Positions 1-64,000 of a DNA stretch of 64,000 nt are shown in pieces (the stretch's first letter is position 1; the number at the start of each line of letters is the position of its first letter). The stretch covers positions 288,001 to 352,000 of the forward strand of contig JAHQWG010000016.1 in the NCBI GenBank assembly GCA_029856045.1, in the 5' to 3' direction. The translations under genes were made by a program, and so were the position numbers. Source of the DNA: Promethearchaeia archaeon (lineage in GTDB: Archaea > Asgardarchaeota > Lokiarchaeia > Sigyniarchaeales > SOKP01). The notes under the pieces were generated by a model. That model did not search any database, was not told the DNA's origin, and worked only from the letters and a program-made list of their open reading frames with translations.

Positions 1-2
1 AT

Positions 3-116
3 ATCTATGAACCTAATCCCGCAAACACAAAGATCTACGATGATCTATTCCAAGAATTTATCACTATTTATAATAATAATAAAAAAATGTACAAGCGTTT
101 AAACAAATTTCATTAA
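3..116 (+). CDS. C-terminal end of a gene entering the window, probably an FGGY-family carbohydrate kinase
   Basis: Frame 3 reads IYEPNPANTKIYDDLFQEFITIYNNNKKMYKRLNKFH*, which resembles the C-terminal 'yeP...Y..ly..f..iY' helix of xylulokinase-like FGGY kinases. Confidence 0.55.
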   Translation: MYEPNPANTKIYDDLFQEFITIYNNNKKMYKRLNKFH

Positions 117-143
117 TTTTATTTAAATCTTTATTATTAGAAA

Positions 144-1328
144 TTGACATACATGAAAGATATTGAAAAATCAAAAGAAAAAATTATCGAAGAATTGGAA
201 AAAAGACTCTCCAAAGATTTAACTTATGATTCTGGATTTATATTGGGTTCTATGTGCACTGAACCCTTGAAATTTGCAACTGAAATTTATACAAAATATA
301 TTACTAAAAATCTTGGAGACCCGGGGTTATTCCCAGGAACAATGGAACTAGAAAATGAAATAATTCAAGAGATGGGAGGTTTATTTGGATGTCGGAATGT
401 TTTAGGAACTATAACAACTGGTGGAACTGAGTCTAATATAATTGCTATGAGAATTGCAAGAAACTTGTTTAAAAATAAAAAAAATCCAGAATTCATTGTT
501 CCTGCATCAGCGCATATTTCATTTGATAAAGGTGCAGAATTATTAAAAATTGCCCTAAAAAAAGCAAAATTAAAGAAAGATTTTTCCTTGGATTTAAATC
601 ATCTTTCATCTCTTATATCCGAAAATACGATTGGTCTTGTAGGTGTAGCTGGAACAACTTCATTAGGTTTAATTGATCCTATCGATAAACTCGCAAATAT
701 ATCAGAAGAAAATAATTTATTTCTACATGTGGATGCCGCATTTGGTGGCTTTGTCCTTCCTTTTTTAAAAGAATTGGGATATAAAATCCCAAGCTGGGAT
801 TTTTCAATAAAAAATGTATTATCAATAACTGCAGATCCTCATAAAATGGGCTTAGTTCCTATTCCAAGTGGAGGTTTTCTAATAAAACCATCATCATTTT
901 ATGAAGAATTTGGATATGAAATCCCTTATCTTGCAGGTGGGGGGTTCAAACATTTTAATATTATTGGAACTCGAATAGGAGCTTCAGCAATCGCGTTTTG
1001 GGCTTTATGGAACTATTTAGGAAGGGAAGGATATAAAAATATAGTAAAGGAATGTATGGAAACAACATTTTATTTCATGAAAAGAATCGATGAAATATCC
1101 GGCATCAAGGTTGTTGTTAAACCAATTATGAATATTATCGGAATAACTACAGAGAATGGTGAAAATATTAAAATCATCGATAAGGAATTAAGAAAAAAAA
1201 AATGGAAGCTAGGTTTATTTAATAATTTAAAAATATTGCGAGCAGTAATTATGCCACACGTAAAAAAAGAGCATATCGATAAATTTTGCATTGATTTAGA
1301 ACTAATCACGAAAAAATTATTCAATTAA
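144..1328 (+). CDS. mfnA: PLP-dependent L-tyrosine/L-aspartate decarboxylase (MfnA family)
   Basis: ILGSMCT, NLGDPGLFPGT, TTGGTESN, HVDAAFGGF, SITADPHKMG (PLP lysine). Confidence 0.9.
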   Translation: MTYMKDIEKSKEKIIEELEKRLSKDLTYDSGFILGSMCTEPLKFATEIYTKYITKNLGDPGLFPGTMELENEIIQEMGGLFGCRNVLGTITTGGTESNIIAMRIARNLFKNKKNPEFIVPASAHISFDKGAELLKIALKKAKLKKDFSLDLNHLSSLISENTIGLVGVAGTTSLGLIDPIDKLANISEENNLFLHVDAAFGGFVLPFLKELGYKIPSWDFSIKNVLSITADPHKMGLVPIPSGGFLIKPSSFYEEFGYEIPYLAGGGFKHFNIIGTRIGASAIAFWALWNYLGREGYKNIVKECMETTFYFMKRIDEISGIKVVVKPIMNIIGITTENGENIKIIDKELRKKKWKLGLFNNLKILRAVIMPHVKKEHIDKFCIDLELITKKLFN

Positions 1329-1583
1329 CCTAATTCTTTCCATGAGTCAATAAGAGTATTTTCTTTCTTACTTTCCAGATACTTCAGAAATTATATTTAA
1401 TCTTTTTAAAAATAAGATGATCTGATTTATTTTCCTTTTCAAAAACAAATATTTAATCTTGCTTATTCTATTTTAAATTATTTTTTTAATAATATCTTTT
1501 GAAATTTATCATTTATAAATACAAAATTTTATTTATAAGAATTACAAATTTATTTTCATTGAACTACCATTGAAAAATTAAAA

Positions 1584-2564
1584 ATGGCTAAAAAAAAAGA
1601 AAAACTTTCTGCAAAGATAAAAACTTCACGGTATTGGACAAAGACATGTTCTAATCCAAAATGTAATTTTGAATACCCTAATTGGTTTACTAGCTGTCCA
1701 AAATGCCATACACCATGGACACAATCAACATCCACAGATATTAATAAATTTGATAAAATACCATCTAAAAAAACAATTAAAATTGTAGTTAAAATTACTG
1801 ATGAATCTCCAGAAAATCCTATTGTTTATGTAAGACTTAGATTTACAGCTGATGGAGGAAATTCTTGGTTTCAAGTACCTATGGAAAAACATCAAGATTT
1901 TTATCTTTCAGAAATCGAAGAAATGCCTTTAGGATCAAAAGTAATATATTATATTGAAGCAGAAGATGCTTCTGGTGAAATTTACATTGAAAATAATGAC
2001 GGAAAATATTTTGCCTATTATGTTGAGCCTCAACCAGCTGTAAAACAAAACACAGTTAAAGATCAGAAAAAAATTGGACAAGCACCATTCGAAGGGGAAG
2101 TCTTGGATAAACCATTTCTCTATGAAAGTCAAAATCTTAAAAAAACTATTAATGCACTTGAAAAAAAAACTCAACAAATATTTTCACAAATACAAACACA
2201 AAGCAAACCCCCTCAAGAAGAAGTGATTTTTCAAGATAAATCTCAACCTCAACCTGTAAAAAAAGGAAGCCCCCTTCATCCCGTAAAGGTTCCACAAAAA
2301 GGTAGTCCCATAAAAAAAAGCCAAGTTCAACCTGTAAAGATTCCTCAAAAAAATAATTCGGTTCAAGCTCCACCTCAACAAGAAATCATAAAACAAAAAT
2401 TACAAGAACCAAAACAACCAAAAATTCAAAATAATGAATTAACTATATTCGGGAAACCACAACGAAAAATTGATGAAAATCTTAAAGTGTGTCCGAATTG
2501 CCAAAGTAAAATTAAATCTATTTGGACTTCATGTCCAATATGCGGATATAGAGAGACAAGTTAA
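1584..2564 (+). CDS. Zinc-ribbon protein: N-terminal Zn ribbon, Ig-like beta-sandwich domain, P/Q/K-rich linker, C-terminal Zn ribbon
   Basis: CSNPKC..CPKC at N-terminus; VRLRFTADGGNSW..IYYIEAED beta-rich segment; CPNC..CPIC at C-terminus. Confidence 0.7.
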   Translation: MAKKKEKLSAKIKTSRYWTKTCSNPKCNFEYPNWFTSCPKCHTPWTQSTSTDINKFDKIPSKKTIKIVVKITDESPENPIVYVRLRFTADGGNSWFQVPMEKHQDFYLSEIEEMPLGSKVIYYIEAEDASGEIYIENNDGKYFAYYVEPQPAVKQNTVKDQKKIGQAPFEGEVLDKPFLYESQNLKKTINALEKKTQQIFSQIQTQSKPPQEEVIFQDKSQPQPVKKGSPLHPVKVPQKGSPIKKSQVQPVKIPQKNNSVQAPPQQEIIKQKLQEPKQPKIQNNELTIFGKPQRKIDENLKVCPNCQSKIKSIWTSCPICGYRETS

Positions 2565-2577
2565 TTAAACTAATGGA

Positions 2578-3996
2578 TTAAAGCTTTGCTCCGCAACGAT
2601 TGCAAAATTTATATGCCTTAGATAGAACAGCTCCACAATGCTGACATATGATCATCTCTTTCTTTCTTACTTTTTCCTTTTCACTCTTTTTTTCTTTCTC
2701 TTTGGATTTTTTCTTTTCCTTATGTTTTTTCTTAATTTCTTCTGCATTGGGAATTACTCTTAATGTTGCATCTGAAATAGGAGTAGATGGCTCTTTTTTC
2801 TCAGACATAAATGGAATAAAATTACCAATTGATTCTGGAGCTCCCTCAATTTCTCCTTTCTTTTTGCTTGCTTCACTTAACGTTTGAAAAAAATCCCCTT
2901 TAGAAGAATTTTCTTGAGGTAAATATTGCGTTAAGGAAGGGCTTTTTGATGGTTCTAATTCTGAAAATAAAATTGGTTTATAATTTTCTGCTTTTGGTGA
3001 TTCTGACTTAGGAATTAGTTGTTCAGACTCGTCTTGTTTAGGTGGTTTTGGTGCAGGAGATATTGGTTGAAAACCAGGAGGAGGTGGAACAGGTTTTGGA
3101 GTTTTTTCTGAAAATGGTACTCCTTTAGGAGTAAAAGTCTCTTGTTCGAAAGCAGCTGGAGAAATAGCATCTTTTGGAATTTCTTGAGTCGGAGACATCT
3201 TAATTGCAGGTTCAGGAACAGGTGGTGCAGAAAATGCGGGTTCAGGTTCTGGTTCAGGTTCAGGTTCAGGTTCAGGAACAGGTGGTGCAGAAAATGCGGG
3301 TTCAGGTTCAGGAACAGGTGGTGCAGAAAATGCGGGTTCAGGTTCAGGTTCAGGAACAGATGGTGCAGAAAATACGGGTTCAGGTTCAGGAATAGATTTT
3401 GGGTGCATTGCTATCATCCCTGGTTTTAATAATTCTTTTTGACCAAGCAATTCTTGTGGAACTTCAAGTCCCATCATTAAATAAGCTAGAATCGCGAAAC
3501 AGTCACTCACATTTTCTCCTGATTTTGCACTAGTTTCTAAATAATAAAACTTAAATTTTTGTGAAAATAACTCTATATCGCTTTCACTGACTGCTCTTTC
3601 ATTAATTAAATCACTTTTATTACCAATAAGTAACATGGGAATATCGCTTTTAGAATTTGATTTAATTTCTTCAATCCAATTTGGTAAATGTTCGAAACTT
3701 TCAATATTGGTTAGATCAAAAACTAATAACGCACCTAATGCTCCTCGATAATACATTGGTCGCACTGAAGAAAATCGTTCCTGACCTCCAGTATCCCATA
3801 ATTGAAGTTTACATTTTTTAATACCCTCTAAAGTTTGAATCTCTATAGTCTTTATATGAAAATCGACGCCTATCGTCAATTTATAATCCTGTTCGAAGAA
3901 ACCTTTAGTAAAACGTATTGTAAGTGCGGTTTTTCCTACACCTCCGTCGCCTGTAACAATAGCCTTAAAAAGGAAATCATATTCAGTAGCTGACAT
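2578..3996 (-). CDS. Rab-like small GTPase with long Pro/Glu-rich tail, polybasic segment and C-terminal Zn ribbon
   Basis: G1 GDGGVGKT, G2 TIGVDF, G3 WDTGGQERF, YYRGA, G4 NKSD, G5 ETSAK; C-terminal CQHC..CNRC. Confidence 0.92.
   Translation of the reverse strand: MSATEYDFLFKAIVTGDGGVGKTALTIRFTKGFFEQDYKLTIGVDFHIKTIEIQTLEGIKKCKLQLWDTGGQERFSSVRPMYYRGALGALLVFDLTNIESFEHLPNWIEEIKSNSKSDIPMLLIGNKSDLINERAVSESDIELFSQKFKFYYLETSAKSGENVSDCFAILAYLMMGLEVPQELLGQKELLKPGMIAMHPKSIPEPEPVFSAPSVPEPEPEPAFSAPPVPEPEPAFSAPPVPEPEPEPEPEPEPAFSAPPVPEPAIKMSPTQEIPKDAISPAAFEQETFTPKGVPFSEKTPKPVPPPPGFQPISPAPKPPKQDESEQLIPKSESPKAENYKPILFSELEPSKSPSLTQYLPQENSSKGDFFQTLSEASKKKGEIEGAPESIGNFIPFMSEKKEPSTPISDATLRVIPNAEEIKKKHKEKKKSKEKEKKSEKEKVRKKEMIICQHCGAVLSKAYKFCNRCGAKL
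3207..3392. repeat. Coding tandem repeat in the Rab-like GTPase tail: four FSAP(P/S)V units separated by variable (PE)n runs
   Basis: Repeated ggaacaggtggtgcagaaaatgcggg interspersed with variable copies of ttcagg hexamers. Confidence 0.95.
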
Positions 3997-4497
3997 TTTA
4001 TAATTCTTCCTCCAAAAACATAATATTATTTCCTAAACAAATCATAATCTTAAAAAACGACAATTTAAGAAAAATTAAATTTAAATGATATTTCGTTCAT
4101 TTTAATGTTAAAAATATTTACTATGATATTTACTATGTAATATATCACATGTATGAATTTATATTTTAATATTCTTATTTACAAAAAAAAATGAAATCTT
4201 ATACACAACTCGTGTCTCTTTATATTAAATTTTAATTTTAATATAACCAAAGATAAAAATATTCCTTTAATTTGATTTAATTAAATTTTTTCTTTTCTAC
4301 ACCCTTCTTAATTTTTAATTCTTTTTGGATATTTTTCAAAATGAAAGTATTTTAAAGTAGTGATAAAATTACTAAAACTAAAATATTTGATTTATTAAAA
4401 ATCATAAAATTGAAAATAATAAAATTATTATTTAGAACTGATAAGATTTTATTGATAACTTTATTTTTTAAATGGAATAAAATGGTTTTTTATAAAA

Positions 4498-5835
4498 ATG
4501 ATAAGAAAAAATAATGCACCCGTATTACAAATAGCTCTTGACTTAGTAAATTTACATAGAGCTTTACAAATAGCAGAAGAAGCAATCAAAGGAGGAGTAA
4601 ATTGGATTGAAGCCGGAACTCCACTTATCAAATCCGAAGGCATGAACGCTGTAAGAAAATTAAAAGAGAAGTTTCCTAACCATACAATTGTAGCAGATAT
4701 GAAGACTGTAGATGGAGGTTCTGCAGAAATAGAAATAGCTGCTAAGGCAGGAGCTGGAGTTGTCCTCATGTTAGGAGTAAGTGATAATACATCAATCCGT
4801 GAAGCAATTCTTGCCGGTAAGAAATATGGTGTTAAAATTGGATGTGATTTGATTGATATTGATGAAGAAAAATTTATAGAAAGGGCGTTAGAATTAGAAG
4901 AAATGGGCGTGGATATCATTTGTGTACATGTGGGTGTTGACCAGCAAATGATCTATGGTGGTAAGAAGACTATCGAATTAACAAGAAAAGTTGCGGAAAG
5001 ATTAAATCCAACAACTCTTGTTGCAACCGCTGGAGGATTAAATAGTGAGACTGCTAATGAAGCAAGAGAAGCTGGAGCAGATATTATAATTGTTGGAGGT
5101 GCTTTATATAAAGCAAAAAGTCCTGAAGAATCTGCAAGAACAATTTTGAAAGCAATCAATGAAGCCAAATCTATCAAAACTGATTTATTCAAAAAATATA
5201 GTGAAGAAGAATTATATAAAGTTTTTATGAAAGTATCCACGCCAAATGTTTCAGATGCGATGCATAGAGAAGGAGAAATGCAAGGATTATTCCCCATTTG
5301 GATTGGAACTGATAAAGAACCATTAAAATTTGCAGGTAAAGCTGTTACAGTTCGAGCATATAACGGAGATTGGTCCAAGCCCGTGGAAGCTATTGATGTT
5401 GCACAAGAAGGAGAAGTTATTGTTATTGATGCTTGTGAAGGAAAAGATGCAGTTTGGGGTGAACTTGCATCATGGAGTTGTAAACAAAAAGGAATCGCTG
5501 CAGTAGTTATTGATGGTGCGATAAGAGATGTTGATGATATAAGAGAAATAAAATTCCCCGCATTTGCTAGATATATAACACCCACTGCTGGAGAACCACG
5601 AGGTATGGGAGAAATTAACACATCAATTGAATGTGGAAACCAAAAAATTGAGGCTGGAGATTGGATCATTGGTGATCAATCCGGAGTTGTAGTAGTTCCT
5701 AAATATAAAGCAAAGGAAATTGCAAATAGAGCTATTGATGTGTTAGAAAAAGAAAACCGAATCAGAGAAGAAATTCAGCGAGGTTCTACTTTATCGAAAG
5801 TAATAAAACTTAAAAAATGGGAAAAATTTGGCTGA
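4498..5835 (+). CDS. Bifunctional 3-hexulose-6-phosphate synthase / RraA-like domain protein
   Basis: LQIALD, IEAGTPLIKSEG, ADMKTVDGG, VHVGVDQQ (HPS); STPNVSDAM, AVWGELAS, IDGAIRDVD, GDQSGVVVVP (RraA/HMG aldolase). Confidence 0.9.
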   Translation: MIRKNNAPVLQIALDLVNLHRALQIAEEAIKGGVNWIEAGTPLIKSEGMNAVRKLKEKFPNHTIVADMKTVDGGSAEIEIAAKAGAGVVLMLGVSDNTSIREAILAGKKYGVKIGCDLIDIDEEKFIERALELEEMGVDIICVHVGVDQQMIYGGKKTIELTRKVAERLNPTTLVATAGGLNSETANEAREAGADIIIVGGALYKAKSPEESARTILKAINEAKSIKTDLFKKYSEEELYKVFMKVSTPNVSDAMHREGEMQGLFPIWIGTDKEPLKFAGKAVTVRAYNGDWSKPVEAIDVAQEGEVIVIDACEGKDAVWGELASWSCKQKGIAAVVIDGAIRDVDDIREIKFPAFARYITPTAGEPRGMGEINTSIECGNQKIEAGDWIIGDQSGVVVVPKYKAKEIANRAIDVLEKENRIREEIQRGSTLSKVIKLKKWEKFG

Positions 5836-5856
5836 AAACATCTTTAAATAATTAGA

Positions 5857-6813
5857 TTAAAAGATTATCTTTTTTACTTCTTCTAAAAGAGTTGGTAAAT
5901 TAGATTTGATTAAATCGACATTTCCTTCTTCCCTAGTTGATTTTAAGCTTAAAAATAACCGTATTGTTTTTTTCTCACCTTTTGTTGGATGAATTATGAA
6001 GGTTTTAACATATGTGAAATTATCCTTGAAAAAATCTAACTTCTCATCAATTTTAACTTTATTATTTATTAAAGCTTGAAAAAATTCGAGATCTTCATTT
6101 AGTTTAGGTATTATTTTTATATCATACTCTTTTAAATCAATTACATCCTTATAATAATCGGAAATAATCAATCCTTTATGAGAGAATAATAAAACATAAT
6201 CGCAAGAGAAATTTTCTGCGAATTCTTTTAATTTATTATCCGCACTTTCTAAAAAAAGAATTTTATTCAAAGAAGAGGATAATGCTTTTGTGAGAGAGTA
6301 AATATTATAAATAGATGTATCGAAAAATCGAAAATTCATTTTAGGATTTGATTTTTGAATTAAATCTACTAACATTCTTTTCCTTTCTTTGAACTCTTCA
6401 AGGTTTTTATAATTGGGATCGAATTTATGAAAACAAATATTTATCTCATTATTATATTCCAGGTTTCGAAAAATATTTAATAATTCATGTAAATAATTAA
6501 CAGAAGTTTCGAAACGCATTTCATCTTGGATATCAATTAAATATAATATTGCATCAGTATCCTCAAAATATATAGGGTGATTTACGTAAATATTTCTAAA
6601 TTTCTCTTGTCCTCCCATATCCCATAAATTCAATTGATGTTTTCTTAAGATTATGCAAGTAGAATAATCTATCTTAATGGTTGGTTTTAAGTCTTCAATC
6701 TTCTCCCAGAAATTATATTTCTTCCTTATCGCAATTAAATAACTGGACTTTCCTGCATTATCTAATCCTGAAAGAATGATCTTATATTCCTTCAAATCAC
6801 TATGTTGCGCCAT
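5857..6813 (-). CDS. Rag/Gtr-like small GTPase with C-terminal roadblock/longin-like domain
   Basis: GLDNAGKS, PTIKI, WDMGGQ, Rag-type G4 HKFD and G5 TSIY; C-terminal 'YVLLFSHKGLIISDY' roadblock-like strand. Confidence 0.8.
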   Translation of the reverse strand: MAQHSDLKEYKIILSGLDNAGKSSYLIAIRKKYNFWEKIEDLKPTIKIDYSTCIILRKHQLNLWDMGGQEKFRNIYVNHPIYFEDTDAILYLIDIQDEMRFETSVNYLHELLNIFRNLEYNNEINICFHKFDPNYKNLEEFKERKRMLVDLIQKSNPKMNFRFFDTSIYNIYSLTKALSSSLNKILFLESADNKLKEFAENFSCDYVLLFSHKGLIISDYYKDVIDLKEYDIKIIPKLNEDLEFFQALINNKVKIDEKLDFFKDNFTYVKTFIIHPTKGEKKTIRLFLSLKSTREEGNVDLIKSNLPTLLEEVKKIIF

Positions 6814-6903
6814 TTTTTAAAACATCTTGAATTTTTCATAAAATATTTTTATAATTTAATTAAGTATAATGAAATAAATAATGATATATATTTTATTATT
6901 TAA

Positions 6904-7884
6904 ATGGCTGATTTTATTGGCATTTTATTGACAATTGACGCAATCTTTTCATGGGCTTTTGCCAGTTTAGTATATAAATTCGGCTTACAAAAAATAGAAG
7001 CTCCGCAAGCTCTTTTACCTAGGTTATTATTTGTTTCCCTCTTTACTTTTGTTATATCCTTGTTCTTTGGAAATTATTTCATATTCACTGGATTGAATTT
7101 TCAACAATTAATGGATTATTTTATCGCTTGTATTATTTCTGGAGCTACCGTTACAATTGGAGATCTTCTATATTTTCATTCATTAAAAAAAATTGATGCT
7201 TCTCGAGCTTATCCCCTAAGTTCATTATCTTTAGTTTTTGTTTATCCATTCGCAGCAATCTTTTTTGGAGAAATAATCACATTTTCAATTATGATAGGGG
7301 GCATTATTATTTTAATAGGTGCTTTTTTTTTAAGTTCAAAAGATATCCCTAAGAATGAAATATTAAGCTCAAATAATGTAAATAAAAACTCTAATAACCT
7401 AGAAAATAAAATCGAAGTAAAACAAAAATTATCTGAAGATTTATTCATAGGAGTAATTTTAGCTTTGTGTACGGCATTCTTCTGGGCTTTAGCAATTATT
7501 TCATTCAATCAAGCCAGAATTCTCGCAAACGGAGAAGTTTTTGCTACAAATTTTTTTCGAATTATAAGCGCAACAATATTCATTTCCATACTAGGAATGT
7601 TTAAACACAAATATTATGAAGGATTTAAAAAAGAAAATAGAATCCATGTAAAATATTTTATTTATATAGCTATTGCTGGCTCATTATCTTTGGGTTTTGC
7701 AGATTCATTGTTCTATAAAGCGGCTGAAATAAATGGATTAATATTAACTTCTACAATAACTGCAAGCACACCTTTAATTCAACAACTTGCCTCAGTTTTA
7801 ATATTAAAAGAAAAATTTCGTAAGAGATTTTTAATTGCCGTAATACTAATTATTTTAGGAAATTACATTATAATTTTCTTATAA
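6904..7884 (+). CDS. DMT/EamA-family transporter
   Basis: About 10 hydrophobic segments in two EamA repeats; GDLLYFHSLKKIDASRAYP. Confidence 0.88.
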   Translation: MADFIGILLTIDAIFSWAFASLVYKFGLQKIEAPQALLPRLLFVSLFTFVISLFFGNYFIFTGLNFQQLMDYFIACIISGATVTIGDLLYFHSLKKIDASRAYPLSSLSLVFVYPFAAIFFGEIITFSIMIGGIIILIGAFFLSSKDIPKNEILSSNNVNKNSNNLENKIEVKQKLSEDLFIGVILALCTAFFWALAIISFNQARILANGEVFATNFFRIISATIFISILGMFKHKYYEGFKKENRIHVKYFIYIAIAGSLSLGFADSLFYKAAEINGLILTSTITASTPLIQQLASVLILKEKFRKRFLIAVILIILGNYIIIFL

Positions 7885-7908
7885 AAGATTGATAATATTT
7901 TTTTAATT

Positions 7909-8343
7909 ATGAGTGAAAAAGGCTATAAATTTCTCGACCATATCTCAGACGTCCAAGTTAATTGTTGGGGTTTAGATCTAAAAGAAGCGTTTTCACAAGC
8001 AGCACTAAGTTTATTTGATACGATTACAGACATCAGAAAAATTGATAAGAAAATCTCAAAATCGATTCAAATTACAGCAGAGGATAAAGAGTCCCTACTA
8101 TTTGATTTCTTAAGTGAATTTTTATATATTTTTGATACTGAAAACCTGATTTTTTCCGAGATTAAAGTGATTAATATTGATGAAAGTCATGATGGATATA
8201 TGCTAAATGCCCAAGTAATAGGTGATTTTTTTGATTTGAAAAAGCATTCAAGCGGAATAGAAGTTAAAGCAATAACGTATTCATACATGAAAATTGAAGA
8301 AAAAAAAAATAAAACAATAATTGAAGTAATTTTTGATATCTAA
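7909..8343 (+). CDS. Archease
   Basis: YKFLDHISDV, EAFSQAALSLF, LLFDFLSEFLY, EVKAITY, C-terminal FDI. Confidence 0.95.
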   Translation: MSEKGYKFLDHISDVQVNCWGLDLKEAFSQAALSLFDTITDIRKIDKKISKSIQITAEDKESLLFDFLSEFLYIFDTENLIFSEIKVINIDESHDGYMLNAQVIGDFFDLKKHSSGIEVKAITYSYMKIEEKKNKTIIEVIFDI

Positions 8344-9812
8344 CCTTTGACTACGCCTATAGGAACTAATCTTACAATCTTTTTGACTATTCCAAGATCA
8401 TGACTAACTTGAACGACCTGATCGATATTCTTATAAGCGCCGGGTGCTTCTTCTGCTAAAACTTTCATTGAAGCTGCTTCAACTGTAATTCCATGTCTAG
8501 CCAGATCATCCTTGATTTTTTCGCCCCAGAATTTTTTCTTCGCTTTTGATCTAGATAATTGCCGACCAGCTCCATGTGCGGTTGATCCGAAAGATAACTC
8601 CATAGCCTTTGGTCCTCCAACACATAAATAACTTGCTGAACCCATAGTGCCTGGGATCAAAACCGGTTGCCCCACTGCTTTATATTCTTCGGGAATTTGG
8701 GGATGACCGGGAGGAAAGGCTCTTGTTGCACCTTTTCTGTGAATATTTAATTTCATTTTCTTACCATTAATTTCATGCTCTTCAATTTTTAAAATGTTAT
8801 GACAAACATCGTATATTAAATTTAATCCAAGTTCTATCGGATCTTTTTTTAAAATTTCCTTAAATGATTCCCTAACCCAATGTGTAATTAATTGACGATT
8901 ATTCCACGCAAAATTGGCAGCACAAGCCATCCCACTTAAATAATCTTTTGCTTCTGGTGTATCTGCCTTAAGATAAGCAAGCTCCCTATCAGGAACTACA
9001 ATTCCATATTTCTGCATAGCCTTATCAAATATTCTTAAATAATCTGTTGCAATTTGATGCCCCATTGCTCTCGAGCCAGTGTGCACCATCACTGTAACTT
9101 GCCCTTTTTCTTCTATCCCCAATATTTTTGCAATAGATGCATCATAAATTTCATTTACTTCCTGAATTTCTACAAAATGATTTCCAGATCCCAATGAGCC
9201 GATTTGGCGGATTCCCCTCTCCTTAGCTCTTCTTGAAACCTTGTTAGAATCGGCTCCCTTCATACATCCATTTTCTTCACAAAATTTTCTATCCTCTGGG
9301 TATCCATATCCATTTTCTATCGCCCAGTTCACACCATTTTCTAAAGCTTTATCTAAATGATCATAATTAATATTTAATTTTCCTTTGGAACCCAATCCAC
9401 TCGGAACATTTTTGAAAAGAGATTTAACCAAATGTGGTAATGCATTTCTTATTTCTTCCCTTTTTAGATCTGTGCGGAGGAGTCTGACCCCGCAATTAAT
9501 GTCATACCCAACACCACCAGGTGAAACCGCCCCCGTTTCTGCATCTGTTCCAGCAACGCCGCCGATACAGAAGCCATAACCTTGATGTGCATCACTTAAA
9601 GCAATAACATGTTTTACTATTCCATCTAAACATGCTACATTAGTTATTTGATCAAGAGTTTTATCTTTCCTTATATTTTCCATTAAAAAATCATTTGCAT
9701 AAACTATTGCAGGCACTTTCATTTGAAATTTTTTTGTTTCGCCGTATATTCTAGAAAATTTTGCTTGAGGAGATATTAAAAAAATATTTTCTGAAATTTT
9801 TTTTATGTCCAT
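8340..9812 (-). CDS. rtcB: tRNA-splicing ligase RtcB
   Basis: DAHQGYGFCIGG, GVGYDINCG, GSGNHFVE, HTGSR, HRKGAT, STAHGAGR, EEAPGAYK. Confidence 0.97.
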   Translation of the reverse strand: MDIKKISENIFLISPQAKFSRIYGETKKFQMKVPAIVYANDFLMENIRKDKTLDQITNVACLDGIVKHVIALSDAHQGYGFCIGGVAGTDAETGAVSPGGVGYDINCGVRLLRTDLKREEIRNALPHLVKSLFKNVPSGLGSKGKLNINYDHLDKALENGVNWAIENGYGYPEDRKFCEENGCMKGADSNKVSRRAKERGIRQIGSLGSGNHFVEIQEVNEIYDASIAKILGIEEKGQVTVMVHTGSRAMGHQIATDYLRIFDKAMQKYGIVVPDRELAYLKADTPEAKDYLSGMACAANFAWNNRQLITHWVRESFKEILKKDPIELGLNLIYDVCHNILKIEEHEINGKKMKLNIHRKGATRAFPPGHPQIPEEYKAVGQPVLIPGTMGSASYLCVGGPKAMELSFGSTAHGAGRQLSRSKAKKKFWGEKIKDDLARHGITVEAASMKVLAEEAPGAYKNIDQVVQVSHDLGIVKKIVRLVPIGVVKG

Positions 9813-10087
9813 AATAAGTTTATAAGATTAAAAAACATAAAAAAATTCTTTATAAAATAAAAAAAAAATCCATCTTTTTCTTAATTCATAGGAATTTAAT
9901 CCCTATTGAAAAAAAAATCTTAAAAAAATCTTAGTACAGCATGGTATTACTTCATTATTTCCTCACAAAATAAAGATTTAAAGAATATATGAATAAAATA
10001 TTTTTTTAAATACAATTATAAATACAATTTTTTATTAATTATTTAAAAATAAATGAAGTTATTTTCTAGTTTATAGGTGTATCTAAC

Positions 10088-10825
10088 ATAATTCATAGTT
10101 TCTATTTAATCCATCAACTTACGGGAATCTGCATGATTTATAGGAAATATGGAGCAATTGAATTAAATCAAGATCTAGTTTCGGGGTTTCTAACTGCTCT
10201 AAAAGATTTCGCAAGCGAGATAAGTAAAGGTAAGGGGCAACTCAAGATTGTAGACATGCGACTCTTCAACCTAATCCTTGTTTTTAAAGCAGGAGTCTTA
10301 GTGGTGGTTGCAGCTGATAAAAATGATTCTAGAGAAATCGCTCAAGCGAGACTTGAAGAAATAGTAGATGTTTTTATGGAAAAATATTCTGAATACATAG
10401 GTGAAGATAATTGGACAGGAGATATTCGTATATTTAAAGGATTTGAAACAATTATTGATAAAATTCTCGAAGTTGGAAAGGCAAGTGAAGTCCCAATTAG
10501 AATTCCCATTTTAAAAATATATAAGAAAGATTATGAAAAATCTCAAAAAAAGATAGCCAAAAAAGGGTTAATTCTTCAAGAAGTAGATTTTAGATCAACT
10601 ATTGAAGGAACTTACAAACCTGAATGGACCTCAAAGAGATTACCTAAACAAGTTGTGAGTCAAGGAATGCTTTCAGAACAAGAATATGAAATTTCCCATC
10701 TATGCGACGGATTTCATACTTTAGAAAAAATTGCAGAAGAAGCGGGTATTCCAGAAAACGATATAGGGTTAATTATTGATGAATTAGATGAGCTTGGATT
10801 GCTAGAATTTATAATAATTCAGTAA
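10088..10825 (+). CDS. Longin domain + C-terminal winged-helix protein (NPRL2-like); start probably ATA at 10088
   Basis: IHSFYLIHQLTGICMIYRKYG and DLVSGFLTALKDF longin pattern; C-terminal CDGFHTLEKIAEEAGI..LDELGLLEF wHTH; AGGTG SD just before the ATA. Confidence 0.75.
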   Translation: MIHSFYLIHQLTGICMIYRKYGAIELNQDLVSGFLTALKDFASEISKGKGQLKIVDMRLFNLILVFKAGVLVVVAADKNDSREIAQARLEEIVDVFMEKYSEYIGEDNWTGDIRIFKGFETIIDKILEVGKASEVPIRIPILKIYKKDYEKSQKKIAKKGLILQEVDFRSTIEGTYKPEWTSKRLPKQVVSQGMLSEQEYEISHLCDGFHTLEKIAEEAGIPENDIGLIIDELDELGLLEFIIIQ

Positions 10826-10934
10826 TTATTAATAATTTTTCAAAGTTTGAACTAAATCTATTTTTTATCCTAAAATTTTTAAATTTCATACTTCTTAAAT
10901 TATTTAAAACTTATATTAAGAAGAGATTATAAAA

Positions 10935-11252
10935 ATGACGTATATGATTTTCATCTCAACTGTACCTAATCTTGAAGAAGGAAAGAAAATTGCACGTTTT
11001 CTAGTAGAACAAAAAATTATTGCATGCTGTAATATCATTTCTAATGTGATTTCAATATATGAATGGGAGGAAAAAATTGAGGAAGGCAATGAACTTTTAT
11101 TAATCATTAAAACCAAAAAAGAAAACAGTAAAAAATTAATTGATATTATAAATAGCATACATAGCTATGAAGTTTCTGAATGTATAGGTTTTGATATTAC
11201 AGAAGGATCAAAGAAATATTTAGATTGGATGGATAAAATAATAAAGATTTAA
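10935..11252 (+). CDS. cutA: Divalent-cation tolerance protein CutA
   Basis: IACCNI, SIYEWEEKIE, LLIIKT, HSYEVSE, YLDW. Confidence 0.95.
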   Translation: MTYMIFISTVPNLEEGKKIARFLVEQKIIACCNIISNVISIYEWEEKIEEGNELLLIIKTKKENSKKLIDIINSIHSYEVSECIGFDITEGSKKYLDWMDKIIKI

Positions 11253-11260
11253 TATATCTT

Positions 11261-12100
11261 ATGCAAGTTCATTGGATTTTTCAAATTGATTGGTTTTTTT
11301 GGGGCACAATTATTATTATCTTATTAATTATTTTCCTAATCTCAGTTAAAATTTTTAAGAATACACATCGTTGGAGAAATTTTTTATCGAATCCTTTGAT
11401 TATGGTAAAAAAAAACAAGAATTTTGAAATTCAATGTGGAGAACAAGAAATTTTTAAAATTTCATTCACATTATTTGAATCTATAATCACTGATGTTGCT
11501 GATAATAAAGATAAAAAGACTTCAAATCTTCTGATTATTCTCAAGAAGAGGAGATATAATACATATCCATTTGCAGAAGCTCTTGCTTCAATCGATCTTA
11601 AGGTAATTTTTATAGATTTCAAAAAAATTAGGAAAATTGAAGGTAAAAAACTAGTTAAGATAAAAATTAGTGGGTTATTAATTGATAAAATTTCAAAAGC
11701 GATTTATATTCATTTTGTTAAATTAGGAGATATTCCTAAGTACCAAAAAATTGTCTTTCTCTTTCCTAATCTTACTAATCATTTTTTAAAAATCTCTACA
11801 TTAACAAATCTTTTTGACAAATTTTTTCTGATATTAAGTAATTTTTCAGCGAATTATGAGATTTTAAAGAACTTTTTAAATCAAGACATAATTGACATAA
11901 AGAATCTTTATTTTATTATCCCATTAAAGAGATTCTTAAAAAAAAATGAAGATCAATTGAATAAAATTAATAGATTAAAAGAGAATTATAAAATACACGA
12001 AAAAAATTTTTTAATTCTTGAAAACTCTTTTAAATCGTTAAAAAATTATGAAACAATCATTATTGGCTTTATTTTAAATAATATTTTTAAAAAACAATAA
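11261..12100 (+). CDS. Hypothetical protein with N-terminal membrane anchor
   Basis: Hydrophobic stretch at residues ~12-32; the rest is possibly a degenerate alpha/beta-hydrolase-like fold. Confidence 0.55.
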   Translation: MQVHWIFQIDWFFWGTIIIILLIIFLISVKIFKNTHRWRNFLSNPLIMVKKNKNFEIQCGEQEIFKISFTLFESIITDVADNKDKKTSNLLIILKKRRYNTYPFAEALASIDLKVIFIDFKKIRKIEGKKLVKIKISGLLIDKISKAIYIHFVKLGDIPKYQKIVFLFPNLTNHFLKISTLTNLFDKFFLILSNFSANYEILKNFLNQDIIDIKNLYFIIPLKRFLKKNEDQLNKINRLKENYKIHEKNFLILENSFKSLKNYETIIIGFILNNIFKKQ

Positions 12101-12121
12101 GTATTAACTAAAAAATGTTCG

Positions 12122-12829
12122 ATGACAAAAGAAAAGATTTCGATGGAATATTCAAATAAGGTTATTTATGATAAAAACCATTGGGATATATTAACTCATA
12201 AACGAGATCGAGCAAAAAAGATTTTATCCATGTTTTATAAAGAAGGTTTAAACCCTTTGGTGTTTGGGAGTTTAGCACGGGGAGATGTGAAAAAGAGTAG
12301 TGATATAGATATAATTTTTCCCGATAAAACTCCTACATATAAATTAGAGATTATTATTGAAAAAAATGGAGAATATATTATTGCTAAGGACATAATTCAA
12401 GCAACTCCAGGAGACACAATCAAGGCAAATATTTATATATCCGAGCAAGAATGTTTAACAGTTCCTTTAACGAAATTCATGAAAAAATCTTTTCAATTCT
12501 ATCAATTTGGTGGTTGTCTTGATTTAGATCAGCTTTTAAAAAATGAAAGGGTTCCAGGCATAGACAAAAATTTAATATTAAAGATACCATCCAAATATGG
12601 CCATAATGAGCTTGATCTTAAAAATAATGAATTATTTACTTCGAAATTATTAAATATTGATATGGAATTTATACTTCAAAGAATACGTGTTTTAACTAGA
12701 AGGGATAAAGTTGGCAGAACTGGAGTTTTCCTACATGAAAAATTAAATTTAGAGGATAATTTTGAAAAAGTGTTAAAGAATATTAGTGATCGAAATTCTC
12801 TTGTGAGAAGGATACTTATGAAAGACTGA
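12122..12829 (+). CDS. Nucleotidyltransferase-domain (Pol beta-like) conserved archaeal protein
   Basis: FGSLARGDVKKSSDIDI; IIQATP; FYQFGG; RVPGIDK; RIRVLTRRDKVGRTGVF. Confidence 0.88.
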   Translation: MTKEKISMEYSNKVIYDKNHWDILTHKRDRAKKILSMFYKEGLNPLVFGSLARGDVKKSSDIDIIFPDKTPTYKLEIIIEKNGEYIIAKDIIQATPGDTIKANIYISEQECLTVPLTKFMKKSFQFYQFGGCLDLDQLLKNERVPGIDKNLILKIPSKYGHNELDLKNNELFTSKLLNIDMEFILQRIRVLTRRDKVGRTGVFLHEKLNLEDNFEKVLKNISDRNSLVRRILMKD

Positions 12830-12841
12830 GGTTAAATAAAA

Positions 12842-13972
12842 TTGACACGAGCAGAATTATTTAGAACTAAAGGTGAATCTTATTTTATTCGTGGGATTCC
12901 TAAGGGATGTAAATATTGTATAAAAGGACAAAAGGTCGTTCTATTCCTTAATGGAATTTGTCAGAAACCTGATCATTGTTCTTGGTATTGTCCTATCTCA
13001 GAAGAAAGAAAAAATAAAGAAATAACATACGCTGATGAAATTCAGGTTAAAGATTCTAAAGATTTATTAAAAGAAATTAATCTTGTAAAAGCCAAAGGTG
13101 TTTCAATAACTGGTGGAGAACCTCTTGCCCCTAATAATATAAATCAGACCCTGGATTACATAATTTTTTTAAAAAAAGAAATGGGATCTGATTTTCATAT
13201 ACATCTATATACCAATGGAATTAATTTTAATGAGCAATTAGCGCAAAAATTATCATTGGTAGGATTAGATGAGATAAGATTTCATCCTTCTAAGGAGAAT
13301 TGGATTAATATTAAATATGCGTTATATAAAGGTATGTCTGTGGGTGCAGAAGTTCCGGTAATTCCTGATAAAAAGAATTTGAAAACTCTAAAAGAATTTA
13401 TCTATTTTGTAGATAATCTTAATTGTGATTTTATCAATTTAAATGAATTTGAAATGTGTTTTCCAAATAGTGAATCTCTTAAATCTAAAGGATTTTTATT
13501 GAAAGAAGGAACAATGGCATCTGTTAAAAAAAGCGAAGAATCAGCTCTCAAACTAATTGAAAATGTAGCAAAAAAAACAAAGTTAAATCTTCACTATTGC
13601 CCTATTATTTTAAAGGATCATTATCAATTAAAAAATCGATATAAACGGAGAGCAAGAAGTATTAAGGCACCCTATGAAGTAGTTAATAATGCAGGTCTTC
13701 TTATTTATGCACAAATTGAAGGTACAGCAGTATCTCTAAGGGAGTTTAGCGATAATGTCATATCAAAATTAAACTTACCTGAAAGTCTCTTTTCTTTTAA
13801 AGAATCAAAAATTAATTTACCATGGTATATTCCAATTCACCAAAAATTTGTTGGAGAATTAAAAAAATACGAATTAGAGTGCTACATTATTGAAGGAACA
13901 CCATTTCGCGACAAATATTTTCAAATAACTGAGAAAACACCAATAAGCTTAATTAATATTATTAAAGAATGA
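12842..13972 (+). CDS. Radical SAM protein (conserved archaeal family)
   Basis: PKGCKYC..GQKVVLF, CQKPDHCSWYCP, SITGGEPL, HIHLYTNG, GLDEIRFHP, NLNEFE. Confidence 0.88.
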   Translation: MTRAELFRTKGESYFIRGIPKGCKYCIKGQKVVLFLNGICQKPDHCSWYCPISEERKNKEITYADEIQVKDSKDLLKEINLVKAKGVSITGGEPLAPNNINQTLDYIIFLKKEMGSDFHIHLYTNGINFNEQLAQKLSLVGLDEIRFHPSKENWINIKYALYKGMSVGAEVPVIPDKKNLKTLKEFIYFVDNLNCDFINLNEFEMCFPNSESLKSKGFLLKEGTMASVKKSEESALKLIENVAKKTKLNLHYCPIILKDHYQLKNRYKRRARSIKAPYEVVNNAGLLIYAQIEGTAVSLREFSDNVISKLNLPESLFSFKESKINLPWYIPIHQKFVGELKKYELECYIIEGTPFRDKYFQITEKTPISLINIIKE

Positions 13973-14454
13973 TATATTTATTAGTAAAGTTGCTCTTGAA
14001 ATTGACATTATCGATGATTATAAAAGATGTTACAAATAAAGATATAGAGGAGATCTCTTATTTAGAAGAAAAAATATTTGGAATAGATGCATTTTCTACG
14101 GATCTTCTAAAAAAATTACTAAATAATAAATTATTGTTCATAAAATTAGTTAATGAAACTGAAAAAATCCTTGGATTTTCTATTTCTATTGAGGGTTCTA
14201 AAAATCAAGCAAATATAATTAATTTTTTAATAATAGAAGAGTATCAACATCAAGGATTAGGCTCCTTTCTATTAAAAAGGACATTAAAAGAAATAAAAAA
14301 TAAAAATAAATTTAAATCAATTATTCTAAATGTAAAAATTGACAATGATGTCGCAATTCATTTATATGAAAAGTATGGTTTTAAAGTAATCAAAATAATT
14401 GATAACTATTATGAATCTGGAGCCTCATCAAATTTGATGAAACTTAAGTTGTAG
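13969..14454 (+). CDS. rimI: GNAT N-acetyltransferase (RimI/Ard1-like); the start may be the ATG at 14014
   Basis: YQHQGLGSFLL, LNVKIDNDVAIHLYEKYGF, NYYESG. Confidence 0.8.
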   Translation: MIYLLVKLLLKLTLSMIIKDVTNKDIEEISYLEEKIFGIDAFSTDLLKKLLNNKLLFIKLVNETEKILGFSISIEGSKNQANIINFLIIEEYQHQGLGSFLLKRTLKEIKNKNKFKSIILNVKIDNDVAIHLYEKYGFKVIKIIDNYYESGASSNLMKLKL

Positions 14455-14539
14455 TTGGTTTAAAAATATCTAGATAATTATAAATATACCGATTTTGTAT
14501 TATCATAATATATAAAGTATAGATATAGGGATAAGGAAA

Positions 14540-14692
14540 ATGCCACAACTTGATGATGAGTTAAAGAAAGCTATTAAAGAGGGTAAAACATTAAGCCCTG
14601 TCGACCAAACAGAAGTAGACAGGATAAAAGCCGAACGCGAAAAAAGAAAGCAAGAACTGGAAAAAGTCAAAGAGTCTTTAGAAAAGAAATAA
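14540..14692 (+). CDS. Small 50-aa protein with an N-terminal WH2/actobindin-like motif (not in the ORF track)
   Basis: MPQLDDELKKAIKEGKTLSPVDQTEVDRIKAEREKRKQELEKVKESLEKK*; purine-rich AGGGATAAGGA before the ATG, TATATAAA at ~14509, T-rich tract after the stop. Confidence 0.75.
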   Translation: MPQLDDELKKAIKEGKTLSPVDQTEVDRIKAEREKRKQELEKVKESLEKK

Positions 14693-14788
14693 TCTTATTT
14701 TAATTATTTTTTTCCTCACTTTTTTTTTAAAATATTCATTATATTCCTAGATGAATAAATTTAACCTTTAGGAGCTTGATAAATTCTT

Positions 14789-15856
14789 TTGAAAATTAAG
14801 TATTTCGACGATAAGAAAGGAGAATTAAAAGTTCAAATAGAATGTTTAAATGATCTTTGGATCTTATTTAATGTAATTTACAAGGATGATAAAACTATAT
14901 CGAGAACTACAAGACGTATTATTCTTAGAGAAGGTGATTCTGGAGATCGCAAACCTATGATCTTAACTCTTGAAGTAAAAGACGTAGCATTTCATGAATA
15001 TTCTAATCGTCTGAGGATTAAGGGAATTATTTTATCTGGACCTGAAGATTTAATTTCTTTTGGCTCTTATCACACTTTCAATGTTTCTGTTGGCTCTATA
15101 ATAACTATTATTAAAAAGAAATGGATGAAACAAGATTTAAGTCGAATAGAAAAAAGTTCAAAGGTTCAAAGCTTTCGAATCCTTATTATCGCTATTGAAT
15201 CAGGATTAGCAACGGTTGCAATTATTTCGGATTATAGTCAAAAAATAATAACCAGTATTAAGCATAACATCCCTGGAAAAAGATATGAAAAAACACTAAG
15301 AAATAAAGAAATTGGGGAATTTTTTGGAAAAATTGACACAATTATTGCAGATAATTTAGAGCGAATTGATATAAACTTAATTATTATTACTGGTCCTGGA
15401 GGCTTTAAAGAAAAATATGCAGATATATTAGAAAAAAGTCGTCCAAATTTGGCTCAAAAAATTAAAATCATTAATTCTAGTTCCGCAACCTTCAGCGCAA
15501 TAAAGGAAGTTATAAAATCAAAAGAATTAGAAAAAATTAAAAAAACTTCACGAATAGTTTATGAAACTAATCTAATGGATAAATTTATAGAACAATTAGG
15601 GAAAGATACTAAATTGGTATCTTATGGTTGGGATCATATAAAAAATGCAGCTTCAATGGGTGCGATTGATATACTACTAATTTCTGATAAATTATTAAGA
15701 GGTCTTTCATTTGATAAACGATCAGAACTTGAAGATACATTAAATATAATTGAAAAAAAAAACGGGAAAATAGAAATTTTTAGTAGTGAGCATTCTGCTG
15801 GAGAACAATTAATCAGTTTCGGAAGTATTGTTGCTATATTAAGATATAAAATTTAA
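14789..15856 (+). CDS. pelA: mRNA surveillance protein Pelota
   Basis: LNDLWILFNVI, RLRIKGII, GSYHTFNV, GPGGFK, SSEHSAGEQLISFGSIVAILRY. Confidence 0.95.
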   Translation: MKIKYFDDKKGELKVQIECLNDLWILFNVIYKDDKTISRTTRRIILREGDSGDRKPMILTLEVKDVAFHEYSNRLRIKGIILSGPEDLISFGSYHTFNVSVGSIITIIKKKWMKQDLSRIEKSSKVQSFRILIIAIESGLATVAIISDYSQKIITSIKHNIPGKRYEKTLRNKEIGEFFGKIDTIIADNLERIDINLIIITGPGGFKEKYADILEKSRPNLAQKIKIINSSSATFSAIKEVIKSKELEKIKKTSRIVYETNLMDKFIEQLGKDTKLVSYGWDHIKNAASMGAIDILLISDKLLRGLSFDKRSELEDTLNIIEKKNGKIEIFSSEHSAGEQLISFGSIVAILRYKI

Positions 15857-15882
15857 ATTAAATTTAAAAAAAGATTTGTACC

Positions 15883-16911
15883 ATGCCTTCTGAGATAATT
15901 TATGTGGATAGTAGCTCTGAAATTCCCCTATATGGGTTAGATTTTATCGGAATAATAGACCGTGGTACAAATATTTTAGAAATCAAACCTCTAACTCAGT
16001 GTAATCTTATTTGCAAATATTGTTTTGTAAGTGCTGGAGATTATATCACTAATTTTATAGTCGATGTTAATTATTTAATTGAAAAAATTGTCCCTCTAAT
16101 CGAAATCAAGGGAAAAAACGATATAGAAATACATATCGCACCATACGGAGAAATCTTACTATATAAGGATTTAATTAAGCTAATTAAAAAATTAAAATTA
16201 ATAGATGGAATATACAAAATTTCTATGCAAACTAATGGGCTATTATTGAGTAAAGAAAGCATCATTGAGCTTGAAAAAGCTGGACTTTCTCAAATTAATA
16301 TCAGTCTAAATACACTTGATCAAGATAAAGCAGAATATTTAAGTAATTATAAAGGATATCAACTCCAACACCTTTTGACTATGATTGATTTTCTTATGGA
16401 ATCCAAAATTGATCTTGTTATTGCCCCCGTTTGGATTCCTAAGGTAAATGATCAAGATATCGAAGAATTAATTCGGTTTGTACAGAATTACCAGGATAAA
16501 ATAGATACTCCTAATAAAATTCGAATTGGAATTCAAAAATACTTAATTTATAAAACTGGAAGGAGAATAAAAAAAATTAGACCTAAAAGTTGGGGTTTTT
16601 TTTACAAACAGTTGAATACTTTAGAAAAGAAGCACAACATGAAATTAAAATTAGGACCTAAAGATTTTGGAATTCATAAACGACAATGTCTATCTCTTCC
16701 AATTCAAAAGGGAAATTTAGTTAAAAGCCAAATAATTTCTATAGGTAGATGGGATTCTGAATTCATTGCAAAATTTGATGATAATTGGGGCATCAAAATT
16801 CTATTAAATAAAACCCAAAAAAATATCCCACTAATTGGAAAGAAAATTGATACAAAGATCATCAAATCAAAACGAGAAGAAAATTTATTAACGGGAATTA
16901 TTGAGAATTAG
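15883..16911 (+). CDS. Radical SAM protein with C-terminal TRAM-like domain
   Basis: IPLYGLDFIGIIDRGTNILEIKP, CNLICKYCFV, GEILLY, SMQTNG, LGPKDFGIHKR. Confidence 0.88.
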   Translation: MPSEIIYVDSSSEIPLYGLDFIGIIDRGTNILEIKPLTQCNLICKYCFVSAGDYITNFIVDVNYLIEKIVPLIEIKGKNDIEIHIAPYGEILLYKDLIKLIKKLKLIDGIYKISMQTNGLLLSKESIIELEKAGLSQINISLNTLDQDKAEYLSNYKGYQLQHLLTMIDFLMESKIDLVIAPVWIPKVNDQDIEELIRFVQNYQDKIDTPNKIRIGIQKYLIYKTGRRIKKIRPKSWGFFYKQLNTLEKKHNMKLKLGPKDFGIHKRQCLSLPIQKGNLVKSQIISIGRWDSEFIAKFDDNWGIKILLNKTQKNIPLIGKKIDTKIIKSKREENLLTGIIEN

Positions 16912-16997
16912 CCTAAATATTAGTAAATTTTTAAATTTTTAAAAAATATTATAATAAAAATAAAAAAATAAAACAATAAAAAAAAGGGGAAATCAAA

Positions 16998-17618
16998 ATG
17001 ACGATATTGACACCCGAGGATGAGATAGATTTAGCAAAATTTGAAGTGGAACTCGTAAAGAATTGGAATAAAATGATTGGCTCTCAAAAGAGTGTTACAG
17101 CAGCTCATATGAGATTATCTAACCTTATTATCAAAGAAAATTCTGCACGAGAAATTTTTTTAAGAACTGCTAGAGATGTGTATAAACAAATGAAAGTACT
17201 AGCAAGAGAAAAAATGTCTAATATCGATGAGGATGATGAGAAAATAATTCAAAAAATAATTCATGATAATGAACAAATATTTGAAAATAATAAAAAATTT
17301 CTTAACGCTATAAAAGATCTAGGATTACAAAGAGAATATTTACATAAAGAATTTCAAGAATTAACTGAAGCATTAAAGGAGGTATCTTCAAAAAGAAAAG
17401 CGGTTGTTAATAAAGCTTTAAAAATCGAAATATCTAAGAATAAATTAATTGAAGGAGAGAAACTTGAAATGATGGATCAAGAATTTAAAGATATACAAAA
17501 GGAGTTTGACAGATCTAAAGGACGTTTTTTGAAAAAAGTTGAACATATCGAATCAACGAGGAATGAAGTTAATTCTTTATGGAATAAACTAAAAGATTCT
17601 ATTATGGGATTTGACTGA
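16998..17618 (+). CDS. All-helical coiled-coil protein, BAR-domain-like
   Basis: 206 aa with three long amphipathic helices and almost no Pro; strong SD (AAGGGGA). Confidence 0.6.
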   Translation: MTILTPEDEIDLAKFEVELVKNWNKMIGSQKSVTAAHMRLSNLIIKENSAREIFLRTARDVYKQMKVLAREKMSNIDEDDEKIIQKIIHDNEQIFENNKKFLNAIKDLGLQREYLHKEFQELTEALKEVSSKRKAVVNKALKIEISKNKLIEGEKLEMMDQEFKDIQKEFDRSKGRFLKKVEHIESTRNEVNSLWNKLKDSIMGFD

Positions 17619-17741
17619 ATTAAAAAAAAAATATCTAAATTTAAAATATTAGTATAGAATAATTGAAAAATAAAAAGGTAAATAATTAAAAATAAATATT
17701 TAATCGATTATAATTAAATAGAAAAATTTTTTTCTTAGGGG

Positions 17742-18158
17742 ATGATAAAAATAGCCGAAGAATTTAATTCAATGTTAGCTGCAACCCGGAAAGCACCACT
17801 TGATGAGAAACTCAAAGGACTTGCAGATATTATTGAAAGTATAATGCAAATTTTGTTAAAAATTCCTAATTTAGTAGATCAAAGCTTAACTGTTATAAAT
17901 TCAAGAATCTCTTCAATTGAAGGAAAGGTCACTTCATTGGAAACAAAAGTTGGTCAAGGAGCTACGGCTGTATCGGCAGAAGCTGGAAGTCTGGCTCGAT
18001 CCCCAGTAACTCCACCACCTCCGCCAGGAACACCTCCACCACCTCCGGGACGCCCACCTGCTGGACCTCAACCAGCGAGAGCAGCTAATCCAGTCTCTCT
18101 ACGCGGAGCAATCATGGGGGAATTGAAGGAGTTATTTTCAAAAAGAAAAAAAATATAA
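17742..18158 (+). CDS. Coiled-coil + polyproline + C-terminal amphipathic/basic (WH2/FAB-like) protein; the start may be ATA at 17751
   Basis: INSRISSIEGKVTSLETKV heptads; TPPPPPGTPPPPPGRPP; SLRGAIMGELKELFSKRKK. Confidence 0.8.
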   Translation: MIKIAEEFNSMLAATRKAPLDEKLKGLADIIESIMQILLKIPNLVDQSLTVINSRISSIEGKVTSLETKVGQGATAVSAEAGSLARSPVTPPPPPGTPPPPPGRPPAGPQPARAANPVSLRGAIMGELKELFSKRKKI

Positions 18159-18360
18159 TAATTTTATATATTTAAACCTTAACGAAACATCTATTTCATA
18201 CAATTTGATTCTCGAATAATAAAATTTAATATTTAATTTTGTTTCGTTTTACTGATAAAATAAAATAAAAAATATAGTTTTATTTCTTTCAAATCGCGAA
18301 ATAATTACTCATTTCAGATATTTTTTTTAAAGATTAAAAAATGATTACTTTAAATTAGTT

Positions 18361-18412
18361 TTAATATTTTAAATAAGATTTTAGTTATCATTAATGTTTT
18401 AAATAAGATTTT
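18361..18412. repeat. 22-bp direct repeat with 30-bp period upstream of the 18447 gene
   Basis: ttaatattttaaataagatttt (18361) and ttaatgttttaaataagatttt (18391), one mismatch. Confidence 0.7.
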
Positions 18413-18446
18413 CATTAATATTTTAACAAAATTTATAAAGTAGAAT

Positions 18447-20213
18447 ATGACTGGAAATACAAAATCAGTAAAGGTAATACATGATTCTCAGAGGAAAGTT
18501 CTAGAAATAGTATCATTATTACGAGTGATGAATAATTACTATGGAAAAAAGAAGGATATTCAAAAGAAAATGAAACCAATTGTTTTAAAAAGATTTAAAA
18601 AGAGTATAAAAGAATTAAAAGAAAATTCAGATTGGTTATTTTCTGTTCCGAGCACATTAGACTCTTTAAATATAGAATTTATGAAAAAAAATGATGCTTT
18701 TCGATTTCCCGATGCAATCCATTTGTTTGAGGCATGGATGAATCTTGGGATGGATGCTGTTTTTCCAAGAGTTGCATTTAACTTTGATTTTCCAGGGGTA
18801 TTACCAAATGAAAGAAAAAGGTCTGTATTTCAGTTTATTTACAATTTTTCTCGTGGTTTTGGTTTTCCAATCATTTTTAATCCCACATTTTATGAACATA
18901 ATATAGGTTTATTGAGATTTCTTAATCCATTATTAAAATGGGGTTATACTGTTTTTCACAAAGTAAATCAAGCAAATTCTCTTGTTGAAAAACGTTTCAA
19001 TTTAAATAGACATCATCCTGGAGAATTTGAATCTGTGATGATTTCAGAATTTAAAGATGGATTTAAAGGAGTTGACACACTTTTACATGGATATAAAATA
19101 AAAAAACCAAAATTAATCGGAAATTATGATGATTTAAATCAAGCCTTAGAAAATGTTGTATTTTCTTATTCAATAGGAGATCATGCAATGAGTATTATAA
19201 AATATAGAGGACAAGAAGTTAAAGAAATCCCACTTATTGATAATGATTTTATTAAAAAAAAATATGATATTGATTTTTACCCTTATATCAAAAAATTAAT
19301 CTCAACTAATAACGCTATTACTCAAAGAATTAAAGAATTAAGAAAGGAAATCACAGAAAAATTAAAGGAATTTTCACTTATTGATAAAATAAGATTTAGA
19401 TTAAGGAAAGGTAAAGTTATTCCTTTATCTAAAGACGTGCAAAAAGTTAAAGATATTGAGTTAAAAAAAAATATCTTAGATAAAATTAGACAAAAATTAT
19501 GGACTACTCCATTATATACTCATACAGTTCATTCACCTAAACAATATAAGCTCAGTTACACTCAGGAGGAAAATGATTTAGATGAATTAGAACAAGAAGA
19601 ATCTGATTCAATCTTGTTAAAATTAGTAAGAAAATATGGAAAAAAATATAAAATCGAGTTCAATGAAGAAAATATCATTAAAAAGCTTGAGGAATTAAGA
19701 GATGACATGGCAAAGATGTGGCTATATTTTAAAGAAAGACATCTTAATTATGCAAAAAGAAAAATGATAAAAATTACTTCAATTTCCGTTAATGATTCTA
19801 ATTATAGAGAAAAAATTTTAAAATTAGTAGATGAATTAATACCAATTATAACAATTCATGAGATTTTTATACGACCTTTATCAGATTCTGTTTATCCCGA
19901 ATCCATTCCACAAACTCAAAAAATGTGGTCTTATCTCGCAACATTCTTAAGTTCTAAGTATAATTTAATGGGTGTTAACTTAATAAAAACCTTCAATCGA
20001 ATAGCATATTATAGATGGGCTTATTTTTTCAAAAAGAAAAATATGAAATTTGAACATTTTTTTGATTATTTCGTAAAAATACCAATTTGGGAAAATATCC
20101 CAGATGAAATTATGAATTGTTTTAAATCTTATCCAAATGAAAAGATTATCTTCGTTAAAAGCCCAAAACAATCAATAAGAAATAGAGTTTCTAAATTAAA
20201 AGAAAAATTTTAA
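18447..20213 (+). CDS. Hypothetical protein (588 aa), no recognisable family
   Basis: Long ORF with typical composition; mixed alpha/beta N-terminal half and helical C-terminal half. Confidence 0.8.
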   Translation: MTGNTKSVKVIHDSQRKVLEIVSLLRVMNNYYGKKKDIQKKMKPIVLKRFKKSIKELKENSDWLFSVPSTLDSLNIEFMKKNDAFRFPDAIHLFEAWMNLGMDAVFPRVAFNFDFPGVLPNERKRSVFQFIYNFSRGFGFPIIFNPTFYEHNIGLLRFLNPLLKWGYTVFHKVNQANSLVEKRFNLNRHHPGEFESVMISEFKDGFKGVDTLLHGYKIKKPKLIGNYDDLNQALENVVFSYSIGDHAMSIIKYRGQEVKEIPLIDNDFIKKKYDIDFYPYIKKLISTNNAITQRIKELRKEITEKLKEFSLIDKIRFRLRKGKVIPLSKDVQKVKDIELKKNILDKIRQKLWTTPLYTHTVHSPKQYKLSYTQEENDLDELEQEESDSILLKLVRKYGKKYKIEFNEENIIKKLEELRDDMAKMWLYFKERHLNYAKRKMIKITSISVNDSNYREKILKLVDELIPIITIHEIFIRPLSDSVYPESIPQTQKMWSYLATFLSSKYNLMGVNLIKTFNRIAYYRWAYFFKKKNMKFEHFFDYFVKIPIWENIPDEIMNCFKSYPNEKIIFVKSPKQSIRNRVSKLKEKF

Positions 20214-20217
20214 AAGA

Positions 20218-20949
20218 TTACCACTCTAGGAATCCTGGGTCATCAAATACCTCTTCAAGCGTTTTATCTTTTGCTAACTTTTCTTCTCCTTCTATTTCTT
20301 CTTTAAAATCAACACCATAATCTTCTTGTTTTATTTTTTCACGTAATTCTCTTTCTAAAAGTATAAAGTGTGCTGCCTCATCTCTCCATTTATTAGATTC
20401 TTCTAGTAATTCTTTCTCTCCTGTTGAAATATATTCCTTAGATAATTCTGCCGCTTTCATTTTTGTAATATCTGATAGAAGTGAATAAGTTAAAGCTAAT
20501 TCACTCCAGTTTTTCTCTTTTTCATGTTCTTTTATATTTCCCTTTAAACGATGATATTCTTGATCTTTAAAATATAAATCAATAAATGATCCATAAAAAT
20601 CTACAGCAGCTTCAATAGAACGGGCTAAAACCTCTTTTTGTAATCCGCAAGTTCCGCATTTAACTTCAACCAAATTGACAATTTTATCCTTTAATTCAAC
20701 TTTCTTTATTTTTCCGCCACAAATAGAGCAGTTTTTTACATTTTCTCCGTTTATATCATATAAATCATTTGCTGAGCGTAAGTACACCTCCCATTCTAGC
20801 CCACAATCAACACATTTTATAGAATATGCAATTAGTTTGATCTTCTTCTCTATTTTAACTGATTTAGCCCCGCACTCAGGGCATGTAAAAATTTTTGGCA
20901 GTTTGCGGATTTTTCGATAAACCTTCTTTCTTTTCTTCCTTCGACCCAT
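20218..20949 (-). CDS. elf1: Transcription elongation factor Elf1-like protein with inserted Zn ribbon and C-terminal helical extension
   Basis: MGRRKKRKK..KLPKIFTCPECG..VKCGTCGL..AAVDFYGSFID. Confidence 0.8.
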   Translation of the reverse strand: MGRRKKRKKVYRKIRKLPKIFTCPECGAKSVKIEKKIKLIAYSIKCVDCGLEWEVYLRSANDLYDINGENVKNCSICGGKIKKVELKDKIVNLVEVKCGTCGLQKEVLARSIEAAVDFYGSFIDLYFKDQEYHRLKGNIKEHEKEKNWSELALTYSLLSDITKMKAAELSKEYISTGEKELLEESNKWRDEAAHFILLERELREKIKQEDYGVDFKEEIEGEEKLAKDKTLEEVFDDPGFLEW

Positions 20950-21167
20950 AAAATTTCCCGTCTTTGTAATATTTGTTATTTTTCTTTTAATTTTTAATAA
21001 TTTTTAAGAGTAAAAAATTTTTCTCTTTTTAATTTACCCATTTCCCGTAAAACAGAAAAATTTTTATGTTATGGTATAATAATTTTATTATCTCTTTTTA
21101 ATTATCTTATTGGAATAGATTACATTGATTAGATCATATCATTTAATACCATATAAATTAAAGTAGG

Positions 21168-22274
21168 TTGGAAGAAATGGAACAGCATAAGCAATTATCC
21201 ATTGAATTAGATAAAAATCTTATAAATAAAGTATTTGAAAATGTAGAGATGCGCTATATTCTATTATATCTTTACATAGTTCGAAATGATATGTTAAAAA
21301 ATTTATCAGATGAATCTTGGCTCCATTCATTTAAAAGATTAATGAATTTGGATGAAATTCTCAAAAGCGATTTGGAATTATATTCAAATAAAGAACTGAC
21401 CGAAATATTAATAGATTTAGGAATAATTAAAAATTTAAGATCTTTAAAAGAACTGGAAAAGAAAGAAGATGATTTTTTAATTAAAACTTTAGAACCAATA
21501 AGAATCGAAGATAATAAGATAATTGTTCCAGAAAATACATTATTTCCTATTATCTCAAAAAAATTTCCATTTCTAACAAAACGAAATTTTCACTATGCCA
21601 TCTCAAGGTTAAAAGGTATAATGTGCGAAAATAGCGATGTAATTCATCCTTTTCTATTTGAAATTGGTAAGGAAAATTATTTATTAGCAGACGATCTATA
21701 TGAAATTTTAGATGATTTAGGAAATCCATATCAAACAATAAAGGTCGAAATCACTATTAGTGAATTTTATAACAGGTTTAAAGAATTATTAGAAAAAGTC
21801 TCGATTTTCTTAGAACTATATGATCCTTTATTAAATAAAAAATCAAATCTCAGAATTATCAAAGAGGCAATAGACAATAATAAAGTCATTCTTGAATTTA
21901 TGCAAGAAAAGGTAAAAAAATTGCCTGCTAAATTTGATCTGGAGGATGTAGTAGATAAAGAAAATGAAATTTTTAAAAAATGGCATTCTATACTTATAAA
22001 TTTACTTAAAAAACGGAATAGATTAAATGAAATTGATGAAGAATTAAGTAAAATTAAAAATTACTATTCTGGAAAGGGAAAAAAATATACCTATTTAGAA
22101 TTTATTACTAAAATATCATACAATGAAGATAATATCTTAAACCAAATTAAAGATAGACTGATAGAATTAAGAGAAGAATTAGTAAATATCAAAAAAGAAG
22201 TATCTAAATTTGAAAAAAATGAAATAAAACTGCTTAATTTAGATTATGAACGATTTAGAATTATAAATGAATAA
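21168..22274 (+). CDS. Hypothetical protein, winged-helix-like N-terminal/middle part plus C-terminal coiled coil
   Basis: ENTLFPIISKKFPFLTKRNFHYAISRL..ENYLLAD wHTH-like segment; heptad-rich C-terminus; first gene of a tight operon. Confidence 0.7.
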   Translation: MEEMEQHKQLSIELDKNLINKVFENVEMRYILLYLYIVRNDMLKNLSDESWLHSFKRLMNLDEILKSDLELYSNKELTEILIDLGIIKNLRSLKELEKKEDDFLIKTLEPIRIEDNKIIVPENTLFPIISKKFPFLTKRNFHYAISRLKGIMCENSDVIHPFLFEIGKENYLLADDLYEILDDLGNPYQTIKVEITISEFYNRFKELLEKVSIFLELYDPLLNKKSNLRIIKEAIDNNKVILEFMQEKVKKLPAKFDLEDVVDKENEIFKKWHSILINLLKKRNRLNEIDEELSKIKNYYSGKGKKYTYLEFITKISYNEDNILNQIKDRLIELREELVNIKKEVSKFEKNEIKLLNLDYERFRIINE

Positions 22275-22290
22275 ATAAGGAAGGTGCCCG

Positions 22291-23262
22291 ATTATTAACT
22301 GCCCTGTATGTAACGTTGAGATGGAACAACTCGTTCAAGAAATATTTCAATGTCCAAAGTGTAAAAAAATTATTAAAGGACAGATTAAAGAAATTAAAAA
22401 AAAGAAAGAAGTTGCTGTTGGAGAAATTCAAGAAGGAGATTATTTTCATAACAACGCTAGTTTAAATAAGAAATATGAAATTTGTGAAAAAGGAATTACA
22501 ATATCTAAATCTCCAAATAGGTGGGTGGCAGCATTACTCTGTCATAGCTCCTATTTAAGCAGCTCTAAATATATCAGACTTAGTTGGTGGAAAAAGGAAA
22601 TAAATACACATGCAGGCTTTTTCAAAATAACTGAATCTATAGTATTGGATAATTTAATCAAATCCTTAAAAAAAATAAATTCTTCATTTGATGAGTATTG
22701 GGGTAATTTTAAAGGATTTGAAAAAAAAAAAATAGAAACAGAAGAAAAAGCAATTCAAAATGAGCGTCTAAAAATTCTAAAGTATAGAATTCTCGAAAAT
22801 AAAATTTGCCCGAATTGTAGTAAAAAATTATCATTAAGTAAAAGAAAAACACATTATGAATGTGAACACTGTGGCGAGATCATCATCTTGGAATCTCATA
22901 ATGAACCTATTTTTAATATTGATCCTAAAGATCTCTCATTAGAATTCTCAACAAATTTTCCTATCAACTTTTACCTCCCCGTAGCGGGTATTACTATAGA
23001 ATGGTTAATGAGTTTATGGAAAGCTATAGTTGTTATATATTCAAAAGATAACCCCAATAAGAAATGGTTAAGATTCTATGCTTGGGAAAGGAATTTGCAA
23101 CAACTGCTAAAATACGGATATTATGAAGCCGGTGATGGAGGACAATTATCTTGGACTACAAAAAAAGGAACAGGCTCACCTAATATTTTTGATAAATCAG
23201 AAGTCCCTATTCTAATAGATGCTCTAAAAAAGCTTCAGAAAGAAATAGGTTGGGTTAAATAA
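22291..23262 (+). CDS. Two Zn ribbons alternating with two PC4/PUR-like repeats; start probably ATT at 22291
   Basis: CPVC (upstream of the ATG)..CPKC; CPNC..CEHC; internal repeat GITI-x5-W-x-A...K-x2-R-x3-W. Confidence 0.7.
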   Translation: MINCPVCNVEMEQLVQEIFQCPKCKKIIKGQIKEIKKKKEVAVGEIQEGDYFHNNASLNKKYEICEKGITISKSPNRWVAALLCHSSYLSSSKYIRLSWWKKEINTHAGFFKITESIVLDNLIKSLKKINSSFDEYWGNFKGFEKKKIETEEKAIQNERLKILKYRILENKICPNCSKKLSLSKRKTHYECEHCGEIIILESHNEPIFNIDPKDLSLEFSTNFPINFYLPVAGITIEWLMSLWKAIVVIYSKDNPNKKWLRFYAWERNLQQLLKYGYYEAGDGGQLSWTTKKGTGSPNIFDKSEVPILIDALKKLQKEIGWVK

Positions 23263-23302
23263 GATATAAATTTATACAAAAGATTATGATGTGATTGAAT
23301 AA

Positions 23303-24445
23303 ATGAGTGGAATCGATAATCTTGAATGGGAAAAATTGTTGACTGAATTCTCTAAAAATGTTGATAAATCTCTCAAGAAACTTGAAGAAAGAGATATTGA
23401 TAATATTCCTGGTGCTAAACAAGCCTTGGTTGAGAGATTACGAGTTATGAGAGATTATTTTCCACAAAATAACGGAGATCTCTTTATAAAATCAATTAAT
23501 GAGAAAATTCAAAATGCATTTTTCCCAAAAACCAAAGATCTAGCTGAAGCATTTGAGCTAATTTTAAAGTCACGCTCTCATGATCAAGATTTTATAATAA
23601 ATGAATTAATTAATGGTTTTATATCATCAAGAAGCAAAACAATTGCTTTAAATGTTCAAGGAACTGTTATTGATAGAATGGTTGAGGCATTTAGTAAAGG
23701 ACCGGATTTTCAAATTGTAGATCATCAATTCTATGCAATGTTTTCCGACCCCAATAAAGCACGCAAATATGTAAAAGAAAGTTTGCAAGACCTTGTGGAT
23801 TTATTTGGTTTAGAAGCGAAAGAATTAATTGTTGAAAAAGATAAAAGGAAAAGCGAGCGAAAAGTTTATACTTTTTACACGTTTCCCGAAAAAATATTAG
23901 AAATTTTAGAAGGTGAATATGTTGATACTGATGATGTACTCGGAGAAAAAAGGGTTTCAGAAAAATTCGATAAAACAGTTTTCATATCTTTGTTTTTAGC
24001 CAATATATCAGTTCACAGAGATGATTTAAAGAAAATAGGTGGAGTATATACTATAAACGGCATCTGTAGCATATTTAGTTTAATTCTTTTGATCTCGCTT
24101 ATGCCTAAATTGGAGGTAAATGAGACCAATCCAGTCTTAAGAGACCCAACTTATAACCCTGAGACAATGAGTATTATTCCAAAATCATGGATGATGAAGG
24201 AAATTCTGTTGGATTTATTGGAACCCCTAATAAATATTGTAGCATATAGATTGGGTGGCGGAGAATGGTTAAAATCGGTTGAAACCTCTGAGGTTAAAAA
24301 AAAGATACACAATCAAATACGGTTTCTTATCAAAGACGTAAATAAATGGGTATACGGACAGTTAACAAGAGTGGAAATTCCCATATTCATTGAAATCTCC
24401 AATATTTTCGCTGAGGTATTGATTGACTATTCTACAGGGGAGTAA
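23303..24445 (+). CDS. Hypothetical protein (380 aa, mostly helical)
   Basis: Long ORF inside the operon; GATGTGA SD-like motif upstream. Confidence 0.75.
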   Translation: MSGIDNLEWEKLLTEFSKNVDKSLKKLEERDIDNIPGAKQALVERLRVMRDYFPQNNGDLFIKSINEKIQNAFFPKTKDLAEAFELILKSRSHDQDFIINELINGFISSRSKTIALNVQGTVIDRMVEAFSKGPDFQIVDHQFYAMFSDPNKARKYVKESLQDLVDLFGLEAKELIVEKDKRKSERKVYTFYTFPEKILEILEGEYVDTDDVLGEKRVSEKFDKTVFISLFLANISVHRDDLKKIGGVYTINGICSIFSLILLISLMPKLEVNETNPVLRDPTYNPETMSIIPKSWMMKEILLDLLEPLINIVAYRLGGGEWLKSVETSEVKKKIHNQIRFLIKDVNKWVYGQLTRVEIPIFIEISNIFAEVLIDYSTGE

Positions 24446-24471
24446 AATTAAATACTTAGGGGGAAATTAAT

Positions 24472-25740
24472 ATGGTTAGAGAAAGATGGACAGACATTTT
24501 AGCTAGATACTTAACATATTTAAGTCATCTGGTTCCAATTCTCAAAGAAACAAAGAAAACTGTCCAAAATATGAGTTTGGAAGTGATGATGGACGTAAAG
24601 ATTTTTGATAAGATTAAAATGGACGAAGAAAAACGATTAGTGAAGAAAGTGAGGGCTTTATCCGAATTCTCGGCATATTATAGAGGTGAAGTATTTGAAA
24701 ATATAAAAAATTTTATATACAAATATGCTGAGGATTTAGAACCTATAGATATTAAAGATTATCTAATTGAATTTTTTGATGAATGCATAAGTGCTTTAGA
24801 AATATTAATGAATGTTACAAACCCAGATCAAAAAAAATTAAATTCCACATATTTATATCTTCTTTACAAATATTTAGAAGATCTTTTATTACCTATAGGT
24901 AAAAATTTTGAAGAAATTTACATGAAGTTGAATAAAACATCAAAAAATTGGCATGAATGTCAAAGGTATATGATGATTCCTCATACATATTATAGGGAAA
25001 CTGTGGATAACCCCGATTTCTTCGAAATTCCCGGTATTTCTCCAAAATTATACCAAATAATTAATAATATAACCTCTTTATACAACTTGGATCCTAATTA
25101 TTATCCGTGTCCTGAAGATTCTAACATAGAAATTCCAGTAGTCTTGATTGAAGATGTTTTTGAAGCATTTATTGATAATATTGCTCATGAAGAGCAAGAA
25201 GCAGTTGAAAAAATTTGTGAACGTTTAGGATTAAGAGTTCTAGATGGGATTTTTCTTGCTCCCAAGTATGATTTTATAGATGTTCTAATTAAACTTGATT
25301 TCCTTAGAGAGAATAAACAATCTGATGGCAAGATTAGATTAATACCTCAATTCAGTAATGAAACTTTAATTTTAAGTTATCTAGCGTTCGTTTCTTTCCG
25401 TCGAGGTTTTTTATCTAAAGAATTAATTAATTGGATTTCTATGACATTTGCGTTCATTATTTTTTCAACGATTTTAAAATCTCAATTAAGTGATCATAAT
25501 ATTTTCTATCCTATTTTTACTGGTTTGAAAACTCAAGAAAAAGTAATACCTTATATGATGAAACTTCTATGCTTTAATAATTATTTGAAATTAGATAGGA
25601 TGAAAATACGAGATTCTGTCCAGTACAGAAAAGAAATTTTTAATTTTGCAGGATCTAGCATAGATTGCATTAAGCAATTAATTTTAGATTTAAGTGAATA
25701 TTTAAAAGAAATAAAAAAAAAAAAAAAAGAAGGGGTGTAA
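24472..25740 (+). CDS. Hypothetical protein (422 aa, helical)
   Basis: Long ORF, AGGGGGA SD; ends in an A16 tract (KKKKKEGV*). Confidence 0.75.
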   Translation: MVRERWTDILARYLTYLSHLVPILKETKKTVQNMSLEVMMDVKIFDKIKMDEEKRLVKKVRALSEFSAYYRGEVFENIKNFIYKYAEDLEPIDIKDYLIEFFDECISALEILMNVTNPDQKKLNSTYLYLLYKYLEDLLLPIGKNFEEIYMKLNKTSKNWHECQRYMMIPHTYYRETVDNPDFFEIPGISPKLYQIINNITSLYNLDPNYYPCPEDSNIEIPVVLIEDVFEAFIDNIAHEEQEAVEKICERLGLRVLDGIFLAPKYDFIDVLIKLDFLRENKQSDGKIRLIPQFSNETLILSYLAFVSFRRGFLSKELINWISMTFAFIIFSTILKSQLSDHNIFYPIFTGLKTQEKVIPYMMKLLCFNNYLKLDRMKIRDSVQYRKEIFNFAGSSIDCIKQLILDLSEYLKEIKKKKKEGV

Positions 25741-25746
25741 GAAAAA

Positions 25747-26823
25747 ATTACATATTCAGATGATGAAATTAAAGAAAGGCTTGATAAGTATGGAACGGTT
25801 TATTTACCAAATGAAATTATAGAGAATGTTGATGATATTTTAGGAAATGAGATTCTAAAGGAAAGGCTTGAAGATTTTTTCAGTTCCTTAAAAAAATATA
25901 GTGAAGTTGTTGAAAAATTAAAAAAGACTAAATTAGTCCCAAATTTAACTGTCCTCCTATATGGACCACCTGGAACTGGAAAAACTTCTTTAGCTCGAGC
26001 ATTTGCAAAGGAATTTGATATCCCATTGTGTGTAGTAGAGTCTGACAGATTAGTTTCTGCATTATTAGGCGATACCGTTAAAAATATTAGAAAAGTTGTG
26101 GAATTATCAGCTCAGATTGCGGAAGAAAATGGAGCTTTTATATTGTTTTTTGATGAAATTGATGCAATTGCATCCGAAAGATCGAATATTCACGAAGTAG
26201 GCGAAATTAAAAGAGCTGTAATATCTTTCTTACAAATAATTGATAAAATAAACTACTTTGGAACACCATTAGCAATTTTAGGTGCTACTAACCATCAAGA
26301 CCAATTAGATTCTGCAATTTGGAGGAGATTCACATTTCATTTGAAATTTGATTTTCCTACATTTCATCTCAGGAAGAAAATAATTGAGGCTTTTATTAAT
26401 AAAATTAGTAACGCAAAAATTGGAGTAGATGATGTAATTCTTGTTAGTTTAAACAAAGAATATGCATTATTAAAATCTAAGGAAGAAAAATTAAAGCCTA
26501 TAGTAAGAAATGAAAAATATTCACAAGATTTGGATGAATTGTGGAATGATAAAAAAATTATCGAGAATAGAGGAATTTTATTTTTAACGCGTGGATACAC
26601 AGGTGCAGATTTAGAGCGTGGAGTGAGAGTTGCTCTGTTTAAAGCATTAAAAAATGACATTTTAACCTATGAAAATTTTACCCATTCCTTAGAATTAGTA
26701 GGAGGTACTAAAATCCATGTTGAACAACAATATTTTTTGAGTGTTTCTGAAAGGAAATCTTCCAGGGATAAAAAAATATCAAGAATAAACAACAACAATC
26801 TGGAAGGTCCTCGTGAAATTTAA
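25747..26823 (+). CDS. AAA+ ATPase (classic AAA clade, single module); start at ATT 25747
   Basis: Walker A YGPPGTGKT at 25960-25986 lies upstream of the ORF-track start; pore loop LVSALLGDT, Walker B ILFFDEID, GATNH, SRH LDSAIWRRF, GYTGADLE. Confidence 0.9.
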   Translation: MTYSDDEIKERLDKYGTVYLPNEIIENVDDILGNEILKERLEDFFSSLKKYSEVVEKLKKTKLVPNLTVLLYGPPGTGKTSLARAFAKEFDIPLCVVESDRLVSALLGDTVKNIRKVVELSAQIAEENGAFILFFDEIDAIASERSNIHEVGEIKRAVISFLQIIDKINYFGTPLAILGATNHQDQLDSAIWRRFTFHLKFDFPTFHLRKKIIEAFINKISNAKIGVDDVILVSLNKEYALLKSKEEKLKPIVRNEKYSQDLDELWNDKKIIENRGILFLTRGYTGADLERGVRVALFKALKNDILTYENFTHSLELVGGTKIHVEQQYFLSVSERKSSRDKKISRINNNNLEGPREI

Positions 26824-26884
26824 TAATTAATTTTTTTAAAAATCTCCTATTGATTATATAAAAATACAAGTAAAAAATCGAAAG

Positions 26885-27952
26885 ATGGAATCAGAGAACA
26901 TAATCTTTTCTGCAGAAAGAATAAAAGGATTAACTAATCCTATTGATAAAATTCGAGGAAAATTAAATTTAATTAATAAATTATATCTCAATTATAAAGA
27001 AACTCTAAAAAATTTACTTAAAAAACCCAATCTAATAGAGAATGATAGAATAAAATTCTTTAATGATTTAGATAACACATTAGAAGAAATATATTCAAAA
27101 TTATCCAAAAACTCTGAACTTAACTTAGAAAATTGGTTGTCAATTAAAGATTTACTTTTATCTGAATATATTCTTTCAATAAAAAACATTTTAACAGAAA
27201 AAAAAATTTCTCAAGATTCTCTTAAAAAAGTTGGTATTTCATTAATTAAAAACAAGAAAGTATCATCTTTTTTAGAAAAAACAAGTTTTATTTTTTCACT
27301 CGATGTTGATTTTTGGGAATCAATAGTTAATTCATTAAAAAATAACCCTGATTTTCTAAAAACCCTAAATAAAATAAAAAAATTTTGTCAAAATGAGAGG
27401 GAACGAATATTAAATATTGAACTAAATAAAATTCCTAAAAACATCGACTATAAAATTATCAATGAGTTTAAAAAAGAATTCAGAAAAAACAAAATTTCTT
27501 TTAAAGAATTCATGATAACTTCAGAATCCAGATTTCCTAAAACTAAATTTGCCACCCAAAAGATTACTTTAGACACAAAAAAGAAAAAGAATGAACTTGA
27601 TATATTAAAAGAAAAACAAGAGACACGATTCAAATCTTATGATAAATTATTTACTCTTTCCGAAGATGAATTTCAAAGATTAAAACGTAAAAAAAAAAGA
27701 AAAAAATTAGATTCTTTATCTAAATTAGAAAAAAAAGAATACCCTCCTGATGATAAAAAAAAGGAGAAGGACAAGAAAGAAGAATCAACCCAAACCACAA
27801 AACAAGATATATTTAGTAGAGATATAATAGAAAATAATGAAGCTGATATCGATCCTTTAGAAGTTATTAGAAAAAGAAAGCAAAAAAAGGAAGAAGAATT
27901 TGAAAAACACTTAAATAAAATTCAAAAAAAAAATAAAAGAGGTTCAAACTAA
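26885..27952 (+). CDS. Hypothetical helical protein with highly charged basic C-terminal tail
   Basis: Operon context; K/E-rich C-terminus (RLKRKKKRKK, RKRKQKK). Confidence 0.7.
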   Translation: MESENIIFSAERIKGLTNPIDKIRGKLNLINKLYLNYKETLKNLLKKPNLIENDRIKFFNDLDNTLEEIYSKLSKNSELNLENWLSIKDLLLSEYILSIKNILTEKKISQDSLKKVGISLIKNKKVSSFLEKTSFIFSLDVDFWESIVNSLKNNPDFLKTLNKIKKFCQNERERILNIELNKIPKNIDYKIINEFKKEFRKNKISFKEFMITSESRFPKTKFATQKITLDTKKKKNELDILKEKQETRFKSYDKLFTLSEDEFQRLKRKKKRKKLDSLSKLEKKEYPPDDKKKEKDKKEESTQTTKQDIFSRDIIENNEADIDPLEVIRKRKQKKEEEFEKHLNKIQKKNKRGSN

Positions 27953-29514
27953 TTAATTCTGGTTCATTTGTAATAAAAATAAAAGATTTTTCAGTGGAAA
28001 TTAAAAATAAATTTAATATTATTCAAGGCAAATTTCTTTCTCAGGATTTAAATCAACTTCAATTGGGCAATTATATCCACCTTCTTGATGATGTTCCAAA
28101 AATAAGCTTAGAAAAGTTACTGATTTTATATAAAAATAATTCAAAAGGACAGAAAAATCTAATTGACAATATTAATTTTATTGAATTTATAGCAAAATAT
28201 ACTCAAATAACTCAAAAAGATATTAAATTTTTAGATAAATATATCTCTTTTTTAGAAAGTTGTATTTCACTATTAAGATTAAACCAGCTCAATCTTGAAA
28301 AAAAAAAATTAAAAACCGAACTAAAAATTGCCCAAGAAAGAAATAAATCAGCAGAAATTTCTACTAAAATAACTCTATTAAATAAATTAAACGAATCAAT
28401 TAAAGAATACAACACTAGATTAAAACTTTTTGAAGAGGATTTTTTACCCATCAAAAATCAAAAAAAAATGCTTGAAGACAAACTTGGGAATTTAAAAAAA
28501 ACACAAATTGAATTTAGAAAAGAACAAAAGGATATTTTTAATAAGATTAATATTCTTACTCGAGAAGAAGAGAGCCAAAACAATGATCAAAATGAAAAAA
28601 TTGAGACCCTAAGGAAAAATGCTAAAATTCTAAGAGATAAAATTGATGATATCAAGCAAAAAATTGAAAATTCCCAATATAAATTAAATCAGAATTTGCC
28701 GAAATTTAAAGAATTTGATAAAATTTATCATAACCTAAAAGAAAATCTTGAAATTGATAAGAAAAAAATGAGAAATCTTCGAATAGAATTAGAAGAAGTT
28801 ATTGATTTAAATAAATTGGATGAATTAACAGAATCTGGTTTAAAAGAACTATCTTATATAAGACCGATAAGCTTAATCAAATCAAATATTGATAACATCA
28901 CTAATGAAATAATAAAAATTGAAAGTTTCAATCAAAAGTATTTTAAAAATAAAAATAATCTCTTAATAAAAGATTTAAAGATGTTTAAATCCAATTTAGA
29001 CAACTTTTTTTCGAATCAGTTGGAAGAATTCGATAGTAATGAGCTTGAAAGCAAAATAAAATCTTTAAAGAAATTAGGTATTTGGCTATATAAATTCCAA
29101 AAATTACTAAATGAATTTTTGGAAACGATTAATTTAAAAATCTCTATTGATTTTTTTTTAAATTTGACACCAAATTTTGCTAAAAATAGTCAGATTATTA
29201 TAAATTTCAAACGTTTTAAAGAAGAAGCTATCATTTATGATAATTTAACTACTCCTGAGAAGGTATTTTTTATAATATGTTTTTACTTAACCATTGAAAG
29301 TCTTAAAAATAAAAGAAACATCATTTTCACAAATCTTATAATACCTGAGGATTATAACAAAAAAGGTTCTATTTTTAGAACTTTAACAAAAATTATGCCT
29401 ATTTTTAATGAAAGTCCAGATTTAAAGGAGAAATCATTAACTTTTCTAATTTCTGGATTCAAACTAACAAAAGATATCAAAAATGTTCAAATATATAATA
29501 TAAATAATACTTAA
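27952..29514 (+). CDS. SMC/Rad50-like coiled-coil protein with degenerate ABC head motifs; start probably ATT at 27952
   Basis: N-terminal IKIKDFSVEIKNKFNIIQGK; ~250-aa coiled coil; C-terminal YDNLTTPEKVFFIICFYLTI (cf. LSGGEK) and IIFTNL (cf. Walker B), FLIS (H-loop strand). Confidence 0.65.
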   Translation: MNSGSFVIKIKDFSVEIKNKFNIIQGKFLSQDLNQLQLGNYIHLLDDVPKISLEKLLILYKNNSKGQKNLIDNINFIEFIAKYTQITQKDIKFLDKYISFLESCISLLRLNQLNLEKKKLKTELKIAQERNKSAEISTKITLLNKLNESIKEYNTRLKLFEEDFLPIKNQKKMLEDKLGNLKKTQIEFRKEQKDIFNKINILTREEESQNNDQNEKIETLRKNAKILRDKIDDIKQKIENSQYKLNQNLPKFKEFDKIYHNLKENLEIDKKKMRNLRIELEEVIDLNKLDELTESGLKELSYIRPISLIKSNIDNITNEIIKIESFNQKYFKNKNNLLIKDLKMFKSNLDNFFSNQLEEFDSNELESKIKSLKKLGIWLYKFQKLLNEFLETINLKISIDFFLNLTPNFAKNSQIIINFKRFKEEAIIYDNLTTPEKVFFIICFYLTIESLKNKRNIIFTNLIIPEDYNKKGSIFRTLTKIMPIFNESPDLKEKSLTFLISGFKLTKDIKNVQIYNINNT

Positions 29515-30045
29515 TTGAGAAAGAGAACAATGAACAATCCAAATATAAACAATATTGATAATTTAGTGAAAAAATTTTGTAAAATTTTTCTCATTAATGA
29601 AAAAAAAATGATAAGGGAAAGAGATCTTATTGAAATGTGCTCAAATCCAGAAAATTTTGATAATATTATTAAAAAAGTATATAATAATCTAAATAATATT
29701 GGATTTGAATTAGTTAAAACCTCGTACCTAGAAGAAAAATATTATATATTAACAACTGAAGGTAAAGAAAAAGCCTTATCTCCTATTCTTTATGGAATTC
29801 TCACATTAATCGTTGCTTTAAATAATGAAATAGGTGAAAATTTAAATTATTTCGAGTTAAAAAATATTCTAAAAGATGTATGGGAAAATGTTGAATATTT
29901 AATAAAAAATAATTATTTAGCTCAAATAAAGAGTAGAGATCATCATCTAATTAAAATTACTCCTATAGGTAAAGGTGTTTTAAAAAATATAATTTCTGAA
30001 ATTAATTTAAAAAAAATTTTAGAAATTTTTGAAAAGACAAATTAA
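29515..30045 (+). CDS. Tandem winged-helix kite-like protein (Nse3/MAGE/ScpB-like)
   Basis: FDNIIKKVYNNLNNIGFELVK..KYYILTT (WH-A); ILYGILTLIVAL..VEYLIKNNYL..IKITPIGK (WH-B); directly follows the SMC-like gene. Confidence 0.65.
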   Translation: MRKRTMNNPNINNIDNLVKKFCKIFLINEKKMIRERDLIEMCSNPENFDNIIKKVYNNLNNIGFELVKTSYLEEKYYILTTEGKEKALSPILYGILTLIVALNNEIGENLNYFELKNILKDVWENVEYLIKNNYLAQIKSRDHHLIKITPIGKGVLKNIISEINLKKILEIFEKTN

Positions 30046-30482
30046 ATACTCTTACCTTCCTTAAGATCAAGGACAAATTGTTCAGAAATCTTCTGTATTC
30101 TTTCTGCTGAGGGCCCTTCCCCAATCACTTCGATTTTTCCATCTTGTTCCTTAACCTTTATTTTCCCATTTAGAATACTTATTATAGATAATTCACTTTG
30201 ATAATCAACATGTCCTTTAGGGAATATTTTAGCAATTCGATCTGCCAATGCTTCCATAGGAAACGGCTCTTCTTCCACTGTAATCATTTTCCATACACCT
30301 GAATGCATAATAACCTTAGGAATTACTGCTCCTTTCTCGTTTTTAGCATTCTCAATTATAATATCACCAGAATCGGAAACACCTTTAAGAGTTCCCACAA
30401 AAAATTTATCATCAGATATATGAATTTTTACAAGTGCATCCAATAGATTACCAAGTTCTTGATTATAATTTCTTAGCATCAT
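30042..30482 (-). CDS. Sm-like (Lsm) protein with C-terminal domain (SmAP3-like)
   Basis: Sm1 VKIHISDDKFFVGTLKGV..DIIIENAK, Sm2 KVIMHSGVW, plus ~75-aa C-terminal domain. Confidence 0.8.
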   Translation of the reverse strand: MMLRNYNQELGNLLDALVKIHISDDKFFVGTLKGVSDSGDIIIENAKNEKGAVIPKVIMHSGVWKMITVEEEPFPMEALADRIAKIFPKGHVDYQSELSIISILNGKIKVKEQDGKIEVIGEGPSAERIQKISEQFVLDLKEGKSI

Positions 30483-30591
30483 AACAATTTATTCTAAGTT
30501 TTATTACAATTTATTCTTTTCTACTTTATGTTATATCGAAAGGAAAGGTAATCTCCCAAAATTCCTCCAAATGCAGTGAATTTCTAAAAAT

Positions 30592-31542
30592 TTAATCGAA
30601 TTGTCGAGAACGAAATTTAGAATAGTATATCAAATATGATGCTAAAATCCCCCCCAACTCACTGCAATAGATAACTATGTATATTGGACCATATAAAAAT
30701 CCAAATATTAAACCAGGAATTAATCTTATTAAGACTAAGAATATTAATAGTATTTTTCCTGACATTCTTACTGGAAAAAAGAAAACTAATAAAGTAAATT
30801 GCCTGTTCAAATTAGGAAATACAAGAAAAGATATTATACCTAAAATTGCGCTCCATCCTAATCCGATAGAATAATAAATGGAATCAATTTCATTTAAAGG
30901 ATAAAGGGGCACTAATAGGAATCTAAATAAAAGAAAAATCAAACCGGCTAAAAGTCCAGAAAAAATATATAATCCCAATAATAATTTGGTTCCGTACATT
31001 TGTTCAATAGTTCTAGCCATATTATATAGAAAAACAATCATAATAAATAAAAAAAATATCCCCAAAAATCCCTCAGCATAAACAATAAAGAGAGCCGTAA
31101 AAAATGTATGAAAATAATAATTTAAAACACCATATCCACTTAAATTTAGATATTGTGGTAAAAAAATTGCAATAATAGACATTATAACAAGTGTTATTAT
31201 GATAAAATTAGTTCCATTCATTTGGTTTGATCTCAAAAAGGAAAGAGGTGTTGTTTTCATTCTTTTTTTATGTTCTTTTTCTCTTTTTTTGAAAATCTTT
31301 CTTATCTCCTTCTCACTTAAATATTCACCTTCCTTATATAGTCTTTCTGGAGAAATATCTTTTTTTAATGAAATTTCTTTGGAAGTTATTGGAATTTCAC
31401 TAAATTTTGGTACATGTTTTAGCTCAAATGTACATTCGTGATTCTCAGGCAAGCGATGTTTTTTGCAGAAGTGATTTCCACAATATCTACATTTAAATGG
31501 AAGGTAAGGAATATCCTCCTCGCAATATGAGCATTTTACCAA
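30592..31542 (-). CDS. AN1-type zinc finger + rhomboid-like membrane domain (probably a pseudoprotease)
   Basis: [28 protein letters not shown]; 6 TM segments; GLGWSA and SELGG in place of GxSG and AHLGG. Confidence 0.82.
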
Positions 31543-31583
31543 TTTTTTTCACCATTTAAAGTACTCATTAATAAATTATACTA

Positions 31584-32567
31584 TTAACTACCAAAATATG
31601 CAAAATGAAGTTCCGGGGTATATACTATACTAAACACAACAATTGCTAGTATCCCGAGAGCAACAACTAAAAATATCCAGACTTCTTTTTTCCACTTAAA
31701 TATATTAGCCCCATCTAAAATACCTATTGGAATTAAATTAAAAAGCCCCAATTGTGCATTGAAAAATGCAGCTAAGGCAACAAGCATATTTAAAGGATAT
31801 ATTGGAATATATAATGATGATATAAATAAAATTAAGCCGTAGATCAAGTTAACAAGTGGACCAGCCATTTTACATTTTCCTGTTCTGTCACTTATTTCTT
31901 CTAATCCCAAAACAACTACAGCGCCGGGTAAAGCTAAACTGGGAAAATTTATCCCTCCCATTAATGTAAAAATACCCATGATTAAACCAAATGATGTTAA
32001 TACCATTCCAAATGTTAATAATCTAAACTTTGTTTGCATTTTATAATGTTTTGCAACTTGCCGATGACCTAATTCATGAAATAGAAAGGCTGTAGTATAA
32101 AAAAATGCTAAAATAAATATAGCCCAGAGTAAACCCAATTCAACTAGTTCGAGACGGAAAAAGCTAATAAAGCCAATTACATAAATTAATGCTGCTCCGA
32201 TGACAAAATGAGTAAATTCCGACTTTTTTTGCCATAAAATTCCCGAAAATGTTATACCAGAATCTGGATCAAAAGCATTTTCTGGTATTTGACTCTCTTG
32301 ATGATACCAGACAAAACTCCCGTCTGTTCTGCCCCTATCATGAATGCTTGAATCAGCGACAGTGGAACTATAAACAGGTTGAGGCTGAGATGGTTGTTGA
32401 GGCGTACTATATAAAACTGGGGGTGCCACTGAGGTCGTGGGAACCCCAATTATTGAAGAACAGTCATGCATTCGAGGTTCTAAATGATAGGAACAATACC
32501 TATTATGGCATTTTTCACATTCAAAAACTTCTGGAAATTCATCACCACAAAATTCACAACTGGGCAT
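31584..32567 (-). CDS. AN1-type zinc finger + site-2 protease (M50) membrane metalloprotease
   Basis: CEFC..CEKC..YCSYHLEPRMHDC; HELGH, AGPLVN, FNLIPIGILDG. Confidence 0.88.
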   Translation of the reverse strand: MPSCEFCGDEFPEVFECEKCHNRYCSYHLEPRMHDCSSIIGVPTTSVAPPVLYSTPQQPSQPQPVYSSTVADSSIHDRGRTDGSFVWYHQESQIPENAFDPDSGITFSGILWQKKSEFTHFVIGAALIYVIGFISFFRLELVELGLLWAIFILAFFYTTAFLFHELGHRQVAKHYKMQTKFRLLTFGMVLTSFGLIMGIFTLMGGINFPSLALPGAVVVLGLEEISDRTGKCKMAGPLVNLIYGLILFISSLYIPIYPLNMLVALAAFFNAQLGLFNLIPIGILDGANIFKWKKEVWIFLVVALGILAIVVFSIVYTPELHFAYFGS

Positions 32568-32740
32568 ATTTAATCATGTTCTTAAATACTATTAAATTAT
32601 TCAAGGATGAAATTATATAATTCTAAAATAATTAAAAGTATTAATTTTTATTTAGAATATTTAGTCCTTTAACATAAAAAATTTTATGTTTTTAGTTGTG
32701 AAAATTTTAAAATTAGAAATGTATCTAAAAATCCGCGATT

Positions 32741-32914
32741 TTATTTTTCTAAATTTTGTTTTTTCCAAAAAGAAATAGCTTTATCTATAGTATTTTGAGA
32801 TAATCCTATCTTTTTATTATATTTAATTGATTTTTTTGATTGAAATACCGTTTTAGGTTTAAAAAACTGATCTTTTCTATATAAAATATCCCAATCGTAT
32901 ACACTCTCAGTCAT
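32741..32914 (-). CDS. Possible 57-aa hypothetical protein
   Basis: MTESVYDWDILYRKDQFLNLKRYFNQKNQLNIIKKIGLSQNTIDKAISFWKKQNLEK*; ORF only. Confidence 0.3.
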   Translation of the reverse strand: MTESVYDWDILYRKDQFFKPKTVFQSKKSIKYNKKIGLSQNTIDKAISFWKKQNLEK

Positions 32915-33159
32915 GTTGTAATTTATTTAGATTTAATCTTAAAATTTCATATCAGTTAGATGATTTAGTAAATTTTAATTTTGAAAAAAAAAAAGAAGAT
33001 AGAATATGAACTAAAATTTTTGCTAAAACTTAGAAATTCAACGTATTAATTAGACCTATCGCTCTTTACTATTTAAACAAATTCAAAATATTAATAAGCT
33101 TTATTAATTTAAAAGATCAAATATTTTCATAAGAATACTAAAAAATCAATGTATCTAAT

Positions 33160-33303
33160 ATGAGTGAAAATGAAGAAGAGGGAATGAGTAAAGAAGAAGT
33201 TGATAAAGAGCGGGAAAAATTAAAGGAACTTGATTTAGAGGATAAAAGTAAGGCAAGCTGGGATATATTAACGAAGTTAACTAAGAAGAAAAAGGAAGAG
33301 TAA
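33160..33303 (+). CDS. Small charged 47-aa hypothetical protein
   Basis: MSENEEEGMSKEEVDKEREKLKELDLEDKSKASWDILTKLTKKKKEE*; purine-rich, coding-like composition in an AT-rich spacer. Confidence 0.55.
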   Translation: MSENEEEGMSKEEVDKEREKLKELDLEDKSKASWDILTKLTKKKKEE

Positions 33304-33323
33304 TTCTTTAATTTTTAAAAAAC

Positions 33324-33602
33324 TTATAATTTCTCTATTTTCATGGTTTTGGAACATTTGGGGCATAATTCATCTTTTTCAGTTAATTTTACTTTAACCA
33401 TTGTTTTCTGATATCCACATTTTTTATTCTGACATTTTAATTTGAATTTTTGAAGCTTACCTAGAGGACTTTTTTTAATTAATATTTCCTTTTCATTGGA
33501 TTTAGGCTCTTCATCTGCCGAATCAATTTTTATTTCTTTAATTTTTGATTGCTTCTTTTTAGATGATTCTTTCAACCACTTATCCAAGCTAATTTTAAAC
33601 AC
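33324..33602 (-). CDS. Small Zn-ribbon protein
   Basis: CQNKKC..CPKC; N-terminal SLDKWL. Confidence 0.7.
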   Translation of the reverse strand: MFKISLDKWLKESSKKKQSKIKEIKIDSADEEPKSNEKEILIKKSPLGKLQKFKLKCQNKKCGYQKTMVKVKLTEKDELCPKCSKTMKIEKL

Positions 33603-33612
33603 CCAAATTTTT

Positions 33613-33807
33613 TTAAATTATTTGTGTATATCCAATTTCTCTGGCTCTTACATATATTTTATATGATAAATTTTCATAATCATTTAAAATATCTTTAATT
33701 TCTTCAAATGAAGGTTCTTCAAATAACTCCTTATAGTTTTCTCCAACACCATCTGAATATTGATATTGTTGAATGACATAATCCCCATTAAAATTAATTT
33801 TTTTTAA
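33613..33807 (-). pseudogene. Start-less fragment resembling the C-terminus of a radical SAM activating enzyme (NrdG/PflA-like)
   Basis: LKKINFNGDYVIQQYQYSDGVGENYKELFEEPSFEEIKDIL..KIYVRAREIGY*; in-frame TAA just upstream and no ATG. Confidence 0.4.
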
Positions 33808-33994
33808 CTTTTATAATATTCTTTTTAGCCTTTACTGATATTATTTCATTTATTTATTCATATTTACCTTTATTAACTTGACAAGAATAACTGATATAAA
33901 TTTGTATATAAATTTTAATTTTAAAGTATCATTCAATTTATAAAAAACAATATAAAAAAATAAAAAAAATTCTTAATGCTCTAATATATTTAAA

Positions 33995-35224
33995 TTAGTA
34001 AATTTGTTCCTTTCCTGCTACAAAACTTTCTCGTAATTTGAAAAAGGCTTCTTTAGAAAATCTCTTATCTACAACTTCTTTTACTACATTTTCTATACGA
34101 GAAAAAGCTACATTTGCTGCAGGTATGATAGAAACACTATTTACCCAAGGATCATTAATTGGTCTTCCAATTTGGCTTAATAACTTTACATGTGCCTCAA
34201 TTACATCCCCTTGACCAATTTCGATAATGTCTCTCGCAACGTGATTTGCAAGAACATTATAAATCTTACCAACATGATTAATGGGATTCTTTCCTGCTAC
34301 AGCCTCTAATGACATTGTTCTACATGGAGTTATTAAGCCATTACAGCGGTTTCCCCGTCCTACTTCACCATCATCCCCTGATTCTGCACTAGTTCCTGTA
34401 ATGGTTAAATACATTATATTCTTTTTAATAATATCAGCTACATTTACTTGACAAGTTACTTCTTTCTCTGGAATAATTTTAGCAGCTAAATCCAAAACTG
34501 CATCCTTAATTTGTTCACAATAGTTAATGTATTCATTAGAATCGTTTATATATTTAGAAACCATAGCACAAGCTAAAGTAATTCCAATTTTATTTTCAAT
34601 TCGATGACTCATAACTTTTATATCTTCTCCAGATGCTTTGCATTTGTTTTTAAACGCGTCAGAATTAATTAATCTTTCCGTTTCAAGTGTTATTCTTTCA
34701 CAATCACTCAAAGGTGCATATCCTACACCAAAACTAGTGTCATTAGCCATCGGTATGCTGTTCATAGAATCACTTTCATCAAAAAGCCCAGTTAAATCTA
34801 CAGAACCCGGTCGAACAGCATGATCAAAATGAATATCCTTAACTAAATCTAAATTTCTAAATACATCTTGGACAACTTGTTTAGTAGCTTCTAAACAAAT
34901 TGGTCCCACGGGAATGTATATCAATTCACTTCCATTCAAAATCTGATTTATAGCTCTCCCTACAAGTAAGAAATATTGAGGTTCTATTATAAGACCTCCT
35001 CCAAAAGTGGGTTTAGATATTCCTCCAACCAGTGCAGCTTTATCCACATTATGGTGATAATAGCGTTCGAAATTCTCTAAATAGTATTTACATAAGGCTC
35101 TTGATGAAGCTTCTGCAGCTGCATCGCAAACGGAATCAGGGTGTCCTAAACCCTTTCTTTCTACGATTTCAGGAAACTCCGATTTCTCAATAGGGTCTAA
35201 TTTTGATAAATCGATCTTTAACAT
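33995..35224 (-). CDS. mat: S-adenosylmethionine synthetase (archaeal type)
   Basis: EIVERKGLGHPDSVCD, ANDTSFGVGYAP, GEDIKVM, GTSAESGDDGEVGRGNR, GKNPINHVGKIYN. Confidence 0.97.
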   Translation of the reverse strand: MLKIDLSKLDPIEKSEFPEIVERKGLGHPDSVCDAAAEASSRALCKYYLENFERYYHHNVDKAALVGGISKPTFGGGLIIEPQYFLLVGRAINQILNGSELIYIPVGPICLEATKQVVQDVFRNLDLVKDIHFDHAVRPGSVDLTGLFDESDSMNSIPMANDTSFGVGYAPLSDCERITLETERLINSDAFKNKCKASGEDIKVMSHRIENKIGITLACAMVSKYINDSNEYINYCEQIKDAVLDLAAKIIPEKEVTCQVNVADIIKKNIMYLTITGTSAESGDDGEVGRGNRCNGLITPCRTMSLEAVAGKNPINHVGKIYNVLANHVARDIIEIGQGDVIEAHVKLLSQIGRPINDPWVNSVSIIPAANVAFSRIENVVKEVVDKRFSKEAFFKLRESFVAGKEQIY

Positions 35225-35420
35225 ATGTTAAACCATTTCTAATAGTAATTTTTTATATATAAAGCAATTTAATCCATAAAATAAATTCTTTTCTGTAATT
35301 ATAAACTCCCTTTTTTTAATATATTAAAATGTATTAGATTTAGAAAAAAATGGATTACTATTAAATTTACTAAACTTAATAAATTATATAGATTAATTTT
35401 GAATAAAAAATAAAATTGTC

Positions 35421-36209
35421 TTGGTGAAAGCTATATTCGAAACACAAATTCATATTGTATTTAATGCTGATGAGGAAGAGAGAATAACTTTCCCAATAAT
35501 AACTTCAAAACCTAATAAGCTATACTACTTTAAGGCTGATCCAACAAAATTGAACGCTGCTTATCTGTATGAATCCTTTTATGGAAAAAATATTGAAGTT
35601 TTAAAAAAGGAAGTCCCAACATTAGAAATAATAACAAACCTAATTGATTATACTGATTATTTCCAAATAATTCAAGAAATATCAAAAGTAATCAGCAACG
35701 AAAGGGAGCAAAATCCTAACTGTAAAATTTATATTAATATTTCTGCCGGTTCTAAATTAACTGCAATTGCTTCAATAGAAGCAGCAAGGATATGGGATTT
35801 AGAAACATACTATATCTTTTCTCAAGAAATAAGCTTTGGTGGAGGACCTAAGCATTCTGGCGAGATGAAATTTCTACCGATAAAAGGCTTTCCCATACAA
35901 AAACCTCGAAAAGAATTAATTAAGGTATTAAAAGTAATGGAAAAAATGATGGCTGGAGGTAAAAAATTTGTATATAAAAAATATTTATTGAATGTTTTAA
36001 AAGATGAAAGATTGTTGCAATTAGTCACGGAAAACCCTGATTTGACAAAAAATAAATCAAGTGAATATATGGCTCTTAATCAAAGATATTTAAATCCATT
36101 GGAAAGGGTATGGAAATTCATAAAAATTTCTGATGATAAACGAAATAAAAAAATATTTCTTACTGATGAAGGTAAGGAGATATTAAAAATTTTTAAATAT
36201 TATATATAG
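35421..36209 (+). CDS. CARF-like (Csa3/DUF6293-type) domain + winged-HTH regulator
   Basis: IYINISAGSKLTAIA CARF motif; C-terminal wHTH with wing KKIFLTDEGKEIL. Confidence 0.75.
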   Translation: MVKAIFETQIHIVFNADEEERITFPIITSKPNKLYYFKADPTKLNAAYLYESFYGKNIEVLKKEVPTLEIITNLIDYTDYFQIIQEISKVISNEREQNPNCKIYINISAGSKLTAIASIEAARIWDLETYYIFSQEISFGGGPKHSGEMKFLPIKGFPIQKPRKELIKVLKVMEKMMAGGKKFVYKKYLLNVLKDERLLQLVTENPDLTKNKSSEYMALNQRYLNPLERVWKFIKISDDKRNKKIFLTDEGKEILKIFKYYI

Positions 36210-36295
36210 TGTTTGAAATACTTTATATAAAATAAAATTAAATAAGTCCTTTATATTAAATATACAAATAAAAAAAGCGAGTAACTCTTATTTAA

Positions 36296-37303
36296 ATGAA
36301 TGATCCAAATTTTTATTCAAATGTAATAACTCAATTAAAATTAATATTAGAAAATAATGGTTTCACAATTTATTTACTAAAATCACTCAAAGAAAAGTTT
36401 TGTTTTGACATTCTTGCGAAAAATGATGCGTCTCTAATAGTTATAAAAATTATTTCTAATATTGATAATATTAGCGAGGATTTACTGGATGAATTAAAGT
36501 TTTTTTCTAAAATTGTACAAGCAATTCCTATTATAATCGGAGAAAAAAATCGAAGATCAAAACTAGAGAATAATTCTATTTATATAAGAAAAAATTTACC
36601 AATCATTAATTTTGAAACATTCAAGTTAATAATACAAGAAAAAGTTTTCCCCTACATCCTTGCAAAAAGAGGCGGAGGAACAATTTTCTTAGATGGAAAT
36701 CGATTAAGACTTATGCGAGAGGGAAAGGAAGTTTCTCGAAAGAACTTTTCTGATCTGATTGGAATCACTAAAAGGTCATTATGCTCCTATGAAAGAGGAG
36801 TAATGAGAACTTCAATTGAAACCGCAAATAAAATTAAAAAATTTTTTGATGATACGGTTATAAGGAAAATAAATATATTTAATTGGAAATATCATGTTAA
36901 TATTAAAGAATTTCTTGATATTAATATAGATAGGACTGAATTCCAAGAGCACTTAGAGGATATTCTAAAAGATATTGGTTTTTTTACTTTCTGGGCTAAA
37001 GATAATATTATTCCATACGATCTTTTTATCACATCTAAAAATTTAAAATCATTTGAAAAAATTGATGATTTTTATCCCGTTTGTTTTTCAATTAATCAAA
37101 AAACTCAGAAAATTAATAAGCCAAAAATAAAGGATTTAACAAAAATGTCTCAGATTTTACAGAAAAAGTATCTTCATATTGTTGAATATTACAAACCGTC
37201 AAATTTACCAGTTAATAAGATGCCAGTTATTCAAATAAAAGATCTTGAAAAAATAGATGACGAAGAAGAATTCAAAGATTTTGTAAAGGAATTAAAATTA
37301 TAA
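36296..37303 (+). CDS. Archaeal HTH transcriptional regulator (PD-(D/E)xK-like + Cro/C1 HTH)
   Basis: CFDILAK, IKIISNID, AKRGGG..LDGNRLRLMRE..SRKNFSDLIGITKRSLCSYERG. Confidence 0.85.
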   Translation: MNDPNFYSNVITQLKLILENNGFTIYLLKSLKEKFCFDILAKNDASLIVIKIISNIDNISEDLLDELKFFSKIVQAIPIIIGEKNRRSKLENNSIYIRKNLPIINFETFKLIIQEKVFPYILAKRGGGTIFLDGNRLRLMREGKEVSRKNFSDLIGITKRSLCSYERGVMRTSIETANKIKKFFDDTVIRKINIFNWKYHVNIKEFLDINIDRTEFQEHLEDILKDIGFFTFWAKDNIIPYDLFITSKNLKSFEKIDDFYPVCFSINQKTQKINKPKIKDLTKMSQILQKKYLHIVEYYKPSNLPVNKMPVIQIKDLEKIDDEEEFKDFVKELKL

Positions 37304-37304
37304 A

Positions 37305-37973
37305 ATGATTAAATTAATTTTAGGAATAGATGAGGCTGGTAGAGGTTGTTTAATCGGCTCAATGATTATTTGTGGTGTCCTTTTTGATGAAAACAAACAA
37401 AAATATTTAGAAGAGATTGGTGTAAAAGATTCTAAAAAATTATCTCCAAGAAGAAGGACAGAATTATGCAAGTTAATTGTAGAAAACTGTGTAAAATATA
37501 AAGTTATTGATGTTTCGGTAAAAGAGATTGATGATAGACTCAATAAAAACATAACTCTGAATGAATTGGAGTTGGAAAAATTTGTTGAAATTATCAATTC
37601 TCTAAAGCCAGATGAAGCATTTCTTGATGCAGTAGATGTAAATGAAGAACGATTTAAAACTTCTTGTAAGAAAAGGGTAAATTATAAAGGGCTTAAAATT
37701 GTTTCTAAGCATAAAGCTGACGATCTTTTTCCAATAGTCTCTGCAGCTTCGATTGTAGCTAAAACAATTAGAGATAAAAAAATCTCGGAATTAAAAATTA
37801 AATATGGTGATCTTGGATCTGGTTATTCAAGTGACGTAAAAACTATTGAATTTGTTAGAAAGTGGATTAAAGAAAAGAAATCTATTCCTCCCTTTATTAG
37901 AAAAAGCTGGGATACCACAAAAAGACTTTTAGAAGAAGAATTATATAATAAAAAAATTAGTGAGTTTCTCTAG
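37305..37973 (+). CDS. rnhB: Ribonuclease HII
   Basis: GIDEAGRG, GVKDSKKLS, HKADD..VSAASIVAK, GSGYSSD, RKSW. Confidence 0.97.
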   Translation: MIKLILGIDEAGRGCLIGSMIICGVLFDENKQKYLEEIGVKDSKKLSPRRRTELCKLIVENCVKYKVIDVSVKEIDDRLNKNITLNELELEKFVEIINSLKPDEAFLDAVDVNEERFKTSCKKRVNYKGLKIVSKHKADDLFPIVSAASIVAKTIRDKKISELKIKYGDLGSGYSSDVKTIEFVRKWIKEKKSIPPFIRKSWDTTKRLLEEELYNKKISEFL

Positions 37974-37982
37974 AAAAGGTAT

Positions 37983-38672
37983 TTATTTTTCCAGAAAAAC
38001 CCCAAGATGACCGCCAGCATAAGAATCTATGCTAATTTTTTCTAAAACCTTTAAATCTGCATTTTTTAGAGTGTTTAATTCATTTTTAAAAATCTCTTTT
38101 GGCTTTTCGGTGCTTTTGATTGATTGCGATTTAATAAATAATATTATCTTTCCGCCTTCTTTTAAATATAATTTAGCATTTCTTATTGCAATATTTGCCT
38201 GTTCAGGGTGTGAAACATCTTGATAAATTAAATCCACCGGCTTATAAATTAACATTGAATATTCCTGTGGATTTAATGCATTTCCAAGAATAGGTATTAT
38301 ATTTTTTCGAGATGTAGTATTTTGAATTAATTGGCGTAAGCTTCTTTCAGAAATTTCAACACCGAATATTAATCCATTAGAAACTATATCAGAAATGTGA
38401 GAAATTGTAGTTCCAGTAGATGCTCCCAAATATAAGCAGGTTGTTTTTCTTTCTAAATATATCTTTTGAGCCCCTTTTAAAATTAAAGCTGCTAATTTAC
38501 TTCGATATGGATCCCATAATCGAAATTCTTCATCCATTTTTAGAATTATTTTTTCTCCATAAATTACATTACCTTTATCCAGATTTTTAGTATATAATTT
38601 TAATTTTTCAGAAGAACCCGATATAAATACATTTACAAATTTAGGATGAGGTCTAATATTCGGCAGAATCAA
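37983..38672 (-). CDS. flpA: Fibrillarin-like rRNA/tRNA 2'-O-methyltransferase
   Basis: WDPYRSKLAA, LYLGASTGTTISHISD, NIIPILGNA, DLIYQDV. Confidence 0.95.
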   Translation of the reverse strand: MILPNIRPHPKFVNVFISGSSEKLKLYTKNLDKGNVIYGEKIILKMDEEFRLWDPYRSKLAALILKGAQKIYLERKTTCLYLGASTGTTISHISDIVSNGLIFGVEISERSLRQLIQNTTSRKNIIPILGNALNPQEYSMLIYKPVDLIYQDVSHPEQANIAIRNAKLYLKEGGKIILFIKSQSIKSTEKPKEIFKNELNTLKNADLKVLEKISIDSYAGGHLGVFLEK

Positions 38673-38703
38673 ATAAAATTCACATCTCTAGAGATTGAAG
38701 AAA

Positions 38704-39918
38704 TTATCTTCTCTTTTTACTTCTTTTCTTTTGTGATAAATTCTGAGACTTTTTTTGGCTCTTTTTTGGTGGATTTGGATATTTTCGTTTGATCTCTTCA
38801 ATCTTTTGATTAACTTCATTTAATAATTGATCTCCTAATAGCTTATCAGAAAAATAATCTAATTTTGCAGCTATTGATATTTTTCCAGATAATAATCGAG
38901 AAATTTTCCCCCTGTGCCAAGGTTTTGCAGAGCGAATTCCATGCCATTGAAATATAATACCATGCTTCGGAGATTTTGCATTTGATTTTAAGGATCTAAA
39001 TAATGCCCTTTCTGCTCCCAATAACTGAATAGTTGAGGCTGGTAGCATAGCTAACTTTTTAATGCTCCCGACAGAAGCCACTAATTTAGCTCCGATTAAT
39101 GCTCCTACAAGCGTTGTCAAATTAGGGGTTGCTCCATTCATTATTTCATCTAAATCATTTTCTAATCGCGTTCGATATGACTCAATAGATAGAATTAAAT
39201 CGGCATATTTCTGAATATTATCAAGGTCAATCTCCGCACCCATTGAATTTTGAGATTGAGTGATGATCTCGTTTAAAGTATAATCTTTAAAAGAAAATTT
39301 ATCTTGAAGGTTCTCTTTAGTAAAATTCTCTCGACTTCCAATAATTGAAATTAATTTACTAAATACTACATGATCCTCAATAATTTTGTCAGTTAATTCC
39401 GGGAAATGTAATCCGTACCACTCTCTAATACGTGTGCTAAACAAATTTATAGTTTTCTTTAATAAATCAAGAGTATTACTCATCTGAATAATTAATATAT
39501 CATCTTTTCCTGAAGCCCGACTTATTGATTTTTTTGCAAGACTTTCCCCTAATTTTTTCGATCGTTCTCTTATTTGTTCCTCCGTTATTTGAACTCCATA
39601 TTTATTAACACTGTTTCTCAAATTTAATTTAAATGATTGAATAAGAGGACACGGAACCTCATGTTTTGCATTAAAATTAGAATTCTGATTAATTAAATTA
39701 CTTAAATTTGAGTTATCAACAATAAATTCATTATACCCATTTTCTGATAACTCTTCTAATAATTTTGTAAATTCTTGAGGTAGATTATTTTCTCCTATTA
39801 GTCCATAGAATTCAATTATTTTATTAATTTCTCCATCAAAATCTTGAAAATTAATTGGACTCTCTAATTCATCAATTATAAAAATCCCAACCACAGTATC
39901 TGCAATATAACACTTAAT
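38704..39918 (-). CDS. nop5: C/D box sRNP core protein Nop5 (Nop56/58); start probably ATT at 39918
   Basis: REWYGLHFPEL, PASTIQLLGAERALF, PKHGIIFQ, AAKLDYF; upstream in-frame IKCYIADT after GGGGA SD. Confidence 0.95.
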   Translation of the reverse strand: MKCYIADTVVGIFIIDELESPINFQDFDGEINKIIEFYGLIGENNLPQEFTKLLEELSENGYNEFIVDNSNLSNLINQNSNFNAKHEVPCPLIQSFKLNLRNSVNKYGVQITEEQIRERSKKLGESLAKKSISRASGKDDILIIQMSNTLDLLKKTINLFSTRIREWYGLHFPELTDKIIEDHVVFSKLISIIGSRENFTKENLQDKFSFKDYTLNEIITQSQNSMGAEIDLDNIQKYADLILSIESYRTRLENDLDEIMNGATPNLTTLVGALIGAKLVASVGSIKKLAMLPASTIQLLGAERALFRSLKSNAKSPKHGIIFQWHGIRSAKPWHRGKISRLLSGKISIAAKLDYFSDKLLGDQLLNEVNQKIEEIKRKYPNPPKKSQKKSQNLSQKKRSKKRR

Positions 39919-40033
39919 AATTTAGTCCCCTTCATTCATACTAACTTTAAATAATATAATAATACTTATTATTAATAATGAGTTCCCTATTAAAAATAAA
40001 CATATCAACCATTGAAAAATTTTAAAAATAAAA

Positions 40034-40951
40034 ATGAGTGAATTTTTTAAAAAAATTGCCGAGAAACCATTCATATTGGCTTCTGGTATTCTTGGTGTTT
40101 CTTATTCTAGTATGAAACGGATATTTGAAGGGGGAGCAGGAGCAGTAGTCACAAAATCAATTGGACCAATTCTAAGAGAGGGATATAAAAATCCTTCAAT
40201 TATAGAAATACTGCCTGGAACTTTCATTAATAGCGTTGGTCTTGCAAATCCAGGTATAGATAATTTTATTTCAGAGATTAAAGAATTAAAACGGAATAAT
40301 ATAACAACTATTGTCTCAGTTTTTGGGGATTCAATAGAAACCTATACCCAGGTAGCAGTAAAGGCCCAAGATGCGGGTGCAGATGCTATAGAATTAAATA
40401 TTTCTTGCCCTCATGCTGAAATATCGATTATTTGTCAAAATAAACAATTAACCTATGATTATGTTGCAGCTGTTAAAAAAGAGTTAAAAATACCATTAAT
40501 TGTAAAGTTATCTCCAAATGTAACAGATATAGGCGAGATTGCATTAAGTGCTGAGAAAGCGGGTGCAGATGCTATCACCGCAATTAATACAGTAAATGCA
40601 ATGGTAATTGATATTGAAACCCAGAGACCAATTTTATCACATGGAAGCGGTGGTCTTTCTGGGAAAGCAATCCATCCTATAGCTGTAAAAAAAGTATTTA
40701 ATCTTTATAAAATTGTAAGAATTCCTATATTTGGATGTGGTGGAGTATTTACAGGGGAAGACGCAATTGAATTTTTCTTGGCTGGCGCTTCTGCTGTTCA
40801 AATTGGTTCCGCTTTATATCAAGATTACAATGCAATAACAACTATTATTAATATCGCTAAAAAATATTTAGAAGTTCATAATTATAAATCATTCTCAGAT
40901 ATAGTTGGAAATGCACACGGATTTGAAACTCAGGAGGTTCCAGATTTTTAA
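40034..40951 (+). CDS. pyrD: Dihydroorotate dehydrogenase (family 1B) catalytic subunit
   Basis: ILASGILG, VVTKSIG, NSVGLANPG, ELNISCPH, VKLSPNV, AINTV, GGLSG. Confidence 0.95.
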   Translation: MSEFFKKIAEKPFILASGILGVSYSSMKRIFEGGAGAVVTKSIGPILREGYKNPSIIEILPGTFINSVGLANPGIDNFISEIKELKRNNITTIVSVFGDSIETYTQVAVKAQDAGADAIELNISCPHAEISIICQNKQLTYDYVAAVKKELKIPLIVKLSPNVTDIGEIALSAEKAGADAITAINTVNAMVIDIETQRPILSHGSGGLSGKAIHPIAVKKVFNLYKIVRIPIFGCGGVFTGEDAIEFFLAGASAVQIGSALYQDYNAITTIINIAKKYLEVHNYKSFSDIVGNAHGFETQEVPDF

Positions 40952-41814
40952 TGATTAAAAAACCGCGAATGGTTCAAATATCGGAGATTGTCCAAGAGTC
41001 AAAGGATGTTAAAACTTTTACTTTTAATATCAATTCAATACTCAATAATTACTCGATTCAATATCAAGATCCCACTCCTGGTGAGTTTTTAATGGTGTGG
41101 GTACCCGGAATAGATGAAATTCCAATGTCCCTATCTGGATTTAACAATAATAAAGATTGGAGTATAACCGTTAAAAAAGTAGGAGAATGTACCGAAACAC
41201 TCTTCAATTTAGAAAAGAGTGATTTAATAGGAATACGAGGACCATTTGGTAATGGATTTCAAATTCTTGAATTTAACTCTAATAACCAATTAAACATTGT
41301 CGTTGGTGGTGGCATTGGAATGGCTCCATTAATACCATTAATTTCTGAATTAATAAAACTAAAAATAAAGATAATTGTAATAGAAGGTGTAAAAAGTAAG
41401 GAAGAAATTATCTTTAAAAAGTATTTAGAAAACTATTTGATAGAAAATGAAACCTTCTATATCTCAACGGATGATGGGAGTTATGGATATAAAGGATTTG
41501 CAACAGATCTTTTTAATTCAATTATAAAAAAGGAAATAGAAAAAGGAAATAAAATAAATCAAGTGAATAGTTGCGGACCAGAACAAATGATGTATGAATT
41601 ATTTCATATTTGCGAAAAACTTAATATTACTTTTCAAGGAAGTCTTGAAAGAATGATGCGGTGTGGATTTGGTATGTGTGGATTATGTGTATTAGATCCC
41701 TCAGGTATTAGAGTTTGTCGGGAAGGTCCAGTTCTTGATTCAAAAATTTTAAGAACTTGTACTGATTTTGGTAAATATAATAGAGATTTTAGCGGCAAAA
41801 AAAATACGATATAG
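40951..41814 (+). CDS. pyrK: Dihydroorotate dehydrogenase electron transfer subunit
   Basis: RGPFGNGF, GGGIGMAP, TDDGSYG, CGPEQM, ERMMRCGFGMCGLC..VCREGPV. Confidence 0.93.
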   Translation: MIKKPRMVQISEIVQESKDVKTFTFNINSILNNYSIQYQDPTPGEFLMVWVPGIDEIPMSLSGFNNNKDWSITVKKVGECTETLFNLEKSDLIGIRGPFGNGFQILEFNSNNQLNIVVGGGIGMAPLIPLISELIKLKIKIIVIEGVKSKEEIIFKKYLENYLIENETFYISTDDGSYGYKGFATDLFNSIIKKEIEKGNKINQVNSCGPEQMMYELFHICEKLNITFQGSLERMMRCGFGMCGLCVLDPSGIRVCREGPVLDSKILRTCTDFGKYNRDFSGKKNTI

Positions 41815-41833
41815 AAGTTAGAGTCAATTTTTA

Positions 41834-43465
41834 ATGCAATCACAAAATTTGGATGCTTCATCTGAAACTGAAAAAAAAGTTGCTCGAGAAATAATTGATT
41901 TTTTATTTAAACATCCAAATTTCAATAAAACAAAAATAACACAACTTAAAGGTAAAATTGGCAAAAGATATAGATACTTTAAGGTTATAAAGAATGCAAC
42001 TATTCTAAAATACGCAAAAGATTCAGAATATGAATTTTTAACTAATCTATTAAAGAGAAGAATAACACGAACAATTTCTGGAGTCACAATTATTGCAATA
42101 ATGACTAAACCCCTTCCTTGCCCAGGGACTTGTATATATTGTCCCGGTCCTGATTCACAACCTGATAAACCAGTAGCACAATCATACACGGGATTGGAAC
42201 CTGCTGCAATGAGGTCCATTCACAACAATTACGATCCTTACTTACAAGTCAAAAGTCGTATAGAAGATTTAGAAGCAATTGGCCATGTTGTAGATAAGAT
42301 AGAGCTAATTATAATGGGAGGAACATTCTTATCCACGGATATTGAGTACCAAAAGTCGTTTATTCAAGGAGCATTAGAAGGAGTTATTGAAAAAAAAGTT
42401 TTTTCTCTTAATAAAGCGAAGCAAATGGCTGAAAAATCATCTCGAACATTAGTTGGATTGACTATTGAGACTCGTCCTGATTATTGTACTCAAAAATATA
42501 TTGATTATATGTTGGATTATAGTGCCACTAGAGTAGAAATCGGAGTTCAGACTGTTTTCAACAATATTTTTAAATTAGTAAATCGAGGGCATACCACTAA
42601 AGAGAGTATTGAAGCAATTAGATGGGCAAAAGATGCAGGTTTAAAAGTAAATACTCATATAATGCCAAATTTACCTGGTTCAAATTATTCTAAAGACTTG
42701 GAATTGTTTGAAGTCCTTTTTTCTGACCCAGATTATAAACCTGATCTACTAAAAATTTATCCTTGTTTAGTTGTAAAAGGAACCGAATTATATAATTGGT
42801 GGAGGGAAGGAAAATATAAACCATATGATTTGGATAAACTTATTGATTTAATTGCAAATGTAAAAAGAAACCTTCCACCATATGTTAGGATACAAAGAAT
42901 AATGCGAGATATACCTGCTCAGTTAATAGAGGCGGGTTGTAAAAAGAGTAATTTGAGACAACTTGTTCAAGAAAGATTAAGTCAATTAAATAGCAGTTGT
43001 AATTGCATTCGATGCCGTGAATATGGTATATCAAACAGAGATGATGTGATTGATACAAATTCTTTTGAAGATATCAAACTATATAGATTGGATTATGAAG
43101 CATCAATGGGTTTTGAAGTATTTTTATCTTATGAAAATAAAAATGAAAATTATTTAATTGGATATTTACGCTTAAGAAAACCCTCTGAGTTCGCTCATAG
43201 ACCTGAATTAAATGATGGAAATACTATGATAGTAAGAGAAATAAAAGTTGTAGGAGAATTAGTTCCAAAAGGCTCCAAACCAAATAAGGAATCTCAAATA
43301 CAGCACCGCGGGTTTGGAAAAGAACTTATAGAACATGCTGAAAAAATATCAAGAGAGGAGTTTGATGCAAAAAAATTAGCGGTAATAAGCGGTCTTGGAG
43401 TAAAGCGATGGTTCAAAAAATTAGGATATGATAAAGACGGACCATATGTTTCAATTAAGTTATAA
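41834..43465 (+). CDS. elp3: tRNA U34 carboxymethyl modification radical SAM/GNAT enzyme Elp3
   Basis: CPGTCIYCPG, QSYTGLEPA, MGGTF, IETRPD, KIYPCLV, CIRCREYG, QHRGFGK. Confidence 0.96.
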   Translation: MQSQNLDASSETEKKVAREIIDFLFKHPNFNKTKITQLKGKIGKRYRYFKVIKNATILKYAKDSEYEFLTNLLKRRITRTISGVTIIAIMTKPLPCPGTCIYCPGPDSQPDKPVAQSYTGLEPAAMRSIHNNYDPYLQVKSRIEDLEAIGHVVDKIELIIMGGTFLSTDIEYQKSFIQGALEGVIEKKVFSLNKAKQMAEKSSRTLVGLTIETRPDYCTQKYIDYMLDYSATRVEIGVQTVFNNIFKLVNRGHTTKESIEAIRWAKDAGLKVNTHIMPNLPGSNYSKDLELFEVLFSDPDYKPDLLKIYPCLVVKGTELYNWWREGKYKPYDLDKLIDLIANVKRNLPPYVRIQRIMRDIPAQLIEAGCKKSNLRQLVQERLSQLNSSCNCIRCREYGISNRDDVIDTNSFEDIKLYRLDYEASMGFEVFLSYENKNENYLIGYLRLRKPSEFAHRPELNDGNTMIVREIKVVGELVPKGSKPNKESQIQHRGFGKELIEHAEKISREEFDAKKLAVISGLGVKRWFKKLGYDKDGPYVSIKL

Positions 43466-43541
43466 TAAAATAAAAAGTTAAAATTTAATGAATAAATAGA
43501 ATTTAAAAAAGTTATAAACCTCCAAAATAACTGTTAAAAGA

Positions 43542-45473
43542 TTGAAGATGACAGGATATAATTATAAAGAACTTGGGTTAAAATGCGGAATAGAGGTTCA
43601 CCAGCAGTTAGATTCAAAAACTAAATTATTTTGTAGATGTCCCAGTGAATTACAAGGTAGCAGGCCTCTTGATTTTACGATTCTTAGATATATGAGACCA
43701 GTTCTAGGAGAGATGGGTGAATATGATGAAGCTATGCTTACAGAATATTCAAAGGGAATGACAATTATATATGAAGGCTACAATGATTTGATTTGTACTT
43801 ATGAGCTAGATGAAACCCCTCCATTTGAATGTAATCCAGAAGCTATTAATATTGCCCTAATGATTGCCTCTCTTTTAAAAATGACTATAATCAATGAATT
43901 ACATATCTCACGCAAAAATTATCTTGATGGAAGTGTCCCATGTGGTTTTCAAAGAACTACAGTAGTTGCAACCGATGGAGAAATAATTTTAGGAAGTGGA
44001 AAAACAATAGGATTAGACTTTATTTGTTTAGAAGAAGATGCTGCAAGGAAGATCAAAACAGAAAATAAAATTCAATATTTTCGATTAGATCGATTAGGTA
44101 TTCCTCTTGTTGAAATTACTACCAAACCTGATATTTTTACTCCACAAGAAGCTCGAGACTGTGCAGAACGTATTGGATTACTTCTTTGGGGAACGGGGAA
44201 GGTAAAAACTATCTTAGGCTCCATAAGACAGGATTTAAATATTAGTATTGAAAGAGGGACCCGTATTGAAATTAAAGGAGTCCAAAAATTAGATTGGTTT
44301 AAACCTTTAATTAATAATGAAATATCTCGACAATTGACATTAATCGAAATTGCGGATAAATTAAACAAAAAAGAAGCAAAAAAAGAAGATATCAAAGAAG
44401 ATATTGTTGATCTCTCTAAAGAATTAAAGAGTACTAAGTGTGGTTTTGTAAATAATGGTATAAAATCAGGTAAAAAATTATTTGGAATAAATTTACCTGG
44501 ATTTGGTGGGATATTTGGTATTGAACTCCAACCAAATAGAAGATTTGGAACTGAGATTGCAAATAAAGTTAAAATAATCTCCGGACTTAAAGGTCTCATT
44601 CATTCTGATGAGAGTTTAAGGGAATATGGGTTTTCAGATAAAGAAATAGATATTATTAAAAACAAATTAAACACAAAAGATTCTGATTGTTTTGTATTAG
44701 TTTTAGGAAAAGAGAAAAACGTTAAAAAAGCAATGGATGTAATAATTAAAAGAATTAAATTAGCATTTAAAGGAGTTCCTAGCGAAACACGAAGAGCCTT
44801 GGAAGATGGAAATACTGAATTTCTTAGAGAATTACATGGAGGTGCTCGCCTATACCCAGATACGGATTCTAAAGCAATTACTATAACTAAGGATAGAATT
44901 AAAAAGATTCAACAAGTTCTGCCAGAATATCCGTGGGATTTGATGAAGAGATATTCTGAAGAGTTTAAAATTAAAGAACGATCCATAAAGGACCTTATTT
45001 TTGAAGGAAAATTAAAATTATTTGAAGACTTGATTAAAATCTATAAAGAAAATCCTACTCTTATAATTACTACATTATTAGAGACGATAAAAGCCTTAAA
45101 AAGGGATGGAACAAAGGTGAACAATCTTACTGATAAGCATTTTATTGATCTATTCACTTCATTAAAAAATAATGAGATTAGTAAAGAAGCTATTGAAGAT
45201 ATTCTAATTAAACTTTCCAACTCTCCGAATATAAGTTTAAAAGAAGCAAAAGAACAATTAAAAATAATCAAGCTTTCAGACGATGATTTGATCAAATCAA
45301 TTCAAAAAATCATCAATAAAGAAGTAGAACTAATTAGAAAAAGTGAAATGAGAGCTTTTGGCCCTTTAATGGGAGAAGTGATGAAAGAGGTAAGAGGAAA
45401 GATTGATGGCAAAATTGTTGCTGAAAAATTAAAAGAAGCAATTATAAATAAATTAGAGGAGTTAAAAAAATGA
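43542..45473 (+). CDS. gatE: Glu-tRNA(Gln) amidotransferase subunit E
   Basis: GIEVHQQLD..KLFCRCP, GFQRT, LEEDAAR, LDRLGIPLVEI, IRQDLNISI, ARLYPDTD. Confidence 0.96.
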   Translation: MKMTGYNYKELGLKCGIEVHQQLDSKTKLFCRCPSELQGSRPLDFTILRYMRPVLGEMGEYDEAMLTEYSKGMTIIYEGYNDLICTYELDETPPFECNPEAINIALMIASLLKMTIINELHISRKNYLDGSVPCGFQRTTVVATDGEIILGSGKTIGLDFICLEEDAARKIKTENKIQYFRLDRLGIPLVEITTKPDIFTPQEARDCAERIGLLLWGTGKVKTILGSIRQDLNISIERGTRIEIKGVQKLDWFKPLINNEISRQLTLIEIADKLNKKEAKKEDIKEDIVDLSKELKSTKCGFVNNGIKSGKKLFGINLPGFGGIFGIELQPNRRFGTEIANKVKIISGLKGLIHSDESLREYGFSDKEIDIIKNKLNTKDSDCFVLVLGKEKNVKKAMDVIIKRIKLAFKGVPSETRRALEDGNTEFLRELHGGARLYPDTDSKAITITKDRIKKIQQVLPEYPWDLMKRYSEEFKIKERSIKDLIFEGKLKLFEDLIKIYKENPTLIITTLLETIKALKRDGTKVNNLTDKHFIDLFTSLKNNEISKEAIEDILIKLSNSPNISLKEAKEQLKIIKLSDDDLIKSIQKIINKEVELIRKSEMRAFGPLMGEVMKEVRGKIDGKIVAEKLKEAIINKLEELKK

Positions 45474-46828
45474 GTAAAAATCAAAATAATGAAAAATATC
45501 CTGGATATTCTAAAGACGCAATAGATATTTTAGAAAAATTTGGTGCAAAAATCTGGTCAATTATTGAAATAAAAACAGAAACTACCAGATATAAAGGTAT
45601 TTTACTCCCCCGATCCAAGTATTCAGAACCGGGATTGATCGAAATTAAATTAGAAAATGGTTATAATATTGGAGTTAAAATATCAAAAGATATAGAAATC
45701 AAAATTCTTGGTAATCGTGAAGGAAAATATAAAATACCTGAAAAAACATTTCCTATAAATAAAAAATTACCAAATATCAAGCTTTTTGGTACTGGTGGAA
45801 CTGTTGCAGCTAGACTTGATTATACAACTGGTGCTGTTATTCCTGCCTTCACACCAGGAGAATTATTCAGTGCAGTTCCAGAACTAGCAGATATCTGCAA
45901 TTTAGACACTGAAATTGTCTTTGAAATTCTTTCGGAAGATATGAAACCAAGTTATTGGCAAATGTTGGCGGAAAAGGTAAAAAAGGAAGCAAATGCCGGT
46001 ATCGATGGAATTATTATTGGACATGGAACAGATACTATGAGCTTCACGTCTGCGGCTTTATCTTTTATGCTTAAAGATTTATCCATACCAGTCGTATTAG
46101 TTGGGAGTCAAAGAAGTAGTGATCGTCCATCTTCAGATTCTGCATTAAATTTAATTAATGCTGCAACTGTCGCAGCTAAATCTGACTTAGCAGAAGTAGT
46201 TGTATGTATGTTGGGTTCCTCATCTCATAAATACGGACTCATTCATAGAGGTACACGTGTAAGAAAAATGCACACCTCCTATAGACACACATTCAGAACG
46301 ATTGGAAATATTCCTTTAGGAAAGGTGGAAAATGGAAAAATAACCATGTTTCAAACCGATTATCAAAAAAGAACAAAATCTGAAACCAAAACAATTTCAA
46401 AATTTGAAGAAAAAATTGGATTAATTTATTCCTATCCGGGAATGACAAATGATATTATTAATTTTTATATAGATAAAAAATATAGAGGAATAGTTCTTGC
46501 TGGAACTGGTTTAGGCCATACCTCAACATATATATTTGATTCAATTAAGAGAGCAATTGAAGAAGGAATAATAATTTTAATGGTCTCTCAATGTCTTAAT
46601 GGTTTTGTAGGAATGGATGTTTATTCTACAGGAAGAAATTTAACTCAATTAGGAGTTATTCCTGGTAAAAACTTGTTACCTGAAGTTGCTTACGTAAAAC
46701 TCGGATGGGTATTAGGGCAAACTCAAAATCCCGATGAAATAAAAAATTTATTGTTAAAAAATATTGCAGGAGAATTTTTAGAAAGAGAGATCCCAATCGC
46801 TTTTAATTATAATGCTGATGAATTATAA
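45470..46828 (+). CDS. gatD: Glu-tRNA(Gln) amidotransferase subunit D
   Basis: GTGGTVAARLDYTTG, HGTDTM, GSQRSSDRPSSD, RKMHTS, GTGLGH. Confidence 0.96.
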   Translation: MSKNQNNEKYPGYSKDAIDILEKFGAKIWSIIEIKTETTRYKGILLPRSKYSEPGLIEIKLENGYNIGVKISKDIEIKILGNREGKYKIPEKTFPINKKLPNIKLFGTGGTVAARLDYTTGAVIPAFTPGELFSAVPELADICNLDTEIVFEILSEDMKPSYWQMLAEKVKKEANAGIDGIIIGHGTDTMSFTSAALSFMLKDLSIPVVLVGSQRSSDRPSSDSALNLINAATVAAKSDLAEVVVCMLGSSSHKYGLIHRGTRVRKMHTSYRHTFRTIGNIPLGKVENGKITMFQTDYQKRTKSETKTISKFEEKIGLIYSYPGMTNDIINFYIDKKYRGIVLAGTGLGHTSTYIFDSIKRAIEEGIIILMVSQCLNGFVGMDVYSTGRNLTQLGVIPGKNLLPEVAYVKLGWVLGQTQNPDEIKNLLLKNIAGEFLEREIPIAFNYNADEL

Positions 46829-46920
46829 AAAAATAAACATAAAACATAAAAATTTTGTAATATTTTACTTTTTTATATTTTTAAGCAGTTATTAAAAATA
46901 AACGAACGTTGTGTAATTAG

Positions 46921-47640
46921 ATGGGAAAACGAATTTTAGTTCAGCGTAAAGGACGTGGAGGCTTAAATTTTCGAAGCCCTAGCCATAAACATATTGGATC
47001 GGTCCATTATCGTAATATTATAGACAGAAATGATGTAAAGAAATTCAAAATTATCGAATTACTTCATTCTCCTGGAAGAGGAGCTCCGGTTGCTAGAGTG
47101 AGATATAATGATGGAGAAGTTCATTTGTTCCTTCCTCCAGAAGGTATTTTTGTAGGTGACGAATTTACTCATGGAGCTGGAGGAAAAATTGAAGTTGGTA
47201 ATGTAATTCCAATTAAGGACGCCCCTCTTGGAACTTATGTATTTAACATAGAATCAACACCTTTTGATGGAGGAAAATTCATTAGATCTTCAGGAACTAC
47301 AGGAAATATTATAGGACACTCAAAAAACTCAACAGAAATACAATTCCCTTCAAAAAAAAAGCGTTTATTTAATGATAATTGCTTATGTACGATAGGAATC
47401 GTCGCGGGTGGTGGTAGAACTGAAAAACCATTCGTGAAAGCTGGAAATAAATACCACTATATAAAACCTAAAGCTAAAAAGTGGCCAATTACTCGAGGTG
47501 TAGCCATGAATGCGGTGTCACATCCTCACGGAGGTGGTGCAAAACAGGGACCTGGAGGTCCAACCACAATTTCTCGTAATGCTCCTCCAGGAAGGAAAGT
47601 TGGATTAATTGCAGCAAGAAGATCTGGTCGTAGAAAATAA
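46921..47640 (+). CDS. rpl2: 50S ribosomal protein L2 (uL2)
   Basis: MGKRILVQRKGRG, HSPGRGAPVA, RGVAMNAVSHPHGGG, APPGRKVGLIAARRSG. Confidence 0.98.
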   Translation: MGKRILVQRKGRGGLNFRSPSHKHIGSVHYRNIIDRNDVKKFKIIELLHSPGRGAPVARVRYNDGEVHLFLPPEGIFVGDEFTHGAGGKIEVGNVIPIKDAPLGTYVFNIESTPFDGGKFIRSSGTTGNIIGHSKNSTEIQFPSKKKRLFNDNCLCTIGIVAGGGRTEKPFVKAGNKYHYIKPKAKKWPITRGVAMNAVSHPHGGGAKQGPGGPTTISRNAPPGRKVGLIAARRSGRRK

Positions 47641-47680
47641 AATAAATAAATAATTTTATATTTATTAAAAATCTAGGATA

Positions 47681-49390
47681 TTATTTCGTTTCTTCTCGAA
47701 GCGCCCTTTTTAACACTTTACCTACTGTAGTTAGCGGAAGTTCGTCTCGAAATTCCCAAATTTTCGGATTCTCGTATTTCGAAAGATTTTTATTGCCATA
47801 TTCCTTTATATCTTCTTTTATTGAATCAGTTAATTGAACACCTTCTTTAAGTTTAACAACCGCCTTCACAATTTCACTCCCAGGTCGGTCTGGATCCTTA
47901 ATCCCAATGATAGCAACGAGTTCAATATCAGGATGTTTAACTAAAATATCTTCAACATGAACGCTGTATACTTTATAACCACTTACAATTAACATATCTT
48001 TTGTACGATCTACAATTTTAAGATATCCCTCTTCATCCATTACTCCAACATCACCTGTGTGAAACCAATTATCGATAATTGTTTGTGCATTTGCTTCAGG
48101 TTTCTCATAATATCCTCTAGTTACTTGTGGTCCTCTGCAGATTATTTCCCCAGGTTCCCCGATCCCAACTTGTTCACCTGTTTCTATATCAATGAGCCGG
48201 ATATCAGTATCAGACACTGGTAATCCAACAGTGCCAATTTTTTTTTTCCCAAAATAAGGATTCATTGTAAGAATGGGTGAAGTCTCGGTCATGCCGTATA
48301 CTTCTAAGACTTTATTTCCAGCTTCCATTTTTTTTTCATAGTCGATAATAGCTTCTGCTGGAAATGGTGCTGCTCCCGATACATAAATCTTAACATTGTC
48401 TAATACTGATCTAGGAATCTTTTTTCTTTTTGGATTATTCATTATCATGAGATATAATGTCGGTACATTGCAAATAATAGTAGGTTTTTTATCAATCATT
48501 TCTTCGATTAAATGATCAGTATCTCTTGGATTTGCAATTAATACTTGGGGATTTGAGACCCATACGGAAATCATACAAAATGCTAATCCCGCCAAATGAA
48601 AATAAGGGAAGGCAGATAAAAATACATCCTTACCAACTTCTACCGGTACCCAATTTGAGATCTGGGTCATGTTTGAAATTATATTAGCATGTGTAAGTTC
48701 TGTCCCCTTTGGGTATCCAGTTGTCCCTCCGGTATATTGTAAAAGTGCTAAATCATTATTTACGTCAATCGAGACTTCCTTCACATCAATAAGTGTATTC
48801 ATTACATCTTGAAATGGGATAACTTTCTTTCCTGGAAAAGGTTTCACTTTGCCTTTTGGAATCTTTTTTAATAATTTCCCAAGGAATACTACAAATTTTG
48901 AAAGCCCCATATATTCTGAAATATTCATATGTATTATAATCTCGAGGTTTGGTACTTTATCCAGGACTTTTTCAAGTACTTTTTCATAAATTGCATCTAA
49001 AGTTACAATAACCTTTGCCTTACTGTCATTTAACTGATATGTGATTTCTTCCTCACTTAAAAGGAACGAACAACCCGATGCCACTCCACCAGCTAATAAC
49101 GTTCCAAAGTGTGCAATTAGATATTGAGGACAATTTGGTAAATTAATAGCAACAACATCACCTTTCTTTAATCCATTTTGTTGCAAAAATGTAGCAAATT
49201 TATGAACAAACTCTCGAAGTTCTTTAAAAGTAATTTCTCTCTTCATGAACCAACATGCAGGCTGATCAGGAAATTTTGCCATTCCCTCATCAAAAGTTTT
49301 GCCAAGACTTTCAGTGGAATATTCCAAACTTGGTTTGACTGTTTCATCGTAGCTTTTAATCCAAATTTTTTCATCATACGCAGATGGAAT
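47681..49390 (-). CDS. Long-chain fatty acid--CoA ligase; start probably ATT at 49390
   Basis: YTGGTTGYPKG, VYGMTETSP, WFHTGDVG, DRTKDMLIVSGYKV, VGKVLKR; upstream in-frame YDEKIWIKSYD. Confidence 0.92.
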   Translation of the reverse strand: MPSAYDEKIWIKSYDETVKPSLEYSTESLGKTFDEGMAKFPDQPACWFMKREITFKELREFVHKFATFLQQNGLKKGDVVAINLPNCPQYLIAHFGTLLAGGVASGCSFLLSEEEITYQLNDSKAKVIVTLDAIYEKVLEKVLDKVPNLEIIIHMNISEYMGLSKFVVFLGKLLKKIPKGKVKPFPGKKVIPFQDVMNTLIDVKEVSIDVNNDLALLQYTGGTTGYPKGTELTHANIISNMTQISNWVPVEVGKDVFLSAFPYFHLAGLAFCMISVWVSNPQVLIANPRDTDHLIEEMIDKKPTIICNVPTLYLMIMNNPKRKKIPRSVLDNVKIYVSGAAPFPAEAIIDYEKKMEAGNKVLEVYGMTETSPILTMNPYFGKKKIGTVGLPVSDTDIRLIDIETGEQVGIGEPGEIICRGPQVTRGYYEKPEANAQTIIDNWFHTGDVGVMDEEGYLKIVDRTKDMLIVSGYKVYSVHVEDILVKHPDIELVAIIGIKDPDRPGSEIVKAVVKLKEGVQLTDSIKEDIKEYGNKNLSKYENPKIWEFRDELPLTTVGKVLKRALREETK

Positions 49391-49599
49391 TTCAATTCAC
49401 CAAAATTACTGATTTTTTATAATGAAAAAGATATATGTCTTATTAATATTTAAAATCATTCGTTAAATGGTTAAAAAATGACGAATTATATAAACTCCAT
49501 CCATTACTATTTGACCATTTCAAAAATAATAATAAAAAAAATGCAAATTATTTTACAAATAAATACTACTACTATTAAAGGATAAAAAAAAATTAAAAA

Positions 49600-51093
49600 T
49601 TAGATTTTATAGATGGGATAAAATTTTTTCTCTAAATAATCAATGAAATATTTAGAGTCTAAATCTTCTCCAGTTACTTTCTTTAATAAATCACGTGGTT
49701 CATAAATTTTACCATACTGATGAATATTTTCTCGTAAATAAGAAAGCAACGTTGAAAAGTGTCCTTTTTCAAATTCTTCTGGAAGATTTGGCTGTTTTTC
49801 TAACACTTTTGAATAGATTTGGGCACCATAGAGATTTCCCAAAGCATACGTAGGAAAGTAACCAAAACCTCCTCCTGACCAATGAACATCTTGTAAAACG
49901 CCATTTGCATCGTCAGAGGGTTTTATACCTAATAACTCCTCCATTTTTCGATTCCATATTTGAGGTAATTCTGAAGCCAAAATATCTTCACCGATGAGCT
50001 TCTTCTCAATTTCATACCTAAGAATTATATGTAAAGAATAGGTTACCTCATCAGCTTCAACTCTAATTAATGAGGGTTGAACTGAATTAATCGAGCGATA
50101 AAATTCCTCTTCAGGAAAATTCTTAAGGTTTTCTGGAAAATATTTTTTTAAAATTGGATACCAATATTTCCAAAATTCCCGGCTACGTCCCACTATATTC
50201 TCCCATAATCTTGATTGAGACTCATGAATTCCAGATGAAGTCCCTTCGGCGAGTATAGTGTCATGTATTTCCTTCTTAAAGCCCATTTCATACAATGCAT
50301 GACCACATTCATGAATAGTTCCAAAAAGACATGCTGGTAGGAACTTTTCCCAAATACGAGTAGTAATTCTTGTATCTGTCGATGATAACGATGTTGTAAA
50401 AGGATGAGTTGATTTATCTTGACGACCAAACTCAAAACTATAATTTAACTTTTTAAGTACTTCAACGCTAAAATCCCATTGTTTTTCTGGATCATAATAT
50501 TTTTTAAGAATTTCTTGGTTAGGTTTATCACTTGATGAATCAAGCTTTTTAATTATTCTTATCAAATGTGATTTTAAATCATTAAAAATTTTTAAAATCC
50601 AATCAGATTTAGCACCCGGCTCAAATTCATCAAGCATTGTATCATAACGTGTTGGTCCAATGTCAATTTTATCAGATTCTTGCTGTTTTAATGAAACTAA
50701 TTTTTCTAATACTGGTTTAAACATTTTAAAATCGTTTTTGGCTCTTGCTTTTTCCCACGTTTTATGCCCAATAGTGGTTGTTTTAGCTATTTCCTTCACT
50801 AATTCGTTAGGAACTCTTACTGCCCTATCATATTCTCTTCTTGCTTCTCTAAGCATCGCAACATCAATTAAACTTGGGTTGGATAATCCTTCAGCCTTCT
50901 TTATTATTTCTGCTGTCTTATCAGAAACCAATTTTTCGTGAATAATTCCCTCAAGCAAAGCAATTTGTTCACCTCGACCCTGACTTGCACCTGGAGGCAT
51001 ATATACTTGCATATCCCATCCTAATAAGTAAGCAATATATTTTAAACGTACAATTTCAGTAAAATGTTCGCGCAATTTTTTTATCGGATCCAT
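49600..51093 (-). CDS. Carboxypeptidase M32 family
   Basis: HPFT, HECGHALYE, GIHESQSR, IRVEADE, GVLQDVHW, GYFPTYALG. Confidence 0.96.
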   Translation of the reverse strand: MDPIKKLREHFTEIVRLKYIAYLLGWDMQVYMPPGASQGRGEQIALLEGIIHEKLVSDKTAEIIKKAEGLSNPSLIDVAMLREARREYDRAVRVPNELVKEIAKTTTIGHKTWEKARAKNDFKMFKPVLEKLVSLKQQESDKIDIGPTRYDTMLDEFEPGAKSDWILKIFNDLKSHLIRIIKKLDSSSDKPNQEILKKYYDPEKQWDFSVEVLKKLNYSFEFGRQDKSTHPFTTSLSSTDTRITTRIWEKFLPACLFGTIHECGHALYEMGFKKEIHDTILAEGTSSGIHESQSRLWENIVGRSREFWKYWYPILKKYFPENLKNFPEEEFYRSINSVQPSLIRVEADEVTYSLHIILRYEIEKKLIGEDILASELPQIWNRKMEELLGIKPSDDANGVLQDVHWSGGGFGYFPTYALGNLYGAQIYSKVLEKQPNLPEEFEKGHFSTLLSYLRENIHQYGKIYEPRDLLKKVTGEDLDSKYFIDYLEKKFYPIYKI

Positions 51094-51149
51094 AATATTA
51101 ACCTTTAAGAATGTTATTTAAAAGATTGTATTATTAAATTCGGTTTATG

Positions 51150-51253
51150 AGGGCTATGGGGGATATCCTAAAAAGAGCGAGATGCCCTTCTTGTTCGAAC
51201 CCCCGACCGACGGATTAAGAGTCCGCTGCGCTACCTGACTGCGCTAATAGCCC
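51150..51253 (-). tRNA. tRNA-Lys(CUU) with 30-nt non-canonical intron in the T-loop (intron 51164-51193)
   Basis: Acceptor GGGCTAT/ATAGCCC; anticodon arm GCGGA-CTCTTAA-TCCGT; GGGGG-TTCGAA[intron]T-CCCCC. Confidence 0.9.
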
Positions 51254-51270
51254 ATTTATTTCCAATTGAA

Positions 51271-51352
51271 CGCAGATGGAGGGATTTGAACCCCCGAGCG
51301 CTTGCGCGCACTGGCTCTCAAGGCCAGCGTCTTACCACTAGGCTACATCTGC
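51271..51352 (-). tRNA. tRNA-Ser(UGA)
   Basis: Acceptor GCAGATG/CATCTGC; anticodon arm CTGGC-CTTGAGA-GCCAG; long variable arm; GTTCAAATC; discriminator G. Confidence 0.95.
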
Positions 51353-51465
51353 ATTTACTTAAAATTAATAATAACTTAAATTAATTTTTCTTTTTTTTCA
51401 AATCTCTGATAAGGAAATTAGTGTTAAGATTACCAGTCCTTAAAAAAGAATATTTTGTATTTTTT

Positions 51466-52341
51466 CTATTTATCCTTTTTCTCTTTTTTTCTCTTTTTTG
51501 CATTCTTCTGCTGTTCTATTATGACATTACTTATAAATTGCGTTGTAGAATATGCAGATTCTGCTTCTCCAAGAGATATATCCTTTATGTCTTCAATTTG
51601 TGCTTCTTCTTCTGTAAATCCCATTTCATCCATTACATATTTTGCCGCACTTGATTTGTGTCTTGATGTTCGTAATTCAGCTCGCTGTAAATAGTAATGA
51701 CTAGTCATATGTAGGATTGTTCCACCATCTCCATAAGAAAAAGTAATTACAATAGGTGCTTCTCCGTATTTTTTTTCCATTTCTCTACTGGCTATAAGTA
51801 CTTTAACTTTTTCTTTATTAATTATCATAATTGGATAAGATAAACTCTCTAACCACCAAATGGGGTCAGCATCCGCCTGGAATAAACCTTCGAGAAATTT
51901 ATTGCTTTTATCTACAACTTCAACACTTACACAATCATCTCCCGTAGGTCTTTGATTATACTTTACGTATTCAGGAAAAATTTTTTCTAAAACATTCAAT
52001 AAGGCCCAATCTGTAGTAAATAAGAATCCTCCCTTTTTAACAAATTGCTCAATTTTCTGCAGCCCTTTATCATCAATATTTCCAGGACAGTTAATAATTA
52101 AAATTTGATCAGGACGTAAATTAATCTGATTAACATCATTTGGCTGAATTAATATATAAGGAACTTTTATTAGATCCAATACAAGTTCGATTTTATCATA
52201 ACTCCCAGCAACAATGATTATAGATGATTCTTCAACTTGCTTTAATACCTCTAAATCCATTGGACGCTCTTTTTCCATTCTTTTTTCCATTATTTTAGAA
52301 GAAGCTTGATATGCTTTTTTCATTTTATCATAACTTCCCAA
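51466..52341 (-). CDS. Hypothetical protein, class I glutamine amidotransferase-like fold
   Basis: GSYDKIELVL, ILIINCPG, FVKKGGFLFTTDWA, YGDGGTILHMTSH. Confidence 0.65.
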   Translation of the reverse strand: MGSYDKMKKAYQASSKIMEKRMEKERPMDLEVLKQVEESSIIIVAGSYDKIELVLDLIKVPYILIQPNDVNQINLRPDQILIINCPGNIDDKGLQKIEQFVKKGGFLFTTDWALLNVLEKIFPEYVKYNQRPTGDDCVSVEVVDKSNKFLEGLFQADADPIWWLESLSYPIMIINKEKVKVLIASREMEKKYGEAPIVITFSYGDGGTILHMTSHYYLQRAELRTSRHKSSAAKYVMDEMGFTEEEAQIEDIKDISLGEAESAYSTTQFISNVIIEQQKNAKKRKKEKKDK

Positions 52342-52491
52342 AAATCACACCACATTCATTTTATATTACTTTTAATTAATAATTTCTCATATATTTAAAA
52401 ATCTATTGCTAATTATATTCAAAATTCTGGATTTCTCTCAAAAATTATTTATTCTATCTTTCATTATCTAAGGTGTAAATGGAGGATTACA

Positions 52492-52968
52492 ATGGCAGAT
52501 AATTTTAGATATTTAATTCCCGAAAAGATTTATGATGATATCATACAAAAAGTCTCTGATGCATTGCCCTATATATTACGTGGTTGGGTCTTTGCTGATA
52601 GACGAGGAAATTTCGGAATTGTTAATAGAATTCATGTTGAAAATGAAAAAATGAGGTCAAAAGCACATAAACGGCCGAGAAGCTGGATGCGATACAAAAA
52701 AGCGAAAATCTACAATATGCGTAAGTTTAAACAAGATGAAGGAATCGACATAGCTTGGGAGTGGCATTCACATCCTTCAGGAAATGAGAAACTTCATATG
52801 ATCGATAAACAAATTCTTAACTATCTTTCTATGGGTGTCATGATTATAATTTGCCCAAAACTCAAATCCAACGATGATAAAGGTTCATTTATAGGTTGGT
52901 ATTACGATAAAAGGACAACAAAAAAACCCATCATTGATAAAATGGTATTCGAAATAATTTCTGAATAA
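52492..52968 (+). CDS. JAB/MPN-domain protein (atypical JAMM motif)
   Basis: WEWHSHPSGNEKLHMID; GGAGGA SD. Confidence 0.75.
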   Translation: MADNFRYLIPEKIYDDIIQKVSDALPYILRGWVFADRRGNFGIVNRIHVENEKMRSKAHKRPRSWMRYKKAKIYNMRKFKQDEGIDIAWEWHSHPSGNEKLHMIDKQILNYLSMGVMIIICPKLKSNDDKGSFIGWYYDKRTTKKPIIDKMVFEIISE

Positions 52969-53151
52969 TTTTTTTCAATATTCCCAATTTTTTATTTTAT
53001 TTTATGTAATATTTTAATTATTAATGATATTATATCTATTATTTATCAAGAAGTAAAAAGATATTTGCACGATGGTAAGTGTATATTTTTGGTATAGCAT
53101 TAATTTAGAATGCAATGAGTTATGATAAAGATATAAATGGTTTTGGAGTTT

Positions 53152-53236
53152 TGGCGCAGCCGGTGGGATTTGAACCCACGCAGGTTTCCCCACTGGATTA
53201 GCAGTCCAGCGCGCTACCAGGCTACGCGACGGCTGC
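53152..53236 (-). tRNA. tRNA-Ser(GCU), CCA encoded
   Basis: Acceptor GCAGCCG/CGGCTGC-GCCA; anticodon arm CTGGA-CTGCTAA-TCCAG; long variable arm. Confidence 0.95.
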
Positions 53237-53369
53237 AACCGAAAATATTCTCGTTTCTTAAAACTTAAGATAACTTAAAACTATTCTTAAGTAATAATAA
53301 TAAAAGTTTTTTATTATTTAGTTTTATATAGTCTAGATTAATTAAAGATTTTTTGAAAAGAAGCAGATG

Positions 53370-53441
53370 GAGCCCGTGATCTAGAGGTATGATGCCAGGT
53401 TTACACCCTGGATATCGAGGGTTCAATTCCCTCCGGGCTCA
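53370..53441 (+). tRNA. tRNA-Val(UAC)
   Basis: Acceptor GAGCCCG/CGGGCTC-A; anticodon arm CCAGG-TTTACAC-CCTGG; GAGGG-TTCAATT-CCCTC. Confidence 0.95.
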
Positions 53442-53454
53442 CTATAAATCTAAC

Positions 53455-54237
53455 CTAGTTCAATAAGTTCCTAAATTTTAGAGGTCTGATTGCACTTAGT
53501 TTTGAGAATTTTAATTTTTTTCCGATATGAGCAATAATACCAGGTGCGTTTGTGTCTTCTTTAAGAATAATGATATTTTCTAAGAACCCTAATTTTTTTA
53601 TTGTGATCACATCTTGGGTATGTCCTGTTATTGCTATTGCTTTTTTTACTTGAGCTCTAGTAGAGCCAGAAACAAATACCCTCTCTAACTTATCTAGAAA
53701 CCAATTGTTAATCATTTCTAATGTGTCTTTAGCAATAAGTCCCCGAATCTCTTTCTTACTTTGGGAAATTTCTTCAACTTTTACATGGATTGGAAAATTA
53801 TCAATGAAACCAAATGAGTCTATTATCTTTCTAAGTGAGTTTTTTTTACCTCTACATAATTGATTCCTTAGGGAGTGAAGATTAATTAATACATCGGTCG
53901 TTGGATATCTAATACTGCAATCAATAAAAATACCAAAACCAACTTTTTTTACACCAATTAAATATCCTTTTAAAACATCTCCTTTATGGATTTCATTAAA
54001 CCTAATTGTTGAGCCAATTTTTTGTTTTAACAAATTTTTAAAGAATTCCTCATCTTGCCCTTCAATTTTTATTTCAAGACGTTTTTCTTTTTTTCTATAA
54101 GCCTCAATTTCGATATTTACAGCCAATTCTCCTATTTCATTAGATAACATTTGTAAATACCTGTGAAAGAGGGAGTTAAAATCAGGATTTGGATCATAAC
54201 TATAAATTTTTTCGGCCAAAATAAGTTTTTGAACCAT
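53455..54237 (-). CDS. DUF2110-like archaeal protein with S1-like domain
   Basis: KVGFGIFID, FGFIDNFP, TRAQVKKAI..GHTQDV..LGFLE, TNAPGIIAHIG. Confidence 0.78.
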   Translation of the reverse strand: MVQKLILAEKIYSYDPNPDFNSLFHRYLQMLSNEIGELAVNIEIEAYRKKEKRLEIKIEGQDEEFFKNLLKQKIGSTIRFNEIHKGDVLKGYLIGVKKVGFGIFIDCSIRYPTTDVLINLHSLRNQLCRGKKNSLRKIIDSFGFIDNFPIHVKVEEISQSKKEIRGLIAKDTLEMINNWFLDKLERVFVSGSTRAQVKKAIAITGHTQDVITIKKLGFLENIIILKEDTNAPGIIAHIGKKLKFSKLSAIRPLKFRNLLN

Positions 54238-54308
54238 CTTTAAGTGAAATAAACCTACATTTTTAAAGAAATTTTCGTATAAAATTAATATAATTTTGAG
54301 GAATTAAT

Positions 54309-54686
54309 TTGAACGAATCAAAGTTTATTCAACTCGTTGATAAATTGAAGGAGGAATACGATGAAATAAAAGAAATTTTTCTCCTAGATTCCTTAGGAAA
54401 TATTATTTTTAAATCGGAGAATTTTAGTTTAAGTGAAAACGAGGCAAAAGAGATATTATATGCTTGGAAAAACAAAAAATCCTTTTTAAATTTTATGGGA
54501 AATCGTTTTCCAATTGTAAAATGGGCTGAGATTCAGCTAGCTGCAAAAAATATACATGGAGAAGGAAGTATATGTGGGTCAATCACTCCTGAGGGTGAAT
54601 ATTTTATTGCTCATATTCAAGAAAGTAAAGATTTACTTCTAATTGAATGGTCCATAATGATTAATAAACAAGTATGGGAAAAATAA
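54309..54686 (+). CDS. Profilin-like protein (Asgard profilin)
   Basis: 125 aa; IFLLDSLGNIIFKSENFSLSENEAKEILYAW, FMGNRFPIVK, LAAKNIHGEGSICG follow the profilin secondary-structure pattern. Confidence 0.72.
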   Translation: MNESKFIQLVDKLKEEYDEIKEIFLLDSLGNIIFKSENFSLSENEAKEILYAWKNKKSFLNFMGNRFPIVKWAEIQLAAKNIHGEGSICGSITPEGEYFIAHIQESKDLLLIEWSIMINKQVWEK

Positions 54687-54871
54687 TTTCCATCAACTAT
54701 AAATATTAATCACATTTATCCCAACTTCAAAATCAAAAATGTTTTTATATTTTATTTTAAAAAATTTTAAATTTTTTAATTTATATAATCCCTTAATAAG
54801 AAAAAGTAATAAAAAAATCTGAGAAAAATTAATAATAATTTTAAAAATTAAAATTTGGAGGAAAATTATAT

Positions 54872-55585
54872 ATGTTTGCTCAGCCAGGAAAAGGGTATGA
54901 TATGGCAATAACACAATTTTCTCCTGAAGGGAGATTATTCCAAGTAGAATATGCAATAGAGGCTGTACGCAGAGGTACTACTGCAATTGTTTGTAAAAAT
55001 GATGAGTCAGTAGTATTTGCTGTGGAGAAAAAATTTTCTAAACTTCAAGAACCGTGGGGTTCTGAAAAAATTTTCAAGATTGATGATCATATTGGAATTG
55101 CGATTAGTGGCTTAACCGCTGACGCTCGTGTTTTAATTGATAAAGCACGAATTCAAAGTCAAGTAAATATTTTGAGTTATGATGAAAAAATCTCTGTAAA
55201 AGATGTAACATTACATATTTGTGAATTTAAACAAGCATATACCCAAAATGCCGGCGTAAGACCATTTGGAGTATCTTTTCTAATCGGTGGTGTTGATTCG
55301 AATGGTCCCTCAATTTATTTAACCGACCCTTCGGGGGCGTCTTGGGGGTATAAAGCTCAAGCAATTGGTAGTGGAGCTACAGAAACTCGAGCTTTTTTAG
55401 AAAAAAATTATAAAAATAATTTGAGTGATGAAGAATTATTACTCCTCCCATTAAAAGCTCTACGCGAGATGATGGGTGATGATTTAAACCTTAATACATT
55501 TGATATTGGAGTAATTATGAGGGACGATCGTTTATTTAGGATGATGAACGAGAAAGAAAAGAAGGAATTATTAAATAAAGTCTAA
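54872..55585 (+). CDS. psmA: Proteasome alpha subunit
   Basis: GYDMAITQFSPEGRLFQVEYA, GLTADAR, RPFGVS, TDPSG. Confidence 0.97.
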   Translation: MFAQPGKGYDMAITQFSPEGRLFQVEYAIEAVRRGTTAIVCKNDESVVFAVEKKFSKLQEPWGSEKIFKIDDHIGIAISGLTADARVLIDKARIQSQVNILSYDEKISVKDVTLHICEFKQAYTQNAGVRPFGVSFLIGGVDSNGPSIYLTDPSGASWGYKAQAIGSGATETRAFLEKNYKNNLSDEELLLLPLKALREMMGDDLNLNTFDIGVIMRDDRLFRMMNEKEKKELLNKV

Positions 55586-55672
55586 ATAAAATCACAATAA
55601 TTTTGTTCTAAGTTTTGATTGGCAATATCTAGAAGTTTTAAAGATATAATTTTATTAATTTAAAAAAAGAAA

Positions 55673-56464
55673 ATGCTTAGAGACAGAGCTAGAATCGAAT
55701 TAGGAAATCATGTCATTGGAAGAATTGAAAAAGGCAATAAAACATTTGAAATGCTTTTAGATTCTGAAAAAGCATGGGCTGCTAAAAAGAAAATCAGAGA
55801 AGAAATTGAAAAAAAAATAAAAAAAGGGGATATTAAAACACGGTTAACTATTGATGATCTATTAAAATTTCAAGGTATTAATCTAGATTTAATTTTTGAG
55901 AGTTTTTCTGTTTTTGAAGATTTAAAAAGAGGTAAGAAAGCCCTTGATTCAGATATGCAAGATTTGCTTCAAACAACAGATCCCATGAGAATAGGAGCTG
56001 AAATTCTATTAAATGGTCAAATTCAATGGACTCAAAAGCAAAGAGAAGAGGAATCTCAAAAGAAAATGAAACAAATTATAAATTTAATAGCAAAAAATGC
56101 AATTAATCCTCAAAATAAGAAGCCTCATCCTCCAGAGAGAATTGAAAAAGCAATTGAACAATCTAAAGTAAAAATTGATATCATGAAGAATGCTGAAGAG
56201 CAAGTTGAAGACATTGTAAAAGCAATTCGGTCAATCATCCCAATTCGAATCGAACAAGTGCAATTGGCAATAAAAATACCTTCATCCTTTGCCGCAAAAG
56301 GTTATAATATGGTGGCTAGATATGGTGCTATAAAAAAAGAAGAATGGCAATCTGATGGATCCTGGGTATCAATTATTGATCTTCCTGCAGGACTGCAAGC
56401 TGAATTTTTAGATAAAATGAATAAATTAACCCATGGACGAGTACAAATAAAACCATTGAAATAA
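55673..56464 (+). CDS. Ribosome maturation factor SBDS/Sdo1
   Basis: AINPQNKKPHPPERIEKA, IPIRIE, EEWQSDGSW, KLTHG. Confidence 0.93.
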   Translation: MLRDRARIELGNHVIGRIEKGNKTFEMLLDSEKAWAAKKKIREEIEKKIKKGDIKTRLTIDDLLKFQGINLDLIFESFSVFEDLKRGKKALDSDMQDLLQTTDPMRIGAEILLNGQIQWTQKQREEESQKKMKQIINLIAKNAINPQNKKPHPPERIEKAIEQSKVKIDIMKNAEEQVEDIVKAIRSIIPIRIEQVQLAIKIPSSFAAKGYNMVARYGAIKKEEWQSDGSWVSIIDLPAGLQAEFLDKMNKLTHGRVQIKPLK

Positions 56465-56553
56465 TCTAATATAAGATCAGCAATGGATCTTTTCATAGAA
56501 TTTATTATTACTTTTTCTTAGTAAATAATTAATAAAAAAAAATAGAAGGTGAT

Positions 56554-57312
56554 TTGACTGTGGAAATTGAAGATATTGAGGAAATTGACAACGTTCAAAT
56601 GAAAGATAAAGAAATAGTTATTCCAGGAGAAGTTTTATCAGAAGATTTAACTAATTTTACTCCAGGAAGAGGTACTACAAAACAAGGCAAAAAAATTATC
56701 TCTTTATTTGTAGGGCTTAAAGTTATTAGAAAGAATTATATTAATGTTATTCCATTACGTGGAATATATACTCCTACTGAGGGAGATAAGGTTATTGGCG
56801 TAATAATAGATAAAAATCCTGTAAAATGGACATTAGATATTAATGCTAGAAATTGTGGAATTTTAAAACCAAGTAATACAGTTGAGAGAACTCAAAAATT
56901 TAAAAAAGGAAAACCTGACAGAGTACGTGAAACAACTGAAAAATTCAATGTTGGGGATGTACTAATAGTAAAAATCACACAAGCGGATAGATTACATCGT
57001 CCAGAATTAACAACTCAAGGGAAATATTTAGGCAAACGAAATTCAGGAAAACTTATTGAAATCCCTCCCCCCAAAATACCAAGAATTATAGGACGAAAAG
57101 GCTCGATGATTAATCTACTAAAAAATATGACTAATTGTAATATTTTTGTAACTCAAAATGGAAGGATCTGGATACAGGGGGATAATTTTGAGCATGAAAT
57201 GTTATTAATTGATACAATCCACAAAATTGAAACAGAAGCTCATACTTCTGGTTTAACAGATAGAATTAAGGAATTTATTATAAATGAAAAAATAAAAAGA
57301 GGTATAAATTAA
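56554..57312 (+). CDS. rrp4: Exosome RNA-binding protein Rrp4
   Basis: VIPGE, YTPTEGDKVIG, KIPRIIGRKGSMI, QNGRIW, EAHTSGLTDRI. Confidence 0.95.
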   Translation: MTVEIEDIEEIDNVQMKDKEIVIPGEVLSEDLTNFTPGRGTTKQGKKIISLFVGLKVIRKNYINVIPLRGIYTPTEGDKVIGVIIDKNPVKWTLDINARNCGILKPSNTVERTQKFKKGKPDRVRETTEKFNVGDVLIVKITQADRLHRPELTTQGKYLGKRNSGKLIEIPPPKIPRIIGRKGSMINLLKNMTNCNIFVTQNGRIWIQGDNFEHEMLLIDTIHKIETEAHTSGLTDRIKEFIINEKIKRGIN

Positions 57313-58154
57313 TGAGTTTATTAATTAAGGATGAATCTCCAGAAAAGTTAATAGGAGAAGATGGTAAAAGGTTAGATGGTAGAGATTTAAATGAATTAAG
57401 ATCTATTAAGATGGAAGTTGGAGTAATTCCAAATGCAGATGGAAGTGCTTATATTGAATGGGGTGGCAATAAGATTTATGCTGCTGTGTATGGACCAAGA
57501 GAAGTTCACCCTAGACATGATGCACGTCCAGATAGGGGTATCTTAAGGACTTTTTATAGGATGACAACTTATAGTGTATCTGAAAGAAAAAGACCGGCTC
57601 CAGGAAGAAGGGAAAAAGAAATCTCACTGGTAATAAAAAATGCAATCGAGCCAGTATTGTTTTTAGAATTATACCCAGATTCAGCAGTAGAAGTATATAT
57701 TGAAGTAATATCAGCAGATGGAGGAACAAGATGTGCCTGTACTACAGTAGCTATCCTCGCATTAGTTGATGCTGGGATTCCAATGAGGGGTTTAATAACC
57801 GCAGTTGCTGCTGGTAAAGTTGATGGAAAACTTATTATAGATTGCAGTGGAGATGAGGATAAATCGGGAGAAGCTGATTTACCATGTGCAATTACATGGT
57901 ACAATAATCAAATTTCTTTATTACAATTTGATGGAATCATGGATCTCGAAGAATTCGATAGATCACTTGATCTAATAATGGAAGCTTTAGAAAAGATACA
58001 TAAATTGCAAGAAGAAGCTTTAAAAAAGAGATATATTGATGTTCGAAACAATTTAAAAAATTATAAGCCTGAAGTAGTTCCAACTAGTAATATTGAAGAA
58101 AAAATCGATTTAAATAACCAAAAAAATCAAAATGGAGGAGATCAAACAGAATGA
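57312..58154 (+). CDS. rrp41: Exosome subunit Rrp41
   Basis: RLDGR..ELR, ADGSAYIEWG, VYGPREVHP, ADGGTRCA, DAGIPM. Confidence 0.96.
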   Translation: MSLLIKDESPEKLIGEDGKRLDGRDLNELRSIKMEVGVIPNADGSAYIEWGGNKIYAAVYGPREVHPRHDARPDRGILRTFYRMTTYSVSERKRPAPGRREKEISLVIKNAIEPVLFLELYPDSAVEVYIEVISADGGTRCACTTVAILALVDAGIPMRGLITAVAAGKVDGKLIIDCSGDEDKSGEADLPCAITWYNNQISLLQFDGIMDLEEFDRSLDLIMEALEKIHKLQEEALKKRYIDVRNNLKNYKPEVVPTSNIEEKIDLNNQKNQNGGDQTE

Positions 58155-58990
58155 GTTTATCAAAAATACTTGTGTCGACTGAGAGAAAATATATATTGAA
58201 TAATTTAAAACGGGATAAAAGAATTGACGGAAGAGACTTATATCAATATCGTGATATAAAAATAGATAATAATATAGTAAAAGCTGCTGAAGGTTCTGCA
58301 GAGGTGCATTTAGGTAAAACATGTGTCATTACTGGTGTTAAATATGAATTAGGACCTCCATTTCCAGACATGCCTGATAAAGGGGTTTATACTGTAATGG
58401 CTGAATTAATTCCAATGAGTTGGGGCGCATTTGAAGGAGGTCCACCAGATGAACGAGCAATAGAATTGGCAAGATTAATAGATAGACCAATTAGAAGCGC
58501 AAAAACTATACAAAATGACATGCTGTGTTTAATTCCTAATAAATTAGTCTACATTATCTTTATTGATGTATATTCTATTAATTATTCAGGAAATTTAATC
58601 GATAGTGGAGCTATCAGTGCATTAACCGCTCTAGTTTCATCAAAAATTCCAACAGCTAAAATAGTGGACAAGGAAAAAGCTGAATTCGAATGGGATGGAG
58701 GTTATTTTAATACAAAGAAACTATTAAAAAATCTTCCAATATCTGTAACATTTGGAAAAATAGATGATGTAGTATTCGTAGATCCTAACTTAACAGAGGA
58801 ATTAGTAATGGATGGAAGAATAACTTATGCATTTGATGATGATGGAAACTTAGTTTCTTTACAAAAAGGAGGGTTAGCAACTTTTTCAATAGATGAAATA
58901 AAATCTCTAGCCCGAAAAGCTAAAGAACTTGGGGATAAACTACGAAAAGATCTAGATCTATGGCAATACCAGAATTTAAAAAATAAATAA
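58151..58990 (+). CDS. rrp42: Exosome subunit Rrp42
   Basis: RIDGR..YR, AEGSAEVHLG, PFPDMPDKG, GPPDERAIELAR, VDPNLTEE. Confidence 0.96.
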   Translation: MSLSKILVSTERKYILNNLKRDKRIDGRDLYQYRDIKIDNNIVKAAEGSAEVHLGKTCVITGVKYELGPPFPDMPDKGVYTVMAELIPMSWGAFEGGPPDERAIELARLIDRPIRSAKTIQNDMLCLIPNKLVYIIFIDVYSINYSGNLIDSGAISALTALVSSKIPTAKIVDKEKAEFEWDGGYFNTKKLLKNLPISVTFGKIDDVVFVDPNLTEELVMDGRITYAFDDDGNLVSLQKGGLATFSIDEIKSLARKAKELGDKLRKDLDLWQYQNLKNK

Positions 58991-59044
58991 GTTTTTTTTT
59001 AATTGTTCTTTTTTTATTTTAATTACTTAACTACGTACAAAATT

Positions 59045-59326
59045 ATGTCAAAAACGAAAAAAGTTGGCATTACAGGAAGATATGGAGCCAGATATGGTAC
59101 AACACTTCGAAAACGAGTCAAAAAAATAGAGGAACAATTACACTCTAATCCTAAATGTCCTAAATGCATTACTCCAGCAATCAAGAGAAAATCTACTGGA
59201 ATATGGTACTGTAAAAAATGCGGCTGTGAATTCACAGGAGGCTCTTACCAAATGGAGACACAAAGGGGGATTGAATCAAAAAGAATTACAAAAAGAAAAC
59301 AAAGAGAATTAGAAATTGAAGAATAA
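59045..59326 (+). CDS. rpl37ae: 50S ribosomal protein L37Ae (eL43)
   Basis: MSKTKKVGITGRYGARYG, CPKC..GIWYCKKCG..FTGGSY; start taken at ATG 59045. Confidence 0.96.
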   Translation: MSKTKKVGITGRYGARYGTTLRKRVKKIEEQLHSNPKCPKCITPAIKRKSTGIWYCKKCGCEFTGGSYQMETQRGIESKRITKRKQRELEIEE

Positions 59327-59328
59327 TA

Positions 59329-59589
59329 ATGGATAATAACAATTTAAAAATCATTTCAAGAATTGAAATCGAATTTAAAGAAAATGAAATACGTGATATT
59401 TCTTATAACTCTTTTATTCCTGAACTATCTCAATTATCAAGAAAACGAACATCATTAAATATTGAAAAAGGTAAAAATTCCATAATTTTTAATTTAAAAG
59501 CAACTGATTTTACTGCCTTTCAAGCAGCTGTTTCAGATATTATAAATTTTGGAAAAATATTAGAAAAATCTAAAAAGTTATTAAAATAA
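59329..59589 (+). CDS. pcc1: KEOPS complex subunit Pcc1
   Basis: IEIEF..YNSFIPE..RTSL..FNLKATDFTAFQAAV; canonical position in the superoperon. Confidence 0.8.
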   Translation: MDNNNLKIISRIEIEFKENEIRDISYNSFIPELSQLSRKRTSLNIEKGKNSIIFNLKATDFTAFQAAVSDIINFGKILEKSKKLLK

Positions 59590-59627
59590 TTTGTAATATA
59601 ATAAATAAAAATAGGTTAAATTAAACA

Positions 59628-59999
59628 ATGACAATCGATTTAAACTCACTTTCTGATGAACTAAAAAATAAATTACAAAATTACAATAATCTTATTCGAA
59701 CTCTCGAGTTTCTTACTCAACAAAGATTTGAATTAGAACGTGAATTGAGAGATGCTGAACTTGCAATCGGAGAACTAGATAAAACTGACTCTGATAAAGA
59801 AGTTTATAAGTCTATTGGGGGCATAATGGTAAAAAGTGAGAGAGACAGACTGTTGGATGAGAAAAAAAGTCAAAAAGCTTCACTTGAGCTAAAATTAAAA
59901 ACGATAACCCAACGAGAAGAACGAACAAAGACCCAATTAGAAACATTGAAAGTAGCATTAGAAAAAGATTTTAAGGATCAAGGAATAAGCCAATCTTAA
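59628..59999 (+). CDS. pfdB: Prefoldin beta subunit
   Basis: Coiled coil - VYKSIGGIMVK hairpin - coiled coil. Confidence 0.93.
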   Translation: MTIDLNSLSDELKNKLQNYNNLIRTLEFLTQQRFELERELRDAELAIGELDKTDSDKEVYKSIGGIMVKSERDRLLDEKKSQKASLELKLKTITQREERTKTQLETLKVALEKDFKDQGISQS

Positions 60000-60006
60000 A
60001 TTAATA

Positions 60007-61038
60007 ATGATGAAGCTTAACTTAAATCAGCAAGTAAAAAGCTTAATTTCTTATATTAAAGAAAAAAAAATTATCATCACTACTCATGGTTTAGCAGATG
60101 TTGATGGAGTTGCATCAGCTTTTGCTTTAAAGCTTTTTTTAAATAAAATATTGAATCATTCGCTTATAGATTTAAGAATTCCAAAATGCACTAAGCCTAA
60201 TAAACAAATAATTAAAATAATTGAATCTATATGTGAATGTAATATTTTAAATACATCTGATACTGATTTCAAACCAGATATTTTACTCATTACTGATACA
60301 AATAATTATAACCAAATTAGATTTAAAGAATTAAATCTTAATTATCGGGACATTAAATCGAATTTAATATATATAGATCATCACAGAAAAGGAAATAATT
60401 TAAAAAATAAACCGCTGGACAAATACAATATCATCATGGATAATTACACTTCTGCTAGTGAGATAATTCTTGACATTATGAGACTTTTTAATATTAGATT
60501 GAATAAATGCATTTTACATCTATTTGCAGCGGCTATACTTACAGATACAGGTAATTTCAAATATGCAACTAATGAAACCTTTAGTCGATTTAACTTTCTT
60601 CTTCAAAAAGGATTAGATTATGAAATAATCCAGGGTATCCTTAAGATGGAAGTTGATGTTTCTGAAAAAATCGCAAAAATTAAGGGGAGTCAAAGAAGTA
60701 AATTAATTCGATATGGAGATTGGCTAGTATGTAAAACTCAAGTCAGTAATTATGAATCAAGTGTAGCAACATCGTTAATAAGTTTAGGTTATGATATAGT
60801 ATTAGTAATTTCACCTTCAAAAAAAAGCGATGCGTTTAGAATAACTGCAAGAGCAAATCAAAAAGTAACAAAAGAAGCTGGGATACATCTCGGAGATTTA
60901 TTTAATTCTATTTCCGAGATTAGCCTTGGAAACGGAGGAGGGCATAACGGGGCTGCGTCTCACGTTGGAAAAAAAAACCTTGATGAGACAATAGAAAATA
61001 TTTTTAGTTATTTTAAGAAAAAATTAATAGAAAAATAA
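60007..61038 (+). CDS. DHH-family phosphoesterase
   Basis: HGLADVDG, ITDT, IDHH, ILTDTG, GGGHNGAA. Confidence 0.92.
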   Translation: MMKLNLNQQVKSLISYIKEKKIIITTHGLADVDGVASAFALKLFLNKILNHSLIDLRIPKCTKPNKQIIKIIESICECNILNTSDTDFKPDILLITDTNNYNQIRFKELNLNYRDIKSNLIYIDHHRKGNNLKNKPLDKYNIIMDNYTSASEIILDIMRLFNIRLNKCILHLFAAAILTDTGNFKYATNETFSRFNFLLQKGLDYEIIQGILKMEVDVSEKIAKIKGSQRSKLIRYGDWLVCKTQVSNYESSVATSLISLGYDIVLVISPSKKSDAFRITARANQKVTKEAGIHLGDLFNSISEISLGNGGGHNGAASHVGKKNLDETIENIFSYFKKKLIEK

Positions 61039-61079
61039 TCTTAGAGAAAAATAATTAATTAATAATAATTGATTTTGAT

Positions 61080-61922
61080 TTGAATCTTATAGAATTTCAA
61101 AATTTTTGCTTCCGTTATGATCATTCAGAAGATTTCGTATTGAAGGATATCAATATAAACATAGACTCAGGCAAATTCATTTTAATGTGTGGAATTACAG
61201 GTTCGGGAAAAACAAGTTTAGTCCGAGCAATGAATGGTTTGATTCCACAATTTTATCACGGTGAAATAAAAGGAAATGTATTAGTAAAAGGAAAAAATAC
61301 GAAAAATGTTCCAACATCTACATTGTCAAGAGATGTAGGATTAGTATTTCAAAATCCTGAGAATCAGTTAATAGCTATGAATGTAGAACGAGAAATTGCG
61401 TTTGGTCCGGAAAATATCGGTGTTCCTTGGGATGAAATGGATTCAAGAATTAAAGAATGTATTAAAATCACAGATATTGAACATCTTAGAAAAAAAGCAC
61501 CATTTGAAATAAGTGGTGGAGAACAACAGAGGGTTGCAATTGCCTCAATACTGGCATTACAGCCAGAAATTATAATTTTTGATGAACCAACTTCACTTCT
61601 AGACCCAAAAAGTGCAATTCAAATTCTTAACTTATTGAAAAAGATCCTTCTTGAAAAAAAAGTATCTACAATAATAGTTATTGAACATAGACTGGATATT
61701 GTACTTCCTTTAGCCGATGAAATTATATTGGTTGATAAAGGGCGAATTCTTGAGCAAGGTGAAGCCCATAATGTGATAAATGGAGAAAAATTTTTAAATT
61801 CAGGAGTTAATATTCCAAAATGTGTTTCAGTTTTTCAACAATTAATGAATCAGAATATATTTAGCGGTAAATTGCCAATTTCAATCGAAGAAACCAAAAA
61901 TTTGATAAATTCAATAAAATAG
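61080..61922 (+). CDS. ecfA1: ECF transporter ATPase A1
   Basis: GITGSGKT, VFQNPENQ, ISGGEQQR, IFDEPT, IEH. Confidence 0.9.
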   Translation: MNLIEFQNFCFRYDHSEDFVLKDININIDSGKFILMCGITGSGKTSLVRAMNGLIPQFYHGEIKGNVLVKGKNTKNVPTSTLSRDVGLVFQNPENQLIAMNVEREIAFGPENIGVPWDEMDSRIKECIKITDIEHLRKKAPFEISGGEQQRVAIASILALQPEIIIFDEPTSLLDPKSAIQILNLLKKILLEKKVSTIIVIEHRLDIVLPLADEIILVDKGRILEQGEAHNVINGEKFLNSGVNIPKCVSVFQQLMNQNIFSGKLPISIEETKNLINSIK

Positions 61923-61927
61923 ACTAT

Positions 61928-62818
61928 ATGGAGAATGATAATATGGAAAAAAAACTTGAAGACCTTCAAATCTTGGTCAATAATTTGACTTATCATTATC
62001 CCGACGGGACTATTGCATTAAAAGGAGTCAACCTTAATATTTACTCAGGAGAAATTGTTGGAATAATGGGTAAAAATGGAGCAGGTAAATCTACATTAAT
62101 AAAGACATTCAATGGTTTATTGAAACCCACAACTGGAGTTGTTTATATAGAAAATGATGAAGTTAATAATGTTTTAATGTCAAAATTAACGAAAAAAGTA
62201 GGTATCGTATTTCAAAATCCCGATCTCCAATTATTTGCTAATACCGTTGAAGACGAAATTAGATTTTCACTTAAAAATTTAAATTTTACAAAAATTGAGC
62301 TTGAAAACCAAATTAGTTTAACTCTAGAAAAATTTAAACTAAAAAAATTTCAAAACCGGACTCCTTTTACTTTATCTGGTGGAGAAAAAAAAAGATTAGC
62401 AATTGCTTCAATAATGTGCAGAAATCCCGAAATTATTGTGTTTGATGAACCTACAATTGGTCAAGATGCAGAGGGAGTAAAATTCATAAGAAATTTAATA
62501 AAAGAGAAACATTCTGAAGGAAAAACAATAATAATTGTAACCCACGATATAGAATTTGCAATAGATAATATACCAAGAACAATTCTGATGGCTGATGGTC
62601 TTATTATAGCTGATGGCCCAACAAATAAAATTCTAAGTCAAGATCAAATTCTAAATATTGGTTATTTAATTTCACCCCAATTAATTATACTATCAAAATT
62701 TTTAATAGATTTAAAGATAAAGGTCCCTGAGGACGTATATATAAAAGAAAATATGGTCCAATTCTTAGGTTCATATTTTAAAGATAAAATGGGAATTACT
62801 GAAGGAGGGAAACCATAA
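61928..62818 (+). CDS. ecfA2: ECF transporter ATPase A2
   Basis: GKNGAGKS, VFQNPDLQ, LSGGEKKR, VFDEPT, VTHD. Confidence 0.9.
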   Translation: MENDNMEKKLEDLQILVNNLTYHYPDGTIALKGVNLNIYSGEIVGIMGKNGAGKSTLIKTFNGLLKPTTGVVYIENDEVNNVLMSKLTKKVGIVFQNPDLQLFANTVEDEIRFSLKNLNFTKIELENQISLTLEKFKLKKFQNRTPFTLSGGEKKRLAIASIMCRNPEIIVFDEPTIGQDAEGVKFIRNLIKEKHSEGKTIIIVTHDIEFAIDNIPRTILMADGLIIADGPTNKILSQDQILNIGYLISPQLIILSKFLIDLKIKVPEDVYIKENMVQFLGSYFKDKMGITEGGKP

Positions 62819-62832
62819 TATCCTTTGAATTC

Positions 62833-63585
62833 ATGGAAGCTTTCAAATTTATTCAAAAGAAGACAATTATTCATATTTTAGACCCTAGAACTAAGCTTCT
62901 ACTAGCAATCATTTATAGTATTCTCGCAATTATATTTGAAGAAATTTTCATTCTTTTTTTTGTATTTCTTTCATTATTTCCATTCATTCTCGCTGGACAA
63001 TTATTCAAAAAATGGATTAAAAGTATTCGGGGAATGACATTCTTATTTTTATTGCTAATTATTTTCAATACACTTTTTAGCACATTTTCTAGATCCATAT
63101 CAATGATAATACGTATAATGATTATGGTAAGTTCATTTTCATTATTCTTTTTAACAGTTCATCCTGACGATCTCATGCTTTCTCTTCTTTCTCTTAAAGT
63201 ACCTTACAATATTGCATTTTCATTTTCATTATCTTTTCGATTTGTACCAACAATTGCAATTGAAGCTCAAAATATAATTGATGCTCAAAAAAGCAGGGGA
63301 TATGAAATGGAACAAGGTGGTTTAATATCACAAGCAAGAAATTTAATACCCTTATTAATTCCATTAATTGTCTGCTCACTAAAAAGAGCCTTTCACATTG
63401 CTGAAAGTCTAGATTCCAGAGCTTTTGGAAGTACTAAAAATAGAACCTATTATTATTCCATCAAATATGCAAAAAAAGATTGGTTATTAACGATTATTCT
63501 TATCTCGTTATTTATTTTTGGAGTTATTGTTAAAATCTTCCCAGAATTCTTACCTACGTGGTTCTATTGGAAATTAAAAGTGTAA
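62833..63585 (+). CDS. ecfT: ECF transporter transmembrane T component
   Basis: LDPRTKL, RFVPTI, AQKSRG, SLDSRAF. Confidence 0.92.
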   Translation: MEAFKFIQKKTIIHILDPRTKLLLAIIYSILAIIFEEIFILFFVFLSLFPFILAGQLFKKWIKSIRGMTFLFLLLIIFNTLFSTFSRSISMIIRIMIMVSSFSLFFLTVHPDDLMLSLLSLKVPYNIAFSFSLSFRFVPTIAIEAQNIIDAQKSRGYEMEQGGLISQARNLIPLLIPLIVCSLKRAFHIAESLDSRAFGSTKNRTYYYSIKYAKKDWLLTIILISLFIFGVIVKIFPEFLPTWFYWKLKV

Positions 63586-63618
63586 AATATATTTAAAAGA
63601 AAATATTTCTGATTTAAA

Positions 63619-64000
63619 TTGATAAAAAAAACAATTTCAATAGAAATTCAAGGTGAAAATAAAGAAATCTATTTAGGATTTGATGATCTTAAGATTAGTA
63701 TTAAATATTTGAAAGAAAAATATAACTTACAAGATAATGATGATCTTATTAATCTTTTTTTAACACTAATTTCTAAGTTAGAACGTCAATATAGTCCATC
63801 TACTATACAAATCTTTAATTCTGAGTTTGTTATTTCTCCAGAACATATTATTACAGCATTTTATCACACATATAAGGCGTTTAATAATAAAATAAACATA
63901 TCTAATCAAAAAAATATTGAGTTTTTACTATATCTCTCCACTAAAAGGCAAATCTCCAATGCGCTCAATTATTTTGGAATTAAAATTGAAGATATAGATC
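63619..64000 (+). CDS. cgi121: KEOPS subunit Cgi121 (partial, runs off the window)
   Basis: TTG start; QIFNSEFVISPEHIITAFYHTYKAF..IEFLLYLSTKRQISNALNYFGIK. Confidence 0.82.
   Translation, partial: MIKKTISIEIQGENKEIYLGFDDLKISIKYLKEKYNLQDNDDLINLFLTLISKLERQYSPSTIQIFNSEFVISPEHIITAFYHTYKAFNNKINISNQKNIEFLLYLSTKRQISNALNYFGIKIEDID

Follow-up and report, generated by a model that had tools for sequence, protein, structure and literature searches.

Initiation at AUU is known in bacteria, where the Escherichia coli genes infC (encoding IF3) and pcnB start at this codon and NCBI translation table 11 includes ATT, ATC and ATA as rare initiators. Starts at ATT, ATA and ATC are also found in animal mitochondria and in Mycoplasma and Spiroplasma (NCBI tables 2, 4 and 5), and f5C in mitochondrial tRNA-Met permits the reading of AUA. 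Archaeal initiation uses eukaryote-type factors (aIF1, aIF1A and aIF2) on mRNAs with Shine-Dalgarno (SD) sequences of the bacterial type. Ribosome profiling of Haloferax volcanii placed ~30% of putative alternative initiation sites at near-cognates of AUG, suggesting that archaeal ribosomes can use such codons (PMC7261190). For ATT or ATA starts in Asgard archaea, the searchable literature holds only a single-gene anecdote, a "rare ATT start codon" proposed in the methods section of a tubulin paper for the AtubA gene of a Kariarchaeaceae MAG (Heimdallarchaeia), where the start was repaired by hand (PMC13394414).

The window analyzed here (the whole stretch of DNA under study) comprises 64,000 nt, positions 288,001 to 352,000 of JAHQWG010000016.1 in assembly GCA_029856045.1, from a Promethearchaeia archaeon (an uncultured Loki-type Asgard, Promethearchaeota). 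The genome has a GC content of 29% and is a metagenome assembly of 55 contigs. Eight of the ~58 genes in the window have an ATT or ATA start just 3' of a ribosome-binding site. Judged from the sequences, these are very probably genuine translation starts, belonging to a systematic use in this genome of the near-cognates AUU, AUA and AUC (AUH; ATH in DNA) that would be positioned by the SD and accepted by an ordinary initiator tRNA. As in bacterial infC, an SD-positioned AUU serves as the start and the gene of a fidelity factor is itself AUH-started, which would allow negative feedback. Unlike bacteria, where AUU starts are limited to a handful of genes per genome, this archaeon probably uses AUH in ~6-12% of its genes, and its fidelity factor is aIF1 (the eIF1 homologue) rather than IF3, with a feedback that is putative here. 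Frequent AUH initiation in an AT-rich genome is shared with animal mitochondria, Mycoplasma and Spiroplasma, but their translation systems are highly reduced and some have a modified tRNA-Met and read AUA as Met, whereas internal ATH remains Ile here. AtubA provides a further likeness: an ATT behind a plausible ribosome-binding site restores an N-terminal beta-strand missing from the truncated public call, although that report concerned one gene and held no genome-wide or comparative analysis (PMC13394414). The H. volcanii sites are alternative or minor and were set aside by the authors (PMC7261190), whereas AUH is here the sole start of conserved, essential genes.

ATT and ATA starts in the window

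At all eight sites a stop codon lies shortly upstream, an GGAGGTGA-type SD precedes the start, same-genus assemblies keep the ATT or ATA, and other genera have ATG or TTG at the aligned codon. The SD spacing, taken as the distance between the last G of GGTG and the start codon, is 5-9 nt at every site (with 22294 and 39918 as the starts in the two ATT pairs described below); for comparison, 1240 clear ATG genes yielded an optimum of 6-10 nt. The initial annotation had claimed six of these starts firmly and a seventh, ATA 17751, tentatively. All of them hold, with every coordinate correct, and in the alignment of orthologous N termini that it proposed as a check, the claimed ATT and ATA codons coincide exactly with ATG or TTG codons in other genera. 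Its ATT-pair starts in the Zn-ribbon and nop5 genes also stand, but the better-placed codon is in each case the second ATT (22294, not 22291, and 39918, not 39921). All same-genus assemblies examined, three or four for each gene, keep the ATH codons, which excludes read errors.

The AAA+ ATPase gene (25747..26823, plus strand) starts at ATT 25747, with a 9-nt spacer after the SD AAGGGGTG (25730-25737). Its frame opens after TAA 25738-25740, and the first ATG, GTG or TTG is TTG 26026, 95 codons into the frame. Since the ATT-start protein enters the Pfam AAA domain at residue 69, Walker A would be lost if TTG were the start, as had been claimed. The aligned start codon is ATT in this genome and in G001, G002, G004 and G006, ATA in G007, TTG in G003 and G011, and ATG in G018 and G016. 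The protein is 358 aa from ATT and 241 aa in the public call; the truncation by gene callers that had been predicted is seen in public calls cut to 241, 278 and 327 aa.

The nop5 gene (Nop56/58 homologue; 38704..39918, minus strand) starts at ATT 39918, 8 nt from the last G of the SD AAGGGGA (39932-39926). The frame reads TAA, then ATT ATT (39921/39918, minus strand), then GTG 39894. Reading from 39921 puts the start of the Pfam Nop5 N-terminal domain at residue 3. ATT 39918 is aligned with the ATG of M-K-C-Y-I in eight other genera of the family and with M-K-A-Y in G026, and same-genus relatives have no canonical codon before codon 100. A conserved gene of unassigned family (27952..29514, plus strand), called SMC-like in the initial annotation and without a match in Pfam, starts at ATT 27952 behind AGAGGT (27938-27943). 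This ATT sits in a TAATT stop/start overlap (27950-27954) and is retained in the same-genus genomes G001 and G004. G003 has ATA-ATT and no canonical codon before codon 49, and close to the same point G016 has ATG and G007 has TTG. The first GTG of the gene (27994) is not conserved, the first canonical codon of G001 being codon 42. The acyl-CoA ligase (AMP-binding) gene (47681..49390, minus strand) starts at ATT 49390 with a 7-nt spacer after GGTGA (49401-49397) and a start-model posterior of 0.86. Its frame reads TGA, ATT, GAA, ATT 49390, and the first canonical codon is TTG 49327. A stop lies directly 5' of the ATT in G004 (first canonical codon at codon 36) and in G003 (at codon 57); the G009 and G006 genes have an SD-preceded ATA.

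The Zn-ribbon gene (22294..23262, plus strand) starts at ATT 22294, with a 7-nt spacer after AAGGAAGGTG (22277-22286). Its frame contains a stop (22276-22278), the ATT pair 22291/22294 and then ATG 22321. In 11 other genomes the second ATT is matched by the ATG or TTG of M-K-C-P-x-C, and a start at ATG 22321 would leave out the first CPxC half-site. The start model divides the pair (posteriors 0.49 and 0.26), and ATT 22291 is the less likely start. The longin-like gene (10088..10825, plus strand) starts at ATA 10088, with an 8-nt spacer after AGGTG (10075-10079). A conserved IHxxY strand lies upstream of the first ATG (10133), and the same-genus differences in this leader are all synonymous. 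The aligned start codon is TTG in G006, ATG in G008, ATA in G005 and G007, and ACG in G009. A small conserved gene (17751..18158, plus strand) has its probable start at ATA 17751 (posterior 0.81), behind the SD-like AGGGGATGA (17737-17745) and three codons 3' of ATG 17742. The ATA is aligned with the ATG of M-A/S-E/D-E-F in G005, G006, G007 and G009, and the upstream ATG is replaced by AAG in the same-genus genome G001. The eighth case, a membrane-protein gene that is not among the examples of the initial annotation (62818..63585, plus strand), starts at ATA 62818 behind AAGGAGGGA (62802-62810). This codon is aligned with the ATG of M-S-L/F-E-F in G005, G006 and G009, and G003 has ATT at the site and no canonical codon before codon 58. 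Two ATAs share the call, with posteriors of 0.60 and 0.29.

In the short-leader genes (Zn-ribbon, longin, 17751 and 62818), a nearby or downstream ATG could serve as a start too.

Genome-wide scale and distribution

A start model in which all 61 sense codons compete was applied to 2585 genes. It assigns 5.5% of starts to ATT, 4.3% to ATA and 1.2% to ATC (~11% ATH), 2.7% to GTG, and fractions of.005 and.004 to ACG and CTG, so that third-position near-cognates outweigh the other two. None of the decoy codons of like composition (AAT, TAT, TTA and TTT) is among the 14 codons of highest weight, and with a posterior above 0.8 the non-canonical calls are all one-base neighbours of ATG except for one TGT. 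Only 42 ATH calls exceed that posterior, the ~11% total leaning on many low-posterior calls, and the model also assigns a spurious 2% to AAA. Without a filter on coding score and overlap, antisense shadow ORFs gave TCN and CCN a weight of ~9%, which the filter removed.

The SD consensus learned de novo agrees with the 3' end of the 16S rRNA, where the anti-SD is present. Among in-frame codons that come before the first canonical start, an SD of at least 5 nt precedes 2.6% of those that are ATH and 0.93% of the others. In the 109 long-leader ORFs (first canonical start at least 30 codons in), a strong SD is found at 9.6% of 5'-proximal ATH codons and at 1.1-1.6% of composition-matched decoys. 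The best start is ATH, ACG or CTG in 65 of the 109, and ORFs of this kind capture only ~39% of such genes, as calculated from canonical-codon density. Thus at least 65 genes are without a usable canonical start, ~170 are obtained by extrapolation and ~285-310 of the 2585 by the start model, from which 6-12% of all genes in the genome probably start at ATT, ATA or ATC. Ascertainment biases the SD scores of the ATH starts upward.

The ATH start codon was identical in 20 of 20 same-genus comparisons. The leaders between the ATH and the first canonical codon are free of gaps and differ at 50, 18 and 12 sites in codon positions 3, 1 and 2, respectively. Non-canonical starts called by the model are aligned to ATG of relatives in 11 of 28 pairs (39%), compared with 41% for ATG starts and 2.2% for internal Ile codons. 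A variant code was rejected because the 4780 internal Ile codons are aligned to ATH in 52% of cases and to ATG in 2.2%, and a tRNA-Ile with a GAU anticodon is present. Termination-reinitiation or operon coupling was rejected as well since ATH and ATG starts have a same-strand gene within 30 nt upstream about equally often (19% and 20%, respectively). The presence of an SD at each of the eight window sites speaks against leaderless initiation.

The ATH share is 10% in G005, 7% in G024, ~1% in G026 and ~0 in G008 (212 genes). Three users and two non-users of ATH starts are known. Use of ATH starts is common to several, but not all, genera of the order, with a patchy distribution. The systematic use that the initial annotation put down to relaxed start selection in this lineage is upheld in scale (~11% ATH against ~1% in the control) but is not a clean lineage trait. 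AT pressure as the sole cause is unsupported, given that the control G026, of the same order, has 31% GC and ~1% ATH whereas G024 has 35% GC and 7%. Because Prodigal-type callers accept only ATG, GTG and TTG, public records of these Asgard genomes carry a truncated or mis-started version of perhaps one gene in ten, and truncated calls distort structure predictions and searches for eukaryotic signature proteins.

Initiator tRNA and alternative readings

The initiator tRNA gene, found with the Rfam tRNA model, is ordinary: it has A1:U72, a GGG/CCC anticodon stem and a CAU anticodon, as inspection of this gene had been proposed to determine. It carries a 20-nt intron, for which reason a search by anticodon-arm pattern missed it. 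ARAGORN, run with and without introns, returned only 17-25 tRNAs and no CAU tRNA. No initiator-like tRNA with a UAU, GAU or AAU anticodon is among the 28 tRNAs detected, an incomplete set in which this absence is weak evidence. The mRNA SD (consensus GGAGGUGAU) would pair with the 3' end of the 16S rRNA (GGAUCACCUCC), setting an AUH codon 6-10 nt downstream into the P site, where the ordinary initiator tRNA (anticodon CAU) would be taken despite the third-position mismatch. We infer this decoding by Met-tRNAi, and the efficiency of the AUH codons, from the features described above.

Sequencing or assembly errors, pseudogenes or, for the AAA gene, read-through of a stop from an upstream in-frame ORF could in principle imitate such starts. 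A single TAA is all that interrupts the reading frame between the upstream ORF and the AAA gene, and the genome is a metagenome assembly; however, three or four independently assembled same-genus genomes share these ATH codons and the ORFs are intact and conserved across genera, making an artefact of this kind scarcely conceivable. A read-through fusion was rejected for the AAA gene since the orthologous frames are 355-377 aa long and bounded by stops of varying type and position. Translation from the first downstream ATG, GTG or TTG, with the conserved upstream stretch as an untranslated leader, is very unlikely. Six of the eight genes do have a canonical codon 7-23 codons downstream, and the start model missed ATA 10088 of longin and favoured ATG 10133. 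However, this reading costs the AAA protein its Walker A, leaves nop5 of same-genus relatives to start at codon 100, and meets own canonical codons that are synonymous non-start codons in close relatives as well as leader differences that are mostly third-position, synonymous and without indels.

It is also improbable that ATH starts are real but sporadic, with a few dozen genes (~1-2%) having weak starts fixed by AT mutation pressure and the machinery and its set-point unchanged. The 42 high-posterior calls among 2585 genes, the 29% GC genome and the ordinary initiator tRNA gene are consistent with such use, but the long-leader ORFs alone hold 65 hard cases while capturing ~39% of such genes, 8 of ~58 window genes are affected, AT pressure alone fails on G026 and G024, and the essential genes nop5 and aIF1 carry ATH starts. 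A dedicated change in decoding, by a modified C34 in the initiator tRNA or an altered aIF1 or aIF2 instead of permissive proofreading, is unlikely, though less so than sporadic use. A patchy distribution that does not track GC suggests a lineage-specific factor, and the dominance of third-position near-cognates over ACG and CTG is in keeping with it; against it, the tRNA gene sequence shows nothing unusual (modifications being invisible in DNA). For the preferred reading, systematic SD-positioned AUH initiation with an ordinary initiator tRNA, an AUH-routine lineage beside close relatives without the habit offers a natural experiment on what sets start-codon stringency.

The aIF1 gene

The gene for aIF1, the start-codon proofreader, has an aligned start of ATA, ATT or ATC in at least ten genera (its own genus, with G003, and g2, g3, g4 and g6-g11), with no canonical codon nearby. 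The start is ambiguous in G008, G015 and G024, where GTG or TTG lies nearby, and is TTG in genus g14 and ATG in families f3 and f4. G008 has ATT aligned at the aIF1 start and yet ~0 ATH starts among 212 genes, so that this feature alone does not predict genome-wide use. The relaxed selection of the initial annotation is an inference, to which, the initiator tRNA being normal, the ATH start of aIF1 gives the sole mechanistic clue.

Weak proofreading would lead to more aIF1 being made from its own AUH start, and such feedback, like that of infC and IF3, could keep initiation stringency at a permissive set-point. It may tentatively be proposed that part of the Promethearchaeota maintains a deliberately permissive set-point through a homeostatic loop on the aIF1 AUH start, convergent with infC and eIF1, and that a "stringency regulon" following aIF1 activity is made up of the ~10% of genes that have AUH starts. 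If true, the loop would link gene regulation with the way in which start-codon proofreading evolved in the archaea closest to eukaryotes. The conserved non-AUG start of aIF1 parallels the autoregulation of infC/IF3 and eIF1, and suggests that each of the three domains evolved the same feedback logic.

Eukaryotic eIF1 autoregulates through a poor start context. By analogy, a factor of the eIF1/aIF1 family may in both cases curb its own synthesis through a weak initiation signal, which in eukaryotes is a weak Kozak sequence around AUG whereas here the codon itself is non-AUG and stands behind a strong SD. The SD of the ATH-started aIF1 genes is of the GGT[TAC]GTGA type (AAGGTTGTGA in five genera), and in G003 no canonical codon occurs before codon 47.

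Non-canonical start sites in the window and their orthologues

The window (C27:288001-352000 of the authors' genome G000; 3.34 Mb, 55 contigs, 29.4% GC) has its closest public protein relatives in MAGs labelled Promethearchaeota or Candidatus Lokiarchaeota archaeon. The initial annotation placed ATT or ATA starts behind strong Shine-Dalgarno (SD) motifs in several genes, and all of its coordinates proved correct when the sequence was re-checked. An in-frame stop lies 0-6 codons 5' of each proposed codon and the first canonical codon (ATG, GTG or TTG) lies further downstream, except in the 17751 gene, where an ATG is found three codons 5' of the ATA. Numbering codons from the upstream stop puts the first canonical one at codon 95 in the AAA ATPase gene (ATT 25747), 23 in the acyl-CoA ligase gene (ATT 49390), 21 in the longin-like gene (ATA 10088), 19 in the "SMC-like" gene (ATT 27952), 14 in the Zn-ribbon gene (ATT 22291/22294) and 9 in nop5 (ATT 39921/39918). 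The archaeal Nop5 N-terminal domain begins at residue 3 (Pfam). The "SMC-like" gene (27952-29514, +) owes its label to the initial annotation; as Pfam gives no hit at E<=0.01, the label is provisional. The Pfam AAA domain begins at residue 69 of the ATT-initiated protein whereas no canonical codon is reached until residue 94, and thus the Walker A motif (GPPGTGKT) would be lost without the ATT start, as had been proposed.

The strongest evidence for these probable ATT/ATA starts comes from aligning the first codons of orthologues in as many as 30 relatives, drawn from the same genus (g1), from 12 further genera within its family f1 and from families f2-f4. The AAA ATPase start is ATT in the own genome and in three same-genus assemblies (G001, G002 and G004) and TTG in G003; in other genera the aligned codon is ATT (G006), ATA (G007), TTG (G011) or ATG (G018 and G016). 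Most of these genomes have a stop 1-2 codons 5' of that codon, and the orthologous frames are without exception 355-377 aa long. A 422-aa ORF without a Pfam family (24472-25740, +) occupies the same frame as the AAA gene (25741-26823, +), with a single TAA between. A read-through fusion of the two is excluded by the upstream stops and the length of the orthologous frames; the orthologues show them to be two genes.

The nop5 start is ATT 39918 in the own genus, and the first canonical codon is codon 100 in three same-genus relatives because the GTG of the own gene is GTC or GTA there; eight family genera have the ATG of M-K-C-Y-I at this position, and G026 has M-K-A-Y. ATT 22294 of the Zn-ribbon gene is likewise the codon of the own genus, and 11 genomes from other genera carry in its place the ATG or TTG that opens M-K-C-P-x-C. 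For the longin-like gene, ATA 10088 in the own genus aligns with TTG in G006, ATG in G008 and ATA in G005 and G007, while the orthologue in G009 (C101, locus L059) has ACG 8 nt behind GGAGG and no canonical codon before codon 11. The acyl-CoA ligase gene starts at ATT 49390 in the genus, with a stop immediately 5' in G004 and G003, where the next canonical codons are codons 36 and 57, and at ATA behind an SD in G009 and G006. The "SMC-like" gene has ATT in the genus, ATG in G016 and TTG in G007; G003 carries ATA-ATT and reaches its first canonical codon only at codon 49, and the GTG at 27994 is absent from G001. The ATA of the 17751 gene is kept in the genus, where the upstream ATG 17742 is AAG in G001, and four other genera have the ATG of an M-A-E-E-F-type N-terminus in its place. 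An eighth case, outside the range first surveyed, was flagged by a start model: ATA 62818 (gene 62818-63585, +), behind AAGGAGGGA, lies opposite the ATG that begins M-S-L/F-E-F in three genera and is ATT in G003, where no canonical codon occurs until codon 58. Relatives' ATG and TTG codons thus sit on the ATT and ATA codons of the window genes, bearing out the claim that N-termini extend upstream of the canonical starts.

Within the genus the start codon is unchanged in 20/20 comparisons, and the leaders (start to first canonical codon) contain 0 gaps, 50/18/12 differences at codon positions 3/1/2, and 44 synonymous versus 27 non-synonymous codon changes; shared ancestry means that these counts are not independent observations. 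Judged from the alignments, this is a coding pattern. The assemblies are separate, and their agreement rules out errors in the reads or the assembly.

Genome-wide scale and the ribosome-binding site

The upstream signal was learned de novo using 1240 ORFs whose ATG is unambiguous. Its enriched words combine into GGAGGTGAT, in which the final G of GGTG precedes the start by 6-10 nt (5-9 nt at the eight window sites), and the 3' end of the genome's own 16S rRNA, GGATCACCTCC, is its exact complement. Among codons 5' of the first canonical start (last four codons left out), a correctly spaced SD of 5 nt or more precedes 60/2329 in-frame ATA/ATT/ATC (ATH) codons versus 130/13993 other codons.

In an expectation-maximisation model, which described coding sequence by codon usage, non-coding sequence by a Markov model and the SD by a weight matrix plus spacer distribution, all 61 sense codons competed as start types over 2585 ORFs kept after removal of antisense shadow ORFs. 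The start shares were ATG.689, TTG.118, ATT.055, ATA.043, GTG.027, ATC.012, ACG.005 and CTG.004; the same-composition decoys AAT, TAT, TTA and TTT were absent from the 14 highest-weighted codons and near 0 in an unfiltered run. Non-canonical calls at posterior >0.8 (ATA 20, ATT 17, ATC 5, ACG 5, CTG 2, TGT 1) are all one-base neighbours of ATG, the single TGT excepted. ACG and, more rarely, CTG likewise behave as start codons across the genome. Among 109 long-leader ORFs (first canonical codon at least 30 codons behind the stop), the best start was ATT in 31, ATA in 18, ATC in 5, ACG in 8, CTG in 3, a far-downstream ATG in 30 and any remaining codon type in 14; strong SDs accompany 9.6% of ATH codons in their first 15 codons versus 1.1-1.6% of decoys. 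Since canonical start codons account for 3.7% of the codons in coding sequence, only ~39% of non-canonically started genes would have so long a leader, and the 65 hard cases extrapolate to ~170 genes. The total frequency would lie somewhere between a firm 2.5% (the 65 hard cases) and a model-dependent figure of about 12%; the window, with 8 of ~58 genes, is consistent with the genome-wide figures.

The model missed the longin-like case, which argues that it is not simply over-calling. In an independent check, the aligned codon in the sampled relatives is ATG for 11/28 pairs (39%) of model-called non-canonical starts, for 84/205 (41%) of true ATG starts and for 105/4780 (2.2%) of internal Ile codons; by this alignment measure the model-called starts cannot be told apart from ATG starts and are quite unlike internal Ile codons. 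Reinitiation as the cause was rejected, as ATH starts are not enriched directly behind upstream stops (19%, versus 20% of ATG starts). The DNA gave no sign of a special decoder: the initiator tRNA gene (C27:220560-220656, -; anticodon CAU, 20-nt intron) carries the usual archaeal hallmarks, A1:U72 and three G:C pairs in the anticodon stem. Median SD scores fall from ATH (3.4) through GTG (3.0) and TTG (2.4) to ATG (1.5), a ranking, inflated by ascertainment, that fits a strong SD offsetting a weak codon. Methionine is the presumed first residue at the AUH codons.

The tRNA genes of this genome are intron-rich and hard to detect (17-25 by ARAGORN, 28 by the Rfam model). Three lie in the window, at 51271-51352 (-), 53155-53236 (-) and 53370-53441 (+), and a tRNA-Sec-like gene with anticodon TCA is found at C1:2268-2355 (-).

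aIF1 and the distribution of ATH starts among relatives

In bacteria, the AUU start of infC raises IF3 synthesis when proofreading is weak. Like infC, the aIF1 gene has a non-canonical AUH start; its product is the factor by which non-AUG complexes are rejected (PMC6237735). The own aIF1 (SUI1) gene, outside the window at C27:190727-191116 (+), has a GTG (190754) inside the SD-like AAGGTAGTG and an ATA (190766) nine nt behind it, and appears from sequence to start at the ATA; in same-genus G003 GGG takes the place of the GTG, leaving codon 47 as the first canonical one. Nine more f1 genera (g2, g3, g4 and g6-g11) have ATT or ATC as the aligned start; there the nearest canonical codon falls within the conserved body, and seven have an SD of GGT[TAC]GTGA type. 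An ATT/ATC/ATA start with this type of SD is conserved in at least 10 genera. ATT or ATA also aligns in G008 and G015 (both f1) and G024 (f2), but a GTG or TTG is near; the start is TTG in genus g14 and ATG in families f3 and f4. By likeness to the infC loop, such feedback would hold a permissive set-point of initiation steady.

The same model gave ATH shares of ~11% for the whole own genome (29% GC), ~10% for G005 of another f1 genus (30% GC, 360 kb; ATT.081, ATA.015, ATC.008), ~7% for G024 of f2 genus g17 (35% GC, 388 kb), ~1% for G026 of f2 genus g14 (31% GC, 400 kb; ATT.009, none at high posterior) and ~0 for G008 of f1 genus g5 (35% GC, 280 kb). ATH use is patchy and tracks neither GC nor family (G008, G024 and G026 samples; loci L078-L097 and L155-L191). 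The aIF1 start of G008 is possibly ATT, yet almost no other ATH starts occur there, indicating that the aIF1 feature alone is no predictor of genome-wide use.

Precedents and public gene calls

Bacteria offer the textbook examples of rare AUU starts (infC and pcnB), and mitochondria and mollicutes commonly use AUH starts. The phenomenon itself therefore belongs to a known kind; its scale, host lineage, patchy distribution and aIF1 link appear undescribed. A 2020 review of archaeal initiation has no AUU or AUA in its text, and ribosome profiling of Haloferax observed near-cognate alternative sites that the study then put aside (PMC7261190). A literature search combining Lokiarchaeota, start codons and ATT found no paper, and the only Asgard instance encountered was in a methods section, where "a rare ATT start codon" is called "likely" for one tubulin gene from Kariarchaeaceae (PMC13394414).

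The expectation that gene callers cut such proteins short holds for the AAA ATPase. The public cluster containing the own protein is 241 aa long (100% identity over 67% of the query) and the public calls of close relatives are 278 and 327 aa, versus 353-370 aa for homologues with canonical starts.

What the first reader, a model, noticed from the sequence alone, without database searches (positions are those of the whole stretch)
14540..14692. Unannotated 50-aa WH2/actobindin/thymosin-like peptide
Seen: a small ORF with its own TATA-like box, purine-rich leader and T-tract, encoding DELKKAIKEGKTLSPV followed by a charged helix. Known: WH2 motifs are an amphipathic helix (e.g. 'dALLaaIrqG') followed by an LKKV/LKKT motif. 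From memory, amoebal actobindin begins similarly (ELQSAIGQGAALKH). Inference: a stand-alone G-actin-sequestering peptide in an Asgard archaeon, too short for standard gene calling. LSPV departs from LKKV.
Basis: partly seen in the sequence, partly recalled or inferred. Interest (0 to 1): 0.8.

Follow-up and report, generated by a model that had tools for sequence, protein, structure and literature searches.

The report
Lokiarchaeal WH2/thymosin-like actin microprotein candidate
This 50-codon frame is a real, expressed and strongly conserved small gene of Loki-type Asgard archaea. It resembles the short actin-gripping peptides of eukaryotes (WH2, beta-thymosin). Relatives of it are fused to profilin, and a ten-copy relative comes down with archaeal actin, so it is a good but unproven candidate for a third class of archaeal actin regulator.

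Summary
The ORF at 14540-14692 (+) is real. It has a TATA-like box, a purine-rich leader and oligo-T tracts. Orthologues were found in 63 of 68 genomes of its family and 7 of 7 of the sister family, with dN/dS 0.08-0.23.

The protein is one copy of a ~45-residue module: a short amphipathic helix, an extended G-x-x-L-x-K-[V/I/P]-D stretch and a long charged helix. The same module occurs ten times in tandem in ~490-aa proteins. It also occurs once to four times behind an Asgard profilin domain, and at the C-terminus of coiled-coil, Ras-GTPase/RHH and LRR proteins.

Its first half resembles WH2:
- Both archaeal profiles put N-WASP's tandem WH2 first in the PDB.
- A profile search of 1.84 billion proteins retrieved two Pfam-verified WH2 proteins.
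- 5 of 44 family representatives hit Pfam WH2, best E 3.6e-5.

The window's own protein (LSPV, no basic residue) does not hit Pfam WH2, and single-copy matches are not significant.

In published L. ossiferum data that I re-read, the ten-repeat relative co-precipitates with Lokiactin (log2 4.53). The stand-alone orthologue is detected by peptides but is not significantly enriched (log2 0.57).

This scan has flagged the same family before on other genomes.

The parts
14540..14692 (+). Small protein-coding gene, 50 codons plus TAA (protein P0001)
   Evidence: ORF and translation. Orthologues across two families. dN/dS 0.08-0.23. Peptides of the L. ossiferum orthologue in published proteomes.
14549..14605 (+). 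WH2-like half, residues 4-22 (LDDELKKAIKEGKTLSPVD): short amphipathic helix, Gly, then an extended L-S-P-V-D stretch
   Evidence: AF2 model has helix 6-13 and non-helical 14-22. G15 and L18 are invariant and I12 nearly so. This part aligns to N-WASP, P0072 and P0086 WH2 motifs.
14606..14686 (+). Long charged C-terminal helix, residues 23-49, the most conserved part of the module (E32, K35, R36, E39, L40)
   Evidence: AF2 helix 23-49 with pLDDT 88-95. Conservation.
14508..14518 (+). TATA-like box (AATATATAAAG), about 27 nt before the ATG; a second A/T-rich box lies at 14480-14489
   Evidence: Read directly. Conserved in the four closest genomes. Function as a promoter is inferred, not shown.
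14528..14539 (+). Purine-rich leader (GGGATAAGGAAA), Shine-Dalgarno-like
   Evidence: Most orthologues carry AAGGTG at the same place, also before GTG/TTG starts.
14707..14728 (+). Two oligo-T tracts (14707-14713 and 14720-14728), a likely archaeal terminator
   Evidence: T-tracts follow the stop codon in most orthologues.

Best explanation
The gene encodes a one-module member of a family restricted, as far as sampled, to the window's order of Loki-type Asgard archaea. Its ~45-residue unit has the architecture of a WH2/beta-thymosin peptide. The proposed mechanism is inferred, not shown. [quoted passage not shown] The extended G-x-x-L-x-x-V-D stretch runs up the face of the monomer. The long charged helix either reaches towards the pointed face, as in thymosin beta-4, or contacts a neighbouring subunit. 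The free 50-aa protein would then buffer or escort actin monomers, probably with modest affinity. The ten-module and profilin-fused relatives would line up several actins, as nucleators, side-binders or deliverers. What is shown: the gene is real and translated in a relative, the module is shared by these architectures, it resembles WH2, and the ten-module relative associates with Lokiactin. Everything about the contact itself is inference.
For: 1. Real gene. It shows conservation, conserved synteny, SD-like sites and purifying selection. The L. ossiferum orthologue (tag GNAMCCOK_02436, 8.24 kDa) has 5 peptides and 43.5% coverage, and is seen in 16/16 proteomes at mean log2 18.4, above profilin Pro2 at 17.4.
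2. Architecture. AF2 gives helix 6-13, extended 14-22 and helix 23-49, with pLDDT 84.9.
3. WH2 likeness. The PDB profile search with the stand-alone alignment puts N-WASP tandem WH2 (3m3n_W) first, E 1.2e-4, and also lists 2vcp_D. The repeat-only profile again puts it first (E 0.24), with Spire DDD also listed. A profile search of 1.84e9 proteins returns P0072 and P0086 (E 1.4e-5 and 2.4e-4) beside the family itself, one unrelated repeat protein (P0064) and hits not inspected; both are matched on profile positions 1/4-21 only. Pfam confirms WH2 in both, at 86.6 and 64.4 bits. Five of 44 family representatives hit Pfam WH2, best E 3.6e-5, the best E of any Pfam family for any member. Six of the 11 best sub-threshold WH2 hits in 41 genomes fall in this family.
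4. Modular use like WH2. The ~490-aa proteins carry about ten repeats each (7-10 located per orthologue). Profilin fusions carry 1-4 modules (P0028, P0080, P0065, L103, L104). Their N-domains match Asgard profilin structures 5zza, 5yed, 5zzb and 7pbh at E 2e-9 to 7e-5.
5. Experiment by others. In the Lokiactin co-IP of L. ossiferum, GNAMCCOK_04085 (56.41 kDa, 44 peptides) has log2(Actin/IgG) 4.53 and adj. p 0.002, above actin itself at 4.44. I map it to the ten-repeat gene of G317 by position and by calculated mass of 56.45 kDa.
6. Target surface. The Lokiactin of this genome keeps the LYASGRTTG and GGSILASL stretches that, from my knowledge of actin, line the target cleft.
Against: - The window's own protein has LSPV, with no basic residue, and K in place of the second Leu of the WH2 'LL'. 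It gives no Pfam WH2 or thymosin hit.
- No family member in 41 genomes exceeds the 23.1-bit WH2 cut-off in six-frame scans, and control genomes give hits of the same strength.
- The best single-copy match to a canonical WH2 is 20.4 bits, i-E 41 at library scale. Significance comes only from summing repeated, mutually related copies.
- The most conserved residues (E32, K35, R36, E39, L40) lie in the C-terminal helix, which WH2 lacks.
- The stand-alone orthologue is not significantly enriched with Lokiactin (log2 0.57, adj. p 0.105).
- The module is also fused to RHH, Ras-GTPase and LRR domains, which also fits a general adaptor.
- The co-IP of the ten-repeat protein may be indirect or antibody cross-reaction. 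My tag mapping is inferred from position and mass, not from an accession.
Confidence: 0.55

Rival explanations
1. The unit is a general protein-protein adaptor or oligomerisation element: a helix-loop-helix with a single charged helix. It binds some other Lokiarchaeal hub, or itself. On this reading the WH2 likeness is chance or convergent resemblance of a short amphipathic helix plus L-x-K-V.
For: The best conserved residues are in the charged helix, not the WH2-like half. The module is fused to unrelated domains: RHH, Ras-family GTPase plus RHH, LRR and coiled coil. G15, L18 and D22-x-x-E25 can be read as helix C-cap, hydrophobic staple and N-cap box of a plain hairpin (inference). WH2 scores are at noise level genome-wide. 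The stand-alone orthologue is not significantly enriched with actin.
Against: There are recurrent fusions to profilin with 1-4 copies. The ten-copy protein co-precipitates strongly with Lokiactin. The N-terminal half is strongly conserved (PQLDDELKxxIKKG) in the stand-alone form. AF2 finds no confident compact fold for the tandem protein (pTM 0.16), and the L-x-x-I-D stretches are its least confident parts. Unbiased searches keep landing on WH2 rather than on any other motif.
Confidence: 0.27
2. The module does bind actin, but filaments rather than monomers. Each unit would decorate one subunit along a strand, as nebulin or tropomyosin do, so the 50-aa protein is a weak side-binder or stabiliser, not a sequesterer.
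For: In the tandem protein the predicted helices are about 37 residues long, roughly 55 Å (my arithmetic). They are separated by 8-9-residue loops at the L-x-x-I-D motif. That length is close to the subunit spacing along one actin strand (my knowledge). The ten-copy form, not the single one, comes down with actin.
Against: The AF2 model of the tandem protein is of low confidence (pLDDT 57.8, 6 sequences). Fusion to profilin, a monomer binder, and the WH2-like helix point to monomers. Avidity alone explains why ten copies survive washes better than one.
Confidence: 0.12
3. It is a translation- or ribosome-linked small protein, suggested by its fixed place between a RimI-like N-acetyltransferase and pelota.
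For: The order radical-SAM / GNAT / small gene / pelota / radical-SAM is kept, whole or in part, in all 19 loci examined, including one from another family. GNAT was found in 16 and pelota in 17 of the 19, some of which are truncated at a contig end. The neighbours are RimI-like (79 bits) and pelota (248 bits).
Against: The gene has its own promoter-like and terminator-like signals and 85-100-nt gaps on both sides. In G317 the GNAT is kept but pelota is not adjacent, and in G032 and G029 neither is within the fetched loci. No ribosomal or translation family matched. Nothing explains the profilin fusions or the actin co-IP.
Confidence: 0.04
4. It is a chance open frame in an A+T-rich spacer.
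For: It is short and lysine/glutamate-rich, as random frames in A+T-rich DNA tend to be.
Against: Conservation across two families with saturated synonymous sites and dN/dS 0.08-0.23. A conserved start position and SD. Peptide evidence in a relative.
Confidence: 0.01

Closest known systems
WH2 (WASP-homology 2) motif, Pfam PF02205: N-WASP, WAVE, WIP, MIM, Spire, Cordon-bleu
   Same: It has a short amphipathic helix, a Gly, and then L-K-K-V five residues on. The family consensus deLlkEIkegvqLkkID matches LLDQIREGAQLKKV and LLKEIRNGVQLKKVD. It is used singly, in tandem arrays and at the C-terminus of larger proteins. It is predicted to be flexible in the tandem form.
   Different: It always carries a conserved 25-28-residue charged helix directly after the motif. 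The basic pair is often replaced (LSPV here; LQKV, LEKPD elsewhere). Most members fall below Pfam's threshold. It was found essentially in one archaeal order only, so common descent with eukaryotic WH2 is not shown.
Beta-thymosins and thymosin repeats (thymosin beta-4, ciboulot, actobindin; Pfam PF01290)
   Same: It is a stand-alone peptide of about 45-50 residues built as helix, extended LKKT-like stretch, second helix. Tandem-repeat relatives exist. One orthologue even begins MSDKP.
   Different: No Pfam thymosin hit was listed for any member. The second helix starts at once and is much longer and more conserved. The sequestering function is untested.
WH2-like LKKT-type linker of Asgard two-domain gelsolins (LVDV/LKDV in Loki, LRRV in Thor)
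   Same: It is the only WH2-like element so far described in Asgard archaea. In crystal structures it lies on actin, and in Loki it lacks basic residues, like LSPV here (PMC9433394; bioRxiv 10.1101/2025.11.30.690169).
   Different: That element is a four-residue linker inside a gelsolin, without the N-terminal helix. Here the unit is autonomous and includes the helix.
Arcadin-2 of Pyrobaculum, a crenactin depolymeriser
   Same: It is an archaeal precedent for a short helical peptide that binds the hydrophobic groove of an archaeal actin and acts like thymosin beta-4 (PMC5173319).
   Different: It has an unrelated sequence and the opposite orientation in the groove. It is the C-terminus of a larger protein, and the lineage and actin are different.
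Profilin with a WH2-like insertion in Leishmania/Trypanosoma
   Same: It is a precedent for profilin and a WH2-like element in one polypeptide that both touch actin (PMC10907219).
   Different: There it is a ~20-residue insertion within the profilin fold. Here 1-4 whole modules follow the profilin domain.

Membership tests
WH2 motif (Pfam PF02205) | Score above Pfam's gathering cut-off (23.1 bits) | tested here: not met
   The window's protein has no WH2 hit at E<=10, and none in the six-frame scan of its genome. In the family, 1/19 members (E 0.025) and 5/44 members (best E 3.6e-5) hit WH2. By my extrapolation from other hits the best is about 24 bits, near the cut-off, but the bit score was not shown. 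Tandem proteins score 11.9-13.3 bits.
WH2 motif (Pfam PF02205) | N-terminal amphipathic helix of about three turns with hydrophobic residues at i, i+4 (LLxxI) | tested here: met
   AF2 gives helix 6-13. L4, L8 and I12 are conserved. Tandem repeats have the full L-[LIM]-x-E-I. The window protein has K at the second Leu position.
WH2 motif (Pfam PF02205) | L-[KR]-[KR]-[VT] (LKKV/LKKT) 4-7 residues after the helix | tested here: not met
   The window protein reads LSPV at the right spacing (I12-x5-L18) but has no basic residue. Many relatives read LKKV, LQKV or LEKV.
WH2 motif (Pfam PF02205) | [quoted passage not shown] | not testable with these tools
No other route was tried.
Beta-thymosin (Pfam PF01290) | Match to the thymosin family profile | tested here: not met
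   No PF01290 hit was listed for the window protein or for family members at E<=10.
Beta-thymosin (Pfam PF01290) | Stand-alone ~45-aa peptide: helix, extended LKKT-like segment, second helix | tested here: met
   50 aa, with AF2 helix 6-13, extended 14-22 and helix 23-49. This is a resemblance of architecture only.
Lokiarchaeal ~45-aa module family (defined here, alignments A1, A5, A6) | Invariant L18 and R36, with near-invariant G15, E32, K35, E39 and L40, in a unit shared by stand-alone, tandem and fused forms | tested here: met
   The window protein is the first row of A1, A5 and A6. An HMM of stand-alone proteins finds each repeat of the tandem proteins, best i-E 2.5e-11. There are 65 members at E<=1e-3 among 1.84e9 proteins.
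Protein-coding gene | Purifying selection, translation signals and peptide evidence | tested here: met
   dN/dS is 0.08-0.23. There is an SD-like site and a conserved start. The orthologue in L. ossiferum has 5 peptides and 43.5% coverage; that mapping is by position and mass.

The most novel reading that the evidence does not exclude
The WH2/beta-thymosin way of gripping actin already existed in Asgard archaea as an autonomous, shuffled module: free, ten-fold tandem, and fused to profilin and to small GTPases. On this reading Lokiarchaeales have a third class of actin regulators beside profilins and gelsolins, including multi-WH2 proteins able to nucleate or template filaments. In the strongest form, the eukaryotic WH2 motif descends from, or was exchanged with, this archaeal module.
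Probability: 0.25. Interest if true: 0.9.

Novelty: new variant of a known kind. Interest (0 to 1): 0.75.

Why it matters
Current accounts say that Asgard archaea regulate their actin mainly with profilins and gelsolins (bioRxiv 10.1101/2025.11.30.690169). In the papers I could search, the only WH2-like element described in Asgard archaea is a four-residue linker inside gelsolins.

An autonomous WH2/thymosin-like module would add monomer buffering, and possibly nucleation, to the pre-eukaryotic toolkit. It is abundant in the proteome, fused to profilin, and present ten-fold in a protein that comes down with Lokiactin.

It would also explain one of the strongest unexplained hits in a published Lokiactin pull-down. 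And it gives a very cheap experiment: a 50-residue synthetic peptide against actin.

If the resemblance is only convergent, it is still a clear case of the actin barbed-face cleft being targeted twice by the same kind of peptide.

Tried and rejected
The job was counted. This says nothing about binding, and I did not try another route.
- A Foldseek search of the AF2 model against the PDB gave no match, as expected for a 50-residue helix-loop-helix.
- Pfam and NCBIfam scans of the window protein gave only weak coiled-coil-type hits (HIP1_clath_bdg, DUF3006). I treat these as composition matches to the charged helix.
- Designed TIM-barrel, PPR and streptococcal M-protein hits in the PDB searches were judged to be repeat or coiled-coil noise. 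The aEF-1beta match (12.6 bits) was judged chance.
- The word-index search for longer and near-length relatives found only tandem forms and no named protein.
- I considered that the ~200-aa 'long profilins' carry the module. They do not. Their C-terminal domain is different, although it begins with a similar DPQLKSEI helix.
- I considered the 253-aa coiled-coil protein as a profilin fusion. It has no profilin likeness.
- P0064, a secreted repeat protein retrieved by the profile, looks unrelated.
- Whether P0086 (two WH2 plus an acidic tail) is archaeal could not be settled. It lies on a 1.1-kb metagenome contig.

Full report
**The observation**

It runs from ATG to TAA over 50 codons. The protein starts MPQLDDELKKAIKEGKTLSPVD and ends in a lysine/glutamate-rich stretch.

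Upstream lie a TATA-like AATATATAAAG (14508-14518) and a purine-rich GGGATAAGGAAA that abuts the ATG. Downstream lie two oligo-T tracts, at 14707-14713 and 14720-14728.

The window is contig 27, bases 288001-352000, of a 3.34-Mb genome. Close homologues of the protein are labelled Candidatus Lokiarchaeota or Promethearchaeota in NCBI, where they are called 'hypothetical protein'. The gene is therefore uncharacterised, but not invisible to gene callers.

**It is a real gene**

- A single-protein search found an orthologous small frame in all 24 sampled genomes of the family and in most of the order.
- A profile of 19 orthologues found it in 63 of 68 genomes of the family and 7 of 7 of the sister family. 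In the other 226 genomes of the phylum sampled it gave only three weak matches. With this query the family is thus restricted to one order.
- The start position is fixed even where the start codon is GTG or TTG. Most orthologues have AAGGTG 7-13 nt upstream and T-tracts after the stop.
- Synonymous sites are saturated between genera while the protein stays 50-60% identical. Where dS can be estimated, dN/dS is 0.08-0.23.
- The gene sits in a conserved slot: radical-SAM, RimI-like GNAT, small gene, pelota, radical-SAM. The order is kept, whole or in part, in all 19 loci examined; GNAT was found in 16 and pelota in 17, and some loci are cut at contig ends. In more distant genomes pelota is no longer adjacent.

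**What the protein looks like**

AlphaFold2 on the 19-sequence alignment gives a short helix (6-13), a non-helical stretch (14-22) and a long helix (23-49), with mean pLDDT 84.9.

Across 44 representatives that are under 50% identical to each other, L18, R36 and E39 are invariant. G15, E32, K33, K35 and L40 are nearly so. The consensus reads DDELKxxIxxGxxLxKVDxxExKxREEEKKKRxEELxKxKExL.

Many members read ELKxAIKxGAxLKKVD, a textbook WH2 core. The window's genus is a departing variant (IKEGKTLSPVD).

**The unit is a module**

An HMM of the stand-alone proteins finds about ten consecutive copies, with a period of ~46 residues, in ~480-490-aa proteins. I located 7-10 copies per orthologue. The best single repeat has i-E 2.5e-11. 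Eight genomes of the sister family carry such a protein.

The repeat heads read L-[LIM]-x-E-I-x5-L-x-x-[IV]-D, for example LLKEIKEGSQLHKID and LLEEISQAPQLKKVD.

AF2 gives the tandem protein no confident compact fold (pLDDT 57.8, pTM 0.16). It predicts ~37-residue helices separated by 8-9-residue low-confidence loops, exactly at the L-x-x-I-D stretches. That alignment has only six sequences.

The same unit also ends several other kinds of protein:
- A 253-aa coiled-coil protein of the window's own genome.
- A Ras-family GTPase with a ribbon-helix-helix domain, again in the own genome.
- An LRR protein and small RHH proteins.

**Fusion to profilin**

P0028 (251 aa, genome G020) has an N-terminal domain that matches solved Asgard profilins: 5zza_P at E 2e-9, then 5yed, 5zzb and 7pbh. 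It also matches Pfam Profilin weakly. This domain is followed by one module that resembles that genome's own small protein.

Orthologues occur in two more genomes of the genus. The representative library holds forms with two modules (P0080, 302 aa) and four modules (P0065, 387 aa). P0065 lies on a 40-kb contig with a dense prokaryote-type gene arrangement.

A monomer-binding actin regulator fused one to four times to this unit is the strongest contextual argument for an actin role.

**How good is the WH2 likeness?**

Points for it:
- The stand-alone profile ranks the N-WASP tandem-WH2 construct first among 177,635 PDB sequences (E 1.2e-4) and also lists 2vcp_D.
- A profile made only of the repeat heads of the tandem proteins again ranks it first (E 0.24) and lists Spire DDD.
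- A profile of 44 archaeal modules, run against 1.84 billion proteins, returned 65 hits at E<=1e-3. Those I inspected were family members, one unrelated repeat protein (P0064), and two WH2 proteins: P0072 (E 1.4e-5) and P0086 (E 2.4e-4). Both matched only on profile positions 1/4-21.
- Pfam finds six and two WH2 motifs in those two proteins, at 86.6 and 64.4 bits.
- Five of 44 family representatives hit Pfam WH2. The best E of 3.6e-5 is the lowest E of any Pfam family for any member.
- Six of the 11 best sub-threshold WH2 hits in six-frame scans of 41 genomes fall in this family.

Points against it:
- The window's own protein gives no WH2 hit at all.
- No hit in those 41 genomes passes the 23.1-bit cut-off, and control bacteria give hits of equal strength.
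- The best single-copy match of the archaeal profile to a canonical WH2 is 20.4 bits, i-E 41 at library scale. The significant E-values come from summing repeated copies that are related to each other.

I conclude that the resemblance is real and specific. Sequence statistics alone cannot separate homology from convergence, and the window's protein fails a strict membership test.

**Experimental evidence from the literature**

Earlier notes of this scan, on other genomes, claimed that a ten-repeat relative comes down with archaeal actin. I checked this myself.

The preprint 10.1101/2025.11.30.690169 reports proteomes and a Lokiactin-antibody co-IP of Lokiarchaeum ossiferum. [quoted passage not shown]

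Genome G317 is 6.0 Mb in one contig, in the genus that holds one of the tandem proteins. I take it to be that organism.

Three anchors fix the relation between position and the paper's locus tags:
- 2DGel2, tag 02589, at 3.040 Mb.
- Lokiactin, tag 03343, at 3.925 Mb.
- 2DGel1, tag 04136, at 4.784 Mb.

The ten-repeat gene at 4.727 Mb is then predicted to be tag 4083-4085, with a calculated mass of 56.45 kDa. The co-IP sheet lists GNAMCCOK_04085 at 56.41 kDa. It has 44 peptides, 70.5% coverage, log2(Actin/IgG) 4.53 and adjusted p 0.0021. That is above Lokiactin itself (4.44) and 2DGel1 (3.97). The passages I read do not discuss this protein.

The stand-alone orthologue at 2.869 Mb is predicted near tag 2437. 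From the upstream GTG it would weigh 8.24 kDa. The sheet lists GNAMCCOK_02436 at 8.24 kDa, with 5 peptides, 43.5% coverage, log2 ratio 0.57 and adjusted p 0.105. It is present in all 16 whole proteomes, at mean log2 18.4. Profilin Pro2 is at 17.4 and actin at 21.7.

So the small protein is made, and fairly abundantly. Its ten-fold relative associates with actin. The single module is not significantly enriched. That last point fits a low-affinity monomer binder lost in washes, but it equally fits no binding.

The mapping rests on position and mass, not on an accession. A co-IP cannot tell direct from indirect association, nor exclude antibody cross-reaction.

**Mechanism**

My best reading, at about 0.55, is that the module is an actin-binding peptide of the WH2/beta-thymosin type:
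- The N-terminal helix sits in the cleft between subdomains 1 and 3. The Lokiactin of this genome keeps the LYASGRTTG and GGSILASL stretches that, from my knowledge of actin, line that cleft.
- The extended L-x-x-V stretch lies on the monomer's face.
- The charged helix reaches further along the monomer or to a neighbouring subunit.

Loki gelsolin already shows that a Loki WH2-like stretch can lack basic residues: LVDV, with calcium taking their place (PMC9433394). LSPV is therefore not disqualifying.

The main rival, at about 0.27, is a general adaptor or oligomerising helix-loop-helix whose WH2 likeness is superficial. The conserved C-terminal helix and the fusions to RHH, GTPase and LRR domains speak for it.

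A filament-side-binding variant of the actin idea gets about 0.12. A translation-linked role suggested by synteny gets about 0.04.

**Novelty**

In the searchable literature, the only WH2-like element described for Asgard archaea is the four-residue gelsolin linker. The nearest archaeal precedent for a cleft-binding peptide is arcadin-2 of Crenarchaea.

The family is therefore undescribed in print as far as I can see, although this scan has flagged it several times on other genomes.

Its restriction to one order argues against simple vertical descent of the eukaryotic WH2 from it. Homology remains the less likely, but most interesting, reading.

Noticed in passing
own genome outside the window: G000:C15:167395-168153 (-) = L024:1996-2754: A 253-aa coiled-coil protein whose C-terminus is one copy of the same module (VVAELKEALNKGNPLKPIDPQELKEIKEEREKR), preceded by a mildly proline-rich stretch. 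It was found only in the window's genus, plus a metagenome relative P0091.
   Followed up: partly
own genome outside the window: G000:C23:33226-34281 (-) = L102:927-1982: A Ras-family small GTPase (Pfam Ras 112.8 bits) fused to a ribbon-helix-helix domain and two module-like segments, one of which reads LLKKIDEEELK. Similar proteins occur in G002 and G213. The GTPase-RHH combination is unusual.
   Followed up: partly
own genome outside the window: G000:C27:235728-236303 (+) = L084:1501-2103: 'Long' profilins of ~201-207 aa are present in most genomes of the family. They carry a conserved C-terminal domain that begins IDPQLKSEIxAFLDWIK, reminiscent of the small protein's MPQLDDELK start. By position, the L. 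ossiferum counterpart maps close to B35_Pro1 (tag 02671).
   Followed up: partly
L. ossiferum co-IP table (bioRxiv 10.1101/2025.11.30.690169, Supp. Table 2): Several proteins rank above Lokiactin in the Lokiactin pull-down and are not named in the passages I read. They are GNAMCCOK_00333 (37.5 kDa, log2 9.2), GNAMCCOK_02751 (67 kDa, 7.7) and GNAMCCOK_04250 (20.6 kDa, 91.7% coverage, 5.1). I did not identify them.
   Followed up: no
L112:100-693 (JGI metagenome 3300036719, 1.1-kb contig), protein P0086: A 197-aa protein with two canonical WH2 motifs, polyproline and an acidic tail ending SDWD, an architecture like a WASP-family VCA region. Its organism of origin is unknown because the contig is so short.
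   Followed up: partly
window 13969-14454 (+): The RimI-like N-acetyltransferase upstream (TIGR01575, 79 bits, just under its cut-off) stays next to the small gene even in G317, where pelota is no longer adjacent. Whether it acetylates the small protein or actin is pure speculation.
   Followed up: partly
window 16998-17618 (+): A 206-aa charged, probably coiled-coil protein with no Pfam family, two genes downstream of pelota.
   Followed up: no
L105:355-1410 (G291:C113): A leucine-rich-repeat protein (Pfam LRR_14, 130 bits) ending in one copy of the module (SELKKAIPSHKNGSYLEKPDEEEIK). The frame runs to the contig end.
   Followed up: no

Follow-up and report, generated by a model that had tools for sequence, protein, structure and literature searches.

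Closest described systems

The closest described counterparts of the protein considered here are the classical BAR proteins (arfaptin, PDB 1i49 and 4dcn; FAM92A/CIBAR1, 9uhd; SNX1/SNX5; APPL; ACAP). A 206-residue protein encoded in a 64,000-nucleotide stretch of Asgard archaeal DNA (the whole stretch that was analysed, referred to below as the window) shares with them a size of ~200 residues and an architecture of three long helices. It matches them over its whole length (Z 12-13.4, rmsd ~4), and has in common with them a predicted antiparallel dimer formed through helices 1 and 3 and a basic distal arm. It differs from them in sequence (identity ≤10%, no Pfam match), in being archaeal and near-neutral in charge, and in having no PH, PX or SH3 domain and no H0 helix; its likeness to BAR proteins is one of predicted structure.

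The yeast eisosome proteins Pil1 and Lsp1 are very abundant BAR scaffolds (PMC3257569). The 206-residue protein resembles them (3plt, 8qb7-9) in being a very abundant, stand-alone BAR core, and in structure (Z 11.5-11.9, rmsd 3.0-3.7, 166 residues aligned). On the other hand, no sequence link connects the two, the likeness of role is an analogy only, and lattices, furrows and dependence on PI(4,5)P2 are features of the yeast proteins.

I-BAR/IMD proteins (IRSp53, MIM, IBARa) acting with Ena/VASP or WAVE provide a further comparison, in that they share the superfamily fold with the 206-residue protein (Z 10-11) and in that its 138-residue neighbour has a VASP/WAVE-like order of coiled coil, polyproline and basic helix. 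However, I-BARs score lower than classical BARs by ~2 Z units, and the 206-residue orthologue is not enriched in an actin co-immunoprecipitation (Co-IP).

Asgard BAR proteins are already on record. One type is Vps5-BAR, which Thorarchaeia frequently carry as a fusion with Vps28 (PMC10307638); a Lokiactin Co-IP also picked up two other BAR proteins, though short of significance (PMC13716822). The known BARs of L. ossiferum are Bar1 (UYP45610) and Bar2 (UYP47554, a tandem FAM92-like protein); its 206-residue orthologue is neither of them, as its accession (UYP46261) makes clear. Known Asgard BARs (FAM92-like, Bar1, Vps5-BAR-Vps28) belong to the same lineage and probably share the superfamily fold of the 206-residue protein, but they are different genes. 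The Pfam FAM92-like family occurs in 45 of 400 genomes, as against 141 of 400 for the 206-residue family, and profile-profile comparison (hhalign) of the latter with the Asgard FAM92-like family gives a non-significant probability of 1-2%. In the host genome nothing exceeds the cut-off for PF06730, PF03114 or PF09325 (the PF06730 control matched nowhere); absence of the FAM92-like family from that genome is judged from a family-specific profile, which likewise gives no match there. With the first half of Bar2 as query, no homologue within the length range came up. The Bar2-type BAR of L. ossiferum and Ca. Harpocratesius is a tandem double-BAR of ~450 residues (L073:811-2166; L072:1477-2853), and the host-family members of the Bar2/FAM92-like group are single domains of 211-240 residues.

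The locus and its distribution

The features of the locus are collected in the Table. Homologues assign the host to the Lokiarchaeia (Promethearchaeota). The 206-residue protein and the 138-residue polyproline protein are encoded co-directionally with a gap of 123 bp, as originally described, and the ORF of the WH2-like peptide ends 2,305 bp before the first of these genes (~2.3 kb, also as described), with Pelota and one radical SAM gene in between.

Table. Coordinates (window numbering) of the features discussed
Feature	Position	Strand	Remarks
50-residue WH2-like microprotein	14540..14692	+	adjoins the region of the gene pair in the host family only
206-residue protein ORF	16998..17618	+	probable BAR-superfamily three-helix protein, predicted antiparallel homodimer
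helix 1, residues 6-69	17013..17204	+	AlphaFold2; main predicted dimer interface, antiparallel to its own copy
helix 2, residues 78-148	17229..17441	+	AlphaFold2; contains the basic segment, residues 130-142 (nt 17385-17423)
helix 2-helix 3 tip, residues 145-155	17430..17462	+	cluster of conserved basic residues away from the dimer interface; putative site of lipid contact
helix 3, residues 153-201	17454..17600	+	AlphaFold2; residues 188-206 (conserved W195) join the predicted dimer core
TATA-like box	17712..17720	+	22-30 nt before the polyproline gene; spacer 89% A+T
138-residue polyproline protein	17742..18158	+	coiled coil resembling trimeric coils, then a polyproline arm and a conserved helix at the C-terminus
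amphipathic basic C-terminal helix, R-x-A-I-x-x-E-L-K-x-L-F-x-K-R	18093..18152	+	conserved across the class

All three ORFs are real conserved genes rather than chance ORFs: in the class set of 161 genomes, matches are found to the 206-residue gene in 134 (one copy per genome), to the polyproline gene in 147 and to the 50-residue gene in 143. A deeper profile finds the 206-residue family in 141 of 400 genomes of the phylum, covering all four families of the host order; it finds none in the 7 genomes of families f5-f7 and, elsewhere outside the order, two weak partial matches only. (Some genomes are incomplete and profile sensitivity is limited, so that absences from the counts for the 206-residue and polyproline genes are unproven.) The family is confined to one order of Lokiarchaeia, and is near-universal and single-copy there. 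Named orthologues include UYP46261.1 of L. ossiferum and QEE14721.1 of P. syntrophicum.

A few genomes depart from this pattern. Three clear copies of the gene are present in G008 and two in G010. A 221-residue helical protein of the host genome (G000:C27:480134-480799, minus strand) matches the BAR-like profile weakly (E 8e-5), and is possibly a paralogue or coiled-coil noise. In P0046 a 344-residue protein carries the BAR-like domain at residues 140-343, after an N-terminal region with a Cys-x-x-Cys motif, and may be a fusion form or an assembly artefact.

Fold of the 206-residue protein

The three long helices of the original description are confirmed by AlphaFold2, run with a 57-sequence alignment (mean pLDDT 93.9). 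The L. ossiferum orthologue, 32% identical to the window protein without gaps, gives the same three-helix model (pLDDT 93.6), the two models having alignment rows in common. In a structure search of 48,161 chains, the first six rows for the window model are all members of the BAR superfamily: arfaptin (Z 13.4, rmsd 4.4, 186 residues aligned), Lsp1 (11.5), ACAP4 (11.4), SNX1-SNX5 (11.1), and MIM and APPL1 (11.0 each). The search with the model of the L. ossiferum orthologue likewise opens with five BAR rows, which include arfaptin (Z 13.0, rmsd 4.1, 186 aligned). A Z of ~13 is borderline, in that helical bundles can attain it through common arrangement alone. When Foldseek candidates are re-aligned, 24 BAR rows precede the first non-BAR row. 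The case for a BAR fold is thus made by rank order and full-length coverage, and by no single score.

Sequence comparison is silent on this point. Pfam yields nothing for the window protein in the BAR-clan families (BAR, FAM92, Vps5, Arfaptin, IMD, FCH), the best being FCH at E 0.0019 in 5 of 57 homologues, and a PDB sequence search gives no significant match. Foldseek has no match at E ≤ 0.001 (best E 5e-3), and no BAR is among the matches listed in an Atlas shape search with the model, an absence that carries no weight. Language-model features suggest the FAM92, BAR, BIN3 and arfaptin families, at 0.82-0.86 (a lead only).

The absence of a sequence link to BAR and the borderline Z and Foldseek E values would also suit a convergent, generic helical-bundle dimer (a chaperone, nucleoid or storage protein) or a PspA/ESCRT-III-like polymer, as would the RNA/translation housekeeping genes in the neighbourhood and the 'Smc' label that UniProt automatically attaches to orthologues (UYP46261 is labelled hypothetical or 'Smc'). 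However, BARs outrank all else over 180-195 of the 206 residues, whereas non-BAR bundles at Z 11 (SipB, a designed bundle) cover fewer (135), Smc coils align to residues 2-155 only, and Vipp1, at rank 46 of the 48,161-chain search (Z 9.2), aligns to residues 1-151 only. The protein has no ATPase or hinge domain, and the 'Smc' label is a mislabelling. CdvB has a Foldseek E of 0.1, and a single homologue of 57 matches PspA at E 0.008; PspA/Vipp1/ESCRT-III identity is disfavoured. The closed antiparallel dimer model described below also has the interface pattern of a BAR, and a generic bundle or polymer is improbable on this evidence. Prefoldin-beta, considered because the L. ossiferum gene follows Pcc1, is ruled out by the wrong length and the lack of a beta hairpin.

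Within the superfamily, re-aligned classical BARs (arfaptin 13.4, FAM92A 13.0) score above I-BAR chains (Z 10.0-11.1) in what is a comparison of monomers only; the modelled protein appears more classical than protrusion-type. Both AlphaFold2 models have five residues before helix 1, leaving no room for an N-BAR-type amphipathic H0 helix, and the protein has no PH or PX domain and no SH3 or other polyproline-binding module.

Predicted homodimer and distribution of charge

Prediction of a homodimer of the 206-residue protein scores 0.84 (best control 0.01; pLDDT 88), with at least 97% of contacts agreeing across three runs. (In calibration, 20 of 30 solved homo-pairs reached the mark for a dimer, as did 1 of 23 single chains; a passing score may reflect likeness to already solved BAR dimers.) The predicted contacts run between antiparallel copies of helix 1 (22-54, 33-43, 15-61), and also take in the beginning of helix 2 and, from helix 3, residues 188-206. 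[quoted passage not shown] A BAR-type fold and dimer are, on these models, probable. The original BAR-like call has thus fared well as regards the fold (three helices, an antiparallel homodimer model, BARs first in the fold searches with PspA and ESCRT-III lower).

The basic segment noted originally is located at residues 130-142. Within it R133 alone is strongly conserved (K/R in 96% of 57 homologues and in 85% of a diverse 34). A more conserved basic cluster adjoins the segment, at positions 145, 147 and 149 of the helix 2-helix 3 tip. These four positions lie mostly outside the predicted interface, and further conserved basic residues lie in helix 1. Over residues 130-156 the net charge averages +3.2 to +3.9, and the protein as a whole is about neutral (net charge +1; homologues -6 to +6).

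Abundance and Lokiactin Co-IP in L. ossiferum

Published proteome and Lokiactin Co-IP tables (bioRxiv 10.1101/2025.11.30.690169) allow the orthologues to be followed in L. ossiferum, which belongs to a different family from the window organism. UYP46261 is GNAMCCOK_02568, as established from the offset between accessions and from its exact monoisotopic mass (23.90 kDa; the masses used in the same way are 29.26 kDa for its neighbour, 51.36 for Bar2 and 24.01 for Elf1). It ranks 46th among 3,061 expressed proteins, at a mean of 22.0; the corresponding values are 21.7 for Lokiactin (rank 59), 19.1 for Bar1 and 18.5 for Bar2. In this species the 206-residue orthologue matches actin in abundance. 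It is also far more abundant than the two BARs named by the published study, exceeding Bar1 8-fold and Bar2 11-fold if the table values are log2 (the sheet does not give the unit). The gene comes after a proteasome/exosome/L37ae/Pcc1 cluster, and its high expression may therefore partly reflect position.

In the Lokiactin Co-IP, GNAMCCOK_02568 has a ratio of 0.71 (p 0.014, adjusted p 0.053), the authors' cut-off being 1 and Elf1 reaching 1.36. The polyproline orthologue is GNAMCCOK_02219, assigned by its position after Elf1. It is expressed at 18.5, ~11-fold below GNAMCCOK_02568 if the values are log2, and is not found among the Co-IP rows listed, which extend down to a ratio of -1.06. Membrane-associated proteins are under-represented in this Co-IP according to its authors (bioRxiv 10.1101/2025.11.30.690169). 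Elsewhere in the same data, GNAMCCOK_04250 (20.61 kDa), which falls outside the preprint's identifier table, is a strong Lokiactin Co-IP match (ratio 5.11, 92% coverage).

The polyproline neighbour

The polyproline family is wider than the 206-residue family: it includes f5-f7, and a look-alike cluster is dominated by Thorarchaeota. Pfam and PDB sequence searches with the 138-residue protein find no VASP, WAVE or WH2 match, only generic coiled coils (BRICK1 at E 0.8), and detect no EVH1 or WHD domain and no WH2 or GAB/FAB motif. Its C-terminal helix, searched against PDB sequences, finds one designed peptide only; we take this helix to resemble the F-actin-binding (FAB) helix of VASP. Both coil and helix match, in two segments (E 1.6e-6 and 4.6e-6), the tail of a 409-residue small-GTPase-type protein of the host genome (G000:C35:19491-20720, minus strand), which is likewise composed of coiled coil, linker and basic helix. 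The 138-residue protein is thus this tail in stand-alone form, a putative portable tether, and hetero-oligomers of the two proteins through the coil are conceivable. A Lokiactin-Co-IP-enriched Arf bearing this tail was also considered; the profile finds two places in L. ossiferum, neither of them an Arf.

Many orthologues begin at the position of an ATA codon (17751), so that the true start of the 138-residue protein may lie three codons downstream of its ATG (17742-17753). In one variant of the family a zinc ribbon replaces the proline arm and helix (L060:1931-2464, minus strand), and two f5/f6 genomes have tandem duplicated copies (L063:7483-8326; L065:82-973).

Gene linkage

All 42 distinct host-family loci that were inspected have the polyproline gene immediately after the 206-residue gene, in the same orientation. 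However, conservation there extends alike to an entire 15-kb block, which runs from cutA through Pelota to Elf1; in the long loci radical SAM lies within 410 bp in 12 of 13 and Elf1 within 3 kb in 13 of 13. Of 15 loci from three other families, 6 have the polyproline gene within 831 bp of the 206-residue gene, the arrangements being of three kinds, and 12 have archease, which is a tRNA-ligase cofactor, within ~2 kb. Some 200-390 kb separate the pair in three closed genomes, those of L. ossiferum, P. syntrophicum and Ca. Harpocratesius repetitus; in L. ossiferum the polyproline gene follows Elf1. Since the block is equally syntenic, archease linkage outdoes that of the polyproline gene and the pair is broken in closed genomes, the neighbourhood can be considered old but no tighter than background. 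Linkage of the two genes, whose absence elsewhere was named originally as counting against the proposal, fails in these three genomes, two of which are those of cultured species.

These data bear directly on the protrusion module that was originally proposed, in which a BAR-like dimer recruits the polyproline protein (as a miniature VASP/WAVE analogue) and the WH2-like peptide, and so couples curvature to Lokiactin. Adjacency throughout the host family and proximity in 6 of 15 other loci would fit such a module, and so would the precedent of eukaryotic BARs that recruit actin regulators, the two other BARs seen below significance in Lokiactin Co-IP (PMC13716822), and the slightly positive ratio of the 206-residue orthologue in an assay in which membrane-associated proteins are under-represented. 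Yet that ratio is below both the authors' cut-off and the value for Elf1, and the less abundant polyproline orthologue is not among the positively enriched Co-IP rows listed. Housekeeping genes are linked as tightly as the polyproline gene or more so, f5-f7 genomes carry that gene in 7 of 7 with a detectable BAR-like gene in 0 of 7, and the WH2-like gene is unlinked beyond the host family. Classical BARs outscore I-BARs, and Loki profilins have been reported not to bind VASP polyproline (PMC8410842). A BAR-polyproline-WH2 module is, all told, distinctly unlikely, and what has been removed is an unsupported operon story.

The TATA-like box ahead of the polyproline gene weakly suggests, from sequence, that this gene may have its own promoter. 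A scan of the locus for sigma-70 promoters and terminators finds less than expected by chance, with models unsuited to archaea. Two further genes of the neighbourhood can be mentioned. Positions 10133-10825 encode a 230-residue longin-like and winged-helix protein (weak Longin match, E 0.0014), homologues of which lie within 1.6 kb of the BAR-like gene in f2, f4 and one f3 genus and adjoin archease. Positions 18447-20213 encode a 588-residue protein without Pfam match; its gene is conserved immediately downstream of the polyproline gene in the majority of host-family loci and is missing in some (L038, L040, L045).

Proposed role of the 206-residue protein

The reading that best accommodates the whole of this material, and that we hold to be somewhat more probable than its competitors combined, is that of an abundant, stand-alone, BAR-type membrane scaffold. 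The 206-residue protein would belong to the BAR superfamily as a divergent form, separate from the FAM92-like BARs of Asgard archaea. It is predicted to form an elongated antiparallel dimer with a six-helix core, held together by helix 1 and the final part of helix 3. Conserved basic residues of its distal helix 2-helix 3 arms may bind anionic lipid headgroups; given a BAR fold, binding to membrane would be likely. By analogy with Pil1 and Lsp1, the protein would most probably line the cell membrane on its inner side, serving as a bulk scaffold for sensing or stabilising curvature, a role favoured because the abundance of the L. ossiferum orthologue is close to that of actin. It would not be a dedicated adaptor bringing the polyproline protein to actin, and adjacency of the two genes would represent an old, loose neighbourhood rather than a conserved functional unit.

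A BAR shape can also serve in binding proteins. The 206-residue protein might be a scaffold of this kind, for example an effector of an Arf- or Rag-like small GTPase in the manner of arfaptin, with membrane shaping secondary or absent. Its closest structures are arfaptins, the chains including complexes with ARL1 and Rac. The adjoining polyproline protein has homology to the C-terminal tail of a small-GTPase-type protein encoded in the same genome; of the 15 loci outside the host family, 6 have a longin/winged-helix gene no more than 1.6 kb away; and the 206-residue protein is close to neutral overall. Identity to arfaptin is just 10%, however, which does not imply equivalence of binding surfaces, no GTPase gene consistently adjoins the 206-residue gene, and abundance on the scale of actin suits a structural role better than signalling. 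An effector scaffold is, for these reasons, rather unlikely.

The membrane scaffold can be taken further, in a version that is speculative and that we consider unlikely. The 206-residue family would then be the main membrane-shaping scaffold of Promethearchaeum/Lokiarchaeum-type cells, forming lattices by which protrusions, branch points or constrictions are shaped or stabilised, with the polyproline protein and the GTPase that has the same tail as a low-copy tether to actin. If true, this would be the first functional archaeal BAR coat: a literature search turned up no archaeal BAR protein that had been studied biochemically (structure-based Asgard catalogues may mention the 206-residue family). 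To the question of how Asgard archaea shape membranes and form dynamic protrusions, this family, invisible to Pfam, mislabelled 'Smc' and present in the order that holds the cultured Lokis, brings a small soluble target (UYP46261.1, QEE14721.1).

The WH2-like repeat family

The 50-residue gene is conserved in the host order and is unlinked to the gene pair outside the host family. Its product has no Pfam WH2 match; the best PDB match is to an N-WASP WH2 construct, with an E of 4.8e-4 when three repeats are taken together; native N-WASP reaches E 0.18. Family f3 has proteins of 488-494 residues made up of about eleven copies of the 50-residue unit. The 488-residue repeat protein of L. ossiferum (L107:2364-3827, minus strand, at ~4.726 Mb; also L109 and L110) is GNAMCCOK_04085, by exact mass (56.41 kDa) and position. 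In the Lokiactin Co-IP it is among the strongest matches, with a log2 ratio of 4.53 (adjusted p 0.002, 44 peptides), the value for Lokiactin itself being 4.44. Because this tandem-repeat relative is enriched with Lokiactin, evidence for actin attaches to the WH2-like family, and not to the pair of 206-residue and polyproline proteins; it is the part of the original proposal with actual actin evidence. The 488-residue repeat protein is a candidate tandem-WH2 nucleator or sequestering protein. Term searches of the preprint's main text (bioRxiv 10.1101/2025.11.30.690169) find WH2 in connection with gelsolins only. WH2-like units related to the 50-residue peptide (E ~1e-6) are also present in two further proteins of the host, at G000:C23:33223-34281 and C15:167392-168153 (both minus strand).

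Follow-up and report, generated by a model that had tools for sequence, protein, structure and literature searches.

We examined a 64,000-nt stretch of contig JAHQWG010000016.1 (the window, to whose numbering all coordinates refer) from assembly GCA_029856045.1 of a Promethearchaeia archaeon (Lokiarchaeia). The window carries an operon of eight genes (21168..30045), g1 to g8, the last two of which are the main subject of this analysis. The genes and the features of g7 are collected in Table 1.

Table 1. Genes of the operon and features of g7 in the window.
Feature	Coordinates	Strand	Description	Basis
g1	21168..22274	+	368 aa, first operon gene, family none found	kept in 14 loci
g2	22321..23262	+	313 aa, two Cys4 zinc ribbons and Trp-rich domains	invariant Cys pairs
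g3	23303..24445	+	380 aa, best-conserved operon gene, no family match	~62% identity
g4	24472..25740	+	422 aa, conserved, no family match	~58% identity, 14 loci
g5	25747..26823	+	intact single-domain AAA+ ATPase (GPPGTGKT, DEID)	Pfam AAA
g6	26885..27952	+	355 aa, basic, helical	alignment; ~30% identity across order
g7	27952..29514	+	predicted ATPase-dead, hinge-less mini-SMC	AF2 model, Foldseek, VIA-align, family conservation
g7, residues 21-29	28012..28038	+	FNIIQGKFL, strand and expected P-loop position	model, hhalign
g7, about residues 200-212	28549..28587	+	coiled-coil apex	helix break 205-210 in model; alignments
g7, residues 432-437	29245..29262	+	LTTPEK, at the site of the ABC signature LSGGE/QK	alignments, hhalign
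g7, residues 456-462	29317..29337	+	NIIFTNL, Walker B strand without Asp-Glu	model strand 456-460, hhalign
g8	29530..30045	+	kite-like tandem winged-helix protein	AF2, Foldseek, VIA-align

The g7 protein has 520 aa when read from an ATT codon at 27952 and 506 aa from the GTG at 27994 that a mechanical ORF list gives as its start, and the frame is open from 27952 through 29514. The ATT lies one base into the stop codon of g6, which thus overlaps the start of g7, and a GAGGT stands 8 nt upstream. The N-termini of g7 homologues are ~14-20 residues longer, the extra residues being the first two strands of the head, and from the sequence ATT 27952 is a plausible start. The following gene, g8, encodes 171 aa from the likelier start, ATG 29530, or 176 aa from TTG 29515, leaving a gap of 0-15 nt, which agrees with a preliminary description in which g8 began right after the g7 stop.

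Five of the eight operon proteins are without a known relative. Profiles of g1, g3, g4 and g6 had no match in the PDB, members of the g1 and g6 families had none in Pfam, and g3 and g4 matched no Pfam or NCBIfam family; for g2, the PDB profile search gave zinc-ribbon noise alone and the family searches likewise gave weak zinc-ribbon matches. In contrast, the profile of g5 matched p97/Cdc48 in the PDB at an E value of 2e-40. The best family for g5 was IetA/IteA, an anti-phage ATPase; g5 scored 184.8 bits against it in NCBIfam, below the cut-off of 510, and 202.5 bits in PADLOC, and the operon holds no protease as IetS partner.

The operon is single-copy and was found, within a single Lokiarchaeial order, in ~90% of the genomes of two of its families, with g1-g8 syntenic in 14 loci and with constant flanks (Elf1, Lsm, AN1 finger, SAM synthetase, fibrillarin/Nop5). 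Specifically, g7 occurred in 122 of 134 and 11 of 14 genomes of the two families and g8 in 115 of 134 and 12 of 14; g8 adjoins g7 wherever both were located. Elsewhere g8 was found in no genome and g7 gave weak matches only, those listed sitting in the coiled coils of ~1000-aa frames of SMC/Rad50 size. In genomes G135 and G141, g1-g5 are present and the place of g6-g8 is taken by a full Smc5/6-like SMC that has all its motifs and is accompanied by a kite of its own; of g7/g8 these genomes show nothing or a remnant. In G249 a second locus carries a g5-like AAA gene beside an SMC and a kite. These full-SMC loci tie the AAA family of g5 to SMC-type proteins. The proteins encoded after the full SMCs of the three genomes showed no similarity to g1, g2, g3, g4 or g6 by hhalign.

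The distribution also bears on whether the operon could be an antiviral or anti-plasmid defence system of the Lamassu or Wadjet kind working with an IetA-like ATPase. Such a system would fit the best family match of g5, the Foldseek matches of the g7 model to LmuB and JetC, and the full-SMC version in G249, which adjoins an HD-domain protein and is rare and patchy (5 of 400 genomes). The canonical operon, however, is single-copy and occurs in ~90% of the genomes of its two families as given above, always lies between the same housekeeping genes and is under purifying selection; moreover, a search for effectors showed neither a nuclease nor a protease in it, g5 remains far below the IteA cut-off, and g7 and g8 match no PADLOC model. 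We therefore regard a defence role as highly unlikely.

The AF2 model of g7 (pLDDT 77.8) comprised three N-terminal strands, helices at residues 64-204 and 211-392, and, at the C-terminus, an alpha/beta half. Foldseek searches with this model returned Rad50 (E 1.6e-7), the Smc head of P. yayanosii (1.7e-6) and Smc5/6 (8e-6), all with prob 1.0, and VIA-align matched it to the Smc5/6 head region 8hqs_B with a Z of 11.6 over 233 residues (rmsd 4.7 A), in an alignment covering model residues 1-520. For the coiled coil, Z was 13.6 with the arm of Smc5/6 and 13.2 with the coiled coil of P. yayanosii Smc, values in a range that is ordinary for helical rods in VIA-align; since most entries in the list for the whole protein were helical rods of unrelated proteins (PI3K p85 and chemoreceptors, for example), only the rows covering both g7 termini were considered informative. 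In the model the arm is an antiparallel coiled coil of ~140 residues per strand, about 20 nm long. Among the features of the SMC superfamily, the modelled g7 thus displays the split N/C ABC-type head and the long antiparallel intramolecular coiled coil, and lacks Walker A, signature, Walker B, hinge or CxxC, and a sequence-model match. The predicted structure supports an ABC head of the SMC/Rad50 type, split in two and carried by a short antiparallel coiled coil, and thus the SMC arm and ABC-type head proposed in the preliminary description.

The motif remnants from which that proposal had started, FNIIQGKF (residues 21-28), LTTPEK and NIIFTNL, are all present as quoted. In hhalign comparisons with Smc5/6-like SMCs, the IIQG strand of g7 fell on the ...TILTG strand directly ahead of GKNGSGKS, LTTPEK on the SSGQK signature and the Walker B strand (IIFSNL) on AIDEF; because the profile-profile alignment sets these three sites in register, the mapping is not a matter of chance. 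The Walker A loop of g7 is shortened and without GK[ST]. Motifs were counted in the 65 full-length members of 108 family representatives: G-x4-GK[ST] occurred in none of the 65 (the window g7 being included among the proteins without the motif), CxxC likewise in none of the 65, nor in the window g7, and LTTPEK was found in 42. Within the close family LTTPEK is invariant, as are the longer LTTPEKVFF and NKxGSxxRT. The apex turn is variable and gap-prone and contains neither a hinge domain nor CxxC. Just ahead of the apex, N200 is the sole residue invariant across all 54 aligned sequences.

The dN/dS of g7 was 0.345 overall, with a value of 0.22 for the C-head. Loss of every catalytic motif, together with the fact that g7 evolves faster than any other operon gene (~29% identity across the order), might suggest that a formerly active SMC is decaying into a pseudogene, but we find this scarcely credible in view of a frame intact in >130 genomes, the low dN/dS, above all in the C-head, and the invariance of the two longer motifs in the close family. 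The absence of Walker A from the 65 representatives, the conserved LTTPEK and the dN/dS of 0.35 instead support, at the level of sequence, a conserved pseudo-ATPase rather than recent decay, as expected if the degenerate motifs are maintained.

The AF2 model of g8 (pLDDT 86.3) contains tandem winged helices, WH-A at about residues 9-81 and WH-B at about residues 90-148, in keeping with the two-winged-helix pattern noted before. Its best 13 Foldseek matches were Nse3/MAGE, Nse1 and ScpB (E 5e-6 to 8e-4), including MAGE-G1 (5.3e-6), Nse3/Nse1 of 7dg2 (2e-5 to 8e-5) and ScpB (2.8e-4), with MAGEA4 also among the top; JetB and MukE ranked lower. VIA-align gave a Z of 9.8 for Nse1 (152 residues, rmsd 4.0 A), 8.3 for chain E of the Smc5/6 holocomplex (164 residues) and 7.5 for ScpB (151 residues). 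At the sequence level, one of 27 g8 members matched PF01454 (MAGE), at E 0.028, and none reached the cut-off; no member matched PF04079 (ScpB), for which the genome-wide search returned two other genes and not g8; neither single-sequence nor profile searches of PDB sequences found MAGE or Nse3, and other Pfam models and the PADLOC models gave nothing useful. By hhalign, g8 showed nothing against the ScpB-type kites of its host genome and an E value of 0.02 over 147 columns against the kites of G135/G249. The model and synteny thus show a tandem winged-helix pair, kite similarity over the whole protein and an SMC-type gene neighbour, and they support a kite fold for g8. The earlier designation as Nse3/MAGE-like holds as far as this fold and its best matches (Nse3/MAGE-G1, Nse1) are concerned, but a specific Nse3/MAGE identity is unsupported, as the matches to ScpB and Nse1 are of similar quality.

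Tandem winged helices are also found in ESCRT-II and cullins, which raises a non-chromosomal alternative in which g7 would be a coiled-coil tether, g8 an ESCRT-II- or cullin-style protein binder, and the AAA+ ATPase a remodeller of a cytoskeletal or membrane assembly. The Foldseek matches of g8 do include ESCRT-II subunits and cullin WH-B (2.5e-3 to 3.5e-2), and g5 belongs to the classical Cdc48/Vps4 clade. Yet ESCRT-II reached 2.5e-3 or worse, two to three orders of magnitude behind the kite matches, which extend over both domains; the neighbour of g8 has an SMC-type head, the canonical partner of a kite; and the variant operons hold a genuine SMC and kite at the same position. Taken together, these points make the alternative quite improbable.

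We then considered the partners that g7 and g8 might have. When g7, g6 and g8 were predicted jointly and g8 was scored as the partner, the score of 0.42 against 0.16 for the best control lent weak support to a complex. Of 80 solved complexes, 58 reached that mark, as did 2 of 110 mismatches; at scores <=0.60, it was reached by only 7 of these 80 and by both mismatches. Contact agreement among the three runs was 0%, and the partner pLDDT was at least 71. As to a kleisin, a PF02616 (ScpA) search of the host genome gave no match, and g6 showed no kleisin similarity in comparisons with families, the PDB and the proteins beside full SMCs. The conserved C-terminal part of g6 is basic and looks helical in the alignment, with no obvious winged helix. 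Perhaps g6 is a linker, with a putative kleisin-like role.

Sequence links between g7 and other SMCs are weak. By hhalign, the C-head aligned in correct register with the heads of Smc5/6-like SMCs across 130 columns (E 6.5e-4); it matched the C41 SMC-like protein of the host genome at 2.2e-4 and the canonical SMCs of that genome at 0.015, with probabilities of 10-45% against SMC heads. No g7 member (0 of 54) matched an SMC-type Pfam model, where coiled-coil noise alone appeared; NCBIfam gave SMC_prok_B at 20 bits, over the coiled coil only and against a cut-off of 567, and PDB sequences and PADLOC models gave no useful match. Given the weakness of these links, descent of g7 from an Smc5/6-like archaeal SMC is proposed tentatively. 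The family is confined to one order, and for this reason g7 is a derived side branch of the SMCs and not an ancestor of Smc5/6; the relevance to the origin of Smc5/6 that had been suggested is not borne out.

Degenerate ABC sites often act paired with a competent one, and the preliminary description accordingly envisaged g7 as heterodimerising with an active SMC encoded elsewhere. An asymmetric, Smc5/6-like heterodimer of this kind, with g7 as the pseudo-ATPase half joined through heads or arms, could draw on three motif-intact SMC-type proteins in the host genome (1154-1476 aa) and would be consistent with the conserved former signature surface, LTTPEK. The arm of g7, at ~140 residues per strand and without hinge or hook, is however short beside proteins of that size, and the two true SMCs of the genome each have their own adjacent ScpB-type kite (PF04079). 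Since g7/g8 are lacking or a remnant in G135/G141, the full SMC at the g6-g8 position there replaces these genes rather than partners them. Pairing with a cellular SMC is accordingly very improbable, and the preliminary interpretation as a whole is partly supported, its underlying observation being confirmed.

Comparison with known systems places g7 and g8 among SMC-type machines with marked differences from each. First, eukaryotic Smc5/6 with Nse1 and Nse3/MAGE, and its archaeal relatives, share with g7-g8 a split head on an antiparallel coil beside a tandem winged-helix kite; among the matches of g7 and g8 the best for the head was Smc5/6 and the best for the kite were Nse3/MAGE-G1 and Nse1, and the profile signal of g7, though weak, was strongest to archaeal SMCs of the Smc5/6-like type. 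Unlike Smc5/6, g7 has no Walker A, Walker B, signature or hinge and an arm about a third as long, and the two genes lie in an eight-gene operon that has no recognisable kleisin, a kite outside the MAGE and ScpB sequence models, an AAA+ ATPase and five orphan proteins. Archaeal 'SMC5/6-related' SMC-kleisin-kite operons have been described in TACK and Asgard archaea (van Hooff et al., bioRxiv 10.1101/2024.01.07.573240); the third, Nse3-related Asgard kite of that paper adjoins real SMCs in Hodarchaeales and not the g7 family. Second, Smc-ScpAB of bacteria and archaea likewise combines an SMC fold with a small tandem winged-helix kite, and ScpB is among the structural matches of g8; but the host already has two Smc proteins with PF04079 neighbours, g8 lacks PF04079, and g7 is ATPase-dead by its motifs and hinge-less. 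Third, the ASRP (coalescin ClsN, Sph1/2) are, like g7, archaeal SMC-superfamily proteins shorter than SMC that coexist with SMC and Rad50. Their definition requires Walker A and Walker B and, for most of them, includes a zinc hook; proteins without the motifs were removed from the candidate set (Yoshinaga et al., 2022, PMC9389158); g7 has none of the ASRP-defining motifs and falls outside the group. Fourth, Rad50/SbcC, LmuB (Lamassu) and JetC (Wadjet) were high Foldseek matches of g7 and are short-armed without a globular SMC hinge, but they are active ATPases paired with nucleases, whereas g7 is a core chromosomal gene with no nuclease partner, zinc hook or ATP site. Literature searches on Asgard kite, kleisin, MAGE and SMC-like proteins gave no description of the g7 family or operon, and g7 with its kite seems to be a branch of the SMC machinery not described before.

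The best explanation, which we consider reasonably probable, is that g7 is a non-catalytic SMC descendant serving as a passive scaffold, with g8 as its kite partner and g5 as the motor. According to this proposal, g7 would be a lineage-specific member of the SMC superfamily, unable to bind or hydrolyse ATP, that works as a rod-like scaffold and is probably dimeric, and the surface of its former ATP site (LTTPEK, NL..P...NKxGS..RT) may have turned into a protein-binding surface. The head or neck of g7 would be the seat of g8, and perhaps also of the basic g6, in the manner of kite and kleisin in Smc-ScpAB or Smc5/6; by analogy, these proteins might supply the nucleic-acid contact, while energy-dependent steps would fall to the separate AAA+ ATPase g5 rather than to the SMC head. 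A stronger version, which we think unlikely as it stands, holds that the operon encodes a new SMC-derived machine in which the SMC became a passive rod, the motor role passed to g5, which works with four orphan proteins, and G135/G141 retain an ancestral or intermediate state. If so, the AAA+ family of g5 would be a hitherto unrecognised partner of Smc5/6-type complexes in those archaea that are most closely related to eukaryotes. For an SMC-like protein acting as regulator of an SMC complex there is a precedent in SMCL-1 of C. elegans, which is reported to be SMC-like without being a core SMC subunit and to bind and regulate condensins (PMC5373644); unlike g7, it is a eukaryotic condensin binder.

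SMC complexes are defined by ATP-driven engagement of their heads, and g7, as read here, would show that the architecture is reusable as a passive scaffold. It occurs in Lokiarchaeia, which are near the eukaryotic ancestor and in which two or three true SMC complexes are present besides. The family is genetically linked to an AAA+ ATPase whose gene, in some relatives, directly adjoins that of a full Smc5/6-like SMC, and this offers a lead on Smc5/6-type accessory factors and on the function of five conserved orphan proteins.

In addition, g5, like g7, starts with ATT; an in-frame TAA lies upstream of it, and a genome of the same genus has TTG at the same position. Stop-codon recoding was considered for g5 and g7 and rejected, because in both genes the ATT stands at the right distance from a Shine-Dalgarno-like motif (GGTG/GAGGT) and because of the TTG at the g5 position in the same-genus genome.

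Our analyses showed that g7, an SMC-fold pseudo-ATPase, and g8, a protein of predicted kite fold, are co-inherited with the intact AAA+ ATPase g5 in a core operon of eight genes. The operon lies in a 3.34-Mb genome of 55 contigs, within a window (C27:288001-352000) of 22–35% G+C; its coordinates and those of related loci are collected in the table.

Genes, motifs and related loci (window positions unless a genome, locus or residue range is named; starts of g5, g7 and g8 are the likely ones)
Feature	Location	Strand	Length	Description or basis
Operon g1–g8	21168–30045	+		eight genes
g1			368 aa	orphan
g2	22321–23262		313 aa	two Cys4 ribbons, Trp-rich
g3			380 aa	orphan
g4			422 aa	orphan
g4 A run	25713–25728		16 nt	3' end of g4
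g5	25747–26823		358 aa	intact AAA+
g6			355 aa	basic, helical
g7	27952–29514		520 aa	mini-SMC
g7 FNIIQGKF	residues 21–28	+		sequence
g7 LTTPEK	residues 432–437	+		sequence
g7 NIIFTNL	residues 456–462	+		sequence
g8	from 29530		171–176 aa	kite-like
Lsm-like gene	30042–30482	-	146 aa	Lsm_C domain
Third SMC-like protein	G000:C41:117059-120521 (L066 2059-5521)		1154-aa frame	motif-intact
G134 g7 orthologue	L063 (G134:C24:5000-18500) 10080-12116		678 aa	very divergent
G135 variant operon	L062 (G135:C1:1134000-1148500) 824-12137	-		full SMC
G135 g8 remnant	L062:12624-12845		74 aa	fragment
G141 variant operon	L073 (G141:C66) 6-10988	-		full SMC
G249 second locus	L074 (G249:C11:15000-33000) 5223-11559	-		full SMC

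The degenerate motifs quoted for g7 in the preliminary description were all confirmed, and neither G-x4-GK[ST] (Walker A) nor CxxC was found in its sequence. A word-based search retrieved 9 relatives, and a profile search among 1.84 billion representative proteins retrieved 108, of which some 65 were full length (480–575 aa). Walker A and CxxC were each absent from all 65 full-length representatives, so that close homologues with intact motifs were not encountered within the family. LTTPEK was exact in 42 of the 65, with LKRxEK or LPPEEK at this position in more distant relatives; LTTPEKVFF and NL..P...NKxGS..RT..K..P were invariant in the close set. Relative to one same-genus genome, dN/dS of g7 was 0.345 for the whole gene and 0.22 for the C-terminal head half, consistent with purifying selection, and the better-conserved operon genes gave 0.13–0.23. 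Since the motifs are missing family-wide and dN/dS is low, the degenerate state dates back to the ancestor of the family and has been preserved by selection. In addition, the P-loop is shortened and mutated, so ATP binding by g7 would not be expected.

The AF2 model of g7 (8-sequence alignment, pLDDT 77.8) begins with three strands, short helices, a helix at residues 64–204 and a turn at 205–210, beyond which helices 211–283 and 306–392 lead into an alpha/beta C-terminal half, where a long helix starts directly after LTTPEK and NIIFT forms a strand. The proposed ABC-type head was borne out by matches of SMC/Rad50 type: Foldseek against the PDB returned Rad50 (E 1.6e-7), the P. yayanosii Smc head with coiled coil (1.7e-6) and Smc5/6 (8e-6), as well as Lamassu LmuB, cohesin, condensin, MukB and JetC, mostly with probability 1.0. 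VIA-align superpositions on these matches were mostly unrelated helical rods, and the rows covering both termini of g7 were Smc5/6 heads (8hqs_B, Z 11.6, 233 residues, rmsd 4.7 A; 8t8e_A, Z 11.5). Local hhalign of the N- and C-terminal parts of the family against SMC heads gave weak alignments in the correct register: the IIQG strand immediately preceded the P-loop, LTTPEK was paired with SSGQK/LSGGEK, and IIFSNL with AIDEF. The Smc5/6-like archaeal SMC set was matched weakly (E 6.5e-4, 130 columns). Among single sequences, the C-terminal half of the head had its best profile match in a third SMC-like protein of the window's genome (E 2.2e-4), versus E 0.015 for the two canonical SMCs of that genome. 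Each strand of the g7 arm comprises about 140 residues, which gives a length of roughly 20 nm, or about one third of a true SMC arm, and the apex is a variable loop prone to gaps; N200, an Asn immediately ahead of the apex, was the sole invariant residue across 54 g7 sequences.

The neighbouring protein g8 had been described as an Nse3/MAGE-like kite. Its model (27-sequence alignment, pLDDT 86.3) contains two winged helices, and the best Foldseek matches were MAGE-G1/Nse3 (5.3e-6) and chains of the Nse1-Nse3-Nse4 complex (2.3e-5 and 8.5e-5), with MAGEA4, MAGE-A11 and ScpB (2.8e-4) also near the top and ESCRT-II, JetB and MukE lower (2.5e-3 to 3.5e-2). A Foldseek-independent search placed Nse1 first (Z 9.8, 152 residues, rmsd 4.0 A), the remaining two-domain matches being chain E of the Smc5/6 holocomplex (Z 8.3, 164 residues) and ScpB (Z 7.5, 151 residues). 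These models support a kite fold. The narrower assignment to Nse3/MAGE was not supported by sequence, as PF01454 was matched by only one of 27 g8 members (E 0.028); PF04079 was matched by none of the 27, and a PDB profile search with g8 was empty. Judged by sequence, g8 belongs to neither family.

The eight genes are co-directional and spaced -1 to 61 nt apart, and g7 and g8 stand last. Gene order was identical in all 14 loci extracted from other genomes, and the neighbours were constant, with Elf1 upstream, Lsm, a CobW-like GTPase, an AN1-finger protein and SAM synthetase downstream, and fibrillarin/Nop5 close by. Identity to the window's proteins was about 62% for g3, 58% for g4 and 61% for g5, but no more than some 30% for g6 and g7. 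In a 400-genome scan of the phylum, g7 was found in 122 of 134 genomes of the window's family and 11 of 14 from a second family in the same order; g8 was found in 115 of the 134 and 12 of the 14, and in no other family. Outside both families g7 gave weak matches only, those listed falling within coiled coils of SMC/Rad50-size frames of about 1000 aa. Wherever both were located, g8 adjoined g7. The operon is core, chromosomal and order-specific, and not a mobile island. The canonical layout was kept in G134, a genome of the second family, whose g7 also lacks Walker A and shows the speed at which g7 evolves. This orthologue was missed by the g7 family profile and shows FVYYFESDLS in the place of Walker B.

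The distribution and synteny of the operon also bear on a possible defence role. The AAA+ protein g5 carries GPPGTGKT and DEID and matched p97/Cdc48 domains in the PDB (E 2e-40). Its best family was the anti-phage ATPase IetA/IteA, with 184.8 bits against a cut-off of 510 bits (PADLOC, 202.5 bits), and no IetS-like protease partner was found near g5. With so constant a location and so regular an occurrence in two families, a defence system is unlikely; a non-chromosomal role for the operon is conceivable.

The window's genome encodes two true SMCs, of 1195 and 1476 aa, with a PF04079 kite after each of them, and the third SMC-like protein, about 200 bp from a contig end, has intact motifs (GPNWSGKS, LSGGQRS, VLDEAE). 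ScpA (PF02616) had no match in this genome. Two ancient SMC-kleisin-kite operons are known from TACK and Asgard archaea, and in a few Hodarchaeales a third, Nse3-related kite adjoins real SMCs (van Hooff et al., bioRxiv 10.1101/2024.01.07.573240); the genome's own SMC-kite sets fit this picture. The kite set of that study was HMM-recruited, with kites beyond such recruitment explicitly excluded (van Hooff et al., bioRxiv 10.1101/2024.01.07.573240); g8 would have been missed in this way. Members of the ASRP family are required to have Walker A/B and, in most cases, a zinc hook (PMC9389158). Our literature search found no published description of g7, g8 or the g1–g8 operon.

Variant operons were observed in G135 and G141, two other genomes of the second family but of different genera. 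Here divergent g1, g3, g4 and g5, with g2 as well in G141, precede a same-strand gene for a full Smc5/6-like SMC (1057 and 1071 aa, respectively) with intact GKNGSGKS, SSGQK and IDEFD. Next come a multi-WH protein of 322 aa and a protein of 313 aa and, in G135, a kite-like protein of 176 aa; the G141 contig ends short of that position. Both genomes lack g6 and g7, and G135 retains a g8 remnant. A further genome, G249, has the canonical operon and a second locus in which a g5-like AAA protein (326 aa) lies immediately upstream of an SMC (1015 aa; GPNGAGKS, LSAGQT, IDEF), two 289-aa proteins and a kite-like protein (190 aa); the opposite strand encodes an HD-domain protein some 2.3 kb upstream. 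SMCs of this full type are rare, with 5 of 400 genomes at E 1e-30 or better. These loci show that g5's AAA+ family recurs beside SMC-type proteins, and that a real SMC-kite set can stand in place of g6–g8.

The suggestion that g7 pairs with an active SMC encoded elsewhere is unlikely on three grounds. First, its arm is short and has no hinge. Second, the true SMCs have separate kites. Third, a full SMC replaces g6–g8 in G135 and G141. We instead infer that g7 serves as a passive, probably dimeric scaffold and that the surface which once sandwiched the nucleotide may now bind a protein partner; g8, and perhaps also g6, would be positioned at its head, and energy-dependent remodelling, if any, would be supplied by g5. 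One three-chain prediction, of g7 residues 15–520 and g6 residues 1–300 with g8 as scored partner, gives a weak hint of such an association: it scored 0.42 (runs 0.42, 0.35 and 0.58) versus 0.16 for the best control, in which g7 was replaced. Of 80 solved complexes 58 reached the mark, as did 2 of 110 mismatches; at 0.60 or under, the numbers were only 7 of those 80 and both mismatches. Contact agreement among the runs was 0%, and partner pLDDT was at least 71.

Gene starts required individual evaluation. The g7 frame is open from 27937 to 29514, and the mechanical call begins at GTG 27994 (506 aa). The alternative ATT 27952 shares one base with the TAA of the preceding gene, lies 8 nt downstream of GAGGT and is the likely start because homologues of other genera have N termini 14–20 residues longer than the GTG version and residues 6–17 form the first two head strands of the model. 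For g5, no ATG, GTG or TTG occurs from the preceding in-frame TAA to residue 94; translation probably begins at ATT 25747, which lies 9 nt past GGGGTG and corresponds exactly to a TTG codon in a same-genus genome (L061). Two operon genes thus appear to start with ATT (25738–25749 and 27939–27954); both of these codons lie 8–9 nt past a Shine-Dalgarno-like motif and either come straight after the TAA of the preceding gene or overlap it. For g8, ATG 29530 is likely, since homologues begin MNN..., with TTG 29515 as the alternative.

In g2, a Trp-rich segment after each Cys4 zinc ribbon (RLSWWK; WLRFYWW.RD) is strongly conserved across the order, and the gene looks like an internal duplication. 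The A run of g4 encodes its Lys-rich tail; in the same-genus locus L059 it is interrupted and one base longer, so this site, just ahead of the g5 start, is indel-prone. Finally, the Lsm-like gene converges on g8 with a 4-nt overlap of 3' ends, and this neighbour is also kept in distant relatives.
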